In this document: positions 1 to 45,147 of the stretch, in pieces | How the letters are laid out: each line of letters starts with the position of its first letter | How positions within the stretch are numbered: position 1 is the first letter of the stretch | From: a virus | Reading direction: 5' to 3' (one strand) | DNA length: 45,147 bases | IMG/VR virus record: IMGVR_UViG_3300041935_000006 | Location: 1-45,147 of that record | The notes under the pieces: generated by a model | What the model was told of the DNA's origin: nothing | Databases searched by the model: none | Seen by the model: only the letters and a program-made list of their open reading frames with translations | Made by a program: the position numbers and the translations under genes

Positions 1-127
1 TTGATGATTCAGCACGCACAACCCCCCGCGCGCGCTGTTAGTGAGAGCTCTTCACGTCTGCATCGTCGTCGTCGTCGTCACTATCGTCGTCGTCGTCACC
101 CGGGCCGACCGGGTTCGGGTCGAACAG
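1..127. repeat. Terminal direct repeat, left copy (identical to 45021..45147)
   Basis: Read directly: bases 1-127 (ttgatgattcagcacgcaca...ggttcgggtcgaacag) recur base for base at 45021-45147. The unique sequence is therefore 45020 bp and the window closes on itself. The junction lies inside coding sequence. Confidence 0.95.
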
Positions 128-460
128 CCCGGCCTGCTTTTCGCTCGGCTCCATCGGCCGCGCGGTCACGAGCTCGTTCGTGTCGCCGCGAATGGTGAGC
201 ACCCGACGCGCGGTGTAGTCGCGCTTCTCGTACACGGGCACCTCACGCAACTCGATGCCGGTGCGCACCTCCTCGGCCAGATCTCCGATCACGCGAGAGC
301 TCGCCTTGAGGTCCTTGGAGATCCGCTGCGCCGTGAGCGAGCGCTCGAGCAAGAGACGTTGATTGTTGAGCACCTCGCGCGAGAGCTCGCTCGACTTGAG
401 GGCGCGCTCGGCGTCGGAGAGCTTGCACGGCAACTTTTTCGTGACGGGTGCACCGGACAT
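38..460 (-). CDS. Hypothetical coiled-coil protein with poly-Asp C-terminal tail
   Basis: ATG at 460 follows GAAAGG. Third-position G+C is high. The tail DDDDDSDDDDDD is encoded by (GTC)n runs at 64-97. On the closed circle its stop lies 18 nt upstream of the helicase start. Confidence 0.6.
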   Translation of the reverse strand: MSGAPVTKKLPCKLSDAERALKSSELSREVLNNQRLLLERSLTAQRISKDLKASSRVIGDLAEEVRTGIELREVPVYEKRDYTARRVLTIRGDTNELVTARPMEPSEKQAGLFDPNPVGPGDDDDDSDDDDDDADVKSSH

Positions 461-518
461 GACGAATCGAACCTTTCTCGGCCGGCAGTGCGGCCAAACG
501 ACACGAGAGCGCGCCGAG

Positions 519-1232
519 CTACTCGGCGAACAGCGAAAGGGTATGAGGCCGAGCGAGTCGCGCGGCGGCGACGTCGTATTGCTCGACGAGGGCCTCGGCG
601 CCGACCGAGTTGCGCAGCTCAGAGCGCGCGGCGATCAGCGTCGTGCCACCACCCGCGCACGGGTCGACGACAAGTTGACCGGGCCGCGAGTAGTCGCGCA
701 CGAGCGCTTTCATGGCGTCGGTGCGCTTGCCACCCATGACGACGCGATCACCCTTGCCGGTGAACACGTACGCACCCGGGAGCGTGCCCCACCCCATCAA
801 CACGCGCGGTCGCGCGACGACAAGCCAGCAAGACCAGCTCGACGGCCCATCGCCGAGCAACCGCACGCGAGAGCCTATCTCAACGAGCGGGAGAGGCGCG
901 AACACATAGCGATCAGCGCTCGCGAGCTCGTCGGCCCATGCCGCGGCGAGCGTGTGATCGGTAAGGCTCACGAACCAGCCGCGGGTGCGGTCTGAAAAGA
1001 ACCGCACGCACTCGCGCACGTCGTCGGGTGTCCACGCTGCATAGTTGATCGGCCGCGTGACCTTGCGGTGCCCGTACGCCGGATCGTGGTGCCCATCGTT
1101 GCGCGTGCCGTCGTCGTGACCTGAGTGTGTGCGCGCCGAGTAAGGTGCGTCGGTGATCAGCGCGTCGGGCTCGACGTCGGCGAGCACATCCTGATAGCGG
1201 CCGAGGCGCAGCTCGCACCGTAGCTCGGTCAT
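519..1232 (-). CDS. DNA methyltransferase (N6-adenine/N4-cytosine type, beta-class motif order)
   Basis: Catalytic motif ITDAPYS (DPPY-like) lies N-terminal to the AdoMet motif VVDPCAGGGTTLIAA. Its start overlaps the upstream gene stop as ATGA. Confidence 0.85.
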   Translation of the reverse strand: MTELRCELRLGRYQDVLADVEPDALITDAPYSARTHSGHDDGTRNDGHHDPAYGHRKVTRPINYAAWTPDDVRECVRFFSDRTRGWFVSLTDHTLAAAWADELASADRYVFAPLPLVEIGSRVRLLGDGPSSWSCWLVVARPRVLMGWGTLPGAYVFTGKGDRVVMGGKRTDAMKALVRDYSRPGQLVVDPCAGGGTTLIAARSELRNSVGAEALVEQYDVAAARLARPHTLSLFAE

Positions 1233-1636
1233 GCTTGCACCTTGCCGAACGTCGCGGTGACGAGCTCGCCGACCTTACGCTCAACCTGACCGTACTTCGT
1301 CGCGAGGCGTACCCACTCGGTGCCGGCCTTGTCGGTGTGCGTCTTTTTCGGCCGCGGCTCGGTGCGCAGCTGCGCGCTTACGCCGAGGCTCGTGAGGTAC
1401 GACCGCACCCGGCCGCGGTCGCTGATCTCGTACCCGCGAAAGCCCTCGATGGGTCGCCACTGCTCGTCGGCCGCGGCGAGTGCGTTGCTAATCGCATCGT
1501 CTGTGCTCACGACACCACCAAGTGCACGGGCCGCACCCATGACGGCACGAGCGGCACGAGCCATAGGACACCGCGTTGTGTGAGCCGCACGAATGCCGAC
1601 GCGCGGTGCACGCTCACGATCTGCGCGCCGCACCAT
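1229..1636 (-). CDS. NUMOD4-motif protein (homing-endonuclease-related, catalytic HNH motif not evident)
   Basis: WRPIEGFRGYEISDRGRVRS matches the NUMOD4 pattern. The downstream segment VGELVTATFG sits where HNH_3 proteins carry VHRLVaeaF, and the His is missing. The start is uncertain: third-position G+C is low before about 1540-1564. Confidence 0.55.
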   Translation of the reverse strand: MVRRADRERAPRVGIRAAHTTRCPMARAARAVMGAARALGGVVSTDDAISNALAAADEQWRPIEGFRGYEISDRGRVRSYLTSLGVSAQLRTEPRPKKTHTDKAGTEWVRLATKYGQVERKVGELVTATFGKVQA

Positions 1637-1679
1637 CGCGACTGCACCGCGTCGAACACCGCGACGGGATCGCCGACAC

Positions 1680-1919
1680 TCATCGGCGAGCTCGCGCAGC
1701 GCGACGGGGGCGAGCCTCGAGCGCCTCGGGCACGACGTCGCGAGTCATGCTCGAGATCGCAACCTTGCGGCCGGTCGCGGTGTGCAGTCGCGTCGCCGTC
1801 GCAAGGTTCGCGTTGCCCTCACACGCACGCGCAATCGCGGGCAACGAGACCTCGGCATTGACTGACAGTCGACTGCGCGAACCCCACCCCTCGCGCTCGA
1901 GCCATTCGGTTAGCCTCAT
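1680..1919 (-). CDS. Cro-like small HTH DNA-binding protein
   Basis: 79 aa with an HTH-like segment RLSVNAEVSLPAIARACEGNANLATATRL. It is divergent from a second HTH gene. Its ATG abuts the palindromic promoter/operator at 1917-1946. Confidence 0.7.
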   Translation of the reverse strand: MRLTEWLEREGWGSRSRLSVNAEVSLPAIARACEGNANLATATRLHTATGRKVAISSMTRDVVPEALEARPRRAARARR

Positions 1920-1946
1920 AACGCCGCGTTATAACGCCGCGTGGTG
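1917..1946. promoter_or_regulatory. Palindromic promoter/operator, site 1 (divergent switch)
   Basis: cATAACGCCGCGTTATAACGCCGCGTGGTG. Positions 1926-1946 are an exact 21-mer copy of 3000-3020. The central TTATAA (1929-1934) is itself palindromic. A TTGTAG -35-like hexamer lies 16 nt away on the minus strand. Confidence 0.6.
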
Positions 1947-2618
1947 CGCACTACAAGCGAGAGCGGTGATGCACACGCTGATCGCAAACTTGGTTGCAGG
2001 TTGCAGGCCCTCTCGCGCACACTCCCGCGCATGACCGCGCGACCGCGACCCACTGCACCCCGAAAAGCCAGAAAACCCGCGCAAAACGTAGCCCGACGCG
2101 AGCCCGTATGGCTGAAAGAGGGCGCGCGCTTGAAAGCGATCCTCGCCGAGCGCGGGATCTCTCACTCGGATTTCGCGCGTGAGTGCGGCGTCGCGTACCA
2201 CAACGTGTATCGCTGGACACGCGGGCACGAGTTCACCGAGGACAATCAAGGCATCGCCTGTGCAGTGATCGGCATCAAGCCCGAGGCACTCTCGACGACG
2301 CGGCGCAGTGCATTGCCGGCGATCGAGGCGGCGAAGCGCGCATTCCTCGCTGCGCGGCGACGCGAGCTCGAGGCCGGCGCCGTGCTCGAGGCGTTCAAAG
2401 CCAAGCCTATCGCCGCGTCGCTCACCGCGGCCGATTGGAGCGTGCTCAAGTCGATCCGATTCTTTGACGAGGCGTTGCGACCCTCGGTCGCATTCTTCGA
2501 GGCGGTCGCGTTCGCCCTCAAGGGTGCAATCCGCGTTGACGAGATTGCGGCCGTCGCCGCCGAAAACGCCGAGCTCGACCGCACCCTCGCCCACAAAGGA
2601 TCACTTCCACGTCGCTAG
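1941..2618 (+). CDS. XRE-family HTH regulator (CI-like candidate repressor)
   Basis: HTH segment GISHSDFARECGVAYHNVYRWTRG. GTG 1941 lies 7 nt after the TTATAA -10, the same geometry as site 2, which suggests a leaderless start. An alternative ATG at 2031 has no obvious RBS. Confidence 0.7.
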   Translation: MVRTTSESGDAHADRKLGCRLQALSRTLPRMTARPRPTAPRKARKPAQNVARREPVWLKEGARLKAILAERGISHSDFARECGVAYHNVYRWTRGHEFTEDNQGIACAVIGIKPEALSTTRRSALPAIEAAKRAFLAARRRELEAGAVLEAFKAKPIAASLTAADWSVLKSIRFFDEALRPSVAFFEAVAFALKGAIRVDEIAAVAAENAELDRTLAHKGSLPRR

Positions 2619-2733
2619 TCTCGTCATTTCGCGCACTTTTCGCGTTGCGAGATCCGGCTCACGCTCGTTAGGTTGCGATCTCTCGCGTGCCTCGTTCGGG
2701 TGGGAACGAATTGGCGCGCGAAGTGGGGGACGC

Positions 2734-2967
2734 ATGGCCGACACGTACAGCGCACGAGAGCTCGCACGCGCAGCGGGCTACCTGATCCGCACGATGCCCG
2801 AGGGTGCCGTCACCGAGCGCGTGTATCCGTTCGGCCGCGTGCTCGAGATCGGGCCGGCCGCGACCGACCTCGAGATCGTGCGACACGCTCGCCGTTTTCT
2901 CGCGGTGCCCGTATGCACGCGATCGCCCGGTAAAACAGGCGGATCCGCGAGCGGCGTCGCCCTCTGA
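2734..2967 (+). CDS. Hypothetical protein (77 aa)
   Basis: ATG 2734 follows a G-rich RBS (aagtggggga). Third-position G+C is high. Confidence 0.5.
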   Translation: MADTYSARELARAAGYLIRTMPEGAVTERVYPFGRVLEIGPAATDLEIVRHARRFLAVPVCTRSPGKTGGSASGVAL

Positions 2968-2979
2968 TCGTTAGTTCGC

Positions 2980-3020
2980 TTGCATGGCGTCACAACGCGG
3001 CGTTATAACGCCGCGTGGTG
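2980..3020 (+). promoter_or_regulatory. Promoter/operator, site 2 (TTGCAT-N17-TTATAA, leaderless geometry)
   Basis: TTGCAT at 2980-2985 and TTATAA at 3003-3008. The 30-bp near-perfect palindrome CACAACGCGGCGTTA|TAACGCCGCGTGGTG spans 2991-3020. The ORF start GTG 3015 is 7 nt after the -10. Confidence 0.6.
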
Positions 3021-3704
3021 AGTGCAGCGGCGCATAACGACAACGGGTCGATCTCGATCGACTGCGATGAGTGGATCTCCGACGAGCACGACAACCCGTC
3101 GTGCACGTGTGAGCCATGCGTGCGCGTGCGCTCGAGCGACGAGGCCGAGCGACGTCGACGCGAGGCTCTCACGTGCGGGGGGCTGTTCCCGCTCGCGCAC
3201 GTGTTGCTCGGTGAGGGGTGGGTCGACGAGGACGGCAAGGGGGGCAACGTGGTGGCGCAACCGAGACAAGATGCAGTCGACGTAAAGAGCTTGGCGCAAC
3301 GTGCGCTCGGCGATGTGTTTGAGCAGCTCGAGCGGGTCGGGAGCGCCGGCCGGGAGAAGTGCAGGCCGAGCTCGACGTACTACTCGGCGGCGACGCCCTA
3401 CCCGGCCGAGCACCGGATCAAGCGGCACGAGGCGGTCGAGCTCTTGCGCTGCGCCGAGAACGCTCTCGACTACGCACGGGTTCACCTCGACTACCTCGAG
3501 CGCGACGAGGTGCGGGTGCGCGGGGGGCGCGCCTCGTTGCAGGTCGAGCCCGGTGCGCGTGTGCTCGTCGCCGACGACGAGAACGCGAGCACATGGGCCG
3601 GCGTGCTCGTCGACCTCGGCGAGGGCGAGTCGTGCCGCGTGCGCGACGACGCCGGGCTACTGCACACGCTCGACGTGCGCGACCTGAGAGCGTTCGCCGT
3701 ATGA
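3015..3704 (+). CDS. Hypothetical protein (229 aa)
   Basis: The ORF has no internal Met. A GTG start at 3015 or 3018 lies inside the promoter palindrome. Its stop overlaps the next start as ATGA. Confidence 0.6.
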   Translation: MVSAAAHNDNGSISIDCDEWISDEHDNPSCTCEPCVRVRSSDEAERRRREALTCGGLFPLAHVLLGEGWVDEDGKGGNVVAQPRQDAVDVKSLAQRALGDVFEQLERVGSAGREKCRPSSTYYSAATPYPAEHRIKRHEAVELLRCAENALDYARVHLDYLERDEVRVRGGRASLQVEPGARVLVADDENASTWAGVLVDLGEGESCRVRDDAGLLHTLDVRDLRAFAV

Positions 3705-4042
3705 ATGCCGGCGAAATCGTTGCCCGGCTCGAGAAGATGCGAGGGCAAGATCCGACCATGGTGCAAGGGTCGCTCGCGATCCTGATCGGCGACGTGACGC
3801 GCTCGGCCGAGCTCGCGCTGTACCGCTCGCGACTGCACGACGATCGCACCGTTACGTGCAACACGACGACGCTCTCAATCTGTGACATCCGCGCGTGGTC
3901 GGTCGCCTCGCCGCCGCACCTTGCTTATCCCGAGGTCAACGGCCCGATCACGTACGTCTGGCTGCGCGACGTGCGCGACGCCTTTGTGCTGCGCGGCGAC
4001 TTCTCCGAAAAGCTGAGTGCAGCGGTCGAGGGGCAACCATGA
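3701..4042 (+). CDS. Hypothetical protein (113 aa)
   Basis: ATG 3701 forms an ATGA overlap with the upstream stop. Codon bias looks coding. Confidence 0.6.
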   Translation: MNAGEIVARLEKMRGQDPTMVQGSLAILIGDVTRSAELALYRSRLHDDRTVTCNTTTLSICDIRAWSVASPPHLAYPEVNGPITYVWLRDVRDAFVLRGDFSEKLSAAVEGQP

Positions 4043-4245
4043 TCATCTATTTCCATCGAGACGGGAGTCAGACCATCTCGCGCGCGCTGCGCCGGCTCTC
4101 GAACGAGGACCGTCACCTTGAGTACGACGCGGTGCGAATCGTCGAGGTGCGCGACGACGGCGCGATCATCGTCAAAAAGGACCGATACGGCACGGCAAAC
4201 CGCGAGCTCTTGAGCCCGCTCCCGCTCGGGAGGGTGACGGCGTGA
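4039..4245 (+). CDS. Hypothetical protein (68 aa)
   Basis: ATG 4039 forms an ATGA overlap with the upstream stop. Confidence 0.55.
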   Translation: MIIYFHRDGSQTISRALRRLSNEDRHLEYDAVRIVEVRDDGAIIVKKDRYGTANRELLSPLPLGRVTA

Positions 4246-4598
4246 GCGACCACATCATGACCCGGCGAGTGCCGCCGCTCGTGCTCGTCGAGAGCCCGTA
4301 CAAAGGCAACATCGCACTGAACGTGCGGTACGCGCGCCTCGCCATGCGCGACTGCTTTTTGCGCGGCGAATACCCGTTCGCCTCGCATCTTCTGTACACA
4401 CAGCTCGGCATCCTCGACGACGCGATCCTCGCCGAGCGCGAGCTCGGGATCGCGGCCGGCCTCGCGTGGGGGCGGCATGCCGAGGCGTCGATCGTGTACA
4501 CCGATTGCGGGATCAGCGAGGGCATGCGCTACGGCATCGAGACGGCAAAGGAAGCGGGCCGGCCCGTCGAGCTGCGCCGATTGAAGGGGTGGCCATGA
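4242..4598 (+). CDS. Nucleoside 2-deoxyribosyltransferase-like / DUF4406-like protein (tentative)
   Basis: The pattern VESPYKGN...N..YA......G.PFASHL....L.D....ER..G......W...A....VY.D.GIS.GM..GI..A resembles that small phage family. GTGA overlap at 4242. Confidence 0.4.
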   Translation: MSDHIMTRRVPPLVLVESPYKGNIALNVRYARLAMRDCFLRGEYPFASHLLYTQLGILDDAILAERELGIAAGLAWGRHAEASIVYTDCGISEGMRYGIETAKEAGRPVELRRLKGWP

Positions 4599-5488
4599 AA
4601 CAGACAGTCGTGAAGGTGCCCGGTATCTACTCGGGTCACGAGGTCGACTACAGCGAGATCGACGCGGTGAATCAGTCGACGCTCAAGGCGATCGCGAAGA
4701 GCCCGCTGCACTACCAACACGGGTTGACCCATCCCAAGAAACAAACCAACCCGATGCGCCTCGGCCTCGTCGCGCACACGGCCGTGCTCGAGCCGCACCG
4801 CCTCGACACCGACTTTGCTCTATGGGCACCGGTCGACGAGGACACCGGCGAGATCTTGAAGGATGACTTCAAGGGCAACGTGTACAAAGCGTTTGCCGCG
4901 CGCGCCGAGCTCGAGGGCCGCACCGTGATCAAGCAACGCGACCTCGACACCGCAAAGCGGATCGGCGAGGCGGTGCGCGGCAACGCTCTTGCGATGCGGT
5001 ACCTCAAGAAGGTGCGGGCCGAGCTGATCCTCGTTTGGCGTGATGAGGAAACCGGCATCGTCTGCAAAGCGCGCCTCGATGGTGTGTCGGAGTCGGTGCC
5101 CGACGTGCTCGTCGAGCTCAAGAGCGCGGTCGACGTCGCACCGTGGGCCTTCGAGTCGGCCTTTGCAAAGCGCATGTACCATCTACAGACCGCGTTCTAC
5201 TCCGATGGGTGGAAAGCCTGCACGGGCCGCGAGCTGCACGGCGGCAAGTGCATCGCCGTCGAGAACCTCGAGCCGCACGACGTGATCGTGTACGACCTCG
5301 CCGAGGTGACAGACATCGGGCGCGAGACGAAACGCGAGCTCCTCGGCAAGGTCGCCGAGTGCCGGCGCTCGGGTCTGTGGCTCGGTCAATCGCCGCTCGA
5401 GGAACGAACACTCAGATTGCCGAAGTGGCTCGAACCCGACGACGAGAACACGCTCGACGAGCTCGGCCTCGAGTATGCAAATGGGTGA
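4595..5488 (+). CDS. PD-(D/E)XK exonuclease (RecE/DUF3799-like)
   Basis: Nuclease core ARLDGVSESVPDVLVELKS followed by YHLQTAFY, as in phage PD-(D/E)XK exonucleases. ATGA overlap at 4595. Confidence 0.7.
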   Translation: MKQTVVKVPGIYSGHEVDYSEIDAVNQSTLKAIAKSPLHYQHGLTHPKKQTNPMRLGLVAHTAVLEPHRLDTDFALWAPVDEDTGEILKDDFKGNVYKAFAARAELEGRTVIKQRDLDTAKRIGEAVRGNALAMRYLKKVRAELILVWRDEETGIVCKARLDGVSESVPDVLVELKSAVDVAPWAFESAFAKRMYHLQTAFYSDGWKACTGRELHGGKCIAVENLEPHDVIVYDLAEVTDIGRETKRELLGKVAECRRSGLWLGQSPLEERTLRLPKWLEPDDENTLDELGLEYANG

Positions 5489-6002
5489 GGCGCCGCCACT
5501 CAAGAAACCGCTCGATTGGGACGAGCTTTACCCGGGCCGCTTCCTCAAGGCCGGGCAACTCGGCGAGCGCAAACCCACCCTCACGATCAAGGCCGTCGAG
5601 GTCGACCGGTTGCTCGACGACAAGGGGCAAGAGAAGGTCAAAGGGGTGATCACCTTCAACGAGATCGCCTATCAGCTCGCGCTCAACAAAACGAACGGGT
5701 TGTGTTTGCGCGAGATGTTCGGCCGCGAGCTCGAGAAGTGGGTCGGGCACAAGGTCACGCTGTACCGCTCGGCCGTCGAGTCGGGCTCGCGCAAGGGTGA
5801 GCCCGCGGTGCGTGTGTGGGGGTCACCCGAGCTCGAGGCCGACCGCACCGTCGAGGTCAAGTTGCCGCGCAAACGGCCTATGCAAATGGTCATGCACGCG
5901 GTGAAGGGCCGAGAGGCGACACAACGCGAGGTCGACAAACACCCGACCGAGGGCAAGGCGCCGGGCAACACGAGCGGCGGCGAGCCGCCCCCGTTCGGGT
6001 GA
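5475..6002 (+). CDS. Putative ssDNA-binding-like protein (weak call)
   Basis: It sits between two exonucleases. It has the OB-like core pattern seen in phage DUF669-type proteins (TLTIKAVE...ITFNE...LALNKTN...FG.E...W.G..V.LY). The C-terminal tip GGEPPPFG is reminiscent of SSB tips. Confidence 0.35.
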   Translation: MQMGEAPPLKKPLDWDELYPGRFLKAGQLGERKPTLTIKAVEVDRLLDDKGQEKVKGVITFNEIAYQLALNKTNGLCLREMFGRELEKWVGHKVTLYRSAVESGSRKGEPAVRVWGSPELEADRTVEVKLPRKRPMQMVMHAVKGREATQREVDKHPTEGKAPGNTSGGEPPPFG

Positions 6003-6005
6003 GTC

Positions 6006-6734
6006 GTGTTGCTCGACGGCTCGCTCGCGTGGTGGTCGTACCCGCTCGTCGTGCTCGATTTCGAGACAACAGGCGTCGACCCGGTTGAGTGCATGCCCGT
6101 GAGCGTCGCGGCAATCCGGCTCGAGCACGGCGTCGAGCGCGGCGCCTTTTACTCGTTGCTCCGACCGGGCATCCCGATCCCTCCCGGAGCGACCGAGATC
6201 CACGGCATCACCGACGAGCAGTGCGCCGACGCTCCCGAGCTCGTCGACGTGATGCCGCAACTGTTCGAGCTCGCGCAAGGGGCCGCACCCGTTGCCTACA
6301 ACGGGAGCACGTACGACAAGCTGATCTTTCACCGGTTCATCGTCGGGTCTGACTGTCCGCTTTTCGAGCCGGCGCAAGAATGGATCGACCCGCTCGTCAT
6401 GGTGCGCGCGATCGATCGGTACGTGCGCGGCACGGGCCGGCACAAGCTCTCGGCGACGTGCGAACGTTGGGGGGTGCCCATGCCCGAGGGCGCGGCGCAC
6501 AATGCGCTCGAGGACGTGCGGGCCGTCGGCCGGCTCCTCGCCGAGCTCGTGCGCATTGGCAAGGTGCGCGAGCACGTCACGTTGCGGCGACTGCTCGAGT
6601 ACACCGCGATCAAGCGGGCCGAGCAAAACGTGCAGTTCGAGAAGTACCTCGCGCGCGTCGCCGCCAAAGAGGCGCAAACCGCGATCGATTTCGACAAACT
6701 TGAGGGGGTCCCCGATGGCTGTAGATCTGACTGA
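6006..6734 (+). CDS. DnaQ-like 3'-5' exonuclease (DEDDh)
   Basis: ExoI VVLDFETTG, ExoII-like VAYNGSTYD and ExoIII HNALEDV motifs. Confidence 0.85.
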   Translation: MLLDGSLAWWSYPLVVLDFETTGVDPVECMPVSVAAIRLEHGVERGAFYSLLRPGIPIPPGATEIHGITDEQCADAPELVDVMPQLFELAQGAAPVAYNGSTYDKLIFHRFIVGSDCPLFEPAQEWIDPLVMVRAIDRYVRGTGRHKLSATCERWGVPMPEGAAHNALEDVRAVGRLLAELVRIGKVREHVTLRRLLEYTAIKRAEQNVQFEKYLARVAAKEAQTAIDFDKLEGVPDGCRSD

Positions 6735-7386
6735 AAGCGACACATTCACGGCGACGGTCACCGTGCCAGAGGCCGGCGACGATCGAAAGGCGGCGAGCGT
6801 CGTGCCTGCCTTTCAAGCGCTAGCGAACCGCACCAAAAATCTGAAAGGACGGCTCGACGACTTCCTCGCCGACCCGCACACGTGGGCCGACGATCAGCGG
6901 TTCGACGGTGACATCGTCCTCGGGCCGGGCTCGGTGATCCGTCACGTCGTCGCCGCGCAGCGCAAGATCGTGTTGCCGCTCAAACCTGACTTCCCGACCG
7001 TGAATTGGCTGTTCGCGCCGACACCGACGCCGGTATGGGCATGCGGCTCGACGGCCTCGGCGCTGTTCTTTACGATCGGGCCGGGCATCTTGCCCGACGG
7101 GGGGCAACTCGTGTCCGTGAGCGCGAGCGTCAACACCTCGATCGACGTGACGCTCAAACTCGCACGCATTACGTACGACACCTCGATCGCCGGGAGCGGC
7201 ACCGAGGGCACGGTGCTCACCGACTCGTTTTCGCCGACGGGCACCGAGGAGCACATACTCAACATCGGCGCGTTGAGCGCGCTGATCAACAACGCAACGA
7301 GTCTGTTCCGCATCGCGATCGATCCCGACGCGAGCGGGCCGGGCCTCGCGTTGCAGTGGATCGAGCTCGTCGTCACCGACCCTTGA
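6715..7386 (+). CDS. Tail-fibre-like protein encoded outside the tail module
   Basis: ATG 6715 follows GAGGGGG. The N-terminus ESDTFTATVTVPEAGDDRKAASVVPAFQALANRTKNLKGRLD matches the conserved phage fibre N-terminal pattern (P.dGD..a.sv....LAnRT.yLk). Confidence 0.5.
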   Translation: MAVDLTESDTFTATVTVPEAGDDRKAASVVPAFQALANRTKNLKGRLDDFLADPHTWADDQRFDGDIVLGPGSVIRHVVAAQRKIVLPLKPDFPTVNWLFAPTPTPVWACGSTASALFFTIGPGILPDGGQLVSVSASVNTSIDVTLKLARITYDTSIAGSGTEGTVLTDSFSPTGTEEHILNIGALSALINNATSLFRIAIDPDASGPGLALQWIELVVTDP

Positions 7387-7948
7387 GCCCGGCGTGCTCG
7401 AGGAACATCGCCGCGCACTCGGGATCGGAGAGGAACGGGCCGAACACGCGGCGAAACTTCTCGCCCAGATACTTGGCTTTGAACTCGGGCACGACGGCGC
7501 ACTCGGCCTCGAAAGCGTAGTCGTACCCTTGCTCGATCACGATCTCGCACATCGAGGCGTACACGCTCACGAGCGCGGCGAACGCCTGCCACTCGCCGTG
7601 CGGCATCTTGAGGCCGACGTGATAGATCCGGGTCTGCACCGCGCGCATTTCGGCGATCTCTGAGAGCATCTCGGCGACGCGCTGCGCCGGCAACGGGGGC
7701 TCGCGAGGCGTTGCGCGGGTGCGCATGGGGCGGCCGAAGGTGCGACTCGGGTTGCGGCTGATCGCCCTACCCTCGTCGGGTGTCACCTCGCCGAGCTCGT
7801 GCAGGCGAGAGGCGAGCTCGGGCTCGGCGAATGCAGGGCACCGGCAGAAGGCGCCGGGCACGTCTCGAGCGAACACGCACGTATCAGGGAAGTGAAGGTG
7901 TCGCGTGTGCCCGCACGCGGCGCACGTGTCTTGCGGATCATGTGTCAT
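7373..7948 (-). CDS. Zinc-ribbon-motif protein (191 aa)
   Basis: ATG 7948 forms an ATGA overlap with the upstream stop. N-terminal motif CAACGHTRHLH...CRCPAF. The C-terminal domain has no recognisable motif. Confidence 0.6.
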   Translation of the reverse strand: MTHDPQDTCAACGHTRHLHFPDTCVFARDVPGAFCRCPAFAEPELASRLHELGEVTPDEGRAISRNPSRTFGRPMRTRATPREPPLPAQRVAEMLSEIAEMRAVQTRIYHVGLKMPHGEWQAFAALVSVYASMCEIVIEQGYDYAFEAECAVVPEFKAKYLGEKFRRVFGPFLSDPECAAMFLEHAGLKGR

Positions 7949-8301
7949 GGTCGAGGGCCTTTCGGTTCCGGGGGGGGCGGCACGAAACAGCCGCACATGA
8001 AACGGGGCCGGTCGTGCTTAGTGCACACTCCGCAAAAGCTGTGGCCGAAATCGCCCCCGTGCAGGCACGACGCACGGTCGAGGTCATCGAGCTCGGGCTC
8101 GACGCCGAACCGCGCGCGGTACTCGTCGGCCGTCACTTGCCGAGCTTCTGTCGGATTCTGCCGGAGCTCGTCACGGATCCCGTGCAGCTCGCTCACGACG
8201 CGATCGAGTGAGTCGGCCGCGCTCGCGTGCGGTGCGAGGGTGCCGGCGACGTACGCCGCGACGAGGGCGAGAGCGAGTGCGGTTCGCTTGAGCAAGGTCA
8301 C
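7945..8301 (-). CDS. Secreted Cys-rich protein (signal peptide)
   Basis: GTG 8301 forms a GTGA overlap. The N-terminus (M)TLLKRTALALALVAAYVAGTLAPHASA-ADS looks like a cleavable signal peptide. The C-terminus has 5 Cys (CLHGGDFGHSFCGVCTKHDRPRFMCGC). Confidence 0.55.
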   Translation of the reverse strand: MTLLKRTALALALVAAYVAGTLAPHASAADSLDRVVSELHGIRDELRQNPTEARQVTADEYRARFGVEPELDDLDRASCLHGGDFGHSFCGVCTKHDRPRFMCGCFVPPPPEPKGPRP

Positions 8302-8516
8302 TCCTCGGGATAGACGCCGCACGACTCGTCGTCGGCGTCGGTGATGTGGATCCGGTGACACGTCGGGCACCGGTGCTCGGCGTCAATGTCCTCGTCCTCG
8401 TCCTCGACACCGAGGCAACACGCGCAACCGGGATCGGTCATGCCGAGCGAGCAACCGACGAGCGGCCCGAGCTTGTGATCGCTCTCGGTGTGGGGGCACC
8501 GCGCGCAGTACCTCAT
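8298..8516 (-). CDS. Small acidic zinc-ribbon-motif protein (72 aa)
   Basis: ATG 8516 forms an ATGA overlap. Motifs CARCPHTESDH...CACC and CPTCH. Confidence 0.55.
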   Translation of the reverse strand: MRYCARCPHTESDHKLGPLVGCSLGMTDPGCACCLGVEDEDEDIDAEHRCPTCHRIHITDADDESCGVYPEE

Positions 8517-8875
8517 GGGATCGCCGTGAACTTGTGCCCGCGCACGTTTGCGAGCAACTCGTCGAGCTCGAGGCGGCGACGTTCCGACTCGGCCGAGTCG
8601 CGCTTGTGCAGGCAATCCCAACAGAGGCGCCGCACCTCGGTGTCGAGGATCGAGCCGACGACGGCACCGATCGTCCCTCGTTGCATGGCGTCGTGCTCGA
8701 GCTCGTGCCGCTCGAGCTGTTCGTACGTGCGCACCTTCGGCGGCACCGGGTGCGGCACGTAGCGACCGAGCTCGACCTCGACGCGCTCGAGCGCGGCGAG
8801 CAGATCGGCACGCGGTCGAGCCGGGCCGAGCGAGTGTTGACCGCACGAGGTGCACTTGCGAGCGGACCGCCTCAC
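8513..8875 (-). CDS. Hypothetical CxxC...CxxC protein (120 aa)
   Basis: GTG 8875 forms a GTGA overlap. Motifs CTSCGQH and CWDCLH. Confidence 0.5.
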   Translation of the reverse strand: MRRSARKCTSCGQHSLGPARPRADLLAALERVEVELGRYVPHPVPPKVRTYEQLERHELEHDAMQRGTIGAVVGSILDTEVRRLCWDCLHKRDSAESERRRLELDELLANVRGHKFTAIP

Positions 8876-9144
8876 CGGCGCACCTTGCCGTTCTCGGCGG
8901 CGATCGCGGCGGCCGTCGCGCGAACGCGGATCAGTTGCCCGAGCTCGTCTTCGTGCGCGCGCTTGTGCGCCACTTTGCACCGCTCGACGTGTGCTTTGCG
9001 TGCGTCGAAGTCGCCGGCCGCGTGCGCGGTCATCGCGTGGGCCATTTGCTCGCAAGCGATCGCGTACTGCCGGTTCGTGGTCGCGAGTGCCTCGGTGCGC
9101 AGATCGGCCGGCGTCGCTTGCTGCATCTCGGATAGCGTTTTCAT
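8872..9144 (-). CDS. Hypothetical helical protein (90 aa)
   Basis: ATG 9144 forms an ATGA overlap with the upstream stop. Confidence 0.5.
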   Translation of the reverse strand: MKTLSEMQQATPADLRTEALATTNRQYAIACEQMAHAMTAHAAGDFDARKAHVERCKVAHKRAHEDELGQLIRVRATAAAIAAENGKVRR

Positions 9145-9395
9145 GACTGCACCTCGCACTCGCACCCACTGCGCGAGTAACAGCTCAAGAGCGCGAGCAC
9201 GGCGCCGATCTCGTCGAGCGCGGTAGCGTCCTCGAGCGAGAGAGCGGCCGACCACCCGCACGCACTGACGGCCTCGAGCAGTACGCCGCGAGTGGCACCG
9301 GCCGCGAGGATCATCGGCCCGACGATCCCGAGGATGCGATCACGAGCGTCGACGAGTGCGGGGGGCGTAGTGGTATCGTTGGAACAGCTCAACAC
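9141..9395 (-). CDS. Hypothetical protein, first gene of the 9395->7373 operon
   Basis: GTG 9395 lies 5 nt after a strong GGAGGT RBS (9408..9403). There is a hydrophobic stretch ILGIVGPMILAAGATRGVLL. Confidence 0.55.
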   Translation of the reverse strand: MLSCSNDTTTPPALVDARDRILGIVGPMILAAGATRGVLLEAVSACGWSAALSLEDATALDEIGAVLALLSCYSRSGCECEVQS

Positions 9396-9417
9396 GGGTT
9401 ACCTCCGTTGCGAGTGA

Positions 9418-9467
9418 GAGAGCGGGTCGGCGATGTCAGAGGCGCCGGGCTCGCTCTCGTTTTTTTT
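9418..9467 (+). terminator. Intrinsic-terminator-like hairpin plus T8 tract, plus-strand orientation
   Basis: GAGAGCGGGTCGGCG (9418-9432) pairs with CGCCGGGCTCGCTCTC (9443-9458), giving about 14 bp with one wobble pair and one bulge. It is followed by g + TTTTTTTT (9460-9467). No plus-strand gene lies upstream. Confidence 0.5.
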
Positions 9468-9626
9468 GCGTGTTCCTATTGTACGGCGAAGTCGGGCGCG
9501 CGTGCCAAGCTGCAACGCGCACTGCACCCGGGAGGCGCGCGGCGACGGGGGGCCATCGCACGCACTCGAGCGGAGAATCGAAGCGGGATCGCGTCGACCT
9601 CCCGGGCCGCGGCGACAGTCGCATCG

Positions 9627-9675
9627 TGTGAACATGTAGTCAAGTGCACATGTTCACGTGTACACATGTCACCGC
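9627..9675. repeat. ACATGT-core repeat array A (three 16-bp units), candidate centromere/operator
   Basis: GTGAACATGTAGTCAA / GTGCACATGTTCACGT / GTACACATGTCACCGC. ACATGT cores sit at 9632, 9648 and 9664. GTGAACATGT (9628-9637) and ACATGTTCAC (9648-9657) are inverted. The array ends 20 nt before the parA ATG. Confidence 0.8.
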
Positions 9676-9694
9676 GTCGTGTAAGCCTGCGCGC

Positions 9695-10378
9695 ATGGCT
9701 GTTCGGATCTGTTTCGTCGGCGGCAAAGGGGGCCTCGGCAAGTCGACCCTCGCGATTTCGTGCGGGGTCGAGTGGCACCGTCGAGGTCGCCGCGTGCTCC
9801 TCGTCGACGTCGACGACGAGCAACTGTCGGCCGAGGAGTGGCACGACGACGCGCTCGAGCTCGAGCTCGACGCACCCCTCGTCGTGAGCATGGGTAACGA
9901 GGTGCGCACTCAGCTCGAGCCGGCCTCGGCCGCGTTCGAGATCGTGATCGTCGACACGGCCGGCCGCAACGGTCGGCGCTCGGCACACGTCATGGGACAG
10001 TGCGACCTTGCCGTGCTCCCGTGCGGGCCGAACCGGATCGAGCTGCGCCGACTCCCGAAAACGGTTGCGCAAGTGCGCGACGTGCAGGCGGTGCGGCCCA
10101 AGCTCGACGCCGCGATCCTCGTGACGCGCAAGCAACCAAACACGGTGATCGGGAGGCAGGCCCGGCGAGCGATTGAGGAATGCGACTTCCCGATCCTCGA
10201 CGTCGAGCTGTTCTATCGCATCACGTACGGCGAGGCGATCGCGGCCGGGCTCGGGCCGACCACGTACGACCCATCGAGTGACGCCGCACGCGAGGTCGGC
10301 GCACTCGTTGACGAGCTCGAGCGCCGGCTCGAGCTGCACACCACAACCAAACCAAAGAGGAAGCATGCCACCCGCTAA
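9695..10378 (+). CDS. parA: ParA-family partition ATPase (small, type Ib-like)
   Basis: Deviant Walker A CFVGGKGGLGKST, Walker A' LLVDVD and Walker B-like IVIVDTAG. 227 aa with no N-terminal HTH extension. Confidence 0.85.
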   Translation: MAVRICFVGGKGGLGKSTLAISCGVEWHRRGRRVLLVDVDDEQLSAEEWHDDALELELDAPLVVSMGNEVRTQLEPASAAFEIVIVDTAGRNGRRSAHVMGQCDLAVLPCGPNRIELRRLPKTVAQVRDVQAVRPKLDAAILVTRKQPNTVIGRQARRAIEECDFPILDVELFYRITYGEAIAAGLGPTTYDPSSDAAREVGALVDELERRLELHTTTKPKRKHATR

Positions 10379-10721
10379 ACCGACACCGACCGTGCGCTCG
10401 TCGACGCGCGCGAAAAAGCAACCGGCACCGCTCGAGGGCCGCGCGCTGCAACGCGAGCTCGACCGGATCGGCCGCAAACACGAGAGGCCGGCCGAGGGTG
10501 AGCACCCCGTCGCCGGCCGCGGGATCGTCAAGATGCCCGGCCGCGCCACCAAAGAGGGCCGCAAGGGTGAGCGCGTCACTCGTCGCGCGACGTTCTATCT
10601 CCCGCTCGAGGTGCACGACGAGCTCGAGGTCACCGCCAAGCGCCGCGGTATGTCGGTGAGCAACGCCGCGGCCGAGCTCCTCGCCGACGCGCTCGGTGTC
10701 ACGCTCGAGGCGACGGGATGA
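10365..10721 (+). CDS. Ribbon-helix-helix DNA-binding protein (ParG/omega-like candidate centromere binder)
   Basis: ATG 10365 follows AGAGGAAG and overlaps the parA end. A long basic N-terminal tail precedes the RHH pattern RATFYLPLEVHDELEVTAKRRGMSVSNAAAELLADAL. Confidence 0.65.
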   Translation: MPPAKPTPTVRSSTRAKKQPAPLEGRALQRELDRIGRKHERPAEGEHPVAGRGIVKMPGRATKEGRKGERVTRRATFYLPLEVHDELEVTAKRRGMSVSNAAAELLADALGVTLEATG

Positions 10722-11008
10722 CAGACAAAGAACAGCTCGAGCGCATTGACGCGCTCACCCGGGAGCTCGCTCGCGTCGTGCGGTGCCACGTCGACAGTCT
10801 GACTTCCGACGACGCGATGTTGATCGGCACGATGGCCACTAGCGCCGTGTTCGCGTTGAGCCTGCACACGGGTTTGAGCAAGCATCACGGCCGAGACCCG
10901 ACGAAAGAGTGTTCGCCCGAGACACTCGTCGGGAGCGCGCTTAGGGCTCCGTGGGGTCGCGCCGTCGAGGCGGCGCTCGACCTCGCCGAGGAGGGGCTCA
11001 CATGCTGA
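10718..11008 (+). CDS. Hypothetical protein (96 aa)
   Basis: ATGA overlap at 10718. Confidence 0.55.
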   Translation: MTDKEQLERIDALTRELARVVRCHVDSLTSDDAMLIGTMATSAVFALSLHTGLSKHHGRDPTKECSPETLVGSALRAPWGRAVEAALDLAEEGLTC

Positions 11009-11400
11009 AGTGCCCAGCATGCAAGCTCGTCGGCCGTGACGCCGAGGGCAACGTCGACGGCCGCAAACAGTTGCCACCCATCGGCGCGCTCGTGTTGTGC
11101 GAGTGCGGCGCCGTGAACCGGGCCGAGGCGCCGGCCGATGCGTTGCAAGCCATCCTCGGCGCGCGCACGCTGCGCACGCTCACCGCCGAGGAGTTCGACG
11201 CCCTACCGCTCGAGCACCGCCGCTCGCTCGAGCAAGGGATCGCCGCCTTCAAGCGTGCCGGTCGCTACCGTGCCGGCGCAAACGAGCTCGACCCGTGTGC
11301 GTCGTGCGGGCACGAGCGGCGACAACACCTCGACCCGCGATGGCCGTGCAACATGCTTGCGTGCGCGTGCCGCGGTTTCCAAGGGAGGGCCTTGCCGTGA
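11002..11400 (+). CDS. Zinc-ribbon-motif protein (132 aa)
   Basis: ATG 11002 follows GAGGAGGGG. N-terminal CPAC...CEC and C-terminal CASCGHERRQH...CACRGF. Confidence 0.6.
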   Translation: MLKCPACKLVGRDAEGNVDGRKQLPPIGALVLCECGAVNRAEAPADALQAILGARTLRTLTAEEFDALPLEHRRSLEQGIAAFKRAGRYRAGANELDPCASCGHERRQHLDPRWPCNMLACACRGFQGRALP

Positions 11401-11675
11401 ACCGCGCGCAGCGCCGAGCCGGCAAGATCCCGCACTCGTTCCGGGTGCGCACCGGGATCCACTACATGACCAACGGCACCTTCGTCGCGTTCGCGCGCAT
11501 CGATCGCGAGGACGGCTCGACGCAATGGTGGGAGTCGACGCCGTACACCGACGAGGCCGAGGCCGAGCGGCACCGCGACGAGCTCTCGACCGGCATCCGA
11601 GCGATCCTCGCAAAGCAGCAAACGAACCTCGCCGGACTGCGCGTGCACCCGGTGACGAAAGGCGGTGACGCGTGA
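11397..11675 (+). CDS. Hypothetical protein (92 aa)
   Basis: GTG 11397 forms a GTGA overlap and follows AAGGGAGGG. Confidence 0.5.
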   Translation: MNRAQRRAGKIPHSFRVRTGIHYMTNGTFVAFARIDREDGSTQWWESTPYTDEAEAERHRDELSTGIRAILAKQQTNLAGLRVHPVTKGGDA

Positions 11676-11719
11676 ACATGACGACAAGTGAACATGACGA
11701 CAAGTCAACACGTAACCAG
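11672..11719. repeat. ACATGT-family repeat array B (16-bp units x3)
   Basis: GTGAACATGACGACAA occurs twice exactly (11672-11687 and 11688-11703), followed by GTCAACACGTAACCAG. Cores ACATGA/ACAAGT/ACATGA/ACAAGT/ACACGT fall every 8 bp from 11676. Confidence 0.8.
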
Positions 11720-11941
11720 GCGTTGCCCGCGCAGTGCGTGCACGTCGCCGAGGGCGAGCTCGAGCACTTGCACACGCTCGAGCTCACCACCCGCACCGAG
11801 GCCGTGCAGCCCGATTACCGATACGTGATCAACGGCGATCGCATGCGTCTGTGCGCGTTCTGCACGGGCAAGGTGATCGGGATGCTATCGCGGTCGGAGT
11901 TCACCGGCGGTGCACTGCTCGCGCCCGAGGCCGAGCGGTGA
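11672..11941 (+). CDS. Hypothetical protein (89 aa)
   Basis: GTG 11672 (GTGA overlap) or ATG 11678/11694. The first 16 codons are the repeat array itself. There is a CAFC motif. Confidence 0.5.
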   Translation: MNMTTSEHDDKSTRNQALPAQCVHVAEGELEHLHTLELTTRTEAVQPDYRYVINGDRMRLCAFCTGKVIGMLSRSEFTGGALLAPEAER

Positions 11942-12513
11942 TTTTCACGTTCGGATTCGGTCACTCGTGCTCGTGCGGGCTCTCGTTGCGCGAGTGCTAC
12001 GTCGAGATCGGCGGCGATTACGACACCGCGCGCGCGGCAATGATCGATCGCTACGGTGTGAAGTGGGCCTTTGAGTACGACACGCTCGCCGACGCGACCG
12101 GCGAGCACCCGATCGAGCTGCGCCGCCTCGAGCCGAACGACGAGTGCGGGTGCGGGGGGCTCGGCCGGCAACCGTGGGATCCGGGTGAGAGCCCGGTGCC
12201 ACCCGAGGTCATGACGAGGATCCCACCCGAGCGGCTCGCCGAGATCGAGCGGCTCGCGGGTGCGTTCGTTGCCGAGCACCTCGAGACGAGCGCCGAGCGG
12301 GTCGACGCGTTCGCACACGGCGTCGACGAGTCGGCCCGGGAGGCGTTCGGCAAACCGCTCGCGATCCTCGTGCTCGGCACGGCCCGAACCGGGTTCACCG
12401 TCGCGTCACCGCTCGAGCAACCCGAGGTCGCTCGGGAGCTGCGCGCGCTCCTCGCTCGCATCGAGGCCGAGCTCGAGGGCCGGCCCCCCGTCGGCAAACC
12501 GCACACCTCGTAG
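11938..12513 (+). CDS. Conserved hypothetical phage protein (191 aa)
   Basis: GTG 11938 forms a GTGA overlap. The N-terminal pattern IFTFGFGH...YVEIGGDYDTARAAMIDRYGVKWAFEY recurs in many phage proteins of unknown function. Confidence 0.6.
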   Translation: MIFTFGFGHSCSCGLSLRECYVEIGGDYDTARAAMIDRYGVKWAFEYDTLADATGEHPIELRRLEPNDECGCGGLGRQPWDPGESPVPPEVMTRIPPERLAEIERLAGAFVAEHLETSAERVDAFAHGVDESAREAFGKPLAILVLGTARTGFTVASPLEQPEVARELRALLARIEAELEGRPPVGKPHTS

Positions 12514-12640
12514 CTCCTCGTCGAAGCGGCTCGCCTCGTCGACGAAGATCCGCACCCCGCTCTTGAGCTGCACGAACGCGTCGACGGCGAACCCGGCGAG
12601 CGCTCGAGCTCGGCGCTTGCGCTCGCGTTTGGTTATACGT

Positions 12641-12668
12641 CGGGTGCGCTGCACCCGTCTTATATGTC
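12641..12668 (+). terminator. Candidate weak intrinsic terminator of the parA-side operon
   Basis: Perfect 7-bp stem CGGGTGC-gct-GCACCCG (12641-12657) followed by TCTTATATGT. The U tract is interrupted, so support is weak. Confidence 0.3.
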
Positions 12669-12930
12669 CGGGAGGGCCGCGCACCCCACGAACAAAGGCC
12701 GTGCCAGCGTCGAATTCAGGCCGACGGATCGCCGACGATCGTCCGAAAGTGACCATACGTGCAAGCGCGCTTGTCGAAAAAGCGCGTGGTTTCGTGACGG
12801 GGGGTGTGACGAATCCTTGCGCTGCGCACGTGGGCTATCGTACGAGTCCGTCACTACCGAAAACAACTAGCGACGGAAACACAAAACCCACGGATCACAG
12901 CCTGCCAGGGCTCCCCGTGGGTCTCACTCG

Positions 12931-14007
12931 ATGCGCCAAACTACTTCGACACGTGCCCGCGTGCAACATCGTTGCGCGCGCGATGTGCAGGACTGCGCCG
13001 ACGCGCAGCTCGAGCTCGACGACGAGACCCTCGACGCGACGTTGCGCGAGCTGTACGCCGCGCACGACGAGGGCAACCCGTGTGACCTCTCGGTCGCCGA
13101 GCTCGCTGCGCGGTACTCACCCGGCCCTCACGGCGAGCGCGCGATCCGGCGAGCCCACGTGCGCATCCAGCGGACCTATCGCGGCCGGTTCGTGCAGCGC
13201 GCGCGCAGCTACCGACGGATCACCCTCTCCACTGCGCGATGGATCATCCCGTTCGATAGAGATCCAGGGGGTGGTGGTAGATCGGACGTCTCTAATTCCG
13301 AATTCGTTGATCTGCGAATTGGAGATCTTGATCTAGAGGCAAACGCAGATCGCGCACGCGCGTGTGAGCCTGCCCCTCGAGCTACTCGACCTCCCGAGAG
13401 GCGAGAGCGGCGACCGGCAACGCGCCTGCACGTACCGCGCACCCCACTGCTCGAGCACCCGATCGGCATCGAGGCGGGAGTTTTGGCCGAGGTCGACCGC
13501 GTGCACGGCGCAAAGTGGCTCTCGCGCCTCGTGCGCGAGCTGCACAAGCCCAAGTGTCACGAGCACCCGGCCGAGTGCGAGCTCGCGTTGCGCACCCTCT
13601 CACGGCGCAGCACCGACAACCCGTTGCGCATGTTCCGTTTCTTGCTCAACGAGGCGATCGACGGCGACGCGCTGATCGAAACCGCCGAGCTCGACAAGCT
13701 CGCCGACGCGGCCGAGGAGTGCGCTCGAGCGCGGTACGCGTGGGATCCCGACAACCCGTCGACGCATTGGCCTGATCTGATTCCCGAGGGTACGGCGGCA
13801 CCCCCACCCGAGGAGCTCGAGCCCGATCCCGAGGAGCTTGCGCGCATCGCTGCACGCAAACGCCTCGAGCACGAGGTCGACGAGAAACGGCGACGGCGAG
13901 AGGCCGAGCGCATCGTCGGGTTGTTGCTTCGTGCGACGGGCCGATCACCGCCGACGGCGGCCGAGCGGTTCCTCACCGTGATGCAGGGCCGCGGGCTCGC
14001 GCTCTGA
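12931..14007 (+). CDS. Hypothetical two-domain protein with an embedded low-G+C repeat island
   Basis: The frame stays open across the island with no stop. Third-position G+C is high in 12985-13255 and 13440-14007 and low in 13258-13440. The N-part has an HTH-like segment LSVAELAARYS...ERAIRRAHVRIQ. The start is uncertain: ATG 12931, GTG 12961 or GTG 12985. Confidence 0.55.
   Translation: MRQTTSTRARVQHRCARDVQDCADAQLELDDETLDATLRELYAAHDEGNPCDLSVAELAARYSPGPHGERAIRRAHVRIQRTYRGRFVQRARSYRRITLSTARWIIPFDRDPGGGGRSDVSNSEFVDLRIGDLDLEANADRARACEPAPRATRPPERRERRPATRLHVPRTPLLEHPIGIEAGVLAEVDRVHGAKWLSRLVRELHKPKCHEHPAECELALRTLSRRSTDNPLRMFRFLLNEAIDGDALIETAELDKLADAAEECARARYAWDPDNPSTHWPDLIPEGTAAPPPEELEPDPEELARIAARKRLEHEVDEKRRRREAERIVGLLLRATGRSPPTAAERFLTVMQGRGLAL
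13255..13352. repeat. Low-G+C island with clustered AGATC/GATCT and CGAATT repeats
   Basis: gatAGAGATCCa, gtAGATCgg, CGAATTCGTTGATCT / CGAATTGGAGATCT / TGATCT tandem units (13300-13335) and gcAGATCgc. This is six AGATC/GATCT copies within about 100 bp. Confidence 0.7.
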
Positions 14008-14010
14008 ATT

Positions 14011-14040
14011 CACAACGCGGCGTTACAACGCGCGCCGAGT
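14011..14040 (+). promoter_or_regulatory. Promoter/operator, site 3 (half-conserved copy)
   Basis: CACAACGCGGCGTTA (14011-14025) is identical to 2991-3005. It is followed by CAACGCGCGCC. The -10-like hexamer is TTACAA. It lies 36 nt upstream of ATG 14076. Confidence 0.5.
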
Positions 14041-14075
14041 TGTGTAGTGTCCGAACCGAACGGGAGGGGGCAACC

Positions 14076-14444
14076 ATGGGCATGTGTGAAGTGCACGAGG
14101 AACAGACCGAGCTTGCCGGCGAGATCGGCGAGCTGATCGCGCGACGTCGGGCCGAGTGGCGCAGCTCGCACGGTGCCGGCGCCGACTACATGAACATTTC
14201 GATGGGTGCGATCACCGAGGCTCTAGCAACCGAGATGATCCAGCATTGTCGAGCGTCGTTTCGTTACACCCCATCGCTCGAGCAAATGGCGCGGATCTGC
14301 GCGGAATATCCTCCCGTCCTGATCGAGGCCGTCGGCCGCGTGATCGGAGCGCCCGCGCATGAGGTCATACGCTACACACAACCGCTCGTCGCCGCGCTGA
14401 TCGAGGTGCTCGCCGAGCGGGTCGGGAAGCGGCCGTCCGCATGA
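14076..14444 (+). CDS. Hypothetical protein (122 aa)
   Basis: ATG 14076 follows GGGAGGGGG. Confidence 0.6.
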   Translation: MGMCEVHEEQTELAGEIGELIARRRAEWRSSHGAGADYMNISMGAITEALATEMIQHCRASFRYTPSLEQMARICAEYPPVLIEAVGRVIGAPAHEVIRYTQPLVAALIEVLAERVGKRPSA

Positions 14445-14707
14445 TCGGCCTGAAACTCTTGCTGCAAAATGAGGCCGTGACCGGGTACCTCGTCGCGCAC
14501 CCCCGGTTGCAGAACGGCGGCACCGTGCCCGAGGCGGTCATGCTCTTGCGCAACAACACCTCGGCCGGCCGGTGCGCGGTCGCGCTGCACGTCGTGATCG
14601 ACGGCCGCGATCACCTCGTCAAGCTCACCCTCGACATGTGGCAAACCATCGCCGAGGTCTCGCGCTCGATGGCCGTCGAGCTGTACGGCGAGGAGCGGGC
14701 ACCATGA
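14441..14707 (+). CDS. Hypothetical protein (88 aa)
   Basis: ATGA overlap at 14441. Confidence 0.6.
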   Translation: MIGLKLLLQNEAVTGYLVAHPRLQNGGTVPEAVMLLRNNTSAGRCAVALHVVIDGRDHLVKLTLDMWQTIAEVSRSMAVELYGEERAP

Positions 14708-15000
14708 TCACACTGCGCGCAGCGTACAGCGCCGAGCTCGACGTCAAGCGCTCGGTGATCATCGTGCGCGACCGTAGCAACGAGCTGAATACCATCTCGG
14801 TCACGAACGCGGCCGAGTCGGTGATCGCCGACCTCGCCGCGGGCATGGGCATCGAGGGCCGACGCGTCGTGTACCTCGACACGCTCGGCATTTGGGACGA
14901 GCTCTTGCACGACGGCTCGAGGTTCACCGGGTACGCACCGATCCGCGATGCCGAGCTGAAAGCGCACCTCGTCGAGATCGCGCTCGAGCGTGGGGGCTGA
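14704..15000 (+). CDS. Conserved hypothetical protein (98 aa)
   Basis: ATGA overlap at 14704. The pattern SVTNAAESVIADL...VVYLDTLGIWDEL is typical of a small phage/plasmid family of unknown function. Confidence 0.6.
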   Translation: MITLRAAYSAELDVKRSVIIVRDRSNELNTISVTNAAESVIADLAAGMGIEGRRVVYLDTLGIWDELLHDGSRFTGYAPIRDAELKAHLVEIALERGG

Positions 15001-15001
15001 G

Positions 15002-15328
15002 ATGCGCAAACAACACCCGTACGCCGGCCACTTCATCGCGTCGTTTGACTGCCTGTTTCGGCTGCACACCTCGGTCAACGGCCGCTTTCGGATCTCGACG
15101 GTCGGCGAGTGGCACCCGGATATCCCGCCGAACGTCGGCGAGCGCCGATACAAGCACCCCCCGCGCGAGATCGGGGTCGATCGCTTGTACGAAACGATGG
15201 TGTTCCCGCTCGGTGCCGACGGTGAGCCGGTGTCTTGGGAGGGCATCGATCATCGGTCGTACAACACGGCCGCCGAGGCCGAGGCCGGTCACGAGGAGCT
15301 CGTCAGCAAGTGGGAGGCGGCACCGTGA
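15002..15328 (+). CDS. Conserved hypothetical protein (108 aa, YETMVF motif)
   Basis: ATG 15002 lies 1 nt after the upstream stop. Confidence 0.6.
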   Translation: MRKQHPYAGHFIASFDCLFRLHTSVNGRFRISTVGEWHPDIPPNVGERRYKHPPREIGVDRLYETMVFPLGADGEPVSWEGIDHRSYNTAAEAEAGHEELVSKWEAAP

Positions 15329-15603
15329 AGCCACGCAAGAAGCACCCCAACACCGTGACGATCTACGGCCTCGCGCAGCTCGCGCTCGACACGTTCGGAG
15401 CGCTCACCGCGGCCGAGGTGCGTGCCCTGATCGCCGACGATCCCGAGGGCCTCGCGCCTCACGAGCGGTACGACCTCACCCTCTCGCGCGTCACGGCCGC
15501 GCTGCGCTCGATGGTGCTCGACCGCTCGGCCCTCTCGGTCACCGAGGACGGGATCGCGCGCTACAGGCTGCGATCGGCGTCACGTGTACATGTGAACATG
15601 TAG
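15325..15603 (+). CDS. Winged-helix-like small protein (92 aa)
   Basis: GTG 15325 forms a GTGA overlap and follows GGGAGG. Segment LTAAEVRALI...LTLSRVTAALRSMVLDRSALSVTEDGIARYRL. The last six codons (RVHVNM) are encoded by repeat array C. Confidence 0.55.
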   Translation: MKPRKKHPNTVTIYGLAQLALDTFGALTAAEVRALIADDPEGLAPHERYDLTLSRVTAALRSMVLDRSALSVTEDGIARYRLRSASRVHVNM

Positions 15604-15628
15604 ACATGTGAACATGTGAACATGTTCA
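15585..15628. repeat. ACATGT-core repeat array C (five contiguous 8-bp units)
   Basis: ACATGTGA ACATGTAG ACATGTGA ACATGTGA ACATGTTC with cores at 15588, 15596, 15604, 15612 and 15620. It ends in the perfect 12-bp palindrome TGAACATGTTCA (15617-15628). It contains the stop codons of both convergent genes. Confidence 0.85.
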
Positions 15629-16294
15629 TACGATGCCGACGGCCATGCCGTGTGCGTGGATCTTGCGCAGTAGATCGAGGCCCGGGTCGGGCTTGACCGG
15701 CGAGAAGTGCAAGTGTCCGGCCGGCCCTCGGAACGTTGCCGCGATGTGTGCCGGCAACACGGTCGGGAACACGTCGCCGTTGAGGATCGGCACGCGCATC
15801 GGGAGCGAGTAGGCCGAACAGAGCGCCGCGTTGAGCGCGATCACGCTCGCGATCTGCGCCGGGAAAAACTCGCCGTACTCGATCAGCCGACCATGGATCC
15901 GCTCGGTGCGCCGGGTACGGGTGAAACCCTTGTCGGGTGCCTTGCCGTGCCCGCGGTTGATGATCTCGATCCCGACGCCGTACGAGTTGCCGCCCCCGTC
16001 GGCGCAGTGCGCGCACCTCGCGTCGGCGTCGGCGCACTGATAGATCTCGCCGAGCTGATCGACGATGAAGTGCACCGAGAGAGCCTCGGGCTTGCCCGTG
16101 GTCGCGCTCTTGTGATCACGCATGAACTCGAACGCGCGATCGGCCGAGTTCTCGGCGGCCGTCCAATGATTGATGATCCATCGAGTCTCGTGCCGCATGC
16201 GCGTCAAGAAGTGCATGCCGGTCGACGTCCAGGGCCGCACCGGTGCGAGGCACCTGTACGACTGACCGCGCACGATGATCTCGCCGACGCTCAC
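15626..16294 (-). CDS. Endolysin, N-acetylmuramoyl-L-alanine amidase (Amidase_2/PGRP type)
   Basis: Motifs INHWTA, SVHFIVDQLGEIYQ and AHCADGGGNSYGVGIEIIN, as in T7-lysozyme-type amidases. GTGA overlap at 16294. Confidence 0.85.
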   Translation of the reverse strand: MSVGEIIVRGQSYRCLAPVRPWTSTGMHFLTRMRHETRWIINHWTAAENSADRAFEFMRDHKSATTGKPEALSVHFIVDQLGEIYQCADADARCAHCADGGGNSYGVGIEIINRGHGKAPDKGFTRTRRTERIHGRLIEYGEFFPAQIASVIALNAALCSAYSLPMRVPILNGDVFPTVLPAHIAATFRGPAGHLHFSPVKPDPGLDLLRKIHAHGMAVGIV

Positions 16295-16542
16295 TTGCCG
16301 GGTCCGCCTCTCTCGATGGCACGCTTTGCGGCGGCCGAGCGGCCCCTCGGGATGACTCCGAACCAGTAGCGCTCGAGCGTCTCGGTGCGCTCGAAGATCG
16401 GGATCCCGAAGATGCGCACCGACGCGGGCTCGAGCTTGGCGCGGATCGGCTTGCCCTCGACGGTCACCGCGAGCTGATACAGGGCCGAGCCGGTCGCCGC
16501 GGCGGCCGACGTGCGCTTGACCGCGTCGACGATCTTACCCAT
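16291..16542 (-). CDS. Hypothetical protein (83 aa)
   Basis: ATG 16542 overlaps the upstream gene end by 8 nt. Confidence 0.5.
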   Translation of the reverse strand: MGKIVDAVKRTSAAAATGSALYQLAVTVEGKPIRAKLEPASVRIFGIPIFERTETLERYWFGVIPRGRSAAAKRAIERGGPGK

Positions 16543-16918
16543 TGGACACCGGCGCCTTTGCCTCCCGACGCGCTTGCCGGATCGCCTTGAGGGCCGCGGG
16601 CAATGCGTCCTCGTCGACGAGCTCCTCGCGCGTGGGTAGCGTGATCGACTTGCCGCCGACCGTGACGGTGCGCCCGAGCCACTTCTCGAGCGCGGCCGGG
16701 ATCTCGAGCGCCGCTTGCGTGCCGGCCTCGTCGGGTGGGTCGCATGCCTGCATCGTGAAGCCAGGCGTCTCGACCGGGTTGCCGGCCTCGTCGAGCTGCA
16801 CCTCGGCCGGCAAGTGATCAGGGCCGCCGACGACGACGCCGCGCGCGGGTAGCCCCTCGAGCCGGTTGATCGCCGCGAACAGCGCGCGGATCTTTGCCTT
16901 GGTGCCGCTCGCGATCAC
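16535..16918 (-). CDS. Hypothetical protein (127 aa)
   Basis: GTG 16918 lies 6 nt after GGAGGT and forms a GTGA overlap. Confidence 0.55.
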   Translation of the reverse strand: MIASGTKAKIRALFAAINRLEGLPARGVVVGGPDHLPAEVQLDEAGNPVETPGFTMQACDPPDEAGTQAALEIPAALEKWLGRTVTVGGKSITLPTREELVDEDALPAALKAIRQARREAKAPVSNG

Positions 16919-17289
16919 GGAAGTACCTCCTCGCGTGTGCACCACTGCATCTCGAGCATATCGTCGGGGCAAGCGAGCTTCGCCCAATGCAGTCTGTAGA
17001 GATACGGTGCGTCGGCCTTTGCAACGGCGTCGGCCGTGCAGGGCGTCGACACTTGCGCATCCTGCACGGTGACCGGTTGGCACCACCACGCGTCGTACCA
17101 TGGGTCGGTGATGGGAGCGGGCAACCAACACTCGTCGTCAGTGCCAGGCACCTCCATCGCATCGCCGAGGATCGACGTCGTGCAGTATTGCCCGGTTGAA
17201 TCGCACCACGGGAGCTGCGCGTACGTGTCGAGAGCGAGCCCCCACCCGAACAGCTTCAAACACGAGCCGATGAGAACGTATGGCCACAT
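16915..17289 (-). CDS. Cys/Trp-rich putative exported or membrane-anchored protein (124 aa)
   Basis: ATG 17289 follows AAAGGGA. The N-terminus MWPYVLIGSCLKLFGWGLAL is hydrophobic with a near-lipobox LIGSC. It has 8 Cys and many Trp. Confidence 0.5.
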   Translation of the reverse strand: MWPYVLIGSCLKLFGWGLALDTYAQLPWCDSTGQYCTTSILGDAMEVPGTDDECWLPAPITDPWYDAWWCQPVTVQDAQVSTPCTADAVAKADAPYLYRLHWAKLACPDDMLEMQWCTREEVLP

Positions 17290-17302
17290 AGTCAGATCCC
17301 TT

Positions 17303-18847
17303 TCAAGGCACACCGCCGTAACGATTCATTAGGTAGTTTGCCATTCGCGCGCGCTCGTCGGTTGAGAGCACGCGCGCGAACCAGAGTGTTTCGGCCCATC
17401 GGGCTTGCAGTGGCAACGCGAGATCGCCGCGCGTGCCGAGCCGCATCGTCGCCGGCGGTGCCGACGCTGACGGCGTGCCGATCGCCGACGTCTGCTCGGT
17501 GCGGCCGTTGACCCGAAGTCGAAGTTGCGGGCTCGCCGCCGATGCCATTGCCAAGCGCGAGATCGTGCGCGCGCCCAGCACGGCCGCGCCTGAGTCGTTG
17601 ACCGAGCCGATGCCCGCGGCGGCATAGGCTGCGAACGCGACGACGTTTGCGGCGCCGCACTGCATTTGCCCGGCCGGGCCGGGATTGTACGTTCCCCAGA
17701 TCAGCGAGGTCGCCGACGGGTTCGTCGGTACGAACACGTCATACGCCTCGAACCCGGTGCCGTCGTGAATGAATTTCCAAGCGAGCGCCGGCAGGTTTGA
17801 TGCGTAGTGCTGACCGCCGAGGAAAGGTGCCGATAGCGCGTTGAGCAACGCCGCGTCGGGAGTGGGTGTTACGACTTGATTGCCGCCAGTCGCTTGCGCG
17901 AACGTGTGACCGGGCCGCGAGCGATCGAGCCATGACGTAACCTTGCCGGTGAGCAAGCTGTAATAGTCTGCACGCGGCCCGGCGAACGGCACCATCGAGA
18001 GGATGTCGCGATCGTCGCCGGTGACGAGCGGTGCCGCGATGCCGTAGCGCGCGGCGATGTACTCGCGAACGAGTTGACGATCGTACTCGGATAGGACGCG
18101 ATCAAAGATCAGCGTTTCACACCATCGAACCGCACCTGTATTGACTCCGTTGACCTGACTGCCGAGGCGCAGAGTGCCGGTTGTGGCGCCGGTGCCAGGC
18201 GTTGCAGAGAACGCGCCTGCAGCGGACGCGGTCTGTTTCGTCAGCGCGCCAAACTGGAGAGGCGAGGTCGAGCCGCAGTAGTCATCGAAATAGGTGGCGA
18301 CGCCAGCCGCAGCTTGCCCGCCGACTGCAGTCGACACGACGGTCGTCGTAGCATTGCGTACGATGTACTCGTGCGTGCCGGACGCATTGTTGCACTTCTG
18401 CACCATGCCGTACCCGGCGCCACTGTTCCCCGTCGCAAGAAAAACCCCGTTCGTGACGCTGTCAGCCGGACAGAAGACAGTAAACACCTCGCAACCCGAG
18501 CCGTCTGCCGTGAAGGCGAACGCACTTGCTGGCAAGTTGCTATCAAGGTACGGGCCGGCGAGGACAATCGACTGCGCGCCGCCGAAAATAATGTCAGACG
18601 CAGGCGCAGCAATCGTGCCTGACGTCAGAACCAGCGCGTCCGCCCCGCGTCGGTTCGGGATCGTCGCGACGTTGCCACCCGAGAGCGTGACGGTGTCCGC
18701 GCGAAACTGGTGTCGAGGCGCGAGGACGTTGAGCACACCCTCGGCAACCTGCAACCGCGTTGCGCCACCACCACCACGGCCGGCACCGCCTCGGCGCATG
18801 AGGTCGGGAATACGTCGCCGGCAAGCTCGCTCGAGGGGCCGCACCAT
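17303..18847 (-). CDS. Tail fibre / receptor-binding protein with two tandem LamG (ConA-like) type domains
   Basis: Internal duplication: SNLPASAFAFTADGSGCEVFTVFCP versus SNLPALAWKFIHDGTGFEAYDVFVP. Each half ends RW.ETL.F.RVLS..(D/E)R......Y...RYG, like LamG_3 C-termini. I trimmed the start to ATG 18847, just after the upstream stop. Confidence 0.6.
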   Translation of the reverse strand: MVRPLERACRRRIPDLMRRGGAGRGGGGATRLQVAEGVLNVLAPRHQFRADTVTLSGGNVATIPNRRGADALVLTSGTIAAPASDIIFGGAQSIVLAGPYLDSNLPASAFAFTADGSGCEVFTVFCPADSVTNGVFLATGNSGAGYGMVQKCNNASGTHEYIVRNATTTVVSTAVGGQAAAGVATYFDDYCGSTSPLQFGALTKQTASAAGAFSATPGTGATTGTLRLGSQVNGVNTGAVRWCETLIFDRVLSEYDRQLVREYIAARYGIAAPLVTGDDRDILSMVPFAGPRADYYSLLTGKVTSWLDRSRPGHTFAQATGGNQVVTPTPDAALLNALSAPFLGGQHYASNLPALAWKFIHDGTGFEAYDVFVPTNPSATSLIWGTYNPGPAGQMQCGAANVVAFAAYAAAGIGSVNDSGAAVLGARTISRLAMASAASPQLRLRVNGRTEQTSAIGTPSASAPPATMRLGTRGDLALPLQARWAETLWFARVLSTDERARMANYLMNRYGGVP

Positions 18848-18849
18848 GA

Positions 18850-19254
18850 TCAGGTCTCCGCGAGGTGTGTACGCGCGACGCACGCAACCGAGCCGATCAG
18901 CGCGAACGTCAAGGCGCCGGCCGGGAACTGCAACTCGCGGAAGGTGCCGTTGAGGATCGGGATGCAACCGGTCGCCGCGGCGGTGAGGTCGATCGGATTG
19001 TTCGCCTCGGTCGCTCGAGCGGCGAGCGCGACGGCCGCGACGTTGCTCGCGTCGGTGCTGATCTGATAGTAGAGGTCGCCGCCGTCGGCATGAAACGCGA
19101 CGATGGCCCCCTTCCATGCCGCGGGCACGTTGAAAGTCTTACTCGCGGTCGTGACGGCGATCGGGTAGATCTCGCCGCGAATCGCTGCGCGCAAGCTCAA
19201 CGCGCCGACGCGCGGTTGCTCGAATGGTGTGAATTTGTCGCGCTCTTTGGGCAT
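18850..19254 (-). CDS. Hypothetical virion-module protein (134 aa)
   Basis: The ATG 19254 codon begins 4 nt after the upstream stop. Called from position among the fibre genes. Confidence 0.5.
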   Translation of the reverse strand: MPKERDKFTPFEQPRVGALSLRAAIRGEIYPIAVTTASKTFNVPAAWKGAIVAFHADGGDLYYQISTDASNVAAVALAARATEANNPIDLTAAATGCIPILNGTFRELQFPAGALTFALIGSVACVARTHLAET

Positions 19255-19257
19255 GGC

Positions 19258-19749
19258 TCAAGGCTCCTTACGGCTCGGCCTCTCGGCCGGTGTCTCACGA
19301 TCGAACGAGGGCACGGCGCTCGGCCGCGGTAAGGGTGCGTCGCCGGTGATCGACGGGTCCGGCATCGAGGGCCGCGGTTTGGGCACACCGGCGCCGAGCT
19401 CGGGCATCACGATCGGCTCGAAGTTGCCCGACTGACTCGAGCTCGTGCCGATCAGGGGTGCGCTCGAGGGCAAGAGCGGCGTCGCGAGCGGCGACGAGGG
19501 TCGGAGCGAACCGCGGATCTCGGCAAGCTGCACGTGTGCCGACTGCGCGTCGGCCCTCGCCGCTCGAGCTCGAGCGTTCGCGTCGGCGATCCCGGCGTCG
19601 GCCTTCGCCTCGACCTTACTGATCGCCTTTCGAGCTCGCCACCACCCGAGCGCGGCGACGGCGCCAAACATGAGGATCTCGGTTGCCGTCGGCCCGAGCG
19701 TCTCTTTCACCGAGGCGCAAAACGTGGTGCATGCATCGAGTACGATCAC
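19258..19749 (-). CDS. Membrane-anchored coiled-coil, Pro-rich protein (163 aa)
   Basis: GTG 19749 follows AAAGGGGG. It has one TM segment (ILMFGAVAALGWW), an Ala/Arg-rich helix and a Pro-rich tail. The architecture is i-spanin-like, but it sits in the fibre region. Confidence 0.5.
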   Translation of the reverse strand: MIVLDACTTFCASVKETLGPTATEILMFGAVAALGWWRARKAISKVEAKADAGIADANARARAARADAQSAHVQLAEIRGSLRPSSPLATPLLPSSAPLIGTSSSQSGNFEPIVMPELGAGVPKPRPSMPDPSITGDAPLPRPSAVPSFDRETPAERPSRKEP

Positions 19750-19759
19750 GGTGCCCCCT

Positions 19760-20521
19760 TTACGGTGTCATGACGACGTTGCCGCCGTAGTACGTATCGG
19801 CACTGCTCGCCGCGCTTCCCGACGCGTACAGCGCTACGGCGTAGCTGTACCGTGTGAGATCGAGCGTCGTCGCCGGTGCGAAAGGGATCGACTGCAACGC
19901 GTCGGTGCCGTTCGAGTAGACACCGGCGAGGATCGCGCCTCCCGAGTAGTTTGTCATCACGTCGTAAGCGAGCAGTTGAGCAAGCATGCGCGCCGACCCA
20001 CCCCCGGCCGTGCCTGGCTTCACGCGCACGTTGACCTCGGCGAGCGTGCGGCCGTGCACGAGGAACGGGTCGAGCTCGATGATCAGCTTCGCCGAGTTGA
20101 CGATCGTAAAGGTCGGCCCGAGCGACGCGTCAAAGTGCCAGGTGTTGAGTGGTGGCGTGTCGTAAAAAACTCGTTGGTTGACGAAGTGGTAAGGGCCGAA
20201 CACGCGAGTGAGTGCGCCGGCCGGCGCCGCGGCCCATCCCGAGGGGTCGACGTACGTCAACACATCGCCGTCGTTTGGCGTCGGTGCGTTGAGCGGGATC
20301 CCTTGCAGCAATGCGATCGCGTTCTCGCCGGCCGGGCCGACCACGTCACCCGCGAGATCGCCGCCACCCCCCCCACCCTCGCCGCCGAGCTCGACGTGTA
20401 TCGCGTCAAGCGCCGGATCGTCGGTGACGGTGCCGCCGACGAAGTTGATCCGCTTGCGGCGAAACAGCTCGACGCCGTTGTGCAGGATGCGTTGCAGCGC
20501 GATCAGGTCGAGAAGACTCAT
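19760..20521 (-). CDS. Tail fibre protein
   Basis: ATGA overlap at 20521. The segment HVELGGEGGGGGGDLAGDVVGPAG...LQGIPLNAPTPNDGDVLTYVDPSGW is a typical fibre N-terminal pattern. Confidence 0.6.
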   Translation of the reverse strand: MSLLDLIALQRILHNGVELFRRKRINFVGGTVTDDPALDAIHVELGGEGGGGGGDLAGDVVGPAGENAIALLQGIPLNAPTPNDGDVLTYVDPSGWAAAPAGALTRVFGPYHFVNQRVFYDTPPLNTWHFDASLGPTFTIVNSAKLIIELDPFLVHGRTLAEVNVRVKPGTAGGGSARMLAQLLAYDVMTNYSGGAILAGVYSNGTDALQSIPFAPATTLDLTRYSYAVALYASGSAASSADTYYGGNVVMTP

Positions 20522-21276
20522 GTGCCCTCGGCTGAGATGTTGACGGTGTCGAGCGGTGTCTCGAGTACGATGCGACCGATCGCGTGCGCGGCATTCCACT
20601 CTCGAGGAATGAGCCGCAGATCGCGCACCTCGGCCGGGTCAAGGTTCGAGTCCCACACACCGCCGTCGTCCCACGTGCCCGGGTCGGACCAAATGCCATC
20701 GTCACCGACCGGCGTCGGCCAGTCGTAATAGAGCCACCACCGAGCCCACTGCGCCGGGTCACCGGGAGGGGTCCACACCGTGTCGCCGCGGTTGATCGTG
20801 CCGCTGATCTCCATGTTGTAGACCCGGCCCGAGGCGTATCGCAGCTCGATCGCGAAGTTGTTAGGTGCGTAGTACGCGTGCAGCTGCGCGAGGAGCGCGT
20901 ACGGGCCGCCGCGTCGACGGTGATGATCGAGCCACGGTATGAGGCGCGAGGCGTACGTCGTTTCACTCTCGAACCGGCCTCGACGGATCCGACGCTCGCG
21001 GCCGATCAGCGGGAGGGTTTCCATCGAGTAGTAACCCGGGAACCGCATCTTCACGCCGGCCCGCAACGCGTCGCCGAGCGCGTCGACCTGCACACCGATC
21101 GCGTACAGGATCGCTTGCGCGGTGCCGCGTTGCAGCCACGGCGGCGAGATGTTGCGCAGCGCATCGCGGAACGTGCGCAGCTCGGTCTGTGGCTGCGCGA
21201 GTGCCACGTCGACGGTCGGCGGCACCGGTGACGGTACAGCGGGTGCGGGTGGGTCGTAACTGAATATGGTTGCCAT
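20518..21276 (-). CDS. Baseplate/tail-fibre-attachment protein (P2 gpI / Mu gp48 position)
   Basis: The ATG 21276 codon begins 2 nt after the upstream stop. Called mainly from synteny downstream of the gpJ-like gene. Confidence 0.45.
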   Translation of the reverse strand: MATIFSYDPPAPAVPSPVPPTVDVALAQPQTELRTFRDALRNISPPWLQRGTAQAILYAIGVQVDALGDALRAGVKMRFPGYYSMETLPLIGRERRIRRGRFESETTYASRLIPWLDHHRRRGGPYALLAQLHAYYAPNNFAIELRYASGRVYNMEISGTINRGDTVWTPPGDPAQWARWWLYYDWPTPVGDDGIWSDPGTWDDGGVWDSNLDPAEVRDLRLIPREWNAAHAIGRIVLETPLDTVNISAEGT

Positions 21277-21277
21277 G

Positions 21278-22327
21278 TCAGAACGCCAGATCCGCAAGGG
21301 TGAGCACGCTAAACCCGCTCGGCGCAGTCACGCGCACGAGCGGCGGCACCGGTGTCGTTTCGATGTTCGAGCGCGCCGAGAAGGTGCGCTTGTTTGCCGT
21401 GGGGGTCTCCCAGCCGATCACCGCGGTCGTGTCGGCGAGGTCGGGCAACGCGAACGATCCGACGTCCTTGATCCGCTGTATCCAAGCTTGGATCTCGACG
21501 AGCGACATGACTCGGTTGACGACGAAGGCGCCGGCACACCCGATGTTCGGGAACGACGCCTGAGAGGTCGGTGTCTCGCCGTACCCGATGCGTATTTCAC
21601 CGGTGCTCGAGAGCCCGCTTTGCAACGTCGCCGTGCCGATGAGTGCGCCGTTTGCGTAAAACTTGAGGTCGGCACCGGCGAGAGGCCCGCTCACCGTGTA
21701 CGCGAGAGCGTGGATCTTGCCGATGTCACCGGCGCCGGGTGTCCACCGAGGCGCGCATGCATCCTCGGCACCCGAGCGCGTGCAAGCTCCCGTGAACCCT
21801 CCCGCACCGTCAACAGTCAGGTACGAACCGATGTAGCTCGACGAGCGCGAGCCGTAAAAGTCGCCGTTCGCGACGCCGCCGAGGCCCGCACCGACGGCGT
21901 ACGGCACGAGCAGAAACCCGAACGTGCTCGGCCCTTGCGTGATCGCCGTGTTGATCGGCGATGGCCATCCCGAGCCCGTCTTGTACTTGCCGCCGCGCTC
22001 GACGGGGAAGTGCCCGGCGACGCCGCCGACGGGTGGCACCTCGTCGACGATCACGTCGAACATGTGCGGCCAAACGAGGTCGAACGGCGGCCGGATCGTC
22101 CACACGTTGCCGACCCTCGAGCTCGAGCTGTACGCCGAGGCGAAACGGCCGTTCTCGTTGTTGTCATCGGTCTGACCGTAAACAACATCCCATTGCCGGC
22201 CCGGGAGCGGGATCCCGTCGTCGTCGCACCATTGAATGCTGAGGTTCGAGAGCTCGCGATCGGAGGTGAACACGAGCGCATCGGCCGTGCCCACTGCGCC
22301 GGGTGACGTCGTCGCAATGACTGTCAC
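21278..22327 (-). CDS. Baseplate-associated protein with C-terminal LamG-like domain
   Basis: GTG 22327 forms a GTGA overlap. C-terminal segment DLKFYANGALIGTATLQSG...GEIRIGYGE...VVNRVMSLVEIQAWI. Confidence 0.5.
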   Translation of the reverse strand: MTVIATTSPGAVGTADALVFTSDRELSNLSIQWCDDDGIPLPGRQWDVVYGQTDDNNENGRFASAYSSSSRVGNVWTIRPPFDLVWPHMFDVIVDEVPPVGGVAGHFPVERGGKYKTGSGWPSPINTAITQGPSTFGFLLVPYAVGAGLGGVANGDFYGSRSSSYIGSYLTVDGAGGFTGACTRSGAEDACAPRWTPGAGDIGKIHALAYTVSGPLAGADLKFYANGALIGTATLQSGLSSTGEIRIGYGETPTSQASFPNIGCAGAFVVNRVMSLVEIQAWIQRIKDVGSFALPDLADTTAVIGWETPTANKRTFSARSNIETTPVPPLVRVTAPSGFSVLTLADLAF

Positions 22328-23511
22328 GTGAGCACACCTTCCGGGGGCGGTACCTGAGTGATCGCGAGCGGCGTCACGGTGCCGAGCGTCGGCACCTGAG
22401 ACACGGTGAGCACCACGTCGGCCGCGGGCAATGTGACCTCGACGTGGAAGATCTGCGGCAAGGTCGCACCGATCGCCGTTGCGATGGCATCGCGAAACAC
22501 CTTGCCGGGGTCGACGCCGACGACGTTGCCGCCGATGGGTTGCGCCGACATGAACGCGACGAGGCGCGCAGCGATCAGCGCGATGATCTCGGCCTGCGTG
22601 AGGCCCGACGTGTTGTACATCGAGACGCGGTACGACACGGCGATCACGAGCGGCGTCGCGCTCTCGACCCACGCGGTGACGGCGAGCGGTGCGCTGTACT
22701 GTTGGATCGCCTCGTCGACGGCGCCGAGGTCGGTGTCGAGGTCGCCGACCGTGCCGGTGACGCCTCCCGAGCTCGTCGCGACGTACGTCGTCACGTTGCC
22801 GTAACCGTCCTTTTTCGTGCGCACCCTCGTCACGCCGACGCGCGTGCCGTCGGGCCGACGAGCGTTGCGAGCGGCGAACGAGTACGCGTCCCACGGGCCG
22901 AACGGCGAGAGCGCGCCGAGCTTTTCAGAGCACCGCACGCGCAGCGCCGGATCCTCCTCCTCGTCGAGGCCGACAACGGGGCCGGCATTCGTGCAGGACA
23001 CTCCGATCAGCGTCGTCACGAGCTCGGTGATCGTGCCGGGTGACGAGGTGCTCGCGGCGCCGGCCTCGACGGCTCGAACGGGCACGGTTACCGTCGCGAG
23101 CGCACCGAGCGAGACCGAGCCGGTGTTGCGGTACTGTTTGCCAGTCGTCGGGTTACTGACTGTCAGATCGTCGGGGTCGAGTGCATAGATACCGCCTCCC
23201 GCATTGACGAGCGTGACCTCGCCCTCGGCAAAGCTCGCGTACTCCTTTTTGACGCCGTACACGTACCAGGCGACGAGCGCGAGCCATGCCTTCTCGGCGA
23301 GCTCGAGGAAACCTGACTTTGCGATGAGTGCGGTGAGCTCGCTGAAAGCGGCGAGGATGATCGACACCGCGGCGATCATGGTGCGCGTCGGCGCTCCCGG
23401 TTTCCACGTCGTCGTGTTCGTGCCGACGAGGGCGAGGACGTCGTAAATCTTTTCCTTCACCTGATCGCGGGTGAGCGGGGTAGTCAGGTCGGCGAGTGTG
23501 AAGAGTGCCAT
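22324..23511 (-). CDS. Baseplate J-like protein (P2 gpJ / Mu gp47 family)
   Basis: 395 aa. Called from length, position and family-typical sequence throughout. Confidence 0.8.
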   Translation of the reverse strand: MALFTLADLTTPLTRDQVKEKIYDVLALVGTNTTTWKPGAPTRTMIAAVSIILAAFSELTALIAKSGFLELAEKAWLALVAWYVYGVKKEYASFAEGEVTLVNAGGGIYALDPDDLTVSNPTTGKQYRNTGSVSLGALATVTVPVRAVEAGAASTSSPGTITELVTTLIGVSCTNAGPVVGLDEEEDPALRVRCSEKLGALSPFGPWDAYSFAARNARRPDGTRVGVTRVRTKKDGYGNVTTYVATSSGGVTGTVGDLDTDLGAVDEAIQQYSAPLAVTAWVESATPLVIAVSYRVSMYNTSGLTQAEIIALIAARLVAFMSAQPIGGNVVGVDPGKVFRDAIATAIGATLPQIFHVEVTLPAADVVLTVSQVPTLGTVTPLAITQVPPPEGVLT

Positions 23512-23987
23512 TAGCCGATCGCCTCCAACATCGCGGCACCGCTCGCCGGGATCGTGAACGTGAACGAGAACAGCTCGAGGCTCGGGTCGGCCGGTGTGAT
23601 GCGTGCCGAGACGTTGAGCTCGCTGCGCGTCGGGGTCGTGATCGTGAAGAGCGCTTCCTCGATCCGATCATCCTTGGTCACCTCCGACCGGCATTGACCG
23701 GCGAGGTCGCGCAGCTCGTCGAGCGTCGTGCCGCGGTTGCAGTACCCGCGCAGATCGAGCCCGTAGTCGGGATCGTCGACAAGACCGCCGCGGGGTGTCG
23801 TGAGGCGACGGATCACCGCCTCGGCGATGCCGACCGGCGAGAACGGGTCGACCTCGGCGAGCTCGGGCGTCACGTCGCTCACGCACGAGAGGTCGAGGCC
23901 GTACCCGAGCGGGCCGGTCGGTGTCTCGACCTCGCGTTTGAGCAAGGCGAGCTCGCGTGCGATGGCATCGAGTACGACGGCGCTCAT
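23511..23987 (-). CDS. Baseplate wedge protein (gpW/gp25-like)
   Basis: ATGA overlap at 23987. The GYGLDLS and DDPDYGLDLRGY patterns sit directly upstream of gpJ. Confidence 0.55.
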   Translation of the reverse strand: MSAVVLDAIARELALLKREVETPTGPLGYGLDLSCVSDVTPELAEVDPFSPVGIAEAVIRRLTTPRGGLVDDPDYGLDLRGYCNRGTTLDELRDLAGQCRSEVTKDDRIEEALFTITTPTRSELNVSARITPADPSLELFSFTFTIPASGAAMLEAIG

Positions 23988-24511
23988 GGTGCCACCTTGA
24001 AGAGCTGCGCCATGGCCGCCCACGTCGCCGGCACCGTCGTCACGAGCACGACCGCGTGCGCGGTGTCGATCGGCGAGATGGGCACGGCCGCGAGTACACT
24101 GCCGACGTCGCCGGCAAGCGCACCGACGACGCCCTCGAACGCGACCGCGTGCACACCCGCTGCGCCTAGTGCCGACTGAAAGTCGGTGACGATCTCGAGC
24201 TGCAACTGTATCGACGAGATCTGAGCTTGCAGCGCCGCGAGCATGGCGGCGAGCTCGGCGAGTTGCAGGTCGACCGAAGGCGGCACGAGCCCGGCCGTGA
24301 TCGACAGTTGCAGGCCGGTGATCATCGCGTTCAGGCCGGCGATCTGCGCCGAGAATGACACCGGCGTCGGCGCGAACGCGGTGAGCGCGGTGAGCTGATC
24401 GAGGAGCGTCGGCAGTGCGCCGTTGATGCCGGCGACGCCGGCCGCACCGACGAGCACACCACCCGGGAGGGCACCGCCGAGCGTGAGTGAGCCGAGGTAC
24501 GTCGCGGTCAT
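23984..24511 (-). CDS. Hypothetical Ala/Leu/Gly-rich baseplate-module protein (175 aa)
   Basis: ATGA overlap at 24511. Confidence 0.5.
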   Translation of the reverse strand: MTATYLGSLTLGGALPGGVLVGAAGVAGINGALPTLLDQLTALTAFAPTPVSFSAQIAGLNAMITGLQLSITAGLVPPSVDLQLAELAAMLAALQAQISSIQLQLEIVTDFQSALGAAGVHAVAFEGVVGALAGDVGSVLAAVPISPIDTAHAVVLVTTVPATWAAMAQLFKVAP

Positions 24512-25689
24512 GTTGCGACCCTCACCTTCGTCGAGCCCCCGGTGATGACACCGAGCGCTTTCGGCGCCGAGAACGTGATCACACCGGTCGCCGGTGCGCC
24601 GCTCACGGTGCCCACGAACGCGGCCGGGGGTAGCGTCACCTCGACCATATCGCCCTGCCTCGCGGCCGGTGAGCCCGCTGCACCGCCGAGGGTGAGCCGC
24701 ACGGGCACGAACCCGGGAGCATCCTTGCCGGCGAATGCGAGCACCACGGGTTGCGCGCGATCGCCCTCGATGAACGCGACGAGCACCTCGGCGCCGGGTG
24801 CGAGCTCGGGATACGCACCGGGCACACCCGGCATGAACGAGAGCGGCAAGAGATCCGGCAGGCCGACGATCTTGCGCACCGCTTGCAGCTCGACGCGCTC
24901 GCCGGCCATGCGCACCACCCGATAGCGATAGTGACCGTGCAACACGTTGTCGGTGACGCGCTGCACGATGGAGCGCATGACGGCGGTGATCGGCCCGTGC
25001 CCGAGCTCGGTGCCGCCGACCCACGCGAGCACGCGCAACTCGTTCGCCGTGACGCGCAGCTCGAACGAGCGCACGACGCGCGGCCCCTCGAGCCCCTCGG
25101 TGAGCACCGAGCCGACCTTGACGGCGCTCGGGTCGGGCACGTCGAGCGTGATGATCTGGTCTCGAGGGTCATACGCGAGCACGCGGTACGCCTTCGCGCC
25201 GAGCGGCGTCGACGGCCGCGGGCCGACGTTCGTTTTGCCGGCGTAGTCGACCCACCACGGCGCCGAGCCGATCACACCCTCGAGCGCGCGCGACGCCGGG
25301 CCGGTCTGTCGCACGTAGTCGCGGCCGACGCGCTCGGCCGTGGGCACGAACGTGCCGAGCTCCTCGCCGACGGCTCGAGCGGCATCCTCGGCGACGAGGC
25401 GAGCCTTCACACCGGCATCGTTGTGATACTGCCGGGCCGCGACGGGCTCGGACCACCCCCCGGCGCCGGCAAGGATGCGCGCGCGACGTTGCAACCCGTG
25501 CGTGCCTGACTGAGTGGCGACGATGGTGCCGGCGAGCTCGAGCGCGCCGACCTTGAGCGTGACGCGGCCCGAGAGCGACGGCGCACCCTCGAAATCGACG
25601 TCGGCGATCCATGGGCCGAAGTTGCCGACCGTGAGTCGAACGACGGTGAGTCGCTCGCCGTTGACACTCGCGAAGGTCTCTTCGGTCAT
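24508..25689 (-). CDS. Baseplate hub / central spike protein (gpV/VgrG-like OB fold in C-terminal half)
   Basis: YRYRVVRMAGERVELQAV...GLPDLLPLSFMPGVPGAYPELAPGAEVLVAFIEGDRAQPVVLAF matches the gpV/gp5 OB-fold pattern. Confidence 0.65.
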   Translation of the reverse strand: MTEETFASVNGERLTVVRLTVGNFGPWIADVDFEGAPSLSGRVTLKVGALELAGTIVATQSGTHGLQRRARILAGAGGWSEPVAARQYHNDAGVKARLVAEDAARAVGEELGTFVPTAERVGRDYVRQTGPASRALEGVIGSAPWWVDYAGKTNVGPRPSTPLGAKAYRVLAYDPRDQIITLDVPDPSAVKVGSVLTEGLEGPRVVRSFELRVTANELRVLAWVGGTELGHGPITAVMRSIVQRVTDNVLHGHYRYRVVRMAGERVELQAVRKIVGLPDLLPLSFMPGVPGAYPELAPGAEVLVAFIEGDRAQPVVLAFAGKDAPGFVPVRLTLGGAAGSPAARQGDMVEVTLPPAAFVGTVSGAPATGVITFSAPKALGVITGGSTKVRVAT

Positions 25690-26219
25690 GGCTCACTCGC
25701 GAGGCGTTGCACTTGCTGCATGAGGGGCTTGATCCATTCCTCCTCAACCGGGTCGACCGTCGTCGCCGCCGCACCCTCGGGCTTGGCGAGCGCAAACTTC
25801 GGCATCCGAAACTCGATGAAGAGGATCTCGATTGACCACTCTCCGTCGCCGGTCTGCTCGGGTTGCTTCACATCCTCGACGCCGGCCGCCTTGATTCCGC
25901 ACTCCCAAAGGAGCGGGTGCGAGATGTCGAGCTTGCCCGAGTCCTTACCCTCGCCGCCGCGGCGCTTTGGCACCTTGTCGACGAGCGGTTTCCACACGTG
26001 CCAGTCGGCCCAATCCTCGACGGTGTACAGACGCAACGTGACGGTGAACTTCGCGAGTGAGAGGCCGGTGAAAACCGACGCCGCACCCGAGAGGCCGTAC
26101 CCCTTGCGGATGTCCCACTCGCGCGGCGAGCCCGCACCCTTGACCTCGGCGAGGCCCGGCGAGCGCTTGCCGGCGAGAAGGATGTAGTCGACCGGATCGG
26201 TGATCGGATCCCACGTCAC
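25686..26219 (-). CDS. Tail/baseplate protein downstream of tape measure (177 aa)
   Basis: GTG 26219 forms a GTGA overlap with the tape-measure stop. Confidence 0.5.
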   Translation of the reverse strand: MTWDPITDPVDYILLAGKRSPGLAEVKGAGSPREWDIRKGYGLSGAASVFTGLSLAKFTVTLRLYTVEDWADWHVWKPLVDKVPKRRGGEGKDSGKLDISHPLLWECGIKAAGVEDVKQPEQTGDGEWSIEILFIEFRMPKFALAKPEGAAATTVDPVEEEWIKPLMQQVQRLASEP

Positions 26220-28138
26220 GAGGCACCCCGCGGCACAAACGCGCCGAGCTGCGCGGCAACGTTCTCGAGCACACGCGTAAGCTCCCGCTCGAGGCCGTCG
26301 GCGAGCTCGCTAGCACTCGTTGCAGCACTCGTGATCGTGATGCCGCCGAGGTTGAGCGTGATCGAGCTCGGTTTCGCACCCGCGGGAGCTCGAGCGTCGC
26401 CGCCTCGCGCGTCGGGAGCGGCCGGGATGCGCGGCACGTCGACCATGCGGCCGACTGCGCCTTTCGCGGCCGGTGTGCCGGCCTCGACACCGCTCTCGAG
26501 GCCCTCGGGGATGGCCAAACCGAGGCGCGCAAACGCTTTCGATGGCGATGCGATGCCGAGTTTCTCTTTCAGAGCAGTCATCGCGTTCGCACCGAGATCC
26601 GAAACCGCGTCGATCACCCATTTCGCCCCCGATTTCACCCCTCCGACGATGCCGTCGACGATCGCCGACCCCAATTCAGTCCAATCGACCTCTTTCCAAA
26701 GGTCATAGAGAGCGAGACCGGCCGCAACGAGGGCACCGATCGCGATCGCGCCGAGGATGAACGGTGCAGCGAGCACCAAACCGCTCACCGCGAGCGCACC
26801 GACGGCCGTCACCGCGGCCCAAATGAACGGCATCGCCGCGGCGAGTGCTCCGACGACGAGTGCACCCATTGCCACGAACGCGACACCGAACAGGCCGACG
26901 GCGGTGATCCCGGCGTACAGCGCGGCCTTCTGCAGATCCATGCCCTTGAGCACCTCACTGTCGCCGAAGGTCTGCCGAAACCATTTGCGGACCTGCAACA
27001 CCGCGATCGTGACGAGGAGCGCGCCGATCACGAGCCCTTGGAAAAACCGCTTCATCACCGGCGCCGCGGCCGTCGTCGCGTCGATCAGCGGTTGCAGCAT
27101 GAGCGACACGATGTTGCGCAGCGCGCGACCGGTCATGGTCGACTGCGAAAAGAGCGCGGTGATCGAGGCGAGCCCCTTGAGTAGCTCCTCGATGTGCAGG
27201 TTTGAAAACAGCTGACCGAAGTTTTCGCGCAGCTTCTCTGTCTGCACGTTTAGGTCGAGCAACTGTGCCGCGGCGACACCGCCGAATCGTGCCTTCACGT
27301 CGTCGGTGAGTCGCTTGACCGATTGGCCTGCCATGTTGGCACCCGCGGCCCAATGCATGAAGGACTTTGCCCCCTCGTCGCCGAGGACGGCCCCCTTGAT
27401 CGCTGCGCCCTCGAGGGCGAGCTCGAGATTTTTGCCGCGCAGTCCCATTTTGTAGAGTTCGCCGGTGTAGCCCGCGAGCTTTTCGCGGCCGAGCGCCGTC
27501 GACCCGCTCACCGCGTCGATCGCCGACTGCATCTCTCCCGCGTTGCCCGCGGCGAGCCCGTACCAATTCCGCATTTTGGTAAGGCCCTCGAGCTGCAAGA
27601 GCTCGCCGCGACGCGCGTTCGCTTGCGCGACCCCATACTTGAGGAGCGCACCCATCGCGAGCACGGCCGCGGCGGCGAGCGCGACGAGAGCGGCCGAGAG
27701 CGCGACGACGCCGAGCGCGAGCGCGCCACCACCGAGGAGACCTTTCAAGCTCTCGAGCGACCCCACCATGCCGCCGAGCGGGCCGGGCATGCCTTTCGCC
27801 GTGACGCCGAGCGCGGCGAGCCGTTCCGAGAACGACTGTGCACCTTGCTTGCCTTTCGCGAAGTTGCCGCCGAGGTTGATGTACGCCGACTGCGCTTGCG
27901 CGATGGCCGACTTCTTGGCGTCGATCTGGTCTCTGAGCTTCTTGAATTGCTCGATGTTGACCGAGGTGCCGCCTTGAAGATTCTTCATCGCGCGTTGCAT
28001 GTTCGCGAGCTCGGCGGTGTCGCCTTTGATCTGCTTTTGCAGCGTCGCGAGAGCGTTCGCCGCCGACTCGGCCGCACCCGAGGTGTTGTCTTCGAGGTCG
28101 ATCGAGTATGTCGCTTGTGCGTCTGCTTCCTCGGCCAT
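26216..28138 (-). CDS. Tail tape measure protein
   Basis: 640 aa, helical, with Gly/Ala-rich hydrophobic blocks and the LGIASPSKAF motif common in tape measure proteins. It sits directly after the frameshifted chaperone pair. Confidence 0.9.
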   Translation of the reverse strand: MAEEADAQATYSIDLEDNTSGAAESAANALATLQKQIKGDTAELANMQRAMKNLQGGTSVNIEQFKKLRDQIDAKKSAIAQAQSAYINLGGNFAKGKQGAQSFSERLAALGVTAKGMPGPLGGMVGSLESLKGLLGGGALALGVVALSAALVALAAAAVLAMGALLKYGVAQANARRGELLQLEGLTKMRNWYGLAAGNAGEMQSAIDAVSGSTALGREKLAGYTGELYKMGLRGKNLELALEGAAIKGAVLGDEGAKSFMHWAAGANMAGQSVKRLTDDVKARFGGVAAAQLLDLNVQTEKLRENFGQLFSNLHIEELLKGLASITALFSQSTMTGRALRNIVSLMLQPLIDATTAAAPVMKRFFQGLVIGALLVTIAVLQVRKWFRQTFGDSEVLKGMDLQKAALYAGITAVGLFGVAFVAMGALVVGALAAAMPFIWAAVTAVGALAVSGLVLAAPFILGAIAIGALVAAGLALYDLWKEVDWTELGSAIVDGIVGGVKSGAKWVIDAVSDLGANAMTALKEKLGIASPSKAFARLGLAIPEGLESGVEAGTPAAKGAVGRMVDVPRIPAAPDARGGDARAPAGAKPSSITLNLGGITITSAATSASELADGLERELTRVLENVAAQLGAFVPRGAS

Positions 28139-28142
28139 GACG

Positions 28143-28783
28143 TCAACCCCACGATGAAAGAGCTTTGCGGATCTGAGTGAGCTCGCGGATCCCGTCGAGG
28201 ATCAGCAAGGCGCCGACGTACGCGCGTACCTCGTCCTCGTCGGTGCTGGTCTCGGTGTCGGGTCTGAAAGCTGCGAGCAGACACGCGGCGGCGATCCCGG
28301 CGTCGTGCACCGCCTCGGCGCGCAGCTCTCTTATTTTCCCGCTGCCTCCTCCGTTTTCACTCCCGCGAGTGCGGCGACGTTGTTGCCGACGCGCAGCAAG
28401 AGCGCCGGTTCCTCCTCGCAATACCGCTCGAACGTCGCGAGGTCGGGGTGCACGAGCGACGGCGTCACGAGCTTGAAGAGCTCGACCGTGTTGACCTTGC
28501 CGGCATCCTGAAAGCGCCGATACGTGACGTGGTGCGGTCGCTTGACGATCACGACGCCGAGCTCGCTTTTGACTGCGCGGATCTTCTGCCCGAGCGGGCC
28601 GTGCTCGCACTCGGCCTTTTCGATCGCCTGATCATCCTTGAGCCCGCGCTCTTCGGCGGCGAGCTGTTCGGACACCGACCGCGCTTTTTCGCGCTCGAGG
28701 CGAGCCGCGGCGATGCGCGACCGCTCGGCCTTTGCCGCGGCGAGACGCTCGAGATCCTCGGGGCTGTCAGAGGTGTCAGACAT
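28143..28783 (-). CDS. Tail assembly chaperone, -1 frameshift product (gpGT analogue)
   Basis: A -1 slip at G GGA AAA (28340..28334) continues as GGG AAA ATA AGA GAG CTG (GKIREL...). That frame stays open to the stop at 28143. Confidence 0.6.
28331..28783 (-). CDS. Tail assembly chaperone (lambda gpG analogue)
   Basis: 150 aa ORF between the tube and tape-measure genes. It ends ...GCG GGA AAA TAA with a slippery heptamer. Confidence 0.75.
   Translation of the reverse strand: MSDTSDSPEDLERLAAAKAERSRIAAARLEREKARSVSEQLAAEERGLKDDQAIEKAECEHGPLGQKIRAVKSELGVVIVKRPHHVTYRRFQDAGKVNTVELFKLVTPSLVHPDLATFERYCEEEPALLLRVGNNVAALAGVKTEEAAGK
28334..28340 (-). other. Programmed -1 ribosomal frameshift slippery site GGGAAAA
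   Basis: X_XXY_YYZ heptamer immediately before the zero-frame TAA. The plus strand reads TTTTCCC. Confidence 0.65.
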
Positions 28784-28786
28784 GAC

Positions 28787-29263
28787 TTAGGGCCTCCCGT
28801 CGAACAGCGAGAGGCCGTTGCGCAGAACGAGCATGGTCGAGAGCTCAACCTCCTCTTTCAAGGGGTCGGGGCTTTCCTCGTGCGACGCCGAGGTGCCGAC
28901 GTACACGCACCGTTGCAGCTCGTCGCAGATCGGGAGCTCGCTCGAGCCGGGCTCGACGAACTGCACGACGATCTCGCACTCGGTGTTGCCATACGACTTC
29001 TTGTCGCTCGACTGATCGGCGAGCTCCTTTCGGAGTGCGGCCATCGTCGTTTTCGGGCCGCGCAGCTTGACCGGCTCGGGAGTGTACTTGCCCGCGCTGC
29101 GCCCTCGCGGTGCGTGGTGGCGACCTTGCCCGTACGAGTACGCGCGCTCTCGCTTGTCGCCGTACGACACGAGGTCGAACCCGTAAAAGCGAGCACCGCC
29201 GACCTTGACGGTGATCGATCCCCACGACATTAGGTTGCCGTTGACTCTGATCTGATCGGCCAT
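28787..29263 (-). CDS. Tail tube protein
   Basis: 158 aa ORF immediately downstream of the sheath gene. Confidence 0.65.
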   Translation of the reverse strand: MADQIRVNGNLMSWGSITVKVGGARFYGFDLVSYGDKRERAYSYGQGRHHAPRGRSAGKYTPEPVKLRGPKTTMAALRKELADQSSDKKSYGNTECEIVVQFVEPGSSELPICDELQRCVYVGTSASHEESPDPLKEEVELSTMLVLRNGLSLFDGRP

Positions 29264-29265
29264 GA

Positions 29266-30711
29266 TTACACCGCCTGCACTTGCAAGGCCGGGTTGTAAA
29301 ACCCGACGGTTAGAGTGATGAACTCGGGGTACGCGAGCGGGATGATTCGCGCGTCGCCGGTCATGGTCTTCGTCGACAACAGGTTGTCGGTGCGCGAGAG
29401 CGCGAACATCACACCCGACGCCTTGGGTTTGGCGGTGAGAGTGGCGCGCATGACGGCGAGTGCGCCTGCCTCGATCTCGAGCGCTTCCTCTTCGAGGAGG
29501 TACCCGGTGAGCGCGTCGACGAGCACGGGCTTATTGAGCCGACGCATGAAGTACGTACGCAGTGCAGCGTGACCGAGGTTCATCACGCGGCGGTGCGGCA
29601 AGAGCTGAAAGTCAGACCCGGCCGGCGAGAACAGTCGAGGCCGGTTGACGTACACCCCTTGCAGGCCGTCGATCGTGCGCAGCGTCGTAAAGCGCGAGTC
29701 GTCGAGGCCGGGGTTTACAGACTCGTCGTGCTCGTCGGGGTTGCCGTTCGCATCGCGGATCGTGACGCCGAGCGGCCCGAGGTTCGGGTCGGCGTTGTTG
29801 ACCTCCTCGCTCGATGCCGCCTCGCGAGCGCCGACGATGAACGAGATCGGCCGGCGATACTTGCGACCGGTGACCGAGCTCGTGATCTTGCACGCTCCCG
29901 CGCACAGCATGCCGTACACGGTTGCTTTCGAGCCGAAGATGCCGTCGAGCGCCGTTTTGTACTGCGCCTCGGTCTCGCCGACGTTCGGCATGCGCGCGTC
30001 GGCGATCCATGCGCGGTATTTGCCCTGTGCAGCGAGGGCCGCGAGTTTGAGCTCGAGCGTGTCGAACGCGGTGCCGTCGATCGTGCCGGCCGGCGTGACG
30101 ATCTCCCAATTCGTCGCCGAGGCGGCGAGCGCGTCGAGCCCGGCGCCGAGCTCGGCCGCCGAGGGTGCCGGTGTGGTGGTGCGCGTCGAGACGTTGTCAC
30201 CGGCGACGAGCGTGCCGGCCGCGAACGCGAGCCCGAGCCCACCCGCTCCCGGGAAGGCAAACGTGTTCGCGGTGCCGAGCGCCGTCGCCGCCGACCAGTT
30301 GCGACCGCCGTCGAGCGACCATTGATAGAGGATGCCGGCGACGCCGATCGTGCCGCCGTTGAGCACCTTGAAAAGCGCTTCGTAGTCGTCGTTTGGTACG
30401 CCGGTCACGGTCACGACGCTCGTGCCGGTGACACCGGTGATCACGAGCGTGCCCGGCGTGCCGGCCGTCGAGCTGCCGGTGCGGATGATCACGACGGGCT
30501 TGCCGAAGCGCTCGATGTACGCGCAAGCCTTCTCGACGAGCGGGCCGGCGCCGTACGTCGCGATCACGTCCTTTGTGCGCGCAAACGAGGCCGGCATGTT
30601 GAGAGGGCCGCTCGTCGAGTAGCCGGCGATCGCGTACAGCTTGCCGGCGCTCGGCGGCAACACGGCGAGTGCGCCGTCGAGCTCGGTGATCGAAACGTTG
30701 GGCTGAGTCAT
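29266..30711 (-). CDS. Contractile tail sheath protein
   Basis: 481 aa. Its position upstream of tube/chaperone/tape measure and its sequence resemble Mu gpL/DUF2586-type sheaths. Confidence 0.8.
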   Translation of the reverse strand: MTQPNVSITELDGALAVLPPSAGKLYAIAGYSTSGPLNMPASFARTKDVIATYGAGPLVEKACAYIERFGKPVVIIRTGSSTAGTPGTLVITGVTGTSVVTVTGVPNDDYEALFKVLNGGTIGVAGILYQWSLDGGRNWSAATALGTANTFAFPGAGGLGLAFAAGTLVAGDNVSTRTTTPAPSAAELGAGLDALAASATNWEIVTPAGTIDGTAFDTLELKLAALAAQGKYRAWIADARMPNVGETEAQYKTALDGIFGSKATVYGMLCAGACKITSSVTGRKYRRPISFIVGAREAASSEEVNNADPNLGPLGVTIRDANGNPDEHDESVNPGLDDSRFTTLRTIDGLQGVYVNRPRLFSPAGSDFQLLPHRRVMNLGHAALRTYFMRRLNKPVLVDALTGYLLEEEALEIEAGALAVMRATLTAKPKASGVMFALSRTDNLLSTKTMTGDARIIPLAYPEFITLTVGFYNPALQVQAV

Positions 30712-30724
30712 GGGTCGCTAGCTC

Positions 30725-31285
30725 CTATGGCGAGGGAACGGGAGGCGGAACATCGATCGGCTCGGTGACGTCGAGCTCGTGCAGGTCGATCGCGGCGCCG
30801 GTGTCCGCGGGTGCGATGGCGATCGCGAGGTCGAGCACCGGGGCTTGCACGGCGATCACGATGCGGATCGTTGCGCCACTGCGCCGGCCGCGATCACCGC
30901 CGACCCACGCGCTCGAGACGATCTGATAGGTGCCGACGGCCGCGAGGTGAATCGCGCGCAGCTCGGCGTCGAGCACCTCGCGCACCGCCTGATACTGCGC
31001 TCGTTCGTTGCTCGAACTCGCCGGGTCGAACGCGGTGATCTCGATGGTGCACAGCTCGCCGAGGGTGGCGAGTTGCCGTTGCGGGGTCTGCCCGGTGTAC
31101 TTGGGCGCGGTGAGCGCACCGAGCGAGCCACCCGGATCGCCGGGTGTCCACGTGACGCGCGTGAGGCCCTGCATTTGCTCCGACGTCGCGAGCCACCCGA
31201 AGGTGTGCGGCACGTCGGCACCGTCGAGCGCAAAGCGCGCGACGACGGCGTCAAACAGTCGCGTGAGCGCGAACACGATCGCCAC
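30725..31285 (-). CDS. Hypothetical neck/tail-completion protein (186 aa)
   Basis: GTG 31285 overlaps the upstream TAG by 1 nt. Called from position. Confidence 0.45.
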   Translation of the reverse strand: MAIVFALTRLFDAVVARFALDGADVPHTFGWLATSEQMQGLTRVTWTPGDPGGSLGALTAPKYTGQTPQRQLATLGELCTIEITAFDPASSSNERAQYQAVREVLDAELRAIHLAAVGTYQIVSSAWVGGDRGRRSGATIRIVIAVQAPVLDLAIAIAPADTGAAIDLHELDVTEPIDVPPPVPSP

Positions 31286-31689
31286 TACTGCCCCCCTTGC
31301 ATGTGGGCGATGAAGTGGGCCGCGAGCTCGCGCTTGATCGCTCGAGCGATTGCAGGCGGTACACCCTTGAGCGGGAGCACGCGCCGAACGATGCCGCCTC
31401 GAGCGCGGCCGAGCGTGTGACGCGCGATGTGACCGCGCACGTGACACACCACGCGGTTGCCGACGGCCGCGACGAAGAGAGCCTTGCCGGCGCCGGTGAG
31501 CGGCCGGCCGCCCCCGTACTTGAGCGCCTGCCATGGCTTGCCGTCGGGAGCGGTGCCCGCGGTGATCGTCTTCTCGAGCTCGGCTTTGACCGCCTCGGCG
31601 ACGTCGGGAGCGGCACGACGCGCGAGACCCGGGATAGCCCGGATCTTACGGATCATCGCCTCGAGCTCGGCGTCACCGTTGCGCTTCAC
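31285..31689 (-). CDS. Virion morphogenesis / head-tail joining protein (134 aa)
   Basis: Called from position between the connector and tail genes. The pattern DGKPW..LKYGGGRPL.G.GKAL is seen in such proteins. Confidence 0.45.
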   Translation of the reverse strand: MKRNGDAELEAMIRKIRAIPGLARRAAPDVAEAVKAELEKTITAGTAPDGKPWQALKYGGGRPLTGAGKALFVAAVGNRVVCHVRGHIARHTLGRARGGIVRRVLPLKGVPPAIARAIKRELAAHFIAHMQGGQ

Positions 31690-32177
31690 CGCGAACCCCC
31701 ACGGTTGCGATCCTCGTTGCGACCGCGTGCGAGCTGCACGTCGTAACCGACGTATGGCGATGCTTCGGAGTAGCTGCGCGTGCCGCCGTACAGCACCGCG
31801 CTCGATGACTGATCGCTCGGCGCGAGGTCGATCAGACTGAGTTGACCGTCGGCCGCCTCTTTGACCTCGCCCTCGGCCTTTTCAGCGTCGGCGGTGACGA
31901 GCGCGATCTGTGCGTCGCTCGCCGGGATGCCGTGTTGCAGGTACGCGCGCAGCGTAACCATACGCGCGACCCACCCCTTGACGACGTCGGACACCGGCTC
32001 ACTAAGCGGCACCTTGATCCGCTTGGCGAGTCGCATGTCGATCCAACCCGACGACGACGCGAATTGCGAGTCGAGCCACCCGGGGGCGAGCTGCGCCTCG
32101 ATGCGATCGATCTGTGCCCAAGGCATGATCGTGCGCATCTTGAATTCGGCGATCGTCAGATATTTCGACACGTGCAC
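31686..32177 (-). CDS. Head-tail connector protein (Mu gp36/DUF1320-like)
   Basis: The N-terminus YLTIAEFK...I...QIDRIE resembles DUF1320 starts. It lies directly after the major capsid gene. Confidence 0.5.
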   Translation of the reverse strand: MHVSKYLTIAEFKMRTIMPWAQIDRIEAQLAPGWLDSQFASSSGWIDMRLAKRIKVPLSEPVSDVVKGWVARMVTLRAYLQHGIPASDAQIALVTADAEKAEGEVKEAADGQLSLIDLAPSDQSSSAVLYGGTRSYSEASPYVGYDVQLARGRNEDRNRGGSR

Positions 32178-32208
32178 CCTTAGTCGTGTGAGTGAGCCGC
32201 GCGCGCGA

Positions 32209-33264
32209 TCAGGAGCCCTTGATCTTGAAGAGCAAGAAGGGGTGACCGGCGCCGATCCCGTTGCGGCCCTTGACGTGCCACTCGTACTCGTCGCGACGGT
32301 CGAGCTCGGCCTCGGTCTGACTGCCGTAGTACAGGATCTTGTACGGCTCTCTCTCGAGGAAGGTGATCGCGCCGAGTTGCGAGCTCGTGAGCTGCTCGCA
32401 CGCGACGTAGTACGTGGTCTCGTTCTCGAACCCGGCGAGCTCGTCGGCCTGCACGGGAGCGGCGTACCCGAGGGCTTGGATCAGCGCCTCGACGTCGGCC
32501 GACGCTGCGCCACCACCCGACGCGAGTTGCGCGATGAACTTCGCTTGCGTGAGCTGCACCGCGCGGAACGTGAGCGACGGCGGTGTCAGGATGAATCGAG
32601 GGCGCAACCGGCGAGGTTGCTTGCCGTTCGGCATCTTGATCGAGGCGATGTACGAAAACAGCTTTTGCAGGTTGAGCAAGGCCGTGTCGACGGGCACCGA
32701 CGCGTCGATCGGGAGTGCACCCGGCGAGGTCGTGCCCGAGTTGCCGCCGACGCCGGCCGTGCCCTGCAACAGGTTCGCGTACGTGACGCCGGTGCGGTAC
32801 GGGTTGACCGGGTGATCGACTGCGAAGAATGGCTTGCCGTCGTACCCGGTGAAGGTGCCCGCGTTGTGCGCCGTCATGAGGAAGTCAGCGACTTGCTCTT
32901 GCGGCCAGTACGCGATCTGCGCGCCGATCTGACTCGACCATTCGGCGGCGAGGTTGACGCCTTGACCGTCGGTGTCCTCGAACTGTGCTTTGTTGAGCTT
33001 GAGCCCAGCACCCGAGAACTTCGGTTCCATCGTGGTGTACGTCGACACGAGGTCGTCAAAGCGGATGTTGCCGCCCTTGCCTTCGGGGTAGATCTTCGCC
33101 GTGCTCAAGAGCCACGCGATGATCTCTTTGCTCGCCGTGGTGGTCTTCGTCTTAGCGAGGTTCTGCCACCATAGGCCCTGTACGAGTCGGCTGTACTCGT
33201 TCTCGGTGACGAACTGCATCCGAGTTTCGAGATCCATCATGAACTGTGGAGTGAGCGCGGGCAT
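32209..33264 (-). CDS. Major capsid protein (Mu gpT-like)
   Basis: 351 aa. ATG 33264 follows AAGGA. The sequence resembles the Mu-like major head subunit family throughout. Confidence 0.85.
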   Translation of the reverse strand: MPALTPQFMMDLETRMQFVTENEYSRLVQGLWWQNLAKTKTTTASKEIIAWLLSTAKIYPEGKGGNIRFDDLVSTYTTMEPKFSGAGLKLNKAQFEDTDGQGVNLAAEWSSQIGAQIAYWPQEQVADFLMTAHNAGTFTGYDGKPFFAVDHPVNPYRTGVTYANLLQGTAGVGGNSGTTSPGALPIDASVPVDTALLNLQKLFSYIASIKMPNGKQPRRLRPRFILTPPSLTFRAVQLTQAKFIAQLASGGGAASADVEALIQALGYAAPVQADELAGFENETTYYVACEQLTSSQLGAITFLEREPYKILYYGSQTEAELDRRDEYEWHVKGRNGIGAGHPFLLFKIKGS

Positions 33265-33297
33265 GTCTGACTGTCCTTTCTTTCAGAGCTCGCCCGG

Positions 33298-34041
33298 TTA
33301 CGGGCTCACGTAAGCGTTTGCGCGCCACTTCCCATCGAGGAAGATGGCGGCGACGAGGTGTCGCTTCGATGCGGTGAGCGCGGTCGTGAGCGCGGCGTTT
33401 GCGTTCGCGGCGTCGCGGTACTGCACCGTGTGACCGTTTTTGGTGCCGTCGGCCGAGAGCCAAATGCGCATCCCGCTCGTGCCGGCCGGCAGATCGATCG
33501 TCGAGTTTGCGGCGGTCACCGGCACGTCGTACGTCGCGCGGTCGGTGATCTCTGCGGGTGCCGAGGCGCCGGCCGCGAACGCGGGCAACGCGATGACACC
33601 CGCGCCACTGCTCGAGAGCGCGGTGTCGACGAGCGACTCGAGCTTTTGCACGAGCACACCGTCGACCGAGTCAACTTGCCAGATGCGACCCGAGATCGAG
33701 CCACCCGCGGCGTTGAGCGTGACGGTTTGATCGTCGAGCGCGAAGCACAGCTTGCCGACGTCGGCCGCGGTGATGGATGCGTCTTGCGCCCACCACCGAG
33801 CCTCGATCTCCATGCCCATGTTGACGTTGACGTTCGCTTGTGCGAGCGACGCGTCGATCGCCTCGTCGAACACTCCGATCTCGAGGAGGTTCGGATCGTT
33901 GGCCATGGGCACGACCTTGCCCTCGCCGATGATCAGGCCGACTTTCGCATTCTTGAAAGCCTTGAAACCTGACTTCAGCGGGAACAGATGGTGCGTCCAT
34001 CGCTCCATGGAGTTAGCGCGGTCGCGAACTAGTGCGGTCAT
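33298..34041 (-). CDS. Head decoration / accessory capsid protein (tentative)
   Basis: 247 aa ORF between the protease-scaffold and capsid genes. ATG 34041 follows AAGGA. Confidence 0.45.
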   Translation of the reverse strand: MTALVRDRANSMERWTHHLFPLKSGFKAFKNAKVGLIIGEGKVVPMANDPNLLEIGVFDEAIDASLAQANVNVNMGMEIEARWWAQDASITAADVGKLCFALDDQTVTLNAAGGSISGRIWQVDSVDGVLVQKLESLVDTALSSSGAGVIALPAFAAGASAPAEITDRATYDVPVTAANSTIDLPAGTSGMRIWLSADGTKNGHTVQYRDAANANAALTTALTASKRHLVAAIFLDGKWRANAYVSP

Positions 34042-34047
34042 GGCTCG

Positions 34048-35529
34048 TTATCCTTTCGCGGCGCCGGGAGCGACCGAGGTTGCAGGCGTTGACGGTTTGG
34101 CGGCCGGCGACTTGAGCTCGCGGCGAGCGGGTGCGCTGAACAAGAGCGAGTTGCCCTCGCGACGCACACCGGACTGCGGACCCGTGATGCCGAAGGCTTT
34201 GTCGAGCGCCTCGGTCGCCGCGCTCGCGACGACGCCGCTCGAGCCGCCCTCGCCCTCGGTTGCACCGCGCACGGTCGGCGCGACGACGGCGGTTGACGTC
34301 GCCTTTTTCTTCGGCGGTGCGTCGGGCTTGGGCATGCGATCGACGATCGCCTTCGCATCCTTGTACGGCATGGTTGCGAGGTGCGCGGCGAGCTCGGTGC
34401 CGAGGTCGGGCCGGCTCGCGAGCATGGCCGAGCGCTCGGCGGCATCCTTCTCGCCCTTGAGCTGCGCGACGTCGCGCGAGAGCGCCGAGACGGTGCGCGC
34501 GAGGCCCGCGGCCGAGTCGGCCGAGACGCGCGGCGCAGCGTTGCGCGCAGCGGGAGCGCGACGGGCCGAGCTCGCGCTCGAGCGGGCCTCCTCGTCACCC
34601 TCGCCCTCACCCTCGCCACCCTCGTCACCGTTGAGGACGTCGAGCGCGCGTTGCGCTCGCTCGTCACCGTCGGCCGCTGCGCGCTCGAGCGCGGTGCGTG
34701 CCTCGTCGACGTCGGCGGCCGACGCCTCGGGCTTGTCGTCTTCTTTCTTGTCGTCGGGCTTGTCGTCTTCGGGTGGCATCGTGTCTCCTTTTGCGAGCTG
34801 CGCGAGCATCTCGTCGAAGCTCGCAACCTGATCCGCGAGGCCGTGTTCGACGGCCGCCGCACCATGGAAAACGCTCGCCTCGAGCGAGCGGATCGCGTCG
34901 GCATTGACGCCGCGCAGACTTGCGACGAGCTCGAAAAACAGCTCGGCGAGCGAGTCGCACTGACTCTGCATCGCCGTCATTTCGGCTTCTGTGATCGATG
35001 TGTGCGGGTTGCCGTCGAGCTTGCGCTTACCGCTCGCCACCATCGCGAACTGGACACCCATCGCGGTGTCTCGAGTCGTGAGGTCGGCCCGCGTGATCAT
35101 GATTCCGATCGAGCCGGTGAATGCGGTTGAGCTCGTGTAGATCCGCTCGGCCGCACACGCGAGTGCGTAGCCCGCGCTGCACGCGCACCCGTCGACGTAT
35201 GTGACGAGCTTTTTGCCGGCCGCTTTGACGCGGTTGCGGATCGTGCGCGCAGCGTCGAAGCACCCGAACAGCTCACCCCCGGGTGAGTCGATCTTGAGCA
35301 CGATGGTGCTCGAGGTGCTCTCGCAAGCGGCGGTGACGCGGTCGAGAATCGCCTCGTACGAGTCGCACCACCAATCGTCATGGTGCTCGAGCGGGCCTCG
35401 GATCGCGACCACTTCGCAGTCGCCGATCGTCTCGTTCGACGGCTCATCGGGCTCGATGAACAGGTCGAAAAACGCCTCGGGCCGTAGCGCGAGGATGCCT
35501 TGCTTGTCGTACCGTCGACGCATCGTCAT
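34048..35529 (-). CDS. Prohead protease (S49/SppA-ClpP type) fused to scaffold-like C-terminal region
   Basis: IDSPGGELFG and VDGCACSAGYALACAAERIY...GSIG motifs. The C-terminal 250 aa are acidic, Ala-rich and helical. Confidence 0.85.
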   Translation of the reverse strand: MTMRRRYDKQGILALRPEAFFDLFIEPDEPSNETIGDCEVVAIRGPLEHHDDWWCDSYEAILDRVTAACESTSSTIVLKIDSPGGELFGCFDAARTIRNRVKAAGKKLVTYVDGCACSAGYALACAAERIYTSSTAFTGSIGIMITRADLTTRDTAMGVQFAMVASGKRKLDGNPHTSITEAEMTAMQSQCDSLAELFFELVASLRGVNADAIRSLEASVFHGAAAVEHGLADQVASFDEMLAQLAKGDTMPPEDDKPDDKKEDDKPEASAADVDEARTALERAAADGDERAQRALDVLNGDEGGEGEGEGDEEARSSASSARRAPAARNAAPRVSADSAAGLARTVSALSRDVAQLKGEKDAAERSAMLASRPDLGTELAAHLATMPYKDAKAIVDRMPKPDAPPKKKATSTAVVAPTVRGATEGEGGSSGVVASAATEALDKAFGITGPQSGVRREGNSLLFSAPARRELKSPAAKPSTPATSVAPGAAKG

Positions 35530-36926
35530 GCCGCCTCGCGCACGAGCGACACCGCCGCGCGTTGCTCGGGTTGATCGCCCTCGTCGGGCTTGTCGGCGTC
35601 GAGGTCGGGTCGACCGTCGCCGTTGATGTCACCGCGCACCGGGATGCCAAACTTGAGGCACATGGCATCGATATCGAGCTCGCGGCCCTGTGCACGAAGC
35701 GCCTCGGTGAGCGCGACGATTGCTTGTGCGCCGATGTTGAGCGCGGTCGCCTCGGCGGTGCGATCCTTGGGAGGTGTGACGTCCCACTCGACGACGGGGC
35801 AATGATCGAGTGCATCCTCGCCGTACTCACCGGCGACCCACGCGGGCAACACCTGAGTGTTGACGGTGTACGCGAGTGAGTCGGCCGTCGCCTTGATCAG
35901 GTCGGCACGGATCGCGCGATGGATGTCTGAATTCTGAAAGCCCGCGCCACCATCGGTCGTAACGGTTTGACCCGCGATGCAGATCTGAATCTCTTCATTC
36001 TGCGCGGCGATCGTCTTGACGAATGAGTCGTAACCGCGGCCGTTGCTCTCGAGTAGCTTGATCTCGTATCCCGGCGAGAGGCCGAACACGGTATTGAGCC
36101 CCCATGCCATGACCTGTTTGAAAAACGTGTCCTTCTGCGCCTCGACGGATCCGTTCGGTGCGTACGCAACACGTGCAGGGTGTGCGAGTTTCGCTTCCCA
36201 ACTGTCTTTGTACGTCGCGGCGTATTCCTTGCGGATGTACGCGCGGCCGACTGCGCGCCAAAGGCCGTGCATCCATGGCGAGAGCCGACCACCCGGCGTG
36301 TGCAACACCCATCGGCCATCGCCGGGTGTGATCGGGATTGGGCCAGCGTTGCTCTGAAAGTACCAGCGCGACTCGTTCCATCGGTACCGCAGAAACTGCG
36401 GATCGAGGCGCACGAACACGGGATACGTGCGGCCCTGCACGGGCACGAGCTCGCCGACGCCGACGCCGAGCAACTCGCCGTCGGCCGCGAGCACCGCGAG
36501 ATCTTGCGGCGGCAACATCTCGTCGAACACCGAGCGCACTTGCCCGTGACCGAGCTCGAGCTGCGCCACCATCGAGGCCGGCCCGCGAAAGCGCTTCGGC
36601 AAACGAACGAGGCCCGAGGTGCGCGTCGAGAGCACGCCGGAGATCACCCCATCTTTGCGCGCGGCACTCATCAACATCGCGGCCGTGCTCAAGTCGCCTT
36701 GATTGGCCTGATACTCGGCCGCCTCGAGCTCGGACATGTACCAGCGCGTGCGCGTCGCCGGGATACTCGAGAGCCCACCACCCATCATGCGACGCGCAGC
36801 TTCGATCGCCGCCTCGCTCGGGCCGACTACATCACCGAGCGGCGGCTCATAGGTACTGATACCCATGAGAGCCGCGGCCGAGGCGAGGAGTCTTGTGCGT
36901 GCACCCATCGACGGCATGATTCGCAT
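35526..36926 (-). CDS. Portal protein (Mu gp29/DUF935-like)
   Basis: 466 aa, between the terminase and protease genes. ATGA overlap with the protease start. Confidence 0.85.
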   Translation of the reverse strand: MRIMPSMGARTRLLASAAALMGISTYEPPLGDVVGPSEAAIEAARRMMGGGLSSIPATRTRWYMSELEAAEYQANQGDLSTAAMLMSAARKDGVISGVLSTRTSGLVRLPKRFRGPASMVAQLELGHGQVRSVFDEMLPPQDLAVLAADGELLGVGVGELVPVQGRTYPVFVRLDPQFLRYRWNESRWYFQSNAGPIPITPGDGRWVLHTPGGRLSPWMHGLWRAVGRAYIRKEYAATYKDSWEAKLAHPARVAYAPNGSVEAQKDTFFKQVMAWGLNTVFGLSPGYEIKLLESNGRGYDSFVKTIAAQNEEIQICIAGQTVTTDGGAGFQNSDIHRAIRADLIKATADSLAYTVNTQVLPAWVAGEYGEDALDHCPVVEWDVTPPKDRTAEATALNIGAQAIVALTEALRAQGRELDIDAMCLKFGIPVRGDINGDGRPDLDADKPDEGDQPEQRAAVSLVREAA

Positions 36927-36949
36927 GCGCTGCGAACGTGCGTCCTAAA

Positions 36950-37177
36950 CTAGCGAGTGCGTGCAGACTCTTGACGTTTGACGTTTGCAGACTGATCCCA
37001 CGTCGCCGCCGCGATCCCGACGTGCCTCTCGAGCATTGCGCGCGCTCTTTTGCTCGGTTTCCACGTGCCCGAGCTCCAATGCGACACGGCCCCTTGCGAT
37101 ACGTGCGCGCGCAACGCGACCTCGCGCGCGCGGATACGTTGCAACACGCACAGTAAGAGTCGGCGGCCCTCGGTCAC
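36950..37177 (-). CDS. Small XRE-type HTH protein wedged between terminase and portal
   Basis: GTG 37177 forms a GTGA overlap with the terminase stop. HTH segment VALRAHVSQGAVSHWSSGTWKPS. Confidence 0.6.
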   Translation of the reverse strand: MTEGRRLLLCVLQRIRAREVALRAHVSQGAVSHWSSGTWKPSKRARAMLERHVGIAAATWDQSANVKRQESARTR

Positions 37178-38853
37178 CGCTTTTCCCAGATCGCCGCACC
37201 GGCGTACGGGTCGAACGGATCGCGCGCGTTGCGGGTCTGATAGTCAGACTGCACGACGCTATCGGTTGAGGTGCTCTCGCGTAGTGAGAGCGGCTCCCAT
37301 GCTGACAGTGCGAGCGCGTCGAGCCGATCGGGTGAGCGGCCGAGGATCTTGCGCAGCGTCTCTTTCGCCGTGACCTTGAGTTTGCCGTCGGCGCGTTGAT
37401 GCCACTCGGGCGCGTGCAGCTCTTTCGCAAGTTTGGTGTCCTCGGGAATCGCACCCCCGGCGTCGAACCAGGCCGAGAGCGAGGCGGCGAGAGCGTCGCG
37501 CATCAAGTGGTAGATCTCGGGTTGCCGCAAGCTCTTGTCGCTCGAGCTGATCCCGACGACCTCGAACGAGCCCTCGTTGTCGTCGGCGTAGTTGCGCAGT
37601 GCGGTGTACACCTTCGAGCCGATCGAGCCGCCGCGGTCGACGACGACGACGGGTGTCTCGCGCGGTGTCTTGAGGCGCGCGATCAGCTGCACCACTTCGA
37701 GCAAGTGCCCGGCCGCGTCGAGCCCGCGACGCACGACGAGCTCGAGCAACTTGAGCCCGCGGCGAGGCGCAAACACGATGTCATCGCCCGAGCCCTTCTC
37801 ACCCGCGGGATCCACGCCGATGTACAAGCGGCCCGACGCCGGTGCCTCGCTCCATCGCTCCTCGGCTTGCGCGATGGTGTGCAGCGAGAAGATCTTGCCG
37901 GCCTCGTGCTCGGCAAACTCGCCGAGGACACGCACCTTGTACAGGGCCGACTTGACCCCCCACTCCTCGGCCTTTTCCTCGACCCACTCGCGCGTCGCGA
38001 GGCCCGGGATCAAGCGCTTGCCGCTCACTACGTTCGGCGTCGACGCGCTCGAGACCGTCAGGCAGAAGTAGAAGCGGGCCTTGCTATTGAACGCGTCGTA
38101 AAACTCGCCGTCGTTCTTTGTGGGGTTGCCGAACAGCGCGACGCGCGCCGAGCCAGCACGGTTGCCCTCGATCGCCTCGTAGATCTCGCGCGCGACGCCG
38201 CTCGCCTCGTCGACGATGTACAGAACGTTTTCGCCGCTGATACCCGCGACCGCCTCGGCCTGTTTCGCGGTGAACCCGACGATCTCGCGAAACGACTGAT
38301 CGTCTGACTTGAGGCCGGTGCGTGCGAGCTCGCCGAGGTCGCCGTCGATTAGCGACGAGTGAGGGCACGGCCGCGTGATGCGCGCGTTCGGGTTGCGGAT
38401 CAGCTCGGCCTTGCACTCGATGCACCGACCAGAGCGCGCGTGCATCATGCGCAGCTCGCGCCACAAGATCTCGTCGACCTGCCTCGACGTCGTGCTCGTC
38501 ATGACGACGCGGGCCGCGTCGAAGCTGCAATAAAACCAGAGAGCGAGGAGCGCGGCCGAGGCCGACTTGCCGATCTTGTGCCCGGATTTCACGGCGACGC
38601 GCATGTGGTCGCGTACACCCTCGAGAATCGCGATCTGTGCCGACCACGGGTCGACGCCTGCGATCTCGCGAGCGAACCGCACCGGCTCCTCGCGGTACAT
38701 CGGGCTCGGGAACGTGACGCCGAACGACGCGTGCAGCGCGGGAAAGAACGACGCCGCGAAGTCGCCGGCATACGTGAGCGGCCCCCCGACAAACTTGAGG
38801 GGCCGGCCGGGCCTACGCTTCGCTATCTCGCTCGAGGCGGTGCTCGTCGCCAT
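37174..38853 (-). CDS. terL: Terminase large subunit
   Basis: Walker A VKSGHKIGKSA and Walker B VLYIVDEAS, with a C-terminal RNase-H-like nuclease region (IGVDPAG...). 559 aa. Confidence 0.9.
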   Translation of the reverse strand: MATSTASSEIAKRRPGRPLKFVGGPLTYAGDFAASFFPALHASFGVTFPSPMYREEPVRFAREIAGVDPWSAQIAILEGVRDHMRVAVKSGHKIGKSASAALLALWFYCSFDAARVVMTSTTSRQVDEILWRELRMMHARSGRCIECKAELIRNPNARITRPCPHSSLIDGDLGELARTGLKSDDQSFREIVGFTAKQAEAVAGISGENVLYIVDEASGVAREIYEAIEGNRAGSARVALFGNPTKNDGEFYDAFNSKARFYFCLTVSSASTPNVVSGKRLIPGLATREWVEEKAEEWGVKSALYKVRVLGEFAEHEAGKIFSLHTIAQAEERWSEAPASGRLYIGVDPAGEKGSGDDIVFAPRRGLKLLELVVRRGLDAAGHLLEVVQLIARLKTPRETPVVVVDRGGSIGSKVYTALRNYADDNEGSFEVVGISSSDKSLRQPEIYHLMRDALAASLSAWFDAGGAIPEDTKLAKELHAPEWHQRADGKLKVTAKETLRKILGRSPDRLDALALSAWEPLSLRESTSTDSVVQSDYQTRNARDPFDPYAGAAIWEKR

Positions 38854-38868
38854 TCACCCGGGACACTC

Positions 38869-39234
38869 CTAACGCGCGCGTGCGCCGGACAGTACCTGAG
38901 GGATCAGCTCGCTCGCCGCGTCGACGTGGTGTCGGAGCGAGCGGTATGCCGCGACGAGGCGCCGCACTTGATCGGGTGTCCATCCTCGCGAGAACGCGTC
39001 GAGGGCCTCGTCGGTGAGGCACTCGAGCTCGAGGCCGTACAAGATCGAGCCGACGAGCTCGGTGTTACGCGCGCGGTGTGTGGCGAACGCGGCGGCGAGC
39101 GTCGCCGCGAGGTCGGGGTGCTCGTCCTCGGGCTTGGCGCCGTCGAGGATCGCGAGCATGGCGAGCTTTGCGTACTGTCGGCCGAGCTCGACCTCGACCT
39201 CGTTCGGGGTGCCAACCGTCACGAGATACCCCAC
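38869..39234 (-). CDS. Hypothetical protein (117-121 aa)
   Basis: GTG 39234, or GTG 39222 as a GTGA overlap with the upstream stop. Confidence 0.5.
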   Translation of the reverse strand: MGYLVTVGTPNEVEVELGRQYAKLAMLAILDGAKPEDEHPDLAATLAAAFATHRARNTELVGSILYGLELECLTDEALDAFSRGWTPDQVRRLVAAYRSLRHHVDAASELIPQVLSGARAR

Positions 39235-39479
39235 CCGCGCATCGAGCTCTTGATCGTGCGGATCTGCCTCCCGGCCTCGGCGACTTGAGCGCGCGCGTTG
39301 CCGAGCTTGCGCGACTCGGCCGGCGAGCGGATCCGTACGTTGAGCTCGCGCAGCGCCGTCAGTATGGGGGCCGTCGAGACTTTGAACGCCTCGGCGAGCT
39401 CGACGATCGTCTCGCCCTTGCGGTAGCGACTTGCCACCTGATCGCGCTGATCCTCGGTCAAAACACGCTTACCACTCAT
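39219..39479 (-). CDS. HTH DNA-binding protein, first gene after repeat array D (small-terminase-like or regulator)
   Basis: ATG 39479 follows AAAGGAA. HTH segment GETIVELAEAFKVSTAPILTALRE. Confidence 0.6.
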   Translation of the reverse strand: MSGKRVLTEDQRDQVASRYRKGETIVELAEAFKVSTAPILTALRELNVRIRSPAESRKLGNARAQVAEAGRQIRTIKSSMRGWGIS

Positions 39480-39500
39480 GGGGGCCGGTTCCTTTCACGG

Positions 39501-39540
39501 TGACATGTTCACATGTGTACACGTGCACATGTACACGTTA
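39501..39540. repeat. ACATGT-core repeat array D (8-bp units)
   Basis: ACATGTTC ACATGTGT ACACGTGC ACATGTAC with cores at 39503, 39511, 39519 (ACACGT) and 39527. It lies between the stop of 39538..40260 and the start of 39219..39479. Confidence 0.8.
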
Positions 39541-40260
39541 CTCGGCGTCGCCGTCCTCGCCGAGGATTCGTTGCACCGCTGCCTCGACGTCGCGCGCGGC
39601 GGCCGGGTGCGGCAAGAGGGCCTCGATAATCGCTTTCTTGAGGCGTTGCCACTTCGGGTGATCGCGGATCGTGCGGTCCTCGAGCATCTCGCGGTCGCGC
39701 TCGAGCCTCGTTTTTTGCGTGAGGGCTCGCGAAAAGGCGTCGGTGAGCTGCGCGCGCTCGCGGGGGGTGAGCTTGCCGTTTTTCAGCTGCGTTCGCAGGA
39801 GCTTGATCAGGCGTTCGTAGTCGCGCAGCGCCGAGGCCGTGCCCTCGAGCTCCTCGTCGTCGGTGTCGTCGTCGAGCTCGAGCTCGGGCTCGGGTTCCTC
39901 GGCCGCACCCCATGCCGAGAACGGGATGCCAAAGTGGCTCGCGAGCGCGCGGCGGTACCGATCGTCGGGCACATACAGGCCGTCTCGCCACTGCGCGATC
40001 GATTGCTTGCTCGCGCCGACCGCCTTGCCGATCTGAGAGAGCGAGCCGGGCACGTCGAGCAACATGCGTTGCCCCTCGGAACGGATCGGTTTCGCCGGTG
40101 CGCGCAGCGGTTCGGGTGCCGGCGCCGGCTCGTCGTCGAGCTCCTCGTCGTCGAGCTCGTCGGCCTCGAGGTCGGGCTCGGCGCTTGACGCTCTTGACGT
40201 CGACGCGCGCGCGCTTGACACACGCGCTTTCGGGCTCGATTTCGTTGCGGTTTTACTCAT
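39538..40260 (-). CDS. HTH-domain protein with acidic flanks and coiled-coil C-terminus (regulator or small terminase candidate)
   Basis: HTH segment LSQIGKAVGASKQSIAQWRDG. An AT-rich promoter-like stretch lies upstream (40275-40300). Confidence 0.6.
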   Translation of the reverse strand: MSKTATKSSPKARVSSARASTSRASSAEPDLEADELDDEELDDEPAPAPEPLRAPAKPIRSEGQRMLLDVPGSLSQIGKAVGASKQSIAQWRDGLYVPDDRYRRALASHFGIPFSAWGAAEEPEPELELDDDTDDEELEGTASALRDYERLIKLLRTQLKNGKLTPRERAQLTDAFSRALTQKTRLERDREMLEDRTIRDHPKWQRLKKAIIEALLPHPAAARDVEAAVQRILGEDGDAE

Positions 40261-40353
40261 GGTTGACGGTCAAGGTGCATTTTACAGATATTTACTCCCG
40301 CACCACGCACACGAGGCCCCCCGGCCTTGGCCCCCCAATAGACTGTCATGCCC

Positions 40354-40974
40354 CTACCTCAATGATTGCGCATGCTTGGCCCAACATTCGGGGTGGTAGT
40401 TGGCACCCTCGCCGAGGCCGGGCTCGTCACACACGCGGCACCGCTTCCGACGTTTCGCACGCGCAGCCATGATCGATGCCTGGTACTCCTCGGAGGCCCA
40501 TGCCTTTCGCATCGCACACGATCGACACAGAACTGTCGCCTCGCACGGTGAGCGCTTCGGACTGAGCACGGCAGCGCACTCCGCGCACGACCGCGCTTTG
40601 TGCGCCTGCACGAGCGACTCGCTTGCGATTGGCTCGCGCGGTTTCACCGCAACGCTATTGAGGTTCGCTGCAACGTATCCGTGCAGTGCGGCGAGCTCGG
40701 CGAGAGACGCATTGCTCTTGAGCGTGTTTGCTCGACTCGAGATCACGGCGACGTTCCCGCGCACATACCCGAGCTCGGGAACGATGCGATCGAGCGTCGC
40801 CGAGTTGTCAGAGAACGGCCCGGCCTCGAGTTTGAGTGCAACGCCGAGGACCGGGCAACGCTCGGGCACTACCACGTCGGTTGATTGTAGGTCGAATGGC
40901 ACCCCCCGTGCGCGCGCACGCTTACGCGCTAGCGACACGAGACGTTGAGCGATCAACTCGCGATAACGGTTCAT
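40354..40974 (-). CDS. HNH / endonuclease VII-type nuclease with C-terminal zinc ribbons
   Basis: CPVLGVAL......SATLDRIVPELGYVRGNVAVISSRANTLKSN matches the endonuclease-VII-like HNH pattern. The C-terminus carries CAEC...CRSC and CRVC...HPEC. Confidence 0.75.
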   Translation of the reverse strand: MNRYRELIAQRLVSLARKRARARGVPFDLQSTDVVVPERCPVLGVALKLEAGPFSDNSATLDRIVPELGYVRGNVAVISSRANTLKSNASLAELAALHGYVAANLNSVAVKPREPIASESLVQAHKARSCAECAAVLSPKRSPCEATVLCRSCAMRKAWASEEYQASIMAARAKRRKRCRVCDEPGLGEGANYHPECWAKHAQSLR

Positions 40975-41002
40975 GTAGGGGGTGGCCGTCACGACACGCG
41001 GG

Positions 41003-41521
41003 CTACTCCTTTCTCTCGTCGGCGGTCGAGCTCTCGAAGTGGTCGCCGCCTCCCGTCGACGGGTGCTCGCTCGTGCCGGTGCCACCGATCACCCGGGCAT
41101 GATCGTCACCGAGCTCGTTCTCGGCCTCGGGTACGGCATCCGGCTCGGCGAGCGTCGTGCCCTCGGCATCGGTCTGCCCCTCGGTGAGCGTGCCGGGCAC
41201 GGCCTCACCGGGCTTGACCTCGTTCTCGGGTGCGGGCTCGGGCCGATACGCACGTGCCGCCGCTTCCTCTTGTGCACGCTCGGCCTTGAGCGTTGCGGTC
41301 GTGCGCGCGACGAGCTCTTGCCACACGGCCTCGACTTGCTCTTTCTCGGCGTCGCGCGCGAATGACGTCTTGAACTCGCGTTGCGGCGCCTCGCGCAAGC
41401 GAATGATCCCGGCGACGCCGTTCGGGCCGTCGTGATAGGCGATCGAGTACGTGCCCTCTCCCAAGGCTTCGTTGAGCGCGTCGAGGATCGCTTGCGACGG
41501 CTCGTGAGCGATGCCGATCAC
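41003..41521 (-). CDS. Hypothetical acidic protein (172 aa)
   Basis: The start overlaps the upstream stop. The C-terminal half is acidic and low in complexity. Confidence 0.5.
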   Translation of the reverse strand: MIGIAHEPSQAILDALNEALGEGTYSIAYHDGPNGVAGIIRLREAPQREFKTSFARDAEKEQVEAVWQELVARTTATLKAERAQEEAAARAYRPEPAPENEVKPGEAVPGTLTEGQTDAEGTTLAEPDAVPEAENELGDDHARVIGGTGTSEHPSTGGGDHFESSTADERKE

Positions 41522-41946
41522 TGGTTCACCGTCGCTTCCGGTGCGGCGGTGATTTCGGGCGCGGCCGTGATGTTGTCGTTCTCGGGTGAGGGCTCGATGC
41601 CCGGGAGCGCGGGCCGCGCAGCGAGAATCGCCTCGACGTCGCGCAACGGCGCCTCGGCCGCCTCACGTTGAGCGCGCACCGTTGCGAGCTTGCGATCGAT
41701 CTTCTCGGTCGCGGTGATGCGCTGCGCCTCGAGCTTTTCCTCGAGCGCGACGAGCGTGCCGAGCTTGCTGCGATGCGAGCTCGCGAGTGCGCGCAGCTGC
41801 GCGTTGAAATCCTTACTCGCGCGAGGCGTACCCTCACCGCGAGGCTTGCGCGCCTTTTTCTCGGCCGGCGCTGCGCCACCATTGCCACCACCGACGCTCG
41901 TGAGCGGCCCGCGTGCCTTCTTTTCGGTTGCCGATTGCTTGCTCAT
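41518..41946 (-). CDS. Hypothetical basic/coiled-coil protein (142 aa)
   Basis: ATG 41946 (MSKQSATEKK...). The frame looks coding. Confidence 0.5.
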   Translation of the reverse strand: MSKQSATEKKARGPLTSVGGGNGGAAPAEKKARKPRGEGTPRASKDFNAQLRALASSHRSKLGTLVALEEKLEAQRITATEKIDRKLATVRAQREAAEAPLRDVEAILAARPALPGIEPSPENDNITAAPEITAAPEATVNQ

Positions 41947-42235
41947 GATGATCCGTCTCCGATTGCGCCGAGCGCGACGTGCGCTCGGGAACATTGCCTC
42001 GCACCGAGTCGATCGCCGCGCGCAGATCGAGCGCGTACAGGATCGAGGTGCGCCGTATCCCAAACTCGCGATCGAGGTGCGCGTCGTCGAGGCGCCACCG
42101 ACGCTCGAGATCCTCGAACACCTGCAAGAGCTCCTCGCGGTAGTCGACGATGTACTCGACGCGGCCCGCGAACGTGCGCACGCGGCAAAGCTGCTCGCCG
42201 AACACGTACTCGCGATGCGTTGCGCGTCGTTTCAT
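41834..42235 (-). CDS. Hypothetical protein (133 aa), 3' end overlaps next gene
   Basis: ATG 42235 forms an ATGA overlap with the upstream stop, which supports translation. The last 113 nt overlap 41518..41946 in another frame. Confidence 0.4.
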   Translation of the reverse strand: MKRRATHREYVFGEQLCRVRTFAGRVEYIVDYREELLQVFEDLERRWRLDDAHLDREFGIRRTSILYALDLRAAIDSVRGNVPERTSRSAQSETDHHEQAIGNRKEGTRAAHERRWWQWWRSAGREKGAQASR

Positions 42236-42435
42236 TCGCGCACCGGGGGCGGTGTCAACGCGTCGTGCGCGTATTGGATGCGAGCCTTGAGCGTCGCGGC
42301 TCGCTCGTCGACGGCGGCGAGGCCGATCGGGAGCTCGAGCGCATCGAGCAGGATGCGCAGCTCCTCGCGCGTGAAGGTGAGCATCGCCTTATGCGTGTGC
42401 ATCGTCTGCACTGACTTGCCGATCTTGTCGCTCAC
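42232..42435 (-). CDS. Hypothetical protein (67 aa)
   Basis: GTG 42435 forms a GTGA overlap with the RuvC-like stop. Confidence 0.5.
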   Translation of the reverse strand: MSDKIGKSVQTMHTHKAMLTFTREELRILLDALELPIGLAAVDERAATLKARIQYAHDALTPPPVRE

Positions 42436-43058
42436 TTGCCGCCCCCGAACAGATCGCCCTGTTTGACCGCTGCGCGTTTGGCGCGGCCCTCGATGCGAGT
42501 CTTCATGCGCTCGGCGTCGTACCGTGCGAGCCCGTCGATCGACGCGAACACGGTGAGCGCAACGCCCTCGGCATGGTTGTCGTCGATCGGCTCCTCGCCG
42601 AGGTAAGCGCGAGCCCAGTCGACGGCCGCCTTCTTGACGTCGCCTCGAGTCGTGCCGTGCACGCGTGATCGCCATGTCGAGGGCTGCACCTCGAGCGCGT
42701 GCGAGGGATGCAGGCCGGCGACGTAAAGCATCCCGAGCCAGATGCCGTAATTCTTACCCATGCCGATCAGCGATGCGTTCGAGCGCTCGGGTGCAGCTTG
42801 CCGCGGGCCTTTGCGTTGCGTGGTGTGGTCCGCGTTCGTGAGACGCGTCGCCGGCATGTGGTCATGCTGCTCGAACATCACGAACAGCGCCGAGGCATCG
42901 CCGCACACGTACTCGAGCGCGAGCTGCACGACGGCAACGCGGTCGGCGACGTTCTTTGCGAGGCCGTGCCGAACCACCCGGCCGCGCTCGGGAGCGATGC
43001 CCCACCCGGTTTTGTTGCCCTGATCGAGGCCGAGCACGACGCGTCGGAGCTCGGTCAC
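42432..43058 (-). CDS. RuvC-like Holliday junction resolvase (RNase H fold)
   Basis: VLGLDQGNKTGWG (first catalytic Asp), FEQHD and PIDDNHAEGVAL (C-terminal acidic pair). Confidence 0.75.
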   Translation of the reverse strand: MTELRRVVLGLDQGNKTGWGIAPERGRVVRHGLAKNVADRVAVVQLALEYVCGDASALFVMFEQHDHMPATRLTNADHTTQRKGPRQAAPERSNASLIGMGKNYGIWLGMLYVAGLHPSHALEVQPSTWRSRVHGTTRGDVKKAAVDWARAYLGEEPIDDNHAEGVALTVFASIDGLARYDAERMKTRIEGRAKRAAVKQGDLFGGGK

Positions 43059-43073
43059 GACCGCACCCCCCCT

Positions 43074-43087
43074 GCAACGCGCGTTGC
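43074..43087. promoter_or_regulatory. 14-bp perfect palindrome GCAACGCGCGTTGC upstream of the resolvase gene
   Basis: Read directly. It lies 16 nt upstream of ATG 43058. Its core AACGCGCGTT is one base shorter than the AACGC(G/C)GCGTT core of the three promoter/operator sites. Confidence 0.3.
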
Positions 43088-43306
43088 GGCGGGTGGTGGT
43101 TCCCGTTGCACCCGCTCGAGCCCCTCGCGGACCCCCCCAAAAACGCCGATCGAGGTCCCTCGCGCTCCCGGCCCGCGGCGGCCCCTAGACGGCGCTCGAG
43201 CTGCGTGCGGCCGATCGCTCCCGAACCAGGCCCGACCGCCGCTCTCTACCCCCCGCCTCGTGCGCTGGGCATTTGTTCGACTCTGCTTTCGGCACGGTAG
43301 CCCCTC

Positions 43307-43429
43307 GGTCCCTACCCTACGCAGCACAGGTCCAGAGGTCCCTCTCCCTAAAGGAGAGAGGGACCTCAGGGACCTCTGTGCGGGTCCAGGTCCGGGACCT
43401 CGATGGACCTCGATGGACCTCGCGGACCT
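43307..43429. repeat. GGACCT/AGGTCC iteron array with long inverted repeat (candidate replication origin)
   Basis: AGGTCC at 43328, 43336 and 43388. GGACCT at 43361, 43370, 43395, 43405, 43415 and 43424. Variants at 43307 and 43382. The last four are spaced 10, 10 and 9 bp apart. The hairpin 43335-43346/43356-43367 has 12 contiguous bp. Confidence 0.8.
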
Positions 43430-43470
43430 CGGCGAATCGCTTGCACCGGGTGACAAACAGCCATGCATCC

Positions 43471-45039
43471 TCATGACGGCACTCCCGGTTGAGCAACCCG
43501 ATAGACCCCGTCGACGCGCACGAGCACCCCCTCTTCGACGAGCTCGCGGGTGATCGAGTTGCCGTCGCGCTTGCGCATGCCGGCGCCGCGAATGATGGCG
43601 GCGAGCGTGCGGCACTCCTCACGCGCGCACGCGGCGAGGGCTCGCTCGCGCAGCTGCGTTGACTTGGCTCGCTCGCGGTCGACGTCGTCATGCTCGGGCT
43701 TCTCGATCTCGCGCCAAGAGAGCGACGAGAAGTCGAGCCGCGTGCGGATCTCGGGTTTGGCACTGCCGAGGCGGTTTTTCGCGACCTCGAGATCGACGAC
43801 GCCGACCTCGCCGGTGACCGAGCGCAACCCGATCAGCAAGTGCGCGGCGTACTCGATAGCCCGCGACTCGGCGCCGGCACCGAGCGCGCTGATATCCTGA
43901 TCGCGCTTGCCCGTGCGATACCCCGCGCGGCTCATCTCCGAAATCGCGACGACGAGCGTGCCGCGGCGGCAAATGCGCTTGATCACCCGCACCGTCGCTT
44001 CGATCTGCTCGCGGGTGGTCTCGTACTGCAACGCCTCGCGACACGGCACGGTTTGGATCGAGTCCACGAACATCACGCGCGGCCGGTCGCCTGCGCCCTC
44101 GAGCAAGAGCCGCTCGGCATCCTCGAGAAACAGCTCGTCGTCGTACGGGTCGATCACGACGATCGCGCGAGCTCGGGAGCTGCGCGCGAAGGTCTCACGT
44201 CGACCGGGGTCGACACCCTCGAGCGCCTCGCGGTCGTGCCCGTCGAGCTGACCGAGCCGCGTGACAATCGCCTCGCGCGACTCGTCGGCCGCGAGGAATG
44301 CAACCGCGCACCCGGCCCGCTCCCATCCATCGGCGAGCCATGCGCACAGATTCGTCTTACTCGCACCCGGCGCACCGAGCAGTGCGACAAAGCGGCCGAG
44401 AGGCAGACCCCCACGCGTCGCCGCGTCGAGCGCCGGCAACCCGGTCGGCAAACGCGTGCCGACGGCGCCGAGTGCGAGTGCGAGCTCAGAGAGCGTCGGG
44501 ATGCGCGCGACAGACTCGTCACGGTCGACGGCCTCAAGGGCTGCGCGCGCACCATCGAGCGCGGCGAGGTACCGCGGGAGCTCGTCACTCCCGGCCTTGC
44601 CGGCGACGAGCGCGGCGGCATCGTGCACCGCGCGTCGACGAGCGAGCCGGCGCAATCGACGCGTGTCGGTCTGATCGCTCGGCATGGTCTCGGTGACCGC
44701 GAGCAAATACTCATCGCCGCCGACGGCACCGAGCCGACCCGCGTCGTGCAGCGCGTCGTGCAACGCGGCCGTGTCGTGAGGTTTGCCCTCCGACGCGAGC
44801 TTGCACAGAACCGCGAAGATCTGGCCGTTCGAGTGCGAGTAAAAGTCGTCGGGCACGACCTTTGACGCGAGCGCGAACCCGGGCAAGAGCATCGCCGCGC
44901 ACAACACCGCGCGCTCGAGCACGAGGTCGTGCAGCTCGAGCCGATCCTCGTGCCGCAAGCTCGCCGCTCGGCCGTTGCTTGGCGTCGGTTTCACGGCCCG
45001 CACCGGCCCCCCACTCGTGTTTGATGATTCAGCACGCAC
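43471..45039 (-). CDS. DnaB-family replicative helicase with winged-helix-like C-terminal extension
   Basis: DnaB N-domain pattern ERAVLCAAMLLP...DFYSHSNGQIFAVL. Walker A LLGAPGASKT and Walker B VMFVDS. The C-terminal 70 aa (RTLAAIIRGAGMRKRDGNSITRELVEEGVLVRVDGVYRV) look like a wHTH. The GTG start at 45039 is uncertain. Confidence 0.8.
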   Translation of the reverse strand: MRAESSNTSGGPVRAVKPTPSNGRAASLRHEDRLELHDLVLERAVLCAAMLLPGFALASKVVPDDFYSHSNGQIFAVLCKLASEGKPHDTAALHDALHDAGRLGAVGGDEYLLAVTETMPSDQTDTRRLRRLARRRAVHDAAALVAGKAGSDELPRYLAALDGARAALEAVDRDESVARIPTLSELALALGAVGTRLPTGLPALDAATRGGLPLGRFVALLGAPGASKTNLCAWLADGWERAGCAVAFLAADESREAIVTRLGQLDGHDREALEGVDPGRRETFARSSRARAIVVIDPYDDELFLEDAERLLLEGAGDRPRVMFVDSIQTVPCREALQYETTREQIEATVRVIKRICRRGTLVVAISEMSRAGYRTGKRDQDISALGAGAESRAIEYAAHLLIGLRSVTGEVGVVDLEVAKNRLGSAKPEIRTRLDFSSLSWREIEKPEHDDVDRERAKSTQLRERALAACAREECRTLAAIIRGAGMRKRDGNSITRELVEEGVLVRVDGVYRVAQPGVPS

Positions 45040-45147
45040 AACCCCCCGCGCGCGCTGTTAGTGAGAGCTCTTCACGTCTGCATCGTCGTCGTCGTCGTCA
45101 CTATCGTCGTCGTCGTCACCCGGGCCGACCGGGTTCGGGTCGAACAG
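45021..45147. repeat. Terminal direct repeat, right copy (identical to 1..127)
   Basis: See the left copy. Exact 127-bp identity. Confidence 0.95.

Follow-up and report, generated by a model that had tools for sequence, protein, structure and literature searches.

A Mu-headed soil myovirus with a plasmid-type ParA/ribbon-helix-helix cassette, predicted to persist as a circular plasmid

The soil phage IMGVR_UViG_3300041935_000006 (IMG/VR) appears to be a complete temperate myovirus that is predicted to persist as a low-copy circular plasmid, not by integration, and to belong to a phage-plasmid family; we put the probability of this reading at roughly 0.6. The window, that is the whole stretch analysed here, is the entire record of 45,147 nt (CheckV completeness 100%, G+C 0.65–0.69). 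Lacking a chromosome-insertion enzyme and carrying a plasmid-type segregation system, the phage is most likely maintained in its host in plasmid form. This interpretation is favoured because the par cassette and its co-varying repeat arrays are kept in phages without an integrase, whereas sister phages carry integrases instead.

The ends of the genome show no variable host DNA and it closes on itself, by an exact terminal direct repeat of 127 bp that leaves a unique length of 45,020 bp:

1–127, unstranded: assembly overlap identical to 45021–45147, marking a circular or circularly permuted genome

Logan's separate assembly of that source run contains a contig of 45,050 bp, a circular permutation of the window broken at about 3087–3116; these two independent assemblies, with different break points, both close the genome into a circle. 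A virion genome that is circularly permuted or terminally redundant would be just as likely to assemble into a circle. An earlier interpretation made from the letters alone (the sequence-only reading) had proposed a circular extrachromosomal prophage and a search for it as a separate circular contig, and both the window and one relative do assemble as separate circles without host flanks.

The partition genes, and the 8-bp-phased repeat arrays that accompany them, are as follows.

9628–9673, plus strand: array A, six 8-bp-phased GTGAACAT-like units with ACATGT cores, stopping 22 bp short of the parA start; a candidate for both the centromere and the par operator
9695–10378, plus strand: small ParA partition ATPase of 227 aa with no N-terminal HTH domain (NF041546, PF01656)
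10365–10721, plus strand: candidate centromere-binding partner of 118 aa, with a basic N-terminal tail and a C-terminal ribbon-helix-helix (RHH)
11672–11719, plus strand: degenerate fourth array, GTGAACATGACGACAA x2.4, where an 89-aa gene starts
15581–15625, unstranded: array B, five perfect 8-bp ACATGT units where the plus-strand operon and the late unit converge
39496–39536, unstranded: array C, 8-bp-phased ACATGT/ACACGT units separating a 240-aa gene from the head of the packaging/late genes

Judged by its sequence, this is a type Ib partition cassette. ParA matches NF041546 ParA_partition across the full profile (2.2e-40; 138 bits against an equivalog cut-off of 180 bits) as well as PF01656 (1.5e-11), and its deviant Walker A motif is GGKGGLGKST. 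Its best plasmid matches are Sandaracinus pSa001 (38.9% identity) and Myxococcus pMF1 ParA (32.9%), from the two plasmids known in myxobacteria, and there is no homologue among 50,697 GenBank phages. The partner reaches RHH_5 (PF07878) at 1.1e-4, under the Pfam gathering cut-off, and the Mnt repressor at E 0.64, but pairwise alignment matches it with pMF1 ParB and with the pSa001 partner protein, at 2e-6 in each case, and the ParA/RHH cassette named in the sequence-only reading stands. A model of the complex of ParA with the RHH partner scores an ipSAE of 0.68 (best control 0.00), passing a mark that 58 of 80 solved complexes attain, as do 2 of 110 mismatched pairs, a pass that may partly reflect likeness to solved ParA-ParB peptide complexes. 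Its runs agree in at least 53% of contacts, the partner has a pLDDT of at least 62 and the modelled ParA interface falls on residues 22–42 of the RHH protein.

The closest ParA homologues, at 33–39% identity, belong to the parCAB locus of Myxococcus fulvus pMF1 and the parA locus of Sandaracinus pSa001, both of which, like the window, encode a small partner downstream of ParA; these partners align with the RHH domain. The pMF1 ParAB proteins have been shown experimentally to stabilise plasmids, and the small ParB, which represses its operon, binds to six dispersed sites made of 8-bp iterons (AGATGTCT) (PMC3235114). pMF1 resembles the window in having 8-bp iterons dispersed over the replicon, a type Ib layout and autoregulation, the last being predicted for the window. 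The two differ in that pMF1 ParA requires an extra upstream protein, ParC, whereas nothing equivalent is encoded upstream of the window's parA; the repeat unit is AGATGTCT in pMF1 and ACATGTGA-like in the window, and the carrier is a plasmid in one case and a phage in the other. TP228 ParF/ParG and pSM19035 delta/omega are also type Ib systems, in which a small Walker ATPase is paired with an RHH protein, dimeric and with a flexible tail at its N-terminus, that binds short phased repeats upstream of the operon; here the resemblance is one of architecture, with no detectable sequence match.

Eleven of the 14 ACATGT hexamers of the genome (3.9 expected genome-wide) lie within three intergenic 8-bp-phased arrays. 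Other samples yield at least three more phages with the full layout of the window, ParA and RHH partner included. Two of these relatives, A (46.0 kb) and B (44.6 kb), are complete, and the ends of B overlap by 30 bp, closing it into a circle. At least four diverged genomes, all of different sample origin, retain the cassette; their ParA proteins are 38–90% identical, and ParA itself is conserved, beyond the DNA-binding partner alone. Arrays with 8-bp phasing are present in every family member, both ahead of parA and at further conserved places: the position of array A is occupied in relatives A, B and C, that of array B in relatives B and C and that of array C in relatives A and B, and relative A has an array at a place comparable to the degenerate fourth one. 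In a variant from run X2, array B has one unit fewer. The unit is ACATGT in relatives B and C and GTGCAC, at the same positions, in relative A. The RHH beta-strand reads RRATFYL in the window and relative B and RRLAVYI in relative A, so that repeat unit and beta-strand co-vary across the family.

We propose that dimers of the RHH protein bind the ACATGT arrays, both the one preceding parA and those at two or three further sites, and that this binding would autoregulate the par operon. The basic N-terminal tail of the protein would contact ParA and stimulate the ATPase, and ParA would then space prophage copies over the nucleoid, leading to the inheritance of one by each daughter cell. The RHH protein may also help to silence late genes, because one array lies at the head of the packaging/late unit and another where that unit converges with the plus-strand operon.

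The candidate lysogeny regulators and the genes around them are as follows.

519–1232, minus strand: N6/N4 DNA methyltransferase (PF01555, 7.1e-8), followed at 1229–1540 by a NUMOD4 endonuclease-like gene (PF07463, 9.1e-10)
1680–1919, minus strand: small divergent Cro-like HTH gene of 79 aa, the first of the long minus-strand unit
1918–1942, unstranded: operator-like tandem/palindromic element, ATAACGCCGCGT x2, with a second copy at 2990–3016 upstream of the early operon
2031–2618, plus strand: Cro/C1-type HTH regulator, candidate repressor; the ORF is open from 1941 and the probable start is the ATG at 2031
3015–7386, plus strand: early operon encoding a Cys-rich 229-aa protein, DUF7768, a PDDEXK exonuclease (4589–5488), a DnaQ-like exonuclease (6006–6734) and a 223-aa protein

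The regulator at 2031–2618 matches HTH_26 (PF13443) at 22.2 bits against a cut-off of 22, and also phrog_4779, a transcriptional regulator; it aligns with homologues in relatives A and B, and the Pfam search finds no S24 peptidase (autocleavage) domain in it. The 79-aa ORF has no Pfam match, and proteins 42–52% identical to it occupy the same position in relatives A and B, where the operator-like core GCGTTATAACGC is also conserved at both equivalent sites. The divergent HTH gene pair with its shared palindromes is consistent with the CI/Cro-like switch that had been suggested, in which the protein at 2031–2618 would be the likely repressor acting at 1918–1942 and 2990–3016, although the profile match is borderline and the S24 domain is missing. 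In the early operon the 229-aa protein (3015–3704) has a beta-rich C-terminus and the 223-aa protein (6715–7386) a tail-fibre-like N-terminus. About half of the non-structural ORFs are without a family assignment.

The replication genes, and a lead for a further module, are as follows.

12514–14007, plus strand: non-coding stretch of 417 bp (12514–12930), then a 358-aa family-specific protein (frame plot)
40354–40992, minus strand: Endonuclease VII-like HNH endonuclease (phrog_3322, 6.8e-31; phrog_1035 endonuclease VII, 1.4e-11)
42432–43058, minus strand: RuvC-fold Holliday-junction resolvase of 208 aa, from the predicted fold
43307–43431, unstranded: iteron cluster, candidate origin, with 10 of the genome's 13 GGACCT/AGGTCC hexamers and a hairpin with the loop CCTAAAGG
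43471–45003, minus strand: DnaB-family replicative helicase (PF00772, 4.9e-13; PF06745, 1.5e-10)

The helicase also matches TIGR03600 phage_DnaB (3.3e-13), far under its cut-off. The architecture of the iteron cluster is kept in relatives A and B, where the unit is GGAACC and the loop is identical. The RuvC-like resolvase of the sequence-only reading is borne out by an AlphaFold model (pLDDT 81.2) whose top 20 Foldseek matches in the PDB are RuvC/MOC1 structures (best 2.7e-7), although Pfam RuvC gives no match; its conserved motifs are G-x-D-Q-G, F-E-x-H and D-D-x-x-A-E. The 358-aa protein (ORF 12931–14007) has homologues in relatives A and B and its ESM Atlas features match HTH_36-bearing clusters at 0.93; its fold is predicted poorly (pLDDT 57), as all-helical with long disordered parts, and has no structural match in the PDB. 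That the 12514–14007 region is a prophage replication module is only a lead. Profile searches of the window identify no plasmid-type Rep protein, and no site-specific multimer-resolution system (Cre/lox-like) was found in it. The extrachromosomal prophage with active partition proposed earlier is partly supported, by a par locus homologous to a validated plasmid system and a family without integrases, and is weakened by the borderline repressor and the missing Rep and multimer-resolution system.

The main rival to the phage-plasmid reading is that there is no stable lysogeny. The phage would be virulent or form a transient carrier state, and the cassette and arrays would serve the infection cycle, where they might position replicating genomes or act mainly as an early/late transcription switch; the RHH protein would then resemble omega of pSM19035, a global regulator that binds several promoters (as summarised in PMC3235114). 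This would account for arrays beyond parA alone, at the late unit head and convergent end, and for the lack of an S24-type repressor, Rep or multimer-resolution system among the genes found; a headful-packaged lytic phage also gives a circular assembly, and many lytic phages, like this one, encode their own helicase, nucleases and resolvases. We nevertheless regard it as unlikely. The plasmid-type ParA is foreign to the GenBank phages searched, it is ParA and not only its DNA-binding partner that diverged members retain, and the divergent HTH pair is conserved with its shared operators. Moreover, the lineage is judged to be temperate because integrases occur in close structural relatives and more distant relatives sit integrated in chromosomes. 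The contig G001:C311 has 26 structural genes syntenic with the window (35–68% amino acid identity) and the helicase and RuvC-like genes in common; it encodes a tyrosine integrase (PF00589, 1.7e-13) and has no match to ParA. In G002:C216 an integrase lies directly beside a tmRNA gene, 16 kb from a homologous TerL, inside an 88.8-kb host contig, and G197:C31 contains a full-length related prophage, within a 123-kb contig.

Integration of the window phage itself, by an unrecognised recombinase or by host enzymes (XerCD at a dif-like site) with the par cassette as an accessory, seems improbable. Room for such an enzyme is offered by the unassigned ORFs, with the 358-aa and 229-aa proteins unexplained, but these two and the 223-aa protein are without catalytic signatures, as are the recombinase-sized ORFs of unassigned family in general. 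The absence of recombinase, transposase and protelomerase reported in the sequence-only reading, for which it had called for profile searches, is confirmed by them: Pfam finds no tyrosine or serine recombinase, DDE transposase or telomere resolvase among all 70 called genes (E<=0.01), and six-frame searches at E<=1 are empty for PF00589, PF00239, PF07508, PF00665, PF02914 and PF16684, with positive controls that rang for all of these except PF02914, so that the absence of a Mu-type transposase rests on the rve and Pfam sweeps. No remnant of the relatives' integrases is found in the window by tblastn (nothing below E=0.9), and no integrase is found in the complete relatives A and B (precomputed Pfam tables tiled over whole contigs; tblastn). 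No integrated copy was found, and all closable assemblies of the family are free circles. The par cassette fills the same plus-strand accessory region that holds the integrase in the closest relative, and from sequence comparison cassette and integrase appear to alternate within the phage group.

The genes for a full virion are present in the window, the head being of Mu type and the tail contractile, in agreement with the Mu-like head genes and myovirus morphology first noticed.

15626–39479, minus strand: late unit with Amidase_2 endolysin, tail fibres, Baseplate_J baseplate, tape measure, tube, DUF2586 sheath, Mu Gp36 head-tail connectors, gpT capsid, scaffold, S49 protease and portal
31686–32177, minus strand: Gp36/DUF1320 connector (PF07030)
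32209–33264, minus strand: gpT capsid (PF10124)
35526–36926, minus strand: Mu-type portal (Portal_Mu, PF06074, 1.7e-41)
37174–38853, minus strand: large terminase
39219–39479, minus strand: small HTH protein

Phage homologues of the DUF2586 protein are annotated as tail sheath. The portal (PF06074), gpT capsid (PF10124), Gp36 connector and morphogenesis gene order are shared with Mu, B3 and BcepMu, yet a Mu-like transposable phage whose transposase was missed, for which the uncontrolled PF02914 search leaves space, is scarcely credible given that no MuA/MuB and no rve or other DDE match appears in any frame, no transposase in the Pfam sweeps and no variable host DNA at the ends of the closed circle, that a DnaB-type helicase together with an iteron origin points to replication without transposition, and that relatives with the same head genes carry tyrosine integrases.

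The phage-plasmid reading has its nearest parallel in cluster A mycobacteriophages such as RedRock, which replicate extrachromosomally, having parABS with 8-bp repeats and no integrase (PMC7157519). In that cluster (RedRock, Alma; Wetzel et al. 2020, PMC7157519), as in the window's group, either an integrase or a partition cassette in its place is found, with 8-bp direct repeats forming the centromere arrays, par genes that adjoin a non-coding region or Rep-like gene, and an extrachromosomal prophage, which for the window is predicted. Cluster A phages are, however, siphoviruses of Actinobacteria with ParA and an HTH-type ParB, whereas the window is a Mu-headed myovirus with a type Ib ParA and an RHH protein, has arrays at three or four dispersed sites including the late operon head, and shows no sequence similarity to them, its ParA having no match in GenBank phages. 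P1, N15 and SSU5 (Pfeifer et al. 2021, PMC7969092) are likewise temperate without chromosomal integration and have plasmid partition and replication functions, but share no gene content with the window beyond generic families; neither the Cre/lox and separate RepA replicon of P1 nor the protelomerase of N15 has a counterpart found in it. The host, earlier given as a high-G+C bacterium, can be narrowed by inference and is probably a member of Myxococcota, against which stands the binning of the closest relative contig with an Actinomycetota MAG. The lifestyle is already known; the phage lineage and the probable myxobacterial host are new for it.

The reads of this genome form a circle. IMG/VR classes the record as a complete virus with direct terminal repeats, at a CheckV completeness of 100%, and positions 1-127 of the 45,147-base record are identical to positions 45021-45147. 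This 127-base identity is the signature of a circular path closed by the assembler at k=127. The independent Logan assembly of the probable source run, a soil metagenome, contains one 45,050-bp contig with a word depth of 35, which is the same circle broken elsewhere, at about 3087-3116. Since the two assemblies have different break points, the unique genome is 45,020 bp and the reads close upon themselves; the DNA is a circular molecule or else is circularly permuted. Contigs from three runs were compared with positions 1-20000, and these contig-level data confirmed the circularity and the variants. Short loose ends and joints at 90% likeness in that comparison were GC-rich cross-matches.

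The G+C content is 0.65-0.69 along the whole window, where a tRNA scan found no tRNA and no Rfam family was detected. A gene call based on codon bias gave 70 genes. The minus-strand unit runs from the divergent region at about 1.9 kb, through the junction, to 15626, and comprises in order the small HTH gene, a NUMOD4 endonuclease-like gene, a DNA methylase, a DnaB-family helicase, the iteron cluster, a RuvC-fold resolvase, an endonuclease VII-like HNH nuclease and then the packaging, head, tail and lysis genes. The plus strand forms two units, the early operon (3015-7386) and a second unit (9695-15603) whose first gene is parA.

Main non-virion features of the window
1680-1919, minus strand, small divergent HTH gene of the putative switch (79-aa ORF, conserved)
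2031-2618, plus strand, HTH protein of the putative switch (HTH_26, Cro/C1, borderline at 22.2 bits against a cut-off of 22)
3015-7386, plus strand, early operon, containing a PDDEXK exonuclease and a DnaQ-like exonuclease
9695-10378, plus strand, parA
10365-10721, plus strand, 118-aa putative RHH partner
40354-40992, minus strand, endonuclease VII-like HNH nuclease
42432-43058, minus strand, predicted RuvC-fold Holliday-junction resolvase (structure model)
43471-45003, minus strand, DnaB-family helicase

The NUMOD4-motif, homing-endonuclease-like ORF (1229-1540, minus strand) runs over the start of the gene for the DNA methylase. The early operon ends with a gene (6715-7386, plus strand) that has an N-terminal motif, VPEPGDDRTAASV..FQALANRT, also found in the tail-fibre region of an integrase-bearing relative (C311); its product appears to be a fibre-like protein whose gene is not in the late unit. 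Six small minus-strand genes, several of them Cys-rich, lie between the early operon and parA (7373-9395), and one (7945-8301) has a signal-peptide-like N-terminus. This island differs among the relatives and is partly replaced in a variant from the metagenome run X2; it is a candidate moron or lysogenic-conversion region. PHROGs searches with 30 non-structural proteins gave little beyond the endonuclease VII-like match and generic DNA-binding families, PDB sequence searches with six proteins gave nothing usable, and the ESM Atlas held no usable match for the 3015-3704 product.

The window carries plasmid-type maintenance genes, a ParA and RHH cassette with repeat arrays that is homologous to the par loci of the plasmids pMF1 and pSa001. 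The ParA protein (227 aa) matches the NCBIfam profile ParA_partition NF041546 over the full length of the profile at 2.2e-40, with a score of 138 bits that is under the 180-bit equivalog cut-off. Type Ib ParA proteins are small (about 190-310 aa), with a deviant Walker A motif and no N-terminal DNA-binding domain. The ParA of the window is of this small type; its deviant Walker A motif, GGKGGLGKST, occupies residues 9-18 and it has no N-terminal DNA-binding domain. No homologue was found among 50,697 GenBank phage records, and a search of IMG/VR returned no relative. The best PLSDB matches are on Sandaracinus amylolyticus pSa001 (38.9%) and Myxococcus fulvus pMF1 (32.9%), and in both the parA gene has a small protein encoded next downstream. 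A 47-kb contig (L044) with a 33% identical ParA was rejected as a relative because it has nothing else in common with the window.

The ORF of the RHH partner overlaps the parA stop. The protein has a basic tail, and its C-terminal segment aligns with the small proteins of pMF1 (ParB) and pSa001 at 2e-6 pairwise. Its assignment as RHH is made from sequence, with sub-threshold matches to PF07878 (1.1e-4, below the cut-off) and Mnt (E 0.64). The profile match of ParA and the alignment of its partner with pMF1 ParB support the ParA/RHH cassette named in the sequence-only reading. In pMF1, ParAB (with ParC) has been shown by experiment to stabilise plasmids (PMC3235114). The small ParB recognises 8-bp iterons, AGATGTCT, at six dispersed sites of the plasmid and acts as a repressor of the operon, and on these grounds the authors classed the system as type Ib (PMC3235114).

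A complex prediction for ParA and its partner passed with an ipSAE of 0.68, against 0.00 for the best control; this mark is reached by 58 of 80 solved complexes and by 2 of 110 mismatched pairs. Contact agreement between runs is at least 53%, and the pLDDT of the partner is at least 62. The predicted interface on the partner is residues 22-42, in the tail, so in this model the N-terminal tail would contact ParA. ParA-ParB peptide complexes have already been solved, and likeness to them may partly account for the pass.

The hexamer ACATGT, expected 3.9 times genome-wide, occurs 14 times, and 11 of these copies lie in three intergenic clusters with exact 8-bp phasing.

Repeat arrays of the window
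9628-9673, array A, six 8-bp-phased units, ending 22 bp before the parA start
11672-11719, degenerate fourth array
15581-15625, array B, where the plus-strand operon and the endolysin gene converge
39496-39536, array C, between a 240-aa gene and the gene that heads the packaging/late unit

A short-repeat array upstream of the operon, as in type Ib loci, is thus present, and it has equivalents in relatives A, B and C, three uncultured phages with the par cassette and the layout of the window. ACATGT arrays are found upstream of parA and at the convergent junction in relatives B and C, and ahead of the late unit in B. Relative A contains zero ACATGT; its 8-bp-phased arrays consist of GTGCAC units, and they precede parA and the late unit and occupy two other places as well. 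In the RHH partner, the beta-strand predicted to read the DNA is RRATFYL in the window and in B, and RRLAVYI in A. This co-variation of beta-strand and repeat unit indicates that the RHH partner is probably the array-binding protein and that the system is likely to be under selection. At position 15604, in array B, a close variant from run X2 is shorter by exactly one of the five 8-bp units; the repeat number of this array varies between close strains.

The replication region contains a second type of repeat. Ten of the 13 GGACCT/AGGTCC hexamers lie at 43328-43429, beside the helicase gene, around a hairpin with the loop CCTAAAGG, and this cluster is a plausible origin. Relatives A and B keep the iteron architecture and the loop, with units of the GGAACC type.

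Iteron clusters in the relatives
42155-42740 of the relative A record
12110-12500 of the relative B record

This is a second case of repeat co-variation, in which the iteron unit changes from GGACCT to GGAACC and the loop CCTAAAGG is constant in three genomes; the change presumably co-varies with the initiator or the helicase. No plasmid-type Rep was identified in the window. A 358-aa protein (12931-14007), whose gene follows a non-coding stretch of 417 bp, is no more than a lead for a Rep-like protein; its predicted fold is too uncertain (pLDDT 57), its Foldseek matches were noise and a first metagenome scan with its family returned nothing. In relatives A and B, a 309-aa AcrVA2-like gene (PF26125; 8534-9463 of the fetched piece L033 and 1230-2159 of L034) lies between the par operon and the gene of the 358-aa family protein, and the window has at this place an unrelated 191-aa gene and the 417-bp stretch.

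An operator-like palindrome lies between the two HTH genes of the switch and is repeated upstream of the early operon; its core, GCGTTATAACGC, is kept at both sites in relatives A and B. The candidate repressor has no S24 domain, and a scan of the switch region for consensus promoters and terminators found nothing. Judged from their sequences, these elements fit a repressor/antirepressor switch and do not prove one.

We consider a phage-plasmid family, that is, temperate phages maintained as extrachromosomal replicons and known here from metagenome contigs, to be the best reading of these data, with a probability of about 0.6. The circular extrachromosomal prophage proposed from the sequence alone is favoured by the lack of integration enzymes and by the retention of the cassette in relatives that have no integrase, but the missing Rep and the borderline repressor match weigh against it, and the circle fits permuted DNA too. 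The same points bear on the main rival, in which the phage forms no stable lysogens and the cassette is used for regulation or genome positioning; we regard this as unlikely.

Integration enzymes were searched for at several levels. Pfam searches at E<=0.01 found no recombinase or transposase in all called genes and alternative long ORFs. The whole record, searched in six frames at E<=1, had no match to tyrosine recombinase (PF00589), serine recombinase (PF00239, PF07508), the rve DDE integrase (PF00665), the Mu transposase core (PF02914) or telomere resolvase (PF16684). These profiles gave signals in control genomes, except PF02914, which did so nowhere and is uninformative alone. With the integrases of the two nearest relatives as queries, tblastn gave no match in the window below E=0.9, so no decayed integrase is present. 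The larger unexplained ORFs (3015-3704, 6715-7386 and 12931-14007) have no recombinase signatures; the product of the first is Cys-rich with a beta-rich C-terminus, and that of the last is predicted to be all-helical with long disordered stretches. Both the absence of recombinase, transposase and protelomerase and the wider description of a myovirus with partition genes and none of these enzymes therefore held up against the gene content, the Pfam sweeps, the six-frame profiles and tblastn. Integration machinery is absent from the window as far as known families reach, a wholly novel recombinase lying beyond the range of these searches. Integration by such an unrecognised enzyme, or by one of the host, is improbable.

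No close cultured phage relative exists, as the best identity of TerL to phages is 31%; megablast against GenBank phages gave no match for half the genome, and the helicase had only fragmentary matches to phages. Four TerL relatives from IMG/VR (L001-L004) were structural fragments only and uninformative on lifestyle. The informative uncultured relatives form two groups, one bearing an integrase with the virion module of the window and one sharing its whole layout with the par cassette.

In the first group, the 42.6-kb contig G001:C311 has 26 structural genes syntenic with the window (35-68% amino acid identity), together with the helicase and RuvC-like genes. Its plus-strand accessory region encodes a tyrosine integrase (PF00589, 1.7e-13), and no ParA or RHH homologue was found in it. 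The contig G002:C216 (88.8 kb, from a MAG titled 'delta proteobacterium') has an integrase directly beside a tmRNA gene, and homologous terminase, portal and capsid genes begin 16 kb beyond the integrase; this element is a classic integrated prophage. The tmRNA gene (63245-63590, or L017:3245-3590; tag ANDNALALAA), with the integrase at 63657-64709, marks a likely attB of the integrase-bearing branch. A full-length related prophage lies within a 123-kb contig (G197:C31), and a genome of 11 Mb from the phylum of G002 contains a decayed remnant with truncated capsid and baseplate genes (G382:C133 7067-14364, L026).

In the second group, relative A (a Logan contig of SRR31724236, 46,024 bp) and relative B (a contig of SRR10083316, 44,667 bp, circular by its 30-bp terminal overlap) were tiled over their full length. 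Of the 70 window proteins, 45-47 have counterparts in them at 28-71% identity with the order kept, and ParA is followed by a small partner in the same position. Precomputed Pfam tables and tblastn found no recombinase families in either. Relative C (a Ga0190271 contig) is 75-90% identical in nucleotides over the aligned pieces, with a 90% identical ParA, and carries the cassette, as do variants from two runs of another study, most of whose contig pieces are 95-99% identical. ParA and the RHH partner thus occur in at least four genomes from different samples, and no integrase was found in the three complete ones. Among phages that share virion and replication genes, some relatives carry only the integrase and others only the cassette, a clean alternation of integration with partition. 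In this the group is like the cluster A mycobacteriophages, where the alternation of integrase and partition cassette is documented (PMC7157519). The phage-plasmid interpretation has withstood every available test and gained comparative support, and is probably correct.

The virion, packaging and lysis set is complete (terminase, portal, protease, capsid, connectors, sheath, tube, tape measure, baseplate, fibres and endolysin). The head module is of the Mu type, with Portal_Mu (PF06074, 1.7e-41), the gpT capsid (PF10124, 1.3e-10) and the Gp36 connector (PF07030, 1.6e-5), accompanied by an S49 protease. The contractile tail includes Baseplate_J and a DUF2586 protein of 481 aa; the few homologues of this protein in phages, including one of Myxococcus phage Mx4, are annotated as tail sheath. 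Mu-like transposition, suggested by the head genes, is very improbable and was rejected: no MuA-type DDE transposase or MuB was found in six frames with PF00665 or PF02914 (the latter giving no signal in controls) or in the Pfam sweeps, the genome closes into a circle, and the variable host DNA of Mu-like ends is not seen, two assemblers closing the circle at different breaks. Portal matches on plasmids are all distant (at most 29% identity). One, at 28%, is the Mu-type portal of a Deinococcus aetherius plasmid (NZ_AP026564.1, 56,913 bp), which may be another, unrelated phage-plasmid with Mu-like head genes.

The RuvC-like resolvase of the sequence-only reading is supported by structure and not by profile, the Pfam profile PF02075 being negative. 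The model (pLDDT 81) has RuvC or MOC1 as its top 20 PDB matches, MOC1 being the plant homologue of RuvC; Foldseek matched RuvC of Deinococcus, Thermus, Pseudomonas and E. coli at 2.7e-7 to 3.8e-5. Acidic residues D12, E63, D159 and D160 are invariant in four homologues, and the product is predicted to have an RNase H-like RuvC fold with acidic catalytic residues.

Of 401 genomes sampled from the phylum to which the delta-proteobacterial MAG belongs, 4 contain a relative of the terminase; these four are 4-11 Mb in size, and the G+C of the contigs fetched is 67-72%. Among 401 genomes from the phylum of the Actinomycetota MAG only that MAG matches. An Actinomycetota host, to which the binning of the closest relative contig would lead, was rejected, with the terminase in none of the 400 other genomes against three others in the delta-proteobacterial phylum. 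The terminase distribution, the affinities of ParA and the Mx4 sheath match point to Myxococcota as the probable host.

On a more speculative reading, the 8-bp arrays would double as dispersed centromeres and silencers. They would bracket the 24-kb late/lysis unit, at its head and at its convergent end, and one RHH protein would run both prophage segregation and late-gene silencing, its specificity having apparently diverged already within the family (ACATGT versus GTGCAC units). That this is the first recognised phage-plasmid family of Myxococcota, with an RHH partner that both partitions the prophage and silences late genes, is a tentative idea and on balance doubtful.

Phage-plasmids are recognised and undersampled, and almost all are known from Enterobacteria, Firmicutes, Vibrio or mycobacteria. 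As the kind is already known from P1, N15 and the parABS mycobacteriophages, the phage of the window would be a further member and not a new kind. What makes it of interest is the probable host phylum, together with the alternation of integrase and partition, the co-varying RHH/array pair and the arrays that bracket the late genes. The window and its relatives define an uncultured soil phage family, in which the co-variation of RHH beta-strand and 8-bp unit may offer a ready-made specificity pair for studies of centromere recognition and incompatibility. To our knowledge only two plasmids are known in Myxococcota, and myxobacterial genetic tools depend on a single one, pMF1. If the host is myxobacterial, these phages would be natural episomes for a phylum nearly without known autonomously replicating plasmids.

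Follow-up and report, generated by a model that had tools for sequence, protein, structure and literature searches.

A 30-bp element present in full at two places in this phage genome is probably an operator specific to the phage, placed on two early promoters that face outward and flank a repressor cassette in an arrangement resembling OL and OR of lambda. This reading draws on sequence comparison within the window, that is, the whole 45,147-nt stretch of DNA analysed, and across 11 related metagenomic phage loci recovered via the HTH protein and via the motif itself. What emerges is a regulatory map that can be tested, drawn for ~45-kb high-G+C phages (possibly phage-plasmids) whose family is unstudied, and comprising three predicted promoters of leaderless type, a repeated candidate operator whose sequence differs between relatives as immunity specificities do, a candidate repressor with an uncharacterised C-terminal domain and two corrected gene starts (for the HTH gene the source call was too short, and the start chosen in the first-pass annotation too long). 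The features concerned, in order of position, are as follows.

1680-1919, minus strand: Cro-like gene, 79 aa, first of the leftward arm; ATG 8 nt after TATAAC, without a Shine-Dalgarno sequence (SD)
1917-1946: site A, candidate operator over the leftward early promoter; palindromic and tandem element of two 13-bp units, enriched, and conserved in relatives
1928-1933, minus strand: -10-like TATAAC of the leftward promoter, inside the self-complementary octamer GTTATAAC (1928-1935)
1951-1956, minus strand: -35-like TTGTAG of the leftward promoter; all 11 relatives keep a 17-nt interval between TTG and TATAAC
1992-2005, plus strand: tandem GGTTGCA GGTTGCA, whose first TTGCAG (1994-1999) makes up the -35-like hexamer of the HTH gene's own putative promoter
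2018-2023, plus strand: -10-like CACACT in the putative promoter of the HTH gene; 7 nt separate it from ATG 2031
2031-2618, plus strand: HTH regulator gene, 195 aa, candidate repressor; basic N-terminal arm, XRE/cI-type HTH, long helix and helical C-terminal domain
2734-2967, plus strand: 77-aa gene between sites A and B; SD present (GGGGG); conserved downstream of the HTH gene
2980-2985, plus strand: -35-like hexamer TTGCAT of the site-B promoter; all 11 relatives have TTGC(A/G)N followed by TATAAC after 18 nt (17 in L005, the relative that diverges most)
2991-3020: site B, candidate operator over the rightward early promoter; 30-bp palindrome CACAACGCGGCG-TTATAA-CGCCGCGTGGTG, with the -10 TATAAC at 3004-3009
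3015-3704, plus strand: first gene of the rightward early operon (gp3015); GTG 3015 or 3018, 5 and 8 nt after TATAAC, without SD
14011-14044, plus strand: site C, partial copy; left arm and -10 as in site B (CACAACGCGGCGTTACAAC), inverted arms 10 nt apart

The 30-bp element and the genome that carries it

Site A reads cATAACGCCGCGTTATAACGCCGCGTGGTG and consists of two 13-bp units, TAACGCCGCGTTA (1919-1931) and TAACGCCGCGTGG (1932-1944), which are identical at 12 of 13 positions and each contain the near-palindrome AACGCSGCGTT, with TTATAA at 1929-1934. What the first-pass annotation had described at this locus was confirmed at the sequence level, including the ATG (1919..1917), GTG 1941, TTATAA and the two 13-bp units with their AACGC(C/G)GCGTT cores, the minus-strand arrangement TTGTAG-N16-TTATAA (TTGTAG at 1956->1951, 16 nt to TTATAA and 9 nt from TTATAA to the ATG) and the tandem GGTTGCA at 1992-2005. 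The weak rightward -35 that it had proposed, TTCGGT, is likewise present and poor, with the small correction that it lies at 1905-1910, 18 nt from TTATAA. Dyad symmetry occurs both at the unit centres (TAACGC-S-GCGTTA) and at their junctions (GCGTTA/TAACGC). The central S is C or G whatever its partner, and is often non-complementary (site A of the window, sites A and B of L003, and L002); this indifference argues against selection for an RNA hairpin, and the pattern fits a dimer centred on each 13-bp unit.

Recurrence of the element, overlooked in the first pass along with its conservation in related phages, was found at 2991-3020 and, in part, at 14011-14044. The sequence TAACGCSGCGT has six exact matches in the genome compared to 0.08 expected, a count reached in none of 100 shuffles, and CGTTAYAACG has five compared to 0.07 expected, whilst TTATAA occurs in two places only, at 1929 (site A) and 3003 (site B). 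The octamer GTTATAAC, found at 1928-1935 and 3002-3009, equals its own reverse complement, and a -10 can be read from it on both strands. At site B (CACAACGCGGCGTTATAACGCCGCGTGGTG), the 12-bp arms pair at 11 of 12 positions. Sites A and B are inverted relative to each other, 1,074 bp apart, and flank the HTH and 77-aa genes. Each of the three copies occupies an intergenic position, that of site C being 4 nt past a stop codon and upstream of a gene with an SD (14076-14444). Site C retains one good unit, the -10 and 12-bp inverted arms, with the second arm displaced by 4 nt. With its arms 10 nt rather than 6 nt apart, it could not accommodate a symmetric dimer as the other sites would.

The contig is circular (45,020 bp, bases 1-127 recurring at 45021-45147), with a G+C of 0.66. 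Virion and lysis genes include a large terminase (TerL), Mu-type portal, S49 prohead protease and amidase, and further genes encode DnaB, an N6/N4 DNA methyltransferase, a PD-(D/E)XK exonuclease (DUF3799) and an RNase T-type exonuclease. Called genes form two arms that diverge exactly at the 1917-1946 element, the plus arm running from ~1941 to ~15600 and the minus arm from 1919 around the circle to 15626, with a few unconfirmed opposite-strand ORFs inside the plus arm. The leftward arm carries the Cro-like, 58-aa, NUMOD4, methylase and DnaB genes, with virion genes further along the same strand, and the rightward arm carries gp3015, DUF7768 and the PD-(D/E)XK and RNase T-type exonucleases. 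SD-like sequences precede many other genes and are absent at all three promoter-adjacent genes.

A ParA-type ATPase (E = 1.9e-11) is followed by an ORF with a ribbon-helix-helix (RHH) domain, and no integrase was detected among the 37 ORFs scanned, which are part of all ORFs; together these suggest a phage-plasmid lifestyle, and it is from the ParA and RHH genes only that we infer lysogeny. The host is probably a high-G+C bacterium. Arrays of ACATGT with an 8-bp period occur elsewhere in the genome, one of them directly at parA. No protelomerase was seen in the genome, no tRNA genes were found and no Rfam family matched. Searches of positions 1-8000 against GenBank phages (blastn), of the HTH protein plus the exact palindrome against IMG/VR and of the HTH family against 185,579 species genomes returned no match or relative, and TerL against plasmids and ParA against phages gave distant matches or none. 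The 20-mer CGCSGCGTTATAACGCSGCG matched eight genomic sequences, all unrelated MAG hairpins without homologues of the window proteins.

Promoter-like modules in related phages

The related phages share 37-77% protein identity and the same architecture. All 11 loci carry a leftward module of the form cTTGTGg-17-TA(T/C/G)AAC (GATAAT in L007)-8 (9 in L006)-ATG, in which the palindrome covers spacer, -10 and start, and abuts the Cro-like start codon in each genome. This fixed geometry, with no space for an SD before the Cro-like ATG, makes a leaderless leftward transcript from the palindrome-centre -10 plausible. The leaderless Cro-like gene proposed in the first-pass annotation is supported to this extent, its geometry being invariant across the 11 relatives. 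Third-position G+C and substitutions by codon position (13/16/31, window vs L003) support the Cro-like ORF as coding. The 79-aa family has 25 representatives among 1.8 billion proteins, with an HTH-like pattern and weak PHROG phage-repressor matches in four of 22 members. No Pfam family matched the protein, a PDB profile search returned only HigA (E = 0.29) and hhalign comparison with the HTH family gave 1% probability. The protein model has four predicted helices at low confidence (AlphaFold pLDDT 50), too poor for a fold search, and we use the label "Cro-like" for size, position and pattern only.

A second module, at site B, reads TTGC(A/G)N-18 (17 in L005)-TATAAC (TACAAC in L001) followed after 5-8 nt by a start codon at 10 of the 11 loci. 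In L005, TTG-17-TATAAC-8-GTG is present, but the called gene starts ~100 nt further downstream. Third-position G+C in ORF 3015-3704 is 0.87 from the first codon, indicating that it is coding from its start; its N-terminus is kept in L003, and no alternative start lies ahead of the conserved D..IADEHDDPxCxC block. The start codons of its equivalents in the relatives also abut the element (ATG in L002, L007 and L026).

An E. coli-type sigma-70 scan found no promoter across 1600-3200, nor one at site C. The strict consensus scan is negative because TATAAC ends in C, not T (position 6); in TTATAA, the A of position 2 is missing. The octamer matches the Caulobacter RpoD -10 consensus GCtANAWC (PMC8144410) at seven of eight positions, this consensus being alphaproteobacterial. 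Leaderless mRNAs are common in the Caulobacter-type group (PMC4117421), and the -10 match and predicted leaderless starts fit a high-G+C host of the Caulobacter kind, without identifying it. Our assignment of a putative -10 relies on the conserved geometry and on likeness to GCtANAWC.

In the leftward module, conservation extends to the -35 TTG, the -10 and the arms of the palindrome, whilst the 5' half of the spacer varies freely. It is unlikely that the element is a strong duplicated promoter only, with a -10 octamer and a G+C-rich spacer and discriminator to which no regulator binds. Such a promoter agrees with GTTATAAC being the best-conserved core, at fixed distances to TTG and start codon, and with the resemblance of this core to a housekeeping -10 consensus, but the arms are conserved well above neighbouring spacer positions and have a dyad symmetry that RNA polymerase does not require, and the HTH gene's own promoter-like module lacks them. 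Furthermore, L005 has another palindrome at the equivalent positions (CGTCATGACG), located in the leftward and site-B promoter spacers and on the HTH start codon, with four exact copies inside 1 kb and no other in 11.4 kb (0.92 matches expected with one mismatch allowed). Palindromes that are alike within a genome but replaced between genomes are characteristic of an operator and the regulator that recognises it, not of RNA polymerase recognition.

L026 has a hybrid spacer, and L002, L008 and L010 have ~2.5 tandem units. Recognition helix and operator are not cleanly matched, L002 having the same operator with YYHVHRW replacing YHNVYRW, and their covariation was not decisive as a guide to the binding protein. 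The octamer GTTATAAC by itself is explicable by RNA polymerase recognition.

The HTH regulator gene and other readings of the palindrome

Three lines of evidence place the start of the HTH gene at ATG 2031. Firstly, 12 homologues align from about this codon, beginning with a K/R/P-rich arm and an R.P.W..EG motif; they lack the 30-codon extension, and most have 155-193 aa. Secondly, G+C by codon position is flat across 1941-2030 and its equivalents (0.62/0.63/0.59, six genomes pooled), compared to ~0.70/0.50/0.78 downstream of the basic arm, and window-vs-L003 substitutions by codon position number 13/7/8 in 1941-2030 and 13/11/31 in the HTH domain. Thirdly, an in-frame start adjoining the palindrome is absent in four of ten relatives (L002, L006, L009 and L010). 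The GTG 1941 start that the first-pass annotation had chosen for its CI-like gene is not supported, as 1941-2030 has no coding signature and the in-frame start is missing in these four genomes. TTG 2130, the start in the source annotation (P0001), has a good SD and was rejected, the conserved W..EG motif lying upstream of it. GTGGTG, with a GTG at 1941 and another at 1944, is the mirror of the CAC/CAT palindrome arm, which explains the recurring start-like triplets at this position.

ATG 2031 is preceded by a separate promoter-like module, TTGCAG(1994)-18-CACACT(2018)-7-ATG, which has neither a palindrome copy nor an SD. Nine of ten loci share the form gTTGCRg-17-18-CACACT/CACAAT/CAGAAT/CATGAT/AAGAAT-7-9-ATG, and L002 deviates (TTGCAG-15-CATAAC-12-ATG); the gTTGCRg -35-like sequence is kept in all ten relatives, and the GGTTGCA duplication itself is specific to the window. 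The module lies ~65-100 bp (about 85) to the right of site A, and the divergent Cro-like and HTH starts (1919 and 2031) are 111 bp apart, in synteny in all relatives. The HTH gene transcript also looks leaderless, judging by the short interval between the -10-like hexamer and the ATG, and no autoregulation is evident, as the promoter in the window has no palindrome copy.

The HTH protein matches Pfam HTH_26 (E = 1.8e-4), and its model (pLDDT 84) has an N-terminal domain that superposes on ClgR, C.BclI, C.AhdI and the lambda cI N-terminal domain at 1.2-1.5 A over ~65 residues (Foldseek). The C-terminal half is all-helical and had no structural match, and no Peptidase_S24 match was found in the protein. 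The earlier designation as CI-like is therefore apt for the XRE/lambda-cI-type HTH domain and not for a full CI, the S24 peptidase domain being absent.

It is decidedly unlikely that GTTATAAC fires both ways, with orientation and operator occupancy setting the balance between regulator and early genes. If it did, the rightward transcript from site A would give a long HTH isoform (from GTG 1941/1944) or be an HTH mRNA with a 90-nt leader, and site B would send antisense RNA back across the 77-aa and HTH genes. Symmetric -10 elements firing in both directions have already been described, with divergent starts on opposite strands ~10, 18 or 23 bp apart (PMC12825309). Like these bidirectional promoters (Warman et al. 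2021; PMC12825309), the present sites have a self-complementary -10 octamer, and the candidate start points at site A are ~22 bp apart; unlike them, a -35 is conserved in one direction only at each site, and there is no support for a coding rightward product at site A. Even if true, a shared symmetric -10 would represent no new principle, the concept having been described (PMC12825309).

Very unlikely, too, is the compact bistable switch favoured by the first-pass annotation, in which one palindromic -10 is common to divergent leaderless genes, the Cro-like gene at ATG 1919 and the CI-like gene at GTG 1941, with RNA polymerase taking up one orientation or the other at any moment. The self-complementarity of GTTATAAC speaks for it, as do the 22 nt from A1919 to G1941, near the 23-bp class of bidirectional promoters (PMC12825309), and the palindrome-adjacent in-frame start with an open frame to the HTH gene in six of ten relatives. 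However, 1941-2030 evolves as non-coding DNA and, where the four relatives without an in-frame start are set aside, the distance of this start from TATAAC is inconsistent (~0 to 8 nt). The proposed rightward -35, TTCGGT, lies 19 nt from TATAAC, within the coding sequence of the Cro-like gene, and lacks conservation, and GTGGTG mirrors the palindrome. With homologues beginning near ATG 2031, the comparison instead points to an HTH gene that starts there, behind its own conserved module, the outcome that the first-pass annotation had itself named as counting against its switch.

The palindromes could alternatively be RNA or DNA hairpins, acting as terminators or insulators at sites B and C with a secondary overlap of promoters, which we regard as quite improbable. 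Sites B and C do follow stop codons (by 24 nt, after the 77-aa gene, and by 4 nt), the site-B RNA folds at -32 kcal/mol (z = -2.9) and site C keeps its 12-bp inverted arms despite a different loop. Against this, site A lies between divergent starts with nothing to terminate and folds no better as RNA than shuffled sequence (z = 0.1 to 0.4), the central S is often non-complementary, and there is no U-tract, a terminator scan being negative at sites A, B and C. An added insulating role of site B in read-through RNA is conceivable from the predicted fold. Finally, it is extremely improbable that the 13-bp direct repeats are iterons or sites for replication or partition proteins with no transcriptional function: the units are tandem and direct (~2.5 in L002, L008 and L010) and the genome is plasmid-like (ParA and RHH genes), but each site has only two to three units of 13-bp period, always exactly over -10 and start codon, and the 8-bp-period ACATGT arrays, with one directly at parA, are much better candidates.

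Proposed mechanism and comparison with known systems

We favour the reading of the 30-bp element as an operator that overlies the core of each early promoter, extending from the 3' part of the spacer through the -10 (TATAAC within GTTATAAC) and the discriminator to the start codon. Its two full copies point outward on either side of a cassette formed by the HTH gene (2031-2618) and the 77-aa gene, and site A would drive the leftward arm and site B the rightward arm. Both putative promoters follow the pattern TTGnnn-17/18-TATAAC-5..8-start without an SD and, given this lack and the short distance from -10 to start, the mRNAs from which the first genes are translated are probably leaderless, or nearly so. 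If a dimeric HTH protein of the phage occupied the 13-bp units, RNA polymerase would be blocked at both outward promoters at once and the replication, recombination and virion genes would stay silent, in the manner of lambda CI at OL and OR. The likeliest binder is the 195-aa XRE/cI-type protein, although the 79-aa Cro-like protein may bind too or instead. The setting could be a plasmid-type prophage, in view of the ParA and RHH cassette and since no integrase was detected among the ORFs scanned. For adjacent HTH dimers, a distance of 13 bp from one unit centre to the next is unusual.

The closest parallel in layout is the lambda immunity region, in which a repressor cassette similarly lies between two outward early promoters, each overlapped by copies of one dyad-symmetric site (cf. 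OL/PL and OR/PR). As in a lambda-type region, we found divergent candidate repressor and cro-type genes, an N-terminal HTH of cI/Cro type and candidate operator copies at two flanking early promoters. A small Cro-like gene likewise comes first in one arm, the regulator combines an XRE/cI-type HTH with a basic N-terminal arm, and its mRNA appears leaderless, as is the cI mRNA from lambda PRM. Unlike lambda, which has three spaced 17-bp operators, each candidate site here has two abutting 13-bp units. One operator serving both divergent promoters was not found, the palindrome overlapping the leftward promoter only, and the regulator's promoter carries no operator, which leaves no shared control of PRM/OR3 type. 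The regulator gene also points away from the Cro-like promoter and towards site B, and its product lacks the S24 autocleavage domain; the operators here are candidates.

Similarities extend to the controller (C) proteins of restriction-modification systems, whose binding sites, the C-boxes, are pairs of palindromes lying over the promoter of a leaderless transcript. C.BclI and C.AhdI are among the closest structural matches of the HTH domain, and the leftward operon includes a DNA methyltransferase gene. In contrast to C proteins, the HTH protein is ~120 residues longer and includes an additional helical domain, a restriction endonuclease gene was not identified here and the candidate sites would control whole early phage operons.

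The immB regions of the telomere phages PY54, N15 and phiKO2 (PMC4488713) offer a further comparison, PY54 having leaderless cI and cro mRNAs (PMC4488713). Features in common, predicted in the present case, would be an extrachromosomal prophage (here suggested by ParA, RHH and the lack of an integrase in the ORFs scanned), palindromic operators, and divergent, leaderless repressor and cro genes with promoters immediately upstream of their starts. The two groups differ in that there is no detectable sequence relationship and no protelomerase was seen here, that the candidate operator lies on the cro-type -10 and recurs at another early promoter, and that the host here is probably of high G+C. 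Overall, the locus represents a system of known kind, borne by phages of an uncharacterised family, rather than a new regulatory principle.

Gene calls around the Cro-like and HTH genes

The HTH protein, our candidate repressor, begins in the source annotation at TTG 2130 (P0001, 162 aa), a start at which the conserved N-terminal motif is lost. The 79-aa Cro-like gene (1680-1919) was probably left uncalled in the same annotation, since a protein search returned homologues of its product whilst this contig's own copy was absent. Downstream of the Cro-like gene, window 1229-1683 on the minus strand holds two overlapping ORFs:

1507-1683, minus strand: conserved 58-aa ORF, third-position G+C 0.83
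within 1229-1683, minus strand: short ORF with a NUMOD4 motif only

The true start of the NUMOD4 ORF is probably near 1470, and this ORF is either a fragment or codes for a minimal HNH-associated DNA-binding protein.

Conserved blocks were also present in the intergenic stretch, window 2619-2733, that separates the HTH gene from the 77-aa gene led by a Shine-Dalgarno (SD) sequence. Block TCGTCATTTCGCGCAC from this interval had a close match in two related metagenomic phage loci only (L003 and L007), while block CGTTAGGTTGCGATC, from the same interval, also occurred in L003, with a looser match in a further relative, L002. Patterns resembling TTGCGA-17-TTAGGT and TTGAAA-18-TAGCTT were found in L002 and in two more relatives, L001 and L006. 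Window 2619-2733 may act as a separate promoter of the SD-led 77-aa gene.

Palindromes in related phages and unrelated genomes

The most divergent relative, L005, carries a different palindrome, CGTCATGACG, in four exact copies inside 1 kb (4754-5794), located in both early-promoter spacers and, in the HTH gene, at the start codon and within the 3' end; the rest of the 11.4 kb of L005 contained no further exact copies. In some relatives, site B, a candidate operator, comprises approximately 2.5 tandem 13-bp units together with two GTTATAAC octamers 13 bp apart, and L009 has an additional partial module copy approximately 80 bp upstream. Unit number per site therefore differs among these phages.

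Site B units and module copies in related phage loci
L009, 1075-1100
L002, 6836-6862
L008, 2608-2634
L010, 1455-1485

The 20-nt palindrome CGCSGCGTTATAACGCSGCG was also detected within unrelated genomes, the MAG contigs L011-L018, with identical flanks in three Anaerolineae contigs. No homologues of the window proteins were found in the L011-L018 contigs, and the copies of CGCSGCGTTATAACGCSGCG there look like unrelated hairpins.

Circular genome, repeat arrays and putative partition genes

An exact direct terminal repeat of 127 bp (window 1-127 = 45021-45147) closes the contig into a circle of 45,020 bp. As 127 bp is the overlap expected from an assembler run at k=127, a biological terminal repeat is not required.

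Four clusters of ACATGT-containing repeats, exemplified by GTGTACATGTGAACATGTAGACATGTGAACATGTGAACATGTTCA, are distributed around this genome:

9627-9680: period 8 bp
11671-11708: period 16 bp, with the variant GTGAACATGACGACAA replacing ACATGT
15567-15644: period 8 bp
39498-39543: period 8 bp

Genome-wide, 11 of the 14 ACATGT hexamers fall within three of the four clusters. One cluster sits where the ParA gene begins, another lies where the two gene arms converge and another on the upstream side of the block of terminase and virion genes, and we regard the clusters as candidate partition-centromere or regulator arrays. The ParA gene is followed by a second ORF:

9644-10378, plus strand: ParA/MinD-type ATPase (Pfam CbiA, E = 1.9e-11)
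10173-10721, plus strand: ORF with a C-terminal match to a CopG-like ribbon-helix-helix domain

This pair resembles a plasmid partition cassette of type Ib. No integrase was found among the ORFs scanned, which, in combination with the partition-type cassette, suggests that the genome is that of a phage-plasmid.

Follow-up and report, generated by a model that had tools for sequence, protein, structure and literature searches.

Here we present a two-gene cassette, fronted by a repeat array, that is probably the type Ib, pMF1/ParFG-like partition module of a ~45-kb contractile-tailed phage, likely an episomal prophage. The window, meaning the whole stretch of DNA that was analysed, is the virus record IMGVR_UViG_3300041935_000006 (45,147 nt). 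Its two ends share an exact overlap of 127 nt, so that it represents a circular assembly, and a second assembly (45,050 nt) has another start point. The window carries a complete virion module, with large terminase, portal, major head protein, tail sheath, tape measure, baseplate and endolysin; the complete contractile-tail module that had been proposed from the sequence at the outset is thereby confirmed. The phage host is probably a myxobacterium (Polyangia).

A ParF-like ATPase and its ribbon-helix-helix partner

The cassette consists of two overlapping genes:

9695-10378, + strand: parA, ATG start, encoding a type Ib ParF-like Walker ATPase of 227 aa with Pfam, PHROG and NCBIfam matches
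10365-10721, + strand: parB-like gene, encoding a putative centromere-binding protein of 118 aa; its ATG follows GAGGAA, and the gene overlaps the parA stop

The original prediction had read the first gene as a small ParA with the motif GGKGGLGKST, and this assignment is well founded. The protein, which has no N-terminal DNA-binding domain, matches Pfam CbiA (1.5e-11), the PHROG family "ParA-like partition protein" (1e-30) and NCBIfam ParA_partition (2.2e-40, with the full profile covered). The Walker A motif GGKGGLGKST occupies residues 9-18, the deviant Walker A sequence KGGLGKST occupies residues 11-18, and K11, G12, G13, K16, T18, D38 and D87 are invariant among 20 aligned ParA homologues. 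A Logan gene call that starts at 9794 was rejected as wrong, as the Walker A motif would be lost. Among solved structures, the top matches of the ParA family profile are to ParA/ParF of TP228 (5u1g, 1.3e-32; 4dzz, 6.9e-32), and the delta ATPase of pSM19035 is only distantly related (E 5.8e-8). The closest ParAs were found in Myxococcota.

The second gene is translationally coupled to parA. Its product begins with a disordered basic N-terminal tail (residues 1-22), followed by a helix (23-38), a Gly/Arg-rich hairpin region (51-73) and a ribbon-helix-helix (RHH) domain at about residues 73-112. In a single-chain AF2 model the tail is disordered and the helices at 81-94 and 98-110 are predicted with pLDDT of ~90; a Foldseek search with this monomer model gave local matches to Arc and CopG (rmsd 2.2-2.4 Å) and nothing at E <= 1e-3. 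The RHH pattern that had been noticed in the sequence is further substantiated by profiles: among solved structures, a profile of the 51-member partner family matches an RHH protein of the CopG family (6e-7), and Pfam RHH_1 is matched by 18 of the 51 members. The phage protein itself matches Pfam RHH_5 over residues 76-110 at 1.1e-4, which is under the gathering score, and an Arc-like repressor family of PHROG at 0.0028. Profile searches of both proteins agreed with the ParA and RHH assignments of the original prediction. By sequence the partner does not belong to the ParG family: the family profile reached ParG (1p94) at a non-significant E of 0.72, which we count against our preferred reading, and Pfam ParG was not matched. 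Residues R11, R30, K38, E40 and R41 of the partner are conserved in an alignment of five sequences, and a search of the PLSDB plasmids with the RHH protein returned no match.

The cassette combines a small ParA, a small RHH protein encoded directly downstream, within the range of about 45-130 aa usual for such partners, and a repeat array both present and placed at parA, as is typical of type Ib systems, and has neither the large ParA with an N-terminal HTH nor the HTH-type ParB of type Ia ParABS. The type Ib layout that had been suggested is therefore confirmed in its components and their order, with TP228 ParF as the nearest solved ParA. The parA/RHH pair is conserved across a family of syntenic phages of ~43-46 kb.

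Dispersed arrays of an 8-bp repeat

The window contains four arrays of one short repeat:

9628-9675, no strand assigned: array 1, six units, GTGAACAT GTAGTCAA GTGCACAT GTTCACGT GTACACAT GTCACCGC, ending 19 nt before the parA ATG
11672-11719, no strand assigned: array 4, GTGAACAT GACGACAA GTGAACAT GACGACAA GTCAACAC GTAACCAG, shortly before the conserved portion of gene 11672/11723-11941
15584-15631, no strand assigned: array 2, GTGTACAT GTGAACAT GTAGACAT GTGAACAT GTGAACAT GTTCATAC, at the convergence of the early and late operons
39500-39539, no strand assigned: array 3, GTGACATG TTCACATG TGTACACG TGCACATG TACACGTT, directly upstream of the RBS and ATG of a terS-like gene on the - strand

The array in front of parA had been described as three contiguous 16-bp units. 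These are present, at 9628-9643, 9644-9659 and 9660-9675, one base later than had been given, and the array is indeed built on an ACATGT core and non-random, but it is one of four and has an 8-bp unit, GTnnACAT, which can equally be written as palindromic nACATGTn boxes. We rejected the 16-bp unit because the core recurs every 8 bp in array 2 and because all relatives are in 8-bp phase. We counted 14 ACATGT hexamers in the window where 4.5 would be expected, a number that none of 100 shuffles attained. Triples of cores sharing an 8-bp phase number ten, whereas simulated sequences contain 0.02 on average.

We propose that array 1 is both an operator and a centromere-like site. There is no ORF between it and the parA ATG, and the 300 bp upstream are non-coding. 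It probably overlaps the -35 of a predicted parA promoter, the -10 of which (TAAGCC, 9682-9687) would give a near-leaderless parA mRNA; this promoter is proposed on the basis of conserved TAnnnn hexamers located 8-15 nt upstream of parA ATGs. A consensus scan revealed no sigma-70-type promoter in or near arrays 1, 2 and 3, which we count against our preferred reading, and a terminator scan around the same arrays gave nothing above threshold. Array 2, in which five perfect ACATGT cores follow one another every 8 bp, is the strongest of the four and the leading candidate for a site that acts as a centromere only: the + strand par/early operon ends there with a stop at 15601-15603, and the converging - strand virion/lysis operon ends with the endolysin stop at 15626-15628. 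Array 3 precedes an 86-aa DNA-binding, terS-like gene (- strand, ATG at 39479; PHROG "DNA binding protein", 1.4e-6), which lies upstream of the large terminase gene and heads the packaging/virion operon. The gene behind array 4 probably starts at TTG 11723.

An array in 8-bp phase lies just upstream of parA in all eight relatives (L001, L087, L088, L089, L130, L131, L453 and L454), and this is the sole array position common to all of them. The motif at this position varies: it is ACATGT/GTGAACAT in the window, L001 and L130, TCGACATG in L087, CACTAGTG in L453, GTCTAGGT/GTAGAC in L089, CTTG/CAAG in L088 and L454, and GTGACA/GTAACA in L131. Each phage repeats its own motif at its other sites, namely the early/late junction and the region upstream of the terS-like gene. 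The junction of array 2 also bears an array in L001, in L089 and in L131, the latter two with their own motifs; the array 3 position holds three GTCTAC units in phage B (L373, 9010-9042) and CTTG/CAAG units in phage D (L374, ~995-1026). Array 4 is kept with reshuffled units in L001 (8645-8690), a relative of 87-90% identity, and is missing from L089, and L453 has arrays at four to five dispersed places. Among the distant terminase relatives L132-L135, a lag-8 autocorrelation score found no phased arrays, a result that is uninformative.

A motif that is shared by all sites within a phage and differs between phages argues for a binder that is encoded by the phage and co-evolves with its sites. 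The 162-aa CI-like HTH regulator at 2130-2615 was considered for this role and rejected, as its recognition helix stays unchanged in phages whose array motifs differ, and in these phages the regulator also has a conserved palindrome of its own, TAACGCnGCGTTA. The co-variation of the motifs, together with the precedents of pMF1, ParG and omega, suggests that the RHH protein binds the arrays and autorepresses its operon. In the other pan of the balance we place R74, T76 and Y78, which lie in the predicted DNA-facing beta-strand and are mostly conserved among phages with differing motifs.

Segregation, transcription control and lifestyle

Under the partition reading, RHH dimers would line up next to one another on the tandem 8-bp boxes, each box taking a single dimer, in the manner shown for ParG and the omega protein of pSM19035. 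Loading at array 1 would coat the parA promoter, leading to autorepression of the operon, while the protein-coated DNA at one or more of the arrays, array 2 being the best candidate, would constitute the partition complex. The disordered N-terminal tail of the RHH protein, or its helix, would then stimulate the ATPase of nucleoid-bound ParA, so that copies of the circular plasmid prophage would be separated at cell division and the replicon stabilised. Arrays 3 and 4 would probably serve as additional operators or roadblocks.

The positions of the arrays invite another interpretation, namely that the RHH protein and its sites are mainly a transcription-control circuit, in which an omega- or Arc-like global repressor or roadblock gates the par/early operon, the early genes further downstream as well as the virion operon, with ParA as an accessory and segregation secondary or absent. 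A gene begins 4-60 nt downstream of each of arrays 1, 3 and 4, and in three phages array 3 marks the exact border that separates the replication genes from the packaging/virion operon. RHH proteins are also classic repressors of phages and plasmids, as the Arc-like PHROG match recalls, and omega acts as a global regulator besides its role in partition (PMC9499535). Nevertheless, we consider it unlikely that control of transcription is the main function, as the ParF-like ATPase is conserved, tightly coupled and intact in its catalytic residues, and both array 2 and the arrays of L088 are found where converging genes end, with no gene beyond them to control. Since in pMF1 and pSM19035 both jobs are done by one protein, this interpretation is more a complement to partition than an alternative. 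It is less probable still that the arrays belong to some other phage protein unrelated to ParA, either the terS-like protein, with the arrays as pac/packaging sites, or a replication initiator, with the arrays as origin iterons. Iterons are typical of replication origins, and array 3 abuts a gene that encodes a small DNA-binding protein and precedes that of the large terminase; however, the only array position that all relatives share is the one directly in front of parA, pMF1 and pSa001 place like arrays at parA with binding by the small ParB demonstrated, and a pac site or origin would be unexpected at four to five dispersed places.

An episomal lysogenic state of the phage is a reasonable inference from the circular assembly, the lack of an integrase and the contigs that carry the relatives of its ParA. 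As had been noted from the sequence, no integrase is recognisable: the integrase, resolvase, DDE-transposase and protelomerase families are absent from the recorded Pfam matches of the called genes, and the same recombinase families are absent from the subset of early/regulatory and virion genes that was scanned against PHROGs or NCBIfam. A temperate lifestyle is suggested by the CI-like HTH regulator and its conserved operators, which are dispersed over the genome. Among the called genes no plasmid-type Rep or initiator was recognised, only a DnaB-type helicase being found, and this too we count against our preferred reading. Scans of the window for tRNAs and against Rfam returned nothing, and the PADLOC defence models gave no meaningful match.

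The circular assembly is compatible with an extrachromosomal replicon in a non-specific way, only metagenome contigs being available, and a lytic phage with circularly permuted virion DNA would be equally expected to yield circular contigs of unit length. The phage may thus be non-episomal, either virulent, with ParA and the RHH protein used during infection, or integrating by means of an unrecognised recombinase, in which case the pair would be comparable to the ParA genes of integrative elements. On Myxococcota MAG contigs of 210 kb and 14.7 kb, ParA and RHH-like ORFs of the same clade adjoin tyrosine integrases, an observation that counts against the episome; moreover, many early genes have no recognisable function, and the search of Myxococcota MAG contigs found no host-borne copy of the phage, integrated or not. 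Weighed against the absence of integrase-like family matches, the hints of a temperate phage from the regulator and its operators, and the size of the relatives' contigs, we regard a non-episomal phage as rather improbable. ParA relatives of at least 50% identity are all on contigs no longer than the unit genome length of ~45 kb, and none is embedded in a larger host contig.

A blastn search of GenBank phages with the cassette gave no match, nor did tblastn searches of 50,697 GenBank phage records with ParA or with the RHH protein, and the Myxococcota MAG contigs yielded ParAs of 37-47% identity only. In IMG/VR, a scan with the single ParA protein found nothing and an alignment-based ParA scan found three contigs, while 14-mer motif scans returned chance singletons for nearly all hits; the L089 contig is present in IMG/VR. 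The metagenome scan with the 20-sequence ParA alignment, which used the Walker A pattern only, returned mostly distant ParAs.

Beyond partition, it is possible, although we hold this only tentatively, that the RHH protein also acts as a gatekeeper of the prophage, with arrays 2, 3 and 4 as roadblocks or silencers. If so, a single complex would both segregate the plasmid prophage and silence the late genes while leaving the upstream replication genes on. As each lineage would have re-coded all its sites and the protein together, the family would amount to a naturally evolved code for the specificity of RHH-DNA recognition, and would supply phage-plasmids for Myxococcota that are mutually compatible, with no cross-reaction. 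The array at the head of the virion operon raises the possibility of a link between partition and late-gene control. Also, since each phage shifts its 8-bp motif at all sites jointly, the family offers several natural protein/site pairs for comparison, and with them a route to the rules by which RHH proteins recognise 8-bp boxes in tandem and to incompatibility between related elements. We know of no earlier candidate phage-plasmids in Myxococcota; these 43-46 kb phages, which combine a pMF1-type partition module with the lack of an integrase, would be the first. They would be a possible source of stable vectors for Polyangia, natural-product producers that are genetically difficult; as of 2011, pMF1 was the only autonomously replicating myxobacterial plasmid known (PMC3235114).

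Comparison with characterised partition systems

By sequence comparison, the nearest characterised relative of the cassette is the type Ib parCAB locus of the Myxococcus fulvus plasmid pMF1, whose host phylum is also the probable host phylum of the phage. The ParA of pMF1 (pMF1.22) is 35% identical to the phage ParA over its full length (E 5e-35), and its ParB (pMF1.23) is 36% identical to the RHH protein over 70 aa (E 2e-6); by hhalign the latter pair is a weak link (probability 28%, E 6e-4), which we count against our preferred reading. pMF1 ParB footprints on 8-bp AGATGTCT-like iterons located upstream, downstream and dispersed along the plasmid, and it autorepresses its operon; the par locus stabilises plasmids in Myxococcus (PMC3235114). 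Both elements use 8-bp imperfect palindromes, AGATGTCT and GTCTAGAT in pMF1 and nACATGTn, GTGAACAT in the phage, and both have them upstream of the operon and dispersed over the replicon. Read directly, ItA of pMF1 is GTCTAGAT GTCTAGAT, almost the motif of phage B. The two systems differ in that pMF1 encodes, immediately upstream of parA, a small acidic ParC that is required for active ParA, whereas the phage has no parC, an absence that again counts against the reading we prefer. The phage partner is longer (118 aa versus 75-87 aa), with an additional helix and the Gly/Arg-rich hairpin region; its carrier is a tailed phage genome rather than a small plasmid, and, unlike in pMF1, one of its arrays heads a virion operon. 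A further array of this kind is found in pSa001, with ~20 units of 8 bp upstream of parA.

The resemblance extends to ParF/ParG/parH-OF of TP228, where ParG likewise has a disordered N-terminal tail and a C-terminal RHH domain, and where arrays of 8-bp period, in direct and inverted orientation, lie upstream of the ATPase gene as they do in the phage. In the TP228 operator, ACTC boxes alternate with 4-bp spacers and so recur every 8 bp, each box being bound by one ParG dimer, and Arg19 of ParG activates ParF (PMC3130281, PMC5393062). The phage boxes, however, are GC-containing 8-bp palindromes and not ACTC boxes with AT-rich spacers, and the phage arrays are dispersed, whereas TP228 has a single block of ~160 bp. 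Several parS arrays overlapping promoters are also the rule for omega of pSM19035, which needs at least four contiguous repeats (PMC9499535), but those repeats are non-palindromic 7-bp heptads instead of 8-bp palindromes, the delta ATPase is larger than the phage ParA, and the hosts are Firmicutes.

As a tailed phage genome with ParA-type partition and no integrase, the element resembles the temperate phages P1 (ParAB-parS) and N15 (SopAB) and the actinobacteriophages with parABS. The centromere sites of N15 are scattered among phage genes; its four inverted-repeat sites for SopAB form several separate centromeres, comparable to the four arrays described here. P1, N15 and the actinobacteriophages are nevertheless of type Ia, with a large HTH/CTPase ParB, whereas the phage pairs a 227-aa ParA with a 118-aa RHH protein, and its cassette is a fresh example of a type of partition system that is already known.

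The par gene pair

The parA open reading frame begins with an ATG at 9695, runs for 227 codons to 10378 and carries the deviant Walker A motif GGKGGLGKST at residues 9-18, as originally predicted. We rejected a public Logan gene call starting at 9794 (194 aa), which would remove the Walker A motif; 9695, favoured by the JGI call and by every homologue, is taken as the start. The product matches Pfam CbiA (1.5e-11), the PHROG "ParA-like partition protein" (1e-30) and NCBIfam ParA_partition (2.2e-40; 138 bits over all 203 profile positions, short of the equivalog cut-off of 180). In a 20-homologue alignment the Walker A lysines, the Walker A' D38 and the Walker B D87 are invariant, and the best solved relatives of the resulting profile are TP228 ParA/ParF structures (5u1g, 1.3e-32; 4dzz, 6.9e-32), 5U1G being the ParF-ParG complex (PMC5393062). 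Its 227-aa length and the position of Walker A at the extreme N-terminus mark the protein, by sequence, as a type Ib ATPase that lacks a DNA-binding domain.

The partner gene overlaps the parA stop, with an ATG at 10365 preceded just 5' by GAGGAA, and ends at 10721 (118 aa). Searched singly, the protein gave only a sub-threshold RHH_5 match. Its relatives are few: nine proteins in a word-indexed search and, of 1.84 billion cluster representatives searched exhaustively by profile, 92. A 51-member family profile matched a solved CopG-family RHH protein (6e-7), VapB26 (1.4e-4) and CopG (8e-3), the matches to solved RHH proteins always covering residues ~70-115, and 18 of the 51 members matched Pfam RHH_1. 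In the AlphaFold model (mean pLDDT 72), residues 1-22 form a disordered tail and 23-38 a helix; Gly/Arg-rich hairpins (51-73) come next, and helices 81-94 and 98-110 are modelled with confidence (pLDDT about 90). Foldseek returned no significant global match for this model; the C-terminal 35-42 residues superpose on Arc, CopG, AvtR and SvtR at 1.2-2.4 A. The predicted RHH assignment is sound. A specific relationship to ParG was not recovered, its match to the 51-member profile being non-significant (0.72).

Repeat arrays in the window and in related phages

The window holds 14 copies of ACATGT where 4.5 are expected; none of 100 shuffles reached 14, and 11 of the copies lie within three clusters. 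Allowing one mismatch, four clusters in 8-bp phase were found, with ten phased triples compared to a mean of 0.02 in simulated sequences.

Phased arrays in the window, written in 8-bp register
9628-9675, array 1, par promoter region, ending 19 nt before the parA ATG: GTGAACAT GTAGTCAA GTGCACAT GTTCACGT GTACACAT GTCACCGC
11672-11719, array 4, just 5' of the conserved portion of the fifth gene downstream (likely start TTG 11723): GTGAACAT GACGACAA GTGAACAT GACGACAA GTCAACAC GTAACCAG
15584-15631, array 2, at the convergence of early and late units: GTGTACAT GTGAACAT GTAGACAT GTGAACAT GTGAACAT GTTCATAC
39500-39539, array 3, 20-60 nt upstream of the first packaging/virion operon gene: GTGACATG TTCACATG TGTACACG TGCACATG TACACGTT

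The original prediction had described three 16-bp units upstream of parA. These sequences are present at 9628-9675, but a 16-bp unit is rejected by the common 8-bp phase of the four arrays; read in register, the arrays have an 8-bp unit and amount to palindromic nACATGTn boxes in tandem, and array 1 looks 16-bp periodic because its alternate boxes are degenerate.

ParA homologues of 45-57% identity occur on many 40-45 kb contigs, and those retrieved are syntenic phages in which the RHH partner is conserved (42-54% identity). Every phage carries an 8-bp-phased array immediately upstream of parA, with differing motifs.

Motif upstream of parA in contigs of related phages
L001, L130: ACATGT-like
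L087: TCGACATG
L453: CACTAGTG palindromes
L089: GTCTAGGT/GTAGAC
L088, L454: alternating CTTG/CAAG
L131: GTGACA/GTAACA

The other sites in each phage carry that phage's own motif. In L001, L089 and L131 an array lies next to the endolysin stop, where the early and late units meet, and L088 has arrays at two convergent junctions. Just upstream of the terS-like gene, phage B (L089 plus L373) carries GTCTAC x3 and phage D (L454 plus L374) CTTG/CAAG units. Phage C (L453, IMG/VR 3300046747_000131) has five separate arrays of CACTAGTG/CACCGGTG boxes within 13 kb (2670-2703, 3470-3502, 5278-5334, 7104-7136 and 9819-9867), more than the window. Judged by genome comparison, this concerted change of motif over the sites of each genome is our strongest result, and indicates that the arrays are functional and that their reader is encoded by the phage and diverges in step with them.

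The other conserved regulator, a 162-aa HTH protein (2130-2615), was considered as that reader and rejected, since its recognition helix YHNVYRW is invariant in phages with different array motifs and it has a conserved palindrome of its own, TAACGCnGCGTTA, which is probably the operator of this CI-like protein. The palindrome, often as two tandem copies, lies at 1919-1944, 2993-3018 and 14013-14025 in the window, and also at L088 9920, 15166 and 16163 and L089 2196 and 3284, phages whose par arrays differ; one L088 copy is directly upstream of the par array.

Separately, a (G/T)GTCAAGT box (9636-9643 in the window) is kept inside the array 1 equivalents of L001, L087 and L453 despite otherwise differing motifs; its minus strand reads ACTTGAC, containing a -35-like TTGAC. 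The early regions of L130 (7811-8044) and L131 (12343-13260) hold anti-defence-like genes (Acb2/Tad1-hairpin and AcrVA2-like Pfam matches).

Genome form and the episomal prophage question

The window (66.6% G+C) ends in an exact 127-nt direct repeat (1-127 = 45021-45147), typical of a k=127 assembly overlap, and a second, independent Logan assembly of the same genome (45,050 nt) begins at window position 3087. The window thus represents a whole genome of ~45,020 bp, either circular or circularly permuted.

Gene map from gene calls and family matches
~1683 across the contig junction up to array 3, minus: long unit with NUMOD4 protein, methyltransferase, endonuclease VII-like protein and 240-aa protein genes
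43471-45003, minus: DnaB helicase, within that unit
39219-39479, minus: 86-aa DNA-binding, terS-like gene, first of the packaging/virion operon, beyond array 3
Following the terS-like gene: large terminase, Mu-like portal, protease, major head protein, tail sheath, tape measure, baseplate and, last listed, endolysin, ending at 15626
2130-2615, plus: 162-aa HTH regulator
To 7386, plus: recombination genes
7373-9395, minus: six small genes
9695-15603, plus: par operon and ~15 small genes

The contractile-tail virion module was correctly recognised. No tRNA was found in the window. The gene callers left 12513-13483 (~970 bp) without annotation, calling only a 174-aa ORF within 12513-14007; by tblastn, L001, L089, L453 and L454 share a conserved 358-aa ORF (12931-14007 in the window), which had no family match. 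On the minus strand, 9396-9486 precedes the leftward gene starting at 9395 and contains a conserved -10-like TACAATAG, an A-run, a conserved GAGAGCGG...CCGCTCTC hairpin and a GGAGG RBS, and so resembles a leftward promoter with a structured 5' UTR; seen from the plus strand, the element is a hairpin with T8 after it. Five of six phages keep the stem, with no compensatory changes.

That the cassette is a type Ib par module we regard as highly probable; that the phage is an episomal prophage is only somewhat favoured, and the combined statement is held as likely. An episome is suggested by the circular assembly, by the presence of a CI-like regulator whose operators are dispersed, and by the par module occupying the place of int/att in lambdoid phages. 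Integrase, resolvase, transposase and protelomerase families were not recognised among the called genes (Pfam on the record, PHROGs and NCBIfam on a gene subset), in agreement with the original prediction, and no close ParA relative lay on a contig longer than the unit genome. Virion DNA of a circularly permuted lytic phage would, however, assemble alike. The inference of an episome is further tempered by the lack of a recognised Rep protein in the window and by ParA plus RHH pairs of the same clade that adjoin tyrosine integrases in Polyangiales/Myxococcota MAG contigs (L090 9884-12693 and L092 8385-11030; ParA 42-47%, with an RHH-like ORF), so that the gene pair looks to be used by apparently integrated elements as well. 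No host-borne copy of the phage, integrated or episomal, was found.

Proposed mechanism and comparison with characterised systems

From homology and co-variation, we propose that RHH dimers would coat the tandem 8-bp boxes. At array 1 this would cover the -35 region of a putative parA promoter with, as its -10, a TAnnnn hexamer conserved 8-15 nt ahead of the ATG (TAAGCC, 9682-9687), and the mRNA would be near-leaderless; a consensus promoter scan called no promoter at array 1. Coated arrays would act as partition complexes in which the N-terminal tail/helix of the partner, where R11, R30, K38 and R41 are conserved, activates nucleoid-bound ParA, by analogy with ParG. Array 2, with six good boxes in a row and no gene for it to regulate, is the best candidate for a pure centromere; for arrays 3 and 4 an additional role as operators or roadblocks is possible.

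The chromosomal ParAs closest to that of the window (37-47%) come from MAGs of Polyangiales, Polyangia and Nannocystis, so the host is probably a myxobacterium of the Polyangia, whose phylum has few plasmids. In a set of 72,556 plasmids, the window ParA was most similar to those of Sandaracinus amylolyticus pSa001 (38.9%) and of Myxococcus fulvus pMF1 (32.9% by tblastn; 35% pairwise, E 5e-35). Downstream of each of these two parA genes is a small gene whose product has an RHH-like C-terminus. With TP228 ParF, these relatives uphold the type Ib layout of small ParA, RHH partner and upstream repeats. The window partner matched pMF1 ParB over 70 aa (36%, E 2e-6 pairwise; weak in profile-profile comparison) and the pSa001 partner by hhalign (E 4.6e-6). 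Footprinting and EMSA showed that pMF1 ParB binds iterons of AGATGTCT-like units upstream (ItA), downstream (ItB) and dispersed over the plasmid (ItC-F); it autorepresses its operon, and the locus stabilises plasmids in Myxococcus (PMC3235114). Read directly from sequence, ItA (...GTCTAGAT GTCTAGAT GTTTGAAT...) has the 8-bp architecture of the window arrays and almost the phage B motif. On pSa001 (L474 2296-2470), ~20 tandem 8-bp GCTCACnn units lie directly upstream of parA, itself followed by the gene for the partner, a 130-aa protein that is RHH-like at its C-terminus; they are apparently an undescribed candidate centromere of the same architecture. The TP228 operator likewise repeats every 8 bp, each ACTC box being paired with a 4-bp spacer and bound by a single ParG dimer (PMC3130281). 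In pSM19035, omega recognises several arrays that overlap promoters, and it activates its ATPase only on four or more contiguous repeats (PMC9499535).

No ParA or RHH homologue was found among GenBank phages, and the terminase has only 31% identity to any isolate. Because motif and site co-vary cleanly in this phage family, RHH specificity and incompatibility can be put to direct test, as can a possible link between partition and late genes. There is precedent for plasmid prophages that bear partition systems, for RHH centromere binders, for repeat arrays overlapping promoters and for dispersed iterons; what is new is their carrier, an uncultured phage family.

Follow-up and report, generated by a model that had tools for sequence, protein, structure and literature searches.

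Tandem 8-bp repeat arrays in a circular phage genome: putative partition iterons of the pMF1 kind

The window, i.e. the whole stretch of 45,147 nucleotides analyzed here, is the closed circular genome (~45 kb) of a phage and carries four arrays of 8-bp units, none of which is assigned to a strand. These arrays are likely to be binding sites for a putative ribbon-helix-helix (RHH) protein which, together with a ParA protein, would serve plasmid inheritance. Arrays of this kind have already been characterized on the Myxococcus plasmid pMF1, and the phage genome provides another instance of them. The interpretation as centromere and operator is favored because a ParA+RHH gene cassette is present, the position and the register of the arrays are conserved, and the repeat unit matches the iterons of pMF1. 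A centromere-like site for the RHH protein had been one of the proposals of the first-pass annotation of this DNA. Thereby the binder was already named, but its link to ParA was not spelled out.

Array C2 (15580..15627) is located at a convergent junction, where a par-led block of plus-strand genes meets an endolysin gene. It consists of a degenerate unit, TCACGTgt, and five perfect ACATGT+2 units with the sequence ACATGTGA ACATGTAG ACATGTGA ACATGTGA ACATGTTC (15588-15627). The five hexamers start at 15588, 15596, 15604, 15612 and 15620 and thus follow each other at exact 8-bp spacing. The right end of the array forms the perfect palindrome TGAACATGTTCA (15617-15628). TRF described C2 as a repeat of period 8 with 5.2 copies. 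The five spaced units, the terminal palindrome and the position of both neighboring stop codons at the array agree with the first-pass annotation, which had overlooked the degenerate sixth unit at 15580. On the plus strand, the last gene of the block (15325..15603; start uncertain, reading frame open from 15235) ends within C2 at a TAG codon (15601-15603). On the minus strand, the Amidase_2 endolysin gene (15626..16294; Pfam Amidase_2, 3.3e-19), which is the last gene of a long minus-strand block, ends with the TGA codon 15628..15626, seen on the plus strand as TCA right after the last ACATGT. The plus-strand stop within the array is largely a consequence of the motif, since TGA or TAG arises wherever the final T of a hexamer meets a GA or AG spacer. 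As the period of 8 bp is not divisible by 3, all three plus-strand frames are closed in C2 (stops at 15593, 15601 and 15609). On the minus strand, in contrast, C2 and its immediate borders contain only two stop codons, the TGA of the endolysin gene being one of them.

The abundance of ACATGT was determined for the whole window and compared with a shuffled background, as had been proposed in the first-pass annotation. This comparison revealed 14 copies versus 4.50 ± 2.08 expected from 100 dinucleotide-preserving shuffles, none of which reached 14. Eleven copies fall into three clusters (9632/9648/9664; five at 15588-15620; 39503/39511/39527), exactly as previously counted. The number of isolated copies had to be corrected from two to three (14634, 22060 and 36734). 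The relaxed motif ACRYGT was not enriched genome-wide (74 copies, 73.6 expected). Thus, the signal consists of the clustering and of ACATGT itself. Only four arrays with at least four AC..GT units are present in the window (eight when both strands are counted) compared to a null mean of 0.58.

Array C1 (9624..9679; TCGTGTga, ACATGTag, TCAAGTgc, ACATGTtc, ACGTGTac, ACATGTca, CCGCGTcg) is found just upstream of parA, in the gap between two divergent genes, and ends 15 nt before the parA ATG. Array C4 (11668..11715; ACGCGTga, ACATGAcg, ACAAGTga, ACATGAcg, ACAAGTca, ACACGTaa) is composed of one-mismatch units that keep the 8-bp register of the other arrays (TRF period 16, 2.4 copies) and had escaped the first-pass annotation, in which three array sites were counted. 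It lies between two genes within the par-led block, and the TGA codon of the upstream gene (11673-11675) is found inside the array. Three of the four arrays mark the start, the middle and the end of the par-led block. Array C3 (39503..39534; ACATGTtc, ACATGTgt, ACACGTgc, ACATGTac) is located between a gene for a 240-aa protein and a small gene for an 86-aa HTH protein (39219..39479, minus strand). The latter lies immediately downstream of C3 and shows weak matches to HTH_7 and to phrog_1303 'DNA binding protein'. It precedes the terminase genes, the order from C3 being 86-aa HTH gene, 121-aa gene and large terminase gene (37174-38853; TerL family).

The parA gene (9695..10378, plus strand) encodes a 227-aa Walker-type partition ATPase of the ParF-like type Ib (Pfam CbiA, 1.5e-11). 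The protein has no N-terminal HTH domain and its CbiA/ParA-type Pfam match begins at residue 5. The best relatives of solved structure are the ParA chain of 5u1g (214 aa) and TP228 ParF (4dzz, 206 aa), both with E ~1e-10 and aligned from residue 5. The stop codon of parA is overlapped by 14 nt by the gene for a candidate centromere-binding protein of 118 aa (10365..10721, plus strand). This protein exhibits a basic, probably disordered N-terminal tail and a putative C-terminal RHH domain (residues ~71-110). RHH_5 was matched by five of the six family members, in all cases below the Pfam cut-off. Weak profile matches to the RHH structures 2k9i (E 0.008), 7e4j and 6sbw were obtained, and the protein was also aligned to Mnt. 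In a predicted structure, residues 71-110 follow the order beta-alpha-alpha and the tail is of low confidence; this prediction, computed from a two-sequence alignment and with a pLDDT of only 54, was used for the order of secondary structure elements alone. These individually weak but consistent indications make the 118-aa protein a candidate RHH protein. Judged from gene order and sequence, C1, parA and the putative RHH gene are arranged as in type Ib partition cassettes.

A -10-like hexamer, TAAGCC (9682..9687, plus strand), lies 7 nt before the ATG of parA and suggests a leaderless promoter. The motif TA(A/G)NC(T/C/A) is fixed 6-7 nt before the parA ATG in the window and in the related loci L014, L020, L022 and L024. 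A scan with the sigma-70 consensus gave no match for the parA promoter. The -35 and spacer region of this putative promoter is covered by C1. In the opposite orientation, the deviant TCAAGT unit of C1 gives rise to a -35-like TTGACT (9638..9643, minus strand) of a possible divergent promoter; the corresponding unit provides TTGACA in L014 and L020 and TTGACC in L022. C1 is presumed to be operator and centromere; overlapping the parA promoter region, it probably serves as an autoregulatory operator as well. A function of the arrays as CI-type operators is unlikely, as the divergent region next to the Cro/CI-type HTH gene contains a different operator-like sequence, AACGCSGCGTT. This sequence was also observed in other early intergenic gaps.

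Five further related phage genomes (~42-45 kb) encode ParA proteins which are 50-57% identical to that of the window, and a partial contig of 23 kb represents a sixth, close relative whose ParA is 90% identical. Arrays of 8-bp units are found upstream of parA in L014, L020, L021, L022, L023 and L024 (ParA 50-90% identical). In six relatives AC-NN-GT-NN arrays occur at matching positions, each in its own hexamer dialect. Every genome uses one dialect at all sites, namely ACAAGT/ACTTGT, ACAAGT together with ACCGGT, or ACATGT/AGGTGT/ACGTGT. Such a single dialect per genome is the pattern expected from one co-evolving binder. A comparison of the DNA-facing residues of the RHH beta-strand with the central dinucleotide of the hexamers yielded no clean covariation. 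An array at the end of the plus-strand block was present in all five relatives whose retrieved sequence reaches this position, and the C2 orthologue of L014 is 16 bp (two units) shorter than C2. C4 has analogues in L014, L022 and L024. Upstream of the terminase-proximal genes an array was detected in two of three genomes checked, and analogues of C3 in their own hexamer dialects were observed in L025 (9146) and L026 (764). Between the window and L014, the arrays show 69-77% nucleotide identity and do not clearly exceed the flanking sequences in this respect. A methylation switch was also considered, since ACATGT contains CATG and the phage carries a methyltransferase fragment. This was set aside as the corresponding positions of the relatives carry cores (ACAAGT, ACCGGT and AGGTGT) that differ or are non-palindromic.

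Other searches added little to this family. Neither megablast comparisons of 8-20 kb with annotated phages and plasmids nor RHH and ParA pattern searches in IMG/VR retrieved a relative, and ParA scans of metagenomes and genomes detected only one close relative besides distant ParA proteins. The exact sequence ACATGTNNACATGTNNACATGT was found in nine IMG/VR contigs. All of them are of low G+C content and without a ParA or RHH homologue, and these matches, which resemble simple tandem repeats, were discarded.

The closest counterpart of the arrays is found on pMF1 from Myxococcus fulvus, whose parCAB system has been described (Sun et al. 2011, PMC3235114; Sheng et al. 2021, PMC7843461). There, ParB was shown experimentally to bind iterons with the unit AGATGTCT (Sun et al. 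2011, PMC3235114). These iterons are located upstream (ItA) and downstream (ItB) of the par operon, which is repressed by ParB, and at dispersed positions (ItC-F) (PMC3235114). In the pMF1 sequence, ItA and ItB comprise 5.2 and 4.6 copies of contiguous 8-bp AGATGT+2 units. AGATGT and the ACATGT of the phage are one base apart, and both systems use contiguous units of a hexamer plus 2 bp. They also share arrays upstream and downstream of the par operon, additional dispersed copies, and a small centromere-binding protein with an RHH-like C-terminus that is encoded right after parA. Among 72,556 plasmids, the three best matches to the phage ParA are all myxobacterial. pMF1 is the third-best record (pMF1.22; tblastn, 32.9% identity over 96% of the query, E 1e-20) behind two Sandaracinus records, with 39% for pSa001. 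The RHH domain of the 118-aa protein was aligned in register with pMF1.23 (ParB) by hhalign, albeit weakly (E 1.2e-3, probability 19%); BLAST and tblastn gave no match between the two proteins. [quoted passage not shown] In contrast to the phage, pMF1 requires ParC, which is encoded upstream of parA. In the phage no open reading frame is found between C1 and parA, and the best tblastn match to ParC (E 0.21) lies at an unrelated place. Further differences are that the 'downstream' array of the phage is ~5 kb away, at a convergent junction with a lysis gene, and that the repeats reside in a phage genome with another array before the terminase-proximal genes. Conversely, it can be suggested from this comparison that ParB of pMF1 is itself an RHH protein and binds with one dimer per 8-bp unit, which is not stated in the pMF1 papers cited here.

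The palindromic character of C2 was evaluated as well. The RNA of region 15560-15660 folds better than shuffled sequences on both strands (z = -3.45 and -3.13) and several junction arrays of the relatives show dyad symmetry, as would be expected if self-complementary ACAUGU hairpins stopped both transcripts in a bidirectional intrinsic terminator. However, arrays of palindromic units are always self-complementary, so that such z-scores have to be expected, and for the plus strand of the closest relative L014 no excess folding was obtained (z = +0.27 and +0.36). The hairpin terminator was therefore rejected as a conserved property. Moreover, the junction contains no G+C-rich stem with a U-tract, similar arrays are situated in front of parA and between genes of the same direction, places at which a transcript end would be detrimental, and the pMF1 arrays are protein-binding sites. 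Altogether, a terminator function of C2 is very unlikely.

The vicinity of C3 to the terminase genes raises the question of packaging, which had also been among the initial proposals for C2. Some pac sites are clustered hexamers, for example that of P1, and C3 lies immediately upstream of the small HTH gene, with the large terminase gene following further on; the HTH protein would then recognize the arrays for the terminase. Against this stands that three of the four arrays are placed in the par block and that the homologous arrays of pMF1 and pSa001 belong to plasmids without terminase genes. Furthermore, the L020/L027 phage carries arrays at parA and none near the terminase. In L028, a close terminase relative (TerL 74% identical), no such array was detected near the terminase. 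The contig of L028 did not appear among the ParA matches, from which a lack of ParA is deduced, and this single locus represents the presumably ParA-lacking relatives in the comparison, in which it fits the association of arrays with ParA. TerL-anchored IMG/VR loci of 48-54% identity contained no arrays and were set aside as uninformative about this association. A role as terminase recognition sites is extremely improbable.

Besides TerL the genome carries Mu-like head and tail genes and a DnaB-like helicase gene with origin-like iterons nearby, i.e. the repeat GGACCTCGAT with 3.8 copies at 43395-43431. L028 possesses an analogous but different repeat cluster at the position of the helicase gene. 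No integrase, recombinase, transposase or protelomerase was detected among the scanned proteins, many reading frames being without a family match. The circular closure, the absence of a detected integrase and the DnaB-like helicase with origin-like iterons fit a phage-plasmid that would be inherited as a circular prophage-plasmid, and this is the best reading of the genome. As short tandem repeats on a circular replicon that encodes its own helicase, the four arrays might themselves be taken for replication iterons or, as formerly proposed for C2, for a replication terminus. This is almost certainly not the case, since the separate repeat set beside the helicase gene occupies the expected place of the origin, the cumulative GC skew does not change direction at 15.6 kb, and the 8-bp units match partition iterons instead. 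The nearest plasmid ParA proteins, which are myxobacterial, and the binning of one family member with an Anaeromyxobacteraceae MAG hint at a host among the Myxococcota. In 2011, pMF1 was described as the only autonomous plasmid known from this phylum (PMC3235114).

For the partition function the following course is conceivable, by analogy with pMF1, TP228 ParG and the omega protein of pSM19035. The RHH gene would be co-transcribed with the ParF/pMF1-type parA, and each hexamer would be contacted by one RHH dimer, with the beta-ribbon inserted into the major groove. Binding to neighboring units, 8 bp apart, would be cooperative, so that dimers coat the array. The basic N-terminal tails of the dimers might recruit ParA and stimulate its ATPase, so that ParA and the coated arrays would segregate the copies of the ~45-kb circular prophage-plasmid at cell division. 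C2 is the best candidate for the main centromere, comparable to ItB of pMF1, because its five units are perfect and contiguous and the par-led transcription unit ends there. From its position upstream of the terminase-proximal genes, C3 would allow the RHH protein to influence late gene expression.

Gene control as the main purpose of the arrays deserves consideration at this point. C2 would then be an insulator, C4 and C3 would block elongation as operator or roadblock sites, and the presence of ParA would be incidental. In all six genomes covered at this position, the terminal array is found at the convergent junction ending the par-led block, whatever the minus-strand neighbor, C4 and C3 are each flanked by genes of the same strand, and the C2 junction has no canonical terminator. 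Centromere-binding RHH proteins of type Ib are also repressors (PMC9499535, PMC3130281). However, the arrays are always found together with a ParA gene, their homologues on pMF1 contribute to plasmid stability, and pB171 too has centromeres flanking parAB (parC1 and parC2). Gene control in place of partition is therefore judged unlikely. As regulation and partition are not exclusive, it is better regarded as an added role, and a roadblock at the convergent junction is possible. A broader combination of both functions is doubtful, though a little less so: the RHH partition protein would also be the transcriptional gatekeeper of the prophage state, with segregation and lytic silencing resulting from the array occupancy of one protein. 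Its coat on C3 would keep transcription out of the terminase and morphogenesis genes, and its coat on C2 would be a two-way roadblock between the constitutive par-led block and the lysis/late block. This would amount to a stoperator-like logic carried out by a ParB.

Interpreted as partition iterons, a striking repeat is explained without anything exotic, and an uncultured phage family (~42-45 kb) becomes tied to a plasmid lifestyle. Members of this family may be starting material for myxobacterial vectors and for the study of phage-plasmids beyond enterobacteria and actinobacteria. The hexamer dialects on a fixed AC..GT frame offer a natural series for RHH-DNA recognition and partition incompatibility.

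Four systems other than pMF1 are comparable. In the case of the MetJ repressor, an RHH dimer occupies each palindromic 8-bp met box, and binding is cooperative over two to five contiguous units; the tandem met boxes with the repressor were reportedly described by Somers & Phillips in 1992 (listed among the references of PMC3130281). The likeness to the phage arrays is one of geometry only, as MetJ is a non-homologous chromosomal repressor of metabolism which needs a co-repressor and has no ParA partner. N15 is a phage maintained as a plasmid, as is proposed here for the phage of the window, and its centromere sites are dispersed in the phage genome. Four separate sites, IR1-4, are recognized by its partition protein (PMC7205306). 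The N15 system is, however, of type Ia: its HTH protein (ParB/SopB) acts on single 16-bp palindromes and spreads, and the genome is linear and has a protelomerase. It comprises neither an RHH protein nor tandem 8-bp arrays. With C3 before the packaging genes, a link between partition protein and late gene control comes into view, for which the title of a 2008 paper, stating that the Sop system of N15 facilitates late gene expression, may be compared (listed among the references of PMC11652158).

The ParG protein of TP228 is likewise an RHH protein with a flexible N-terminal tail. One dimer binds per 4-bp box, and 4-bp spacers result in a period of 8 bp and cooperative coating of an array that is operator and centromere at once (PMC3130281). 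The TP228 boxes are ACTC with AT-rich spacers, all upstream of parFG and without distant arrays, whereas the phage uses a 6-bp near-palindrome with 2-bp spacers and has distant arrays. ParG was absent from the matches in sequence searches with the phage RHH protein. In pSM19035, the RHH protein omega, a ParB, binds with one dimer per contiguous 7-bp repeat; several parS arrays overlap promoters, and omega is centromere binder and global regulator (PMC9499535). No sequence similarity was detected between the delta/omega proteins and the phage system. The pSM19035 heptads (WATCACW) differ from the phage units in being non-palindromic and 7 bp long, and their arrays are confined to promoters, with no example at a convergent junction. 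[quoted passage not shown]

The feature C2 is real. The stretch 15580-15630 reads tcacgtgt ACATGTga ACATGTag ACATGTga ACATGTga ACATGTtc at, which confirms the five ACATGT units at exact 8-bp spacing (15588-15620) described in the first-pass annotation. The enrichment check suggested there was run against dinucleotide-preserving shuffles. The window contains 14 copies of ACATGT versus 4.50 ± 2.08 in the shuffles, 0 of 100 of which reached 14. The annotation had placed 11 copies in three clusters, and these were recovered (9632/9648/9664, 15588-15620 and 39503/39511/39527). Instead of its two isolated copies we found three (14634, 22060 and 36734), approximately the chance expectation. The relaxed pattern ACRYGT was not enriched in the window. 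All clusters keep the 8-bp register, their gaps being filled by the degenerate units TCAAGT, ACGTGT and ACACGT. A fourth array, C4 (11668-11715; ACGCGTga ACATGAcg ACAAGTga ACATGAcg ACAAGTca ACACGTaa), emerged from Tandem Repeats Finder and a frame scan. A scan for at least four consecutive units in the AC..GT frame returned exactly C1 (9624-9679), C2 (15580-15627), C3 (39503-39534) and C4, with 8 hits on both strands versus a null mean of 0.58. Plus-strand stops at 15593, 15601 and 15609 inside C2 close all three plus frames. The presence of a stop there is largely due to the motif, because a T-ending hexamer followed by a GA or AG spacer yields TGA or TAG, and all three frames are closed since 8 cannot be divided by 3.

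Nucleotides 1-127 and 45021-45147 are identical. This assembler overlap indicates a circularly closed (or terminally redundant) complete genome of ~45,020 bp. GC3-based gene calling combined with family scans gave the gene layout. An early/replication block on the plus strand (exonuclease VIII/DUF3799 gene, DnaQ-like exonuclease, Cro/CI-type HTH gene) is accompanied by a short minus-strand block at 7.4-9.4 kb, a plus-strand block led by parA at 9.7-15.6 kb, and a long minus-strand block with the Amidase_2 endolysin, tail genes, Mu-like head genes and TerL, the part of which past C3 includes genes for an endonuclease VII and a DnaB-like helicase, among others. The proteins scanned yielded no integrase, transposase or protelomerase. 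C1 occupies the divergent gap immediately 5' of parA, C4 separates two genes within the par-led block, and C2 marks the convergent junction where this block ends. C3 has a 240-aa gene on one side and, on the other, a small HTH gene followed by the terminase genes.

Further elements were observed outside the arrays. A DNA methyltransferase-like gene, with a family match limited to the C-terminal ~60 residues, adjoins an HNH endonuclease gene (519-1232 and 1229-1636, minus strand); in relatives this position is occupied by Dam or N6_N4_Mtase genes. Within the par-led block two overlapping 358-aa ORFs in different frames (12260-14007) matched no family, and the third-position GC signal is poor at 12.5-13.5 kb; possible explanations are a mis-call, a frameshift or the recent acquisition of DNA. 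In the relative L022 an AcrVA2-like (anti-CRISPR family) gene (11800-12735) directly follows a mid-operon array, suggesting that the par-led block carries accessory cargo expressed from the prophage. A conserved non-coding element, GTAAA-N6-GTAAA-N8-10-TTGAC, was found above C3 immediately 5' of the start codon of the 240-aa gene (~40261-40297, minus strand), preceded in the window by a G-rich palindrome. It recurs in L026 (~20-62), L027 (~8495-8536) and L028 (~7885-7907), the last a TerL relative whose contig is absent from the ParA hits, and could have a late-promoter, activator or packaging role. A second operator-like motif, AACGCSGCGTT (1920-1943, 2994-3017, 14014-14024), forms 13-bp-spaced pairs in the divergent region by the Cro/CI-type HTH gene (2130-2618) and at 2994/3007, and is single at 14014. 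With up to one mismatch it gave 8 hits versus 2.8 expected, and it is also present in L014, L021, L022, L023/L025, L024 and L028. It is probably the site of another regulator. A CI-type operator is an unlikely reading of the arrays, since the early intergenic gaps hold this separate motif.

The parA gene (9695-10378) encodes a small Walker ATPase of 227 aa; its best relatives among solved structures are TP228 ParF (4dzz) and the 5u1g ParA chain. The next gene (10365-10721) encodes a 118-aa candidate ribbon-helix-helix (RHH) protein with a basic tail followed by RRATFYLPLEVHDELEVTAKRRGMSVSNAAAELLADAL. It matched Pfam RHH_5 below the cut-off and aligned to the Mnt repressor. Five of six family members matched RHH_5, again below the cut-off, and the best solved-structure matches of the six-member profile were all RHH proteins: pRN1 ORF56 (E 0.008), an RHH antitoxin and CdbA. 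A structure model of low confidence (pLDDT 54) placed beta-alpha-alpha at residues 71-110. The family is narrow, with 19 representative clusters among 1.84 billion proteins. We consider it likely that the arrays are binding sites of this RHH protein.

One close relative was found, the JGI contig L014 (= L016; the ENA contig L015 is identical), with DNA ~80%, RHH 88% and ParA 90% identical. In L014 the C1, C4 and C2 sites each hold an array that keeps the register but has substitutions of its own, C2 being ACACGTat ACATGTgc ACACGTga ACATGTtc ACGCGTtg. The window C2 is 16 bp longer, exactly two units, which indicates that the arrays evolve by unit gain and loss. Array nucleotide identity (69-77%) is not clearly higher than that of the flanks; conservation resides in frame and period. 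The junction RNA of C2 folds better than shuffles, as a hairpin terminator would. However, such an excess is expected for palindromic units, it is absent in L014, and the junction has no U-tract.

The contigs with more distant ParA relatives (50-57% identical) are 42-45 kb long and belong to the same phage family, their TerL being 60-76% identical. An 8-bp array precedes parA in every one examined (L020, ACATATcg ACATGCtg TCAAGTcg ACGTGTcg ACATGCta; L021, ACAAGTat ACTTGCac ACAAGTca; L022, ACAAGTgc ACCGGTgg TCAAGTgc ACCGGTgc ACAAGTgc; L023, GCATGTct AGGTGTag ACGTGTct AGGTGTag ACACCTag; L024, ACAAGTgc ACAAGTcc ACCGGTgc ACAAGTgc). The convergent junction ending the plus block carries an array in 4/4 of those with sequence reaching there: directly after the RHH gene (L021), at an amidase junction (L022, L023) or in a 240-bp convergent gap (L024). 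Such a conserved junction position would be compatible with a possible roadblock or insulator role of C2, C3 and C4. Mid-operon arrays were also present in L022 and L024. On the terminase side, arrays precede the terminase-proximal genes in L025, from the same phage as L023 (AGGTGTct ACGTGTct ACACGTct), and in L026, from that of L021 (ACAAGTag ACTTGTga ACAAGTga). L027, from the phage of L020, has neither array nor gap there, and no such array was found near the terminase of L028 (TerL 74% identical). Comparison of the arrays at parA, block end, mid-operon and terminase side indicates a single hexamer dialect per genome within a common AC-NN-GT-NN frame. Over 101 units the fixed positions were A 89%, C 93%, G 93% and T 87%, in arrays chosen by that same frame. 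Separately, ACATGTAAACATGTGAACATGTGAACAT occurs in an unrelated pair of viral IMG/VR contigs with 39% G+C (L004 2821-2848, L009 541-568) and matches 33 nt of C2 at 94%; the retrieved part of these contigs yielded neither a ParA nor an RHH homologue.

The first-pass annotation had also offered a packaging or replication-termination site. A pac site is contradicted on the grounds that the window has four arrays, that neither L027 nor L028 has one near the terminase, and that homologous arrays exist on plasmids. An origin or replication terminus is countered by the lack of a GC-skew switch at 15.6 kb and by different, origin-like iterons (GGACCTCGAT x3.8, AGGGACCTC x2) that lie beside the DnaB-like helicase gene (43359-43431); L028 has another repeat, GGTTCCC/GGGAACC, at the equivalent position (~5520-5690).

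As RHH-protein sites, and by analogy with TP228 ParG and pSM19035 omega, the arrays would each be coated by RHH dimers, one per 8-bp unit, and ParA would be recruited via the basic tail. C1 probably doubles as operator. A -10-like TA(A/G)NC(T/C/A) hexamer lies 6-7 nt 5' of the parA ATG in five genomes, and this distance suggests a leaderless parA mRNA. C1 would then cover the -35 and spacer region of the parA promoter, and its deviant TCAAGT unit, TTGAC(A/T/C) on the opposite strand, could be the -35 of a divergent promoter. A consensus promoter scan gave no match. C2 is the best centromere candidate, because it has five perfect contiguous units and ends the par-led unit. C3 would give the RHH protein a hold on the packaging genes.

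Among 72,556 plasmids the three best matches of ParA were Sandaracinus pSa001 (two records, 39%) and Myxococcus fulvus pMF1 ParA (33% identity, E 1e-20). Binning placed one family member with an Anaeromyxobacteraceae MAG. ParA affinities and MAG binning are two independent hints of a Myxococcota host. In pSa001 of Sandaracinus amylolyticus (L031 2118-2959) ~105 tandem 8-bp units, ACAAGCtc/ACGAGCta with a 16-bp super-period, stand immediately 5' of parA, and an RHH-like protein encoded downstream matched the phage RHH family at 88% probability. As a putative centromere of that class, this array is unusually long.

On pMF1, ParB (pMF1.23) binds the iterons ItA and ItB, upstream and downstream of the par operon, as shown by EMSA and footprinting; it also binds ItC-F, dispersed over the plasmid, and represses the operon (unit motif AGATGTCT; PMC3235114). 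In the pMF1 sequence these iterons are contiguous 8-bp units (AGATGTct AGATGTct etc.; ItA 5.2 copies, ItB 4.6), AGATGT+2 being one base apart from the ACATGT+2 of the window. The C-terminus of ParB (L030 2180-2440), KTLYLTVQIQRRLAVEAARTGKEHSQIAEELFDKYL, shows an RHH-type beta-alpha-alpha pattern. It is RHH-like and aligned in register with the phage profile, weakly (E 1.2e-3, probability 19%); an RHH-fold assignment for ParB was not found in PMC3235114 or PMC7843461. In TP228 one ParG dimer binds per 4-bp box with an 8-bp period, cooperatively, and the array is operator and centromere (PMC3130281). In pSM19035 each 7-bp heptad takes one omega dimer, the arrays, of which there are several, overlap promoters, and ParA activation needs at least 4 contiguous repeats (PMC9499535). 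The counterparts of C2 are ItB in pMF1 and parC2 in pB171, whose parAB genes are flanked by parC1 and parC2. The best explanation of the arrays is that they are iterons serving as centromere and operator sites for a type Ib partition system of the pMF1/ParF type in a phage-plasmid. Unlike pMF1, this system lacks ParC and belongs to a phage, and its arrays lie at other places. Such a kind of system is already known, and the phage arrays are a further member of it.

Follow-up and report, generated by a model that had tools for sequence, protein, structure and literature searches.

Why does an array of 8-bp repeats lie between two genes of a phage packaging module, and which protein binds it? The array, designated array D, is located in the window, which is the whole stretch of 45,147 nucleotides analyzed here. 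Three further arrays of the same kind are present elsewhere in the window, one of them directly ahead of a parA gene. Based on sequence comparison, array D is probably one of four dispersed centromere-like binding arrays for the element's own type Ib ribbon-helix-helix (RHH) partition protein.

The element and its likely host

Bases 1-127 of the window are identical to bases 45021-45147. This perfect 127-bp terminal duplication indicates that the window is a circularly closed contig and represents a complete element of 45,020 bp. The G+C content of the window is 66.6%. The late genes are on the minus strand and encode a large terminase, a Mu-type portal, an S49 prohead protease, a gpT-like major head protein, tail proteins, and an amidase endolysin. 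Further genes encode a DnaB-like helicase, exonucleases, a DNA methylase, and a Cro/CI-like HTH protein. No integrase is found among the ORFs scanned. Since it carries a type Ib partition architecture on a phage, the element is a putative phage-plasmid.

A megablast search with 20 kb of the window against the GenBank phage collection gives no match. One TerL relative is found in an Anaeromyxobacteraceae MAG and another in a "delta proteobacterium" MAG, and the closest plasmid ParA proteins are from Myxococcota, namely those of Sandaracinus pSa001 and Myxococcus pMF1. These affiliations suggest that the hosts of this phage family are likely Myxococcota.

Array D and its three counterparts

On the plus strand, positions 39503-39534 read ACATGTTC ACATGTGT ACACGTGC ACATGTAC. 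This core of array D comprises four good ACAYGT boxes with an exact 8-bp period. A half-degenerate unit is present on either side of the core, TCACGGTG at 39495 and ACGTTACT at 39535, and the latter runs into the TAA (39538-40) that terminates the 240-aa gene. The ATG of the 86-aa gene is at 39479, and the AGGA ribosome-binding site of this gene is ~16 nt from the end of array D. The original prediction of an 8-bp repeat array at 39501-39540 is thus correct in sequence, position, and gene coordinates.

The arrays stand out clearly from background. With at most one mismatch, ACAYGTNNACAYGT has 21 matches in the window, compared with 0.34 expected from dinucleotide shuffles, and 11 of the 14 occurrences of ACATGT in the window are inside arrays. 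A four-unit score of at least 19 out of 24 is reached at exactly four places, which are arrays A, B, C, and D (Table 1). Arrays A, B, and C, which had been predicted along with array D, are therefore all present. For comparison, the maximum score in 30 random Markov-1 sequences is 15-18. In a looser scan, for ACnnGT with 8-bp periodicity, 20 random sequences contain zero clusters; TRF also picks up array D. A borderline stretch located between the major head gene and the one that follows (32160-32189) was considered as a fifth ACAYGT-like array. Its score of 18 out of 24 equals the random maximum and it is not kept in relatives, so it is probably a chance occurrence.

Table 1 Features of the window discussed in the text.
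Feature	Position	Strand	Description
Array A	9624-9677		Six to seven units; presumed par operator and centromere
parA	9695-10378	+	227 aa; deviant Walker A motif GGKGGLGKST; without N-terminal HTH, as in type Ib
ParG/ParB-like RHH protein	10365-10721	+	118 aa; overlaps the parA stop; presumed binder of the four arrays
Array B	11668-11721		Degenerate, 16-bp super-period; before the gene starting near 11738
Array C	15572-15633		Best array, five perfect ACATGT boxes
Amidase endolysin	15626-16294	-
Large terminase subunit	37174-38853	-
121-aa protein	38869-39234	-	Function unassigned; conserved upstream of terL in this subfamily
86-aa HTH gene	39219-39479	-	Immediately downstream of array D; accessory
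Array D	39495-39540		Occupies the 58-bp gap from the 240-aa stop to the 86-aa start
240-aa Cro/C1-type HTH protein	39538-40260	-	Helical C-terminal domain
Conserved non-coding element	40261-40353	-	Upstream of the 240-aa (terS-like) gene
HNH endonuclease (PHROG 3322)	40354-40992	-	Adjoins the terS-like gene

The other arrays differ in their surroundings. Array A is in a divergent intergenic region and ends ~25 nt ahead of the parA ATG, with no ORF between the two. Array B, whose narrower delimitation is 11668-11715, fills the gap behind a block consisting of parA, the RHH gene, and three small genes. Array C, which is 15580-15633 when delimited more narrowly, is positioned where the rightward early genes meet the leftward late and lysis genes, and has no gene start downstream. 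It overlaps the 3' ends of the gene at 15310-15603 (plus strand) and of the amidase gene (minus strand), and is therefore partly coding. The RNA of array C folds unusually well (z-score of -3.8) and could double as a bidirectional terminator-like hairpin.

The partition operon and the RHH protein

ParA matches the Pfam families CbiA, AAA_31, MipZ, and VirC1 above threshold. The 118-aa protein encoded after parA has an N-terminal half that is basic and probably flexible, and a C-terminal RHH region whose strand reads RRATFYLPL. It matches Pfam RHH_5 with an E value of 1.1e-4 and 22.3 bits, below the 26-bit cut-off. In addition, it has a PHROG Arc-like match (0.003) and PDB profile matches to the RHH proteins ORF56 (0.033) and CdbA. 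In an AF2 model of low confidence (pLDDT of 54), a strand (residues 71-80) is followed by two helices (residues 81-94 and 98-110). The profile signals are weak or sub-threshold but concordant, consistent with assignment of the protein as a predicted RHH protein.

Together, the small ParA, the RHH protein, and the adjacent repeat array identify the operon as a predicted type Ib partition system. A repeat array ahead of parA is also present in six relatives. A ParA search of IMG/VR retrieves no relative, and a tblastn search of PLSDB with the RHH protein gives no match.

The unit of the arrays is a palindromic hexamer within an 8-bp repeat. RHH dimers are two-fold symmetric, and the met-boxes bound by MetJ are likewise 8-bp palindromes in tandem. 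We propose that each 8-bp unit would take up one RHH dimer, whose β ribbon would read the palindromic ACAYGT box, and that cooperative binding of neighboring dimers would coat four to six units. The coated array would then recruit and stimulate ParA and thereby help to segregate the plasmid prophage. From the sequence comparisons described below, it is likely that the RHH protein binds the arrays, and the arrays probably have centromere activity.

Retention of the arrays in relatives

The closest relative of the RHH protein (87% identical) is encoded on L015, a 23-kb soil-metagenome contig, on which arrays A, B, and C are retained in synteny. L017, a contig from the same sample with a TerL that is 91% identical, covers the D position. 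Here, ACATGTAC ACTTGTGA ACACGTCA ACACGATA extends from the stop of the 240-aa homologue to the start of the 86-aa homologue. In L015 and L017, the unit sequences and copy numbers have turned over relative to the window, but both the box and its 8-bp phasing persist. The original prediction would have been contradicted had close relatives of like gene order lacked the array; in L017, the array is present.

Searches with ParA and TerL reveal a wider family of ~42-46-kb contigs (ParA 46-57% and TerL 70-76% identical), of which four were examined on both sides and others on one side. More than 100 TerL relatives reach an identity of 56% or higher. An array at site D is kept in five of the six lineages where both the junction and the genome's own motif can be examined. 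In the exception, contig 43067 (L030), there is neither a gap nor an array after the terS-like gene, and the flanking genes overlap, indicating that site D is dispensable. The sequence of L039 is without the terS region and hence carries no information on site D. TerL relatives at 44-64% identity (L001-L004, L018-L026, L040, and L041) contain no arrays.

A further relative, L038, has a 55-bp gap at site D (8631-8685) with five GTNAC-like units (GTCAC, GTTAG, GTAAC, GTAAC, and GTGAC). These units are spaced by roughly 8 bp, with a one-base phase slip, and may be a further variant of the motif.

Concerted variation of the boxes and the RHH strand

The box differs between genomes (ACATGT, ACAAGT, ACCGGT, and ACACCT are found), and the variant is common to all arrays within a genome. 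Contig 44166 has ACAAGT/ACTTGT boxes at A, directly after the RHH stop (the second array starts 6 bp past this stop), and at D. Contig 44799 has ACAAGT/ACCGGT boxes at A, B, and C, which are the positions examined in this contig. Contig 43440 has ACACCT/ACGTGT(CT) boxes at A, C, and D, and contig 43166/42226 has ACAAGT/ACAAGG boxes at A and C and in a short array at D. Contig 43067 has only a weak array, at A. Expressed in canonical hexamers, the similarity of arrays is 0.42 within genomes and 0.17 between genomes. None of 5000 label permutations reaches the observed difference, in a test that is approximate in that the window and its close relative are left out of the observed between-genome set only.

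The β strand of the RHH protein differs among genomes as well (RRATFYLP, RRLTVYLP, RRLAVYIP, RRLTLFLP, and RRTTLYLP), and is identical in the two genomes with the ACATGT variant. The box variant thus changes along with the RHH strand, in a comparison of only six genomes. Such concerted evolution within each genome points to the RHH protein encoded after parA as the presumed binder. The original prediction of four dispersed sites for one binder tied to partition is in accordance with these data: all four positions keep an array in the close relatives L015 and L017, and in more distant relatives the variants change in concert.

Could the arrays be bound by another protein, such as the 86-aa HTH protein in autoregulation, a prophage repressor, or a host factor? 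In four genomes, the 86-aa HTH gene indeed comes after the array. However, the 86-aa HTH protein is only 43-49% identical between genomes and is not detected in several relatives; in particular, no homologue is detected in the examined parts of contigs 44166 and 44799, which bear arrays. The window and L032 resemble each other in the putative recognition helix of this protein although their motifs differ; the window and L017 differ in it although their motif is common. As for a prophage repressor, the separate TAACGCCGCGTTA repeats that flank the Cro/CI-like gene (2130-2618) are distinct from the ACAYGT arrays and are probably the immunity operators. A host factor would leave the genome-specific variants unexplained. 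Binding by any of these proteins is therefore very unlikely. That the motif and the RHH strand change in concert, a pattern that the 86-aa HTH protein does not follow, argues for a single fast-evolving binder tied to par, namely the RHH protein.

Packaging genes around array D

The original prediction placed array D on the boundary between early and late genes. This boundary is unclear, because the 240-aa HTH gene is a conserved immediate neighbor of terL. In distant relatives (TerL 44-64% identical), its homologue is directly upstream of terL or overlaps it. The 240-aa gene thus more likely belongs to the packaging unit and is not obviously an early gene; its product may be a small terminase or a late regulator. 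Within the par-bearing subfamily, the content of the interval from the 240-aa gene to terL varies: it can hold the array and the 86-aa HTH gene, a gene for a secreted-looking protein, a zinc-finger ORF, and the conserved 121-aa gene. The 86-aa gene, the 121-aa gene, and array D look like material lodged between the 240-aa gene and terL.

In L031 (804-1355) and L038 (8686-9210), a gene for a 174-183-aa protein with a signal-peptide-like N-terminus replaces the 86-aa HTH gene as the first gene past site D. This gene looks like a moron placed right behind the array.

The location of array D within the packaging gene cluster raises the alternative, noted in the original prediction, that terminase recognizes it as a pac or cos site; small terminases often bind short repeats near their own genes. 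However, the same repeats also precede parA and recur at two further positions. The motif varies among relatives whose TerL proteins are 70-76% identical and whose terS-like proteins are 42-51% identical, and it tracks the par array instead. In addition, L030 and L040 share the terminase genes but lack the array. A better candidate for a cos site, or for a late promoter, is the conserved non-coding element upstream of the terS-like gene. It comprises ACAGT..GGGGG..CCAAGGCCGGGGGGC, followed by GTAAA..TGTAAA..TTGAC right ahead of the start codon. Counterparts are found in L017 (1-55), L030 (8440-8536), L032 (8380-8453), and L038 (7810-7907), so that the element persists in relatives even where protein identity has dropped to ~45-50%. 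Recognition of array D by terminase is thus disfavored and highly improbable.

The HNH endonuclease gene beside the terS-like gene might suggest an HK97-type cos system. No homologue is found in any of the relatives examined, and the gene, being unique to the window, probably represents a mobile insertion and not an accessory of the terminase.

Array D could also act as RNA, forming an intergenic hairpin that serves as a terminator or attenuator. Its palindromic boxes can pair, and the array of the window folds at -23 kcal/mol. However, the z-scores of four orthologous segments are -1.6, +0.4, -1.5, and -0.9, with no common structure and no U-tract, and such a function is extremely improbable. 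Searches for Rfam families and tRNAs give no matches.

Comparison with known partition systems

The assignment of array D to the RHH partition protein can be compared with systems in which binding has been characterized. The plasmid pMF1 of Myxococcus fulvus encodes a 75-aa type Ib ParB that binds six dispersed iterons, ItA-ItF, with the 8-bp unit AGATGTCT; binding at all six sites has been shown experimentally, and ParB autorepresses the par genes (PMC3235114). The iterons are upstream of, downstream of, and away from the par operon, even inside ORFs (PMC3235114). We verified the 8-bp period of the ItA and ItB arrays in record L036.

As in the window, pMF1 has a small ParA (35% identical) followed by a small centromere-binding protein of type Ib, and the host is probably of the same phylum. 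The unit is likewise 8 bp with a near-palindromic core, AGATGT-CT in pMF1 and ACATGT-NN here. Arrays are located on both sides of par, as are A and B, and additional arrays are located elsewhere, as are C and D. In contrast to the phage described here, pMF1 is an 18.6-kb plasmid with a third gene, parC, upstream of parA; no homologue of ParC is found in the window or its relatives (tblastn E >=1). Moreover, the sites of pMF1 cluster between the replication region and par, whereas one of the sites here is ~15 kb off, in the packaging module. The similarity of the RHH domain to the C-terminus of pMF1 ParB is marginal (hhalign E value of 2.3e-4, probability of 44%), with no tblastn match.

In Sandaracinus amylolyticus pSa001 (L037), ~30 tandem 8-bp units of CACRRGCT are positioned directly upstream of parA (1236-1460). 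A 130-aa RHH-like gene follows, a design shared with pMF1 and the window that is apparently not annotated.

The ParF-ParG-parH/OF system of TP228 also combines a small ParA with an RHH protein that has a flexible N-terminal tail, and with degenerate short boxes at an 8-bp period. One ParG dimer binds each 4-bp box, the boxes are separated by 4-bp spacers, and the arrays are coated cooperatively (PMC3130281). ParG both binds the centromere and represses the operator. Unlike the boxes here, that of TP228 is a non-palindromic 4-bp ACTC with AT-rich spacers, and all 20 boxes are in one block upstream of parFG, with no dispersed sites described. No sequence similarity to the TP228 system is detected.

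In the delta/omega system of pSM19035, an RHH ParB also binds several separate arrays. Its six parS heptad arrays extend over promoters that belong to different operons, which ties partition to global regulation. [quoted passage not shown] In contrast to the arrays here, the heptad is 7 bp and non-palindromic, the plasmid is from Firmicutes, and the targets are copy control and toxin-antitoxin genes rather than phage genes.

Dispersed centromere sites are also found in a phage-plasmid, N15, which has four inverted-repeat sites scattered over its genome. N15 differs in that partition is of type Ia and the ParB (SopB) is a large HTH protein, each site is a single 16-bp inverted repeat and not an array, and the genome is linear.

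Possible effects on late-gene transcription

Does array D, in addition to serving as a partition site, control the genes that follow it? Array D is flush against the ribosome-binding site of the next gene, as array A is at parA, from which we infer repression at D. In several genomes, the distance from the end of arrays A, B, and D to a start codon is 0-30 nt, which is the known geometry of type Ib operators. Autorepression is the rule for type Ib systems. Occupancy of array D would probably also lower transcription that starts at or enters the 86-aa gene, terL, and the head genes during the plasmid state. The coupling of partition-protein occupancy to late-gene expression suggested in the original prediction fits this geometry, and on this basis we tentatively consider an effect of array D on late-gene transcription possible. 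Ravin, Rech and Lane are said to have reported in 2008 that the N15 Sop system facilitates late gene expression; the effect reported for N15 is positive, whereas repression would apply here.

A scan for sigma-70-like promoters finds none at any array, nor upstream of parA, where a promoter must exist. The scan is therefore uninformative for this host.

Array D could instead be only an extra centromere, bound by the RHH protein with no transcriptional effect and located where intergenic repeats are tolerated. Array C is at a convergent gene end, with no downstream gene and no expected promoter, and the iterons of pMF1 are found even within ORFs, indicating that arrays need not regulate anything. 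In addition, site D is absent in one relative, and the gap after the terS-like gene exists only with the array, so that abutting the ribosome-binding site is unavoidable. Arrays A, B, and D, however, have the geometry of known type Ib operators, and RHH partition proteins are documented repressors. A purely centromeric role is thus rather unlikely.

A bolder proposal concerns arrays D and C as a pair. They bracket the ~24-kb packaging-to-lysis string (39479 to 15626, all on the minus strand) and might keep this late block silent, acting as roadblocks or bridging into a loop during plasmid inheritance; arrays A and B would enclose the par block likewise. We consider this proposal distinctly unlikely. 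If true, the partition protein would be a second, immunity-independent lysogeny lock, and its loss or titration would free the late genes.

Returning to array D as one of four probable binding arrays of the RHH protein, both a type Ib RHH protein with dispersed iterons (pMF1 and pSM19035) and scattered centromeres on a phage-plasmid (N15) are already known. Apparently new is the combination, in which a probable Myxococcota phage-plasmid family keeps an array in its packaging module and the arrays evolve in concert with the RHH strand. A full-text literature search finds nothing that joins phage-plasmid, ribbon-helix-helix, centromere, and late genes. The dispersed RHH iteron design is thereby extended to a previously undescribed family, probably of Myxococcota. 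If array D controls the late genes as well, plasmid maintenance and the lytic program would be connected through the partition protein, a link that N15 hints at with a completely different type of ParB. The family further provides a natural specificity series, with five RHH strand variants and five box variants, for reading and re-engineering RHH-DNA recognition.

Other repeats in the window and in viral contigs

An exact-pattern scan of IMG/VR for three ACATGT boxes retrieves only unrelated low-GC contigs. In the AT-rich intergenic DNA of such unrelated low-GC viral contigs, AACATGTR arrays with an 8-bp period are found at L008 2821-2850 and L013 541-570, and at L007 8359 and L009 9009. These arrays may serve as RHH operators in other phages.

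A doubled 13-bp unit (ATAACGCCGCGTT) is present in the window in two copies of inverted orientation (1915-1946 and 2991-3022), which flank the Cro/CI-like HTH gene together with a small gene and probably serve as immunity operators. L028 has similar units at 15155-15184, at 16163-16190, and a short way ahead of its array A, as does L029 at 2032-2062.

The DnaB-like helicase gene is followed by a 412-bp gap, in which 10-bp direct repeats of GGACCTCGAT are present in 3.8 copies (43395-43431). The relative L028 has four copies of the 10-bp direct repeat AGGTTCCCGG downstream of its DnaB-like helicase gene (19470-19509). The repeats at this position are a candidate iteron set of the replication origin.
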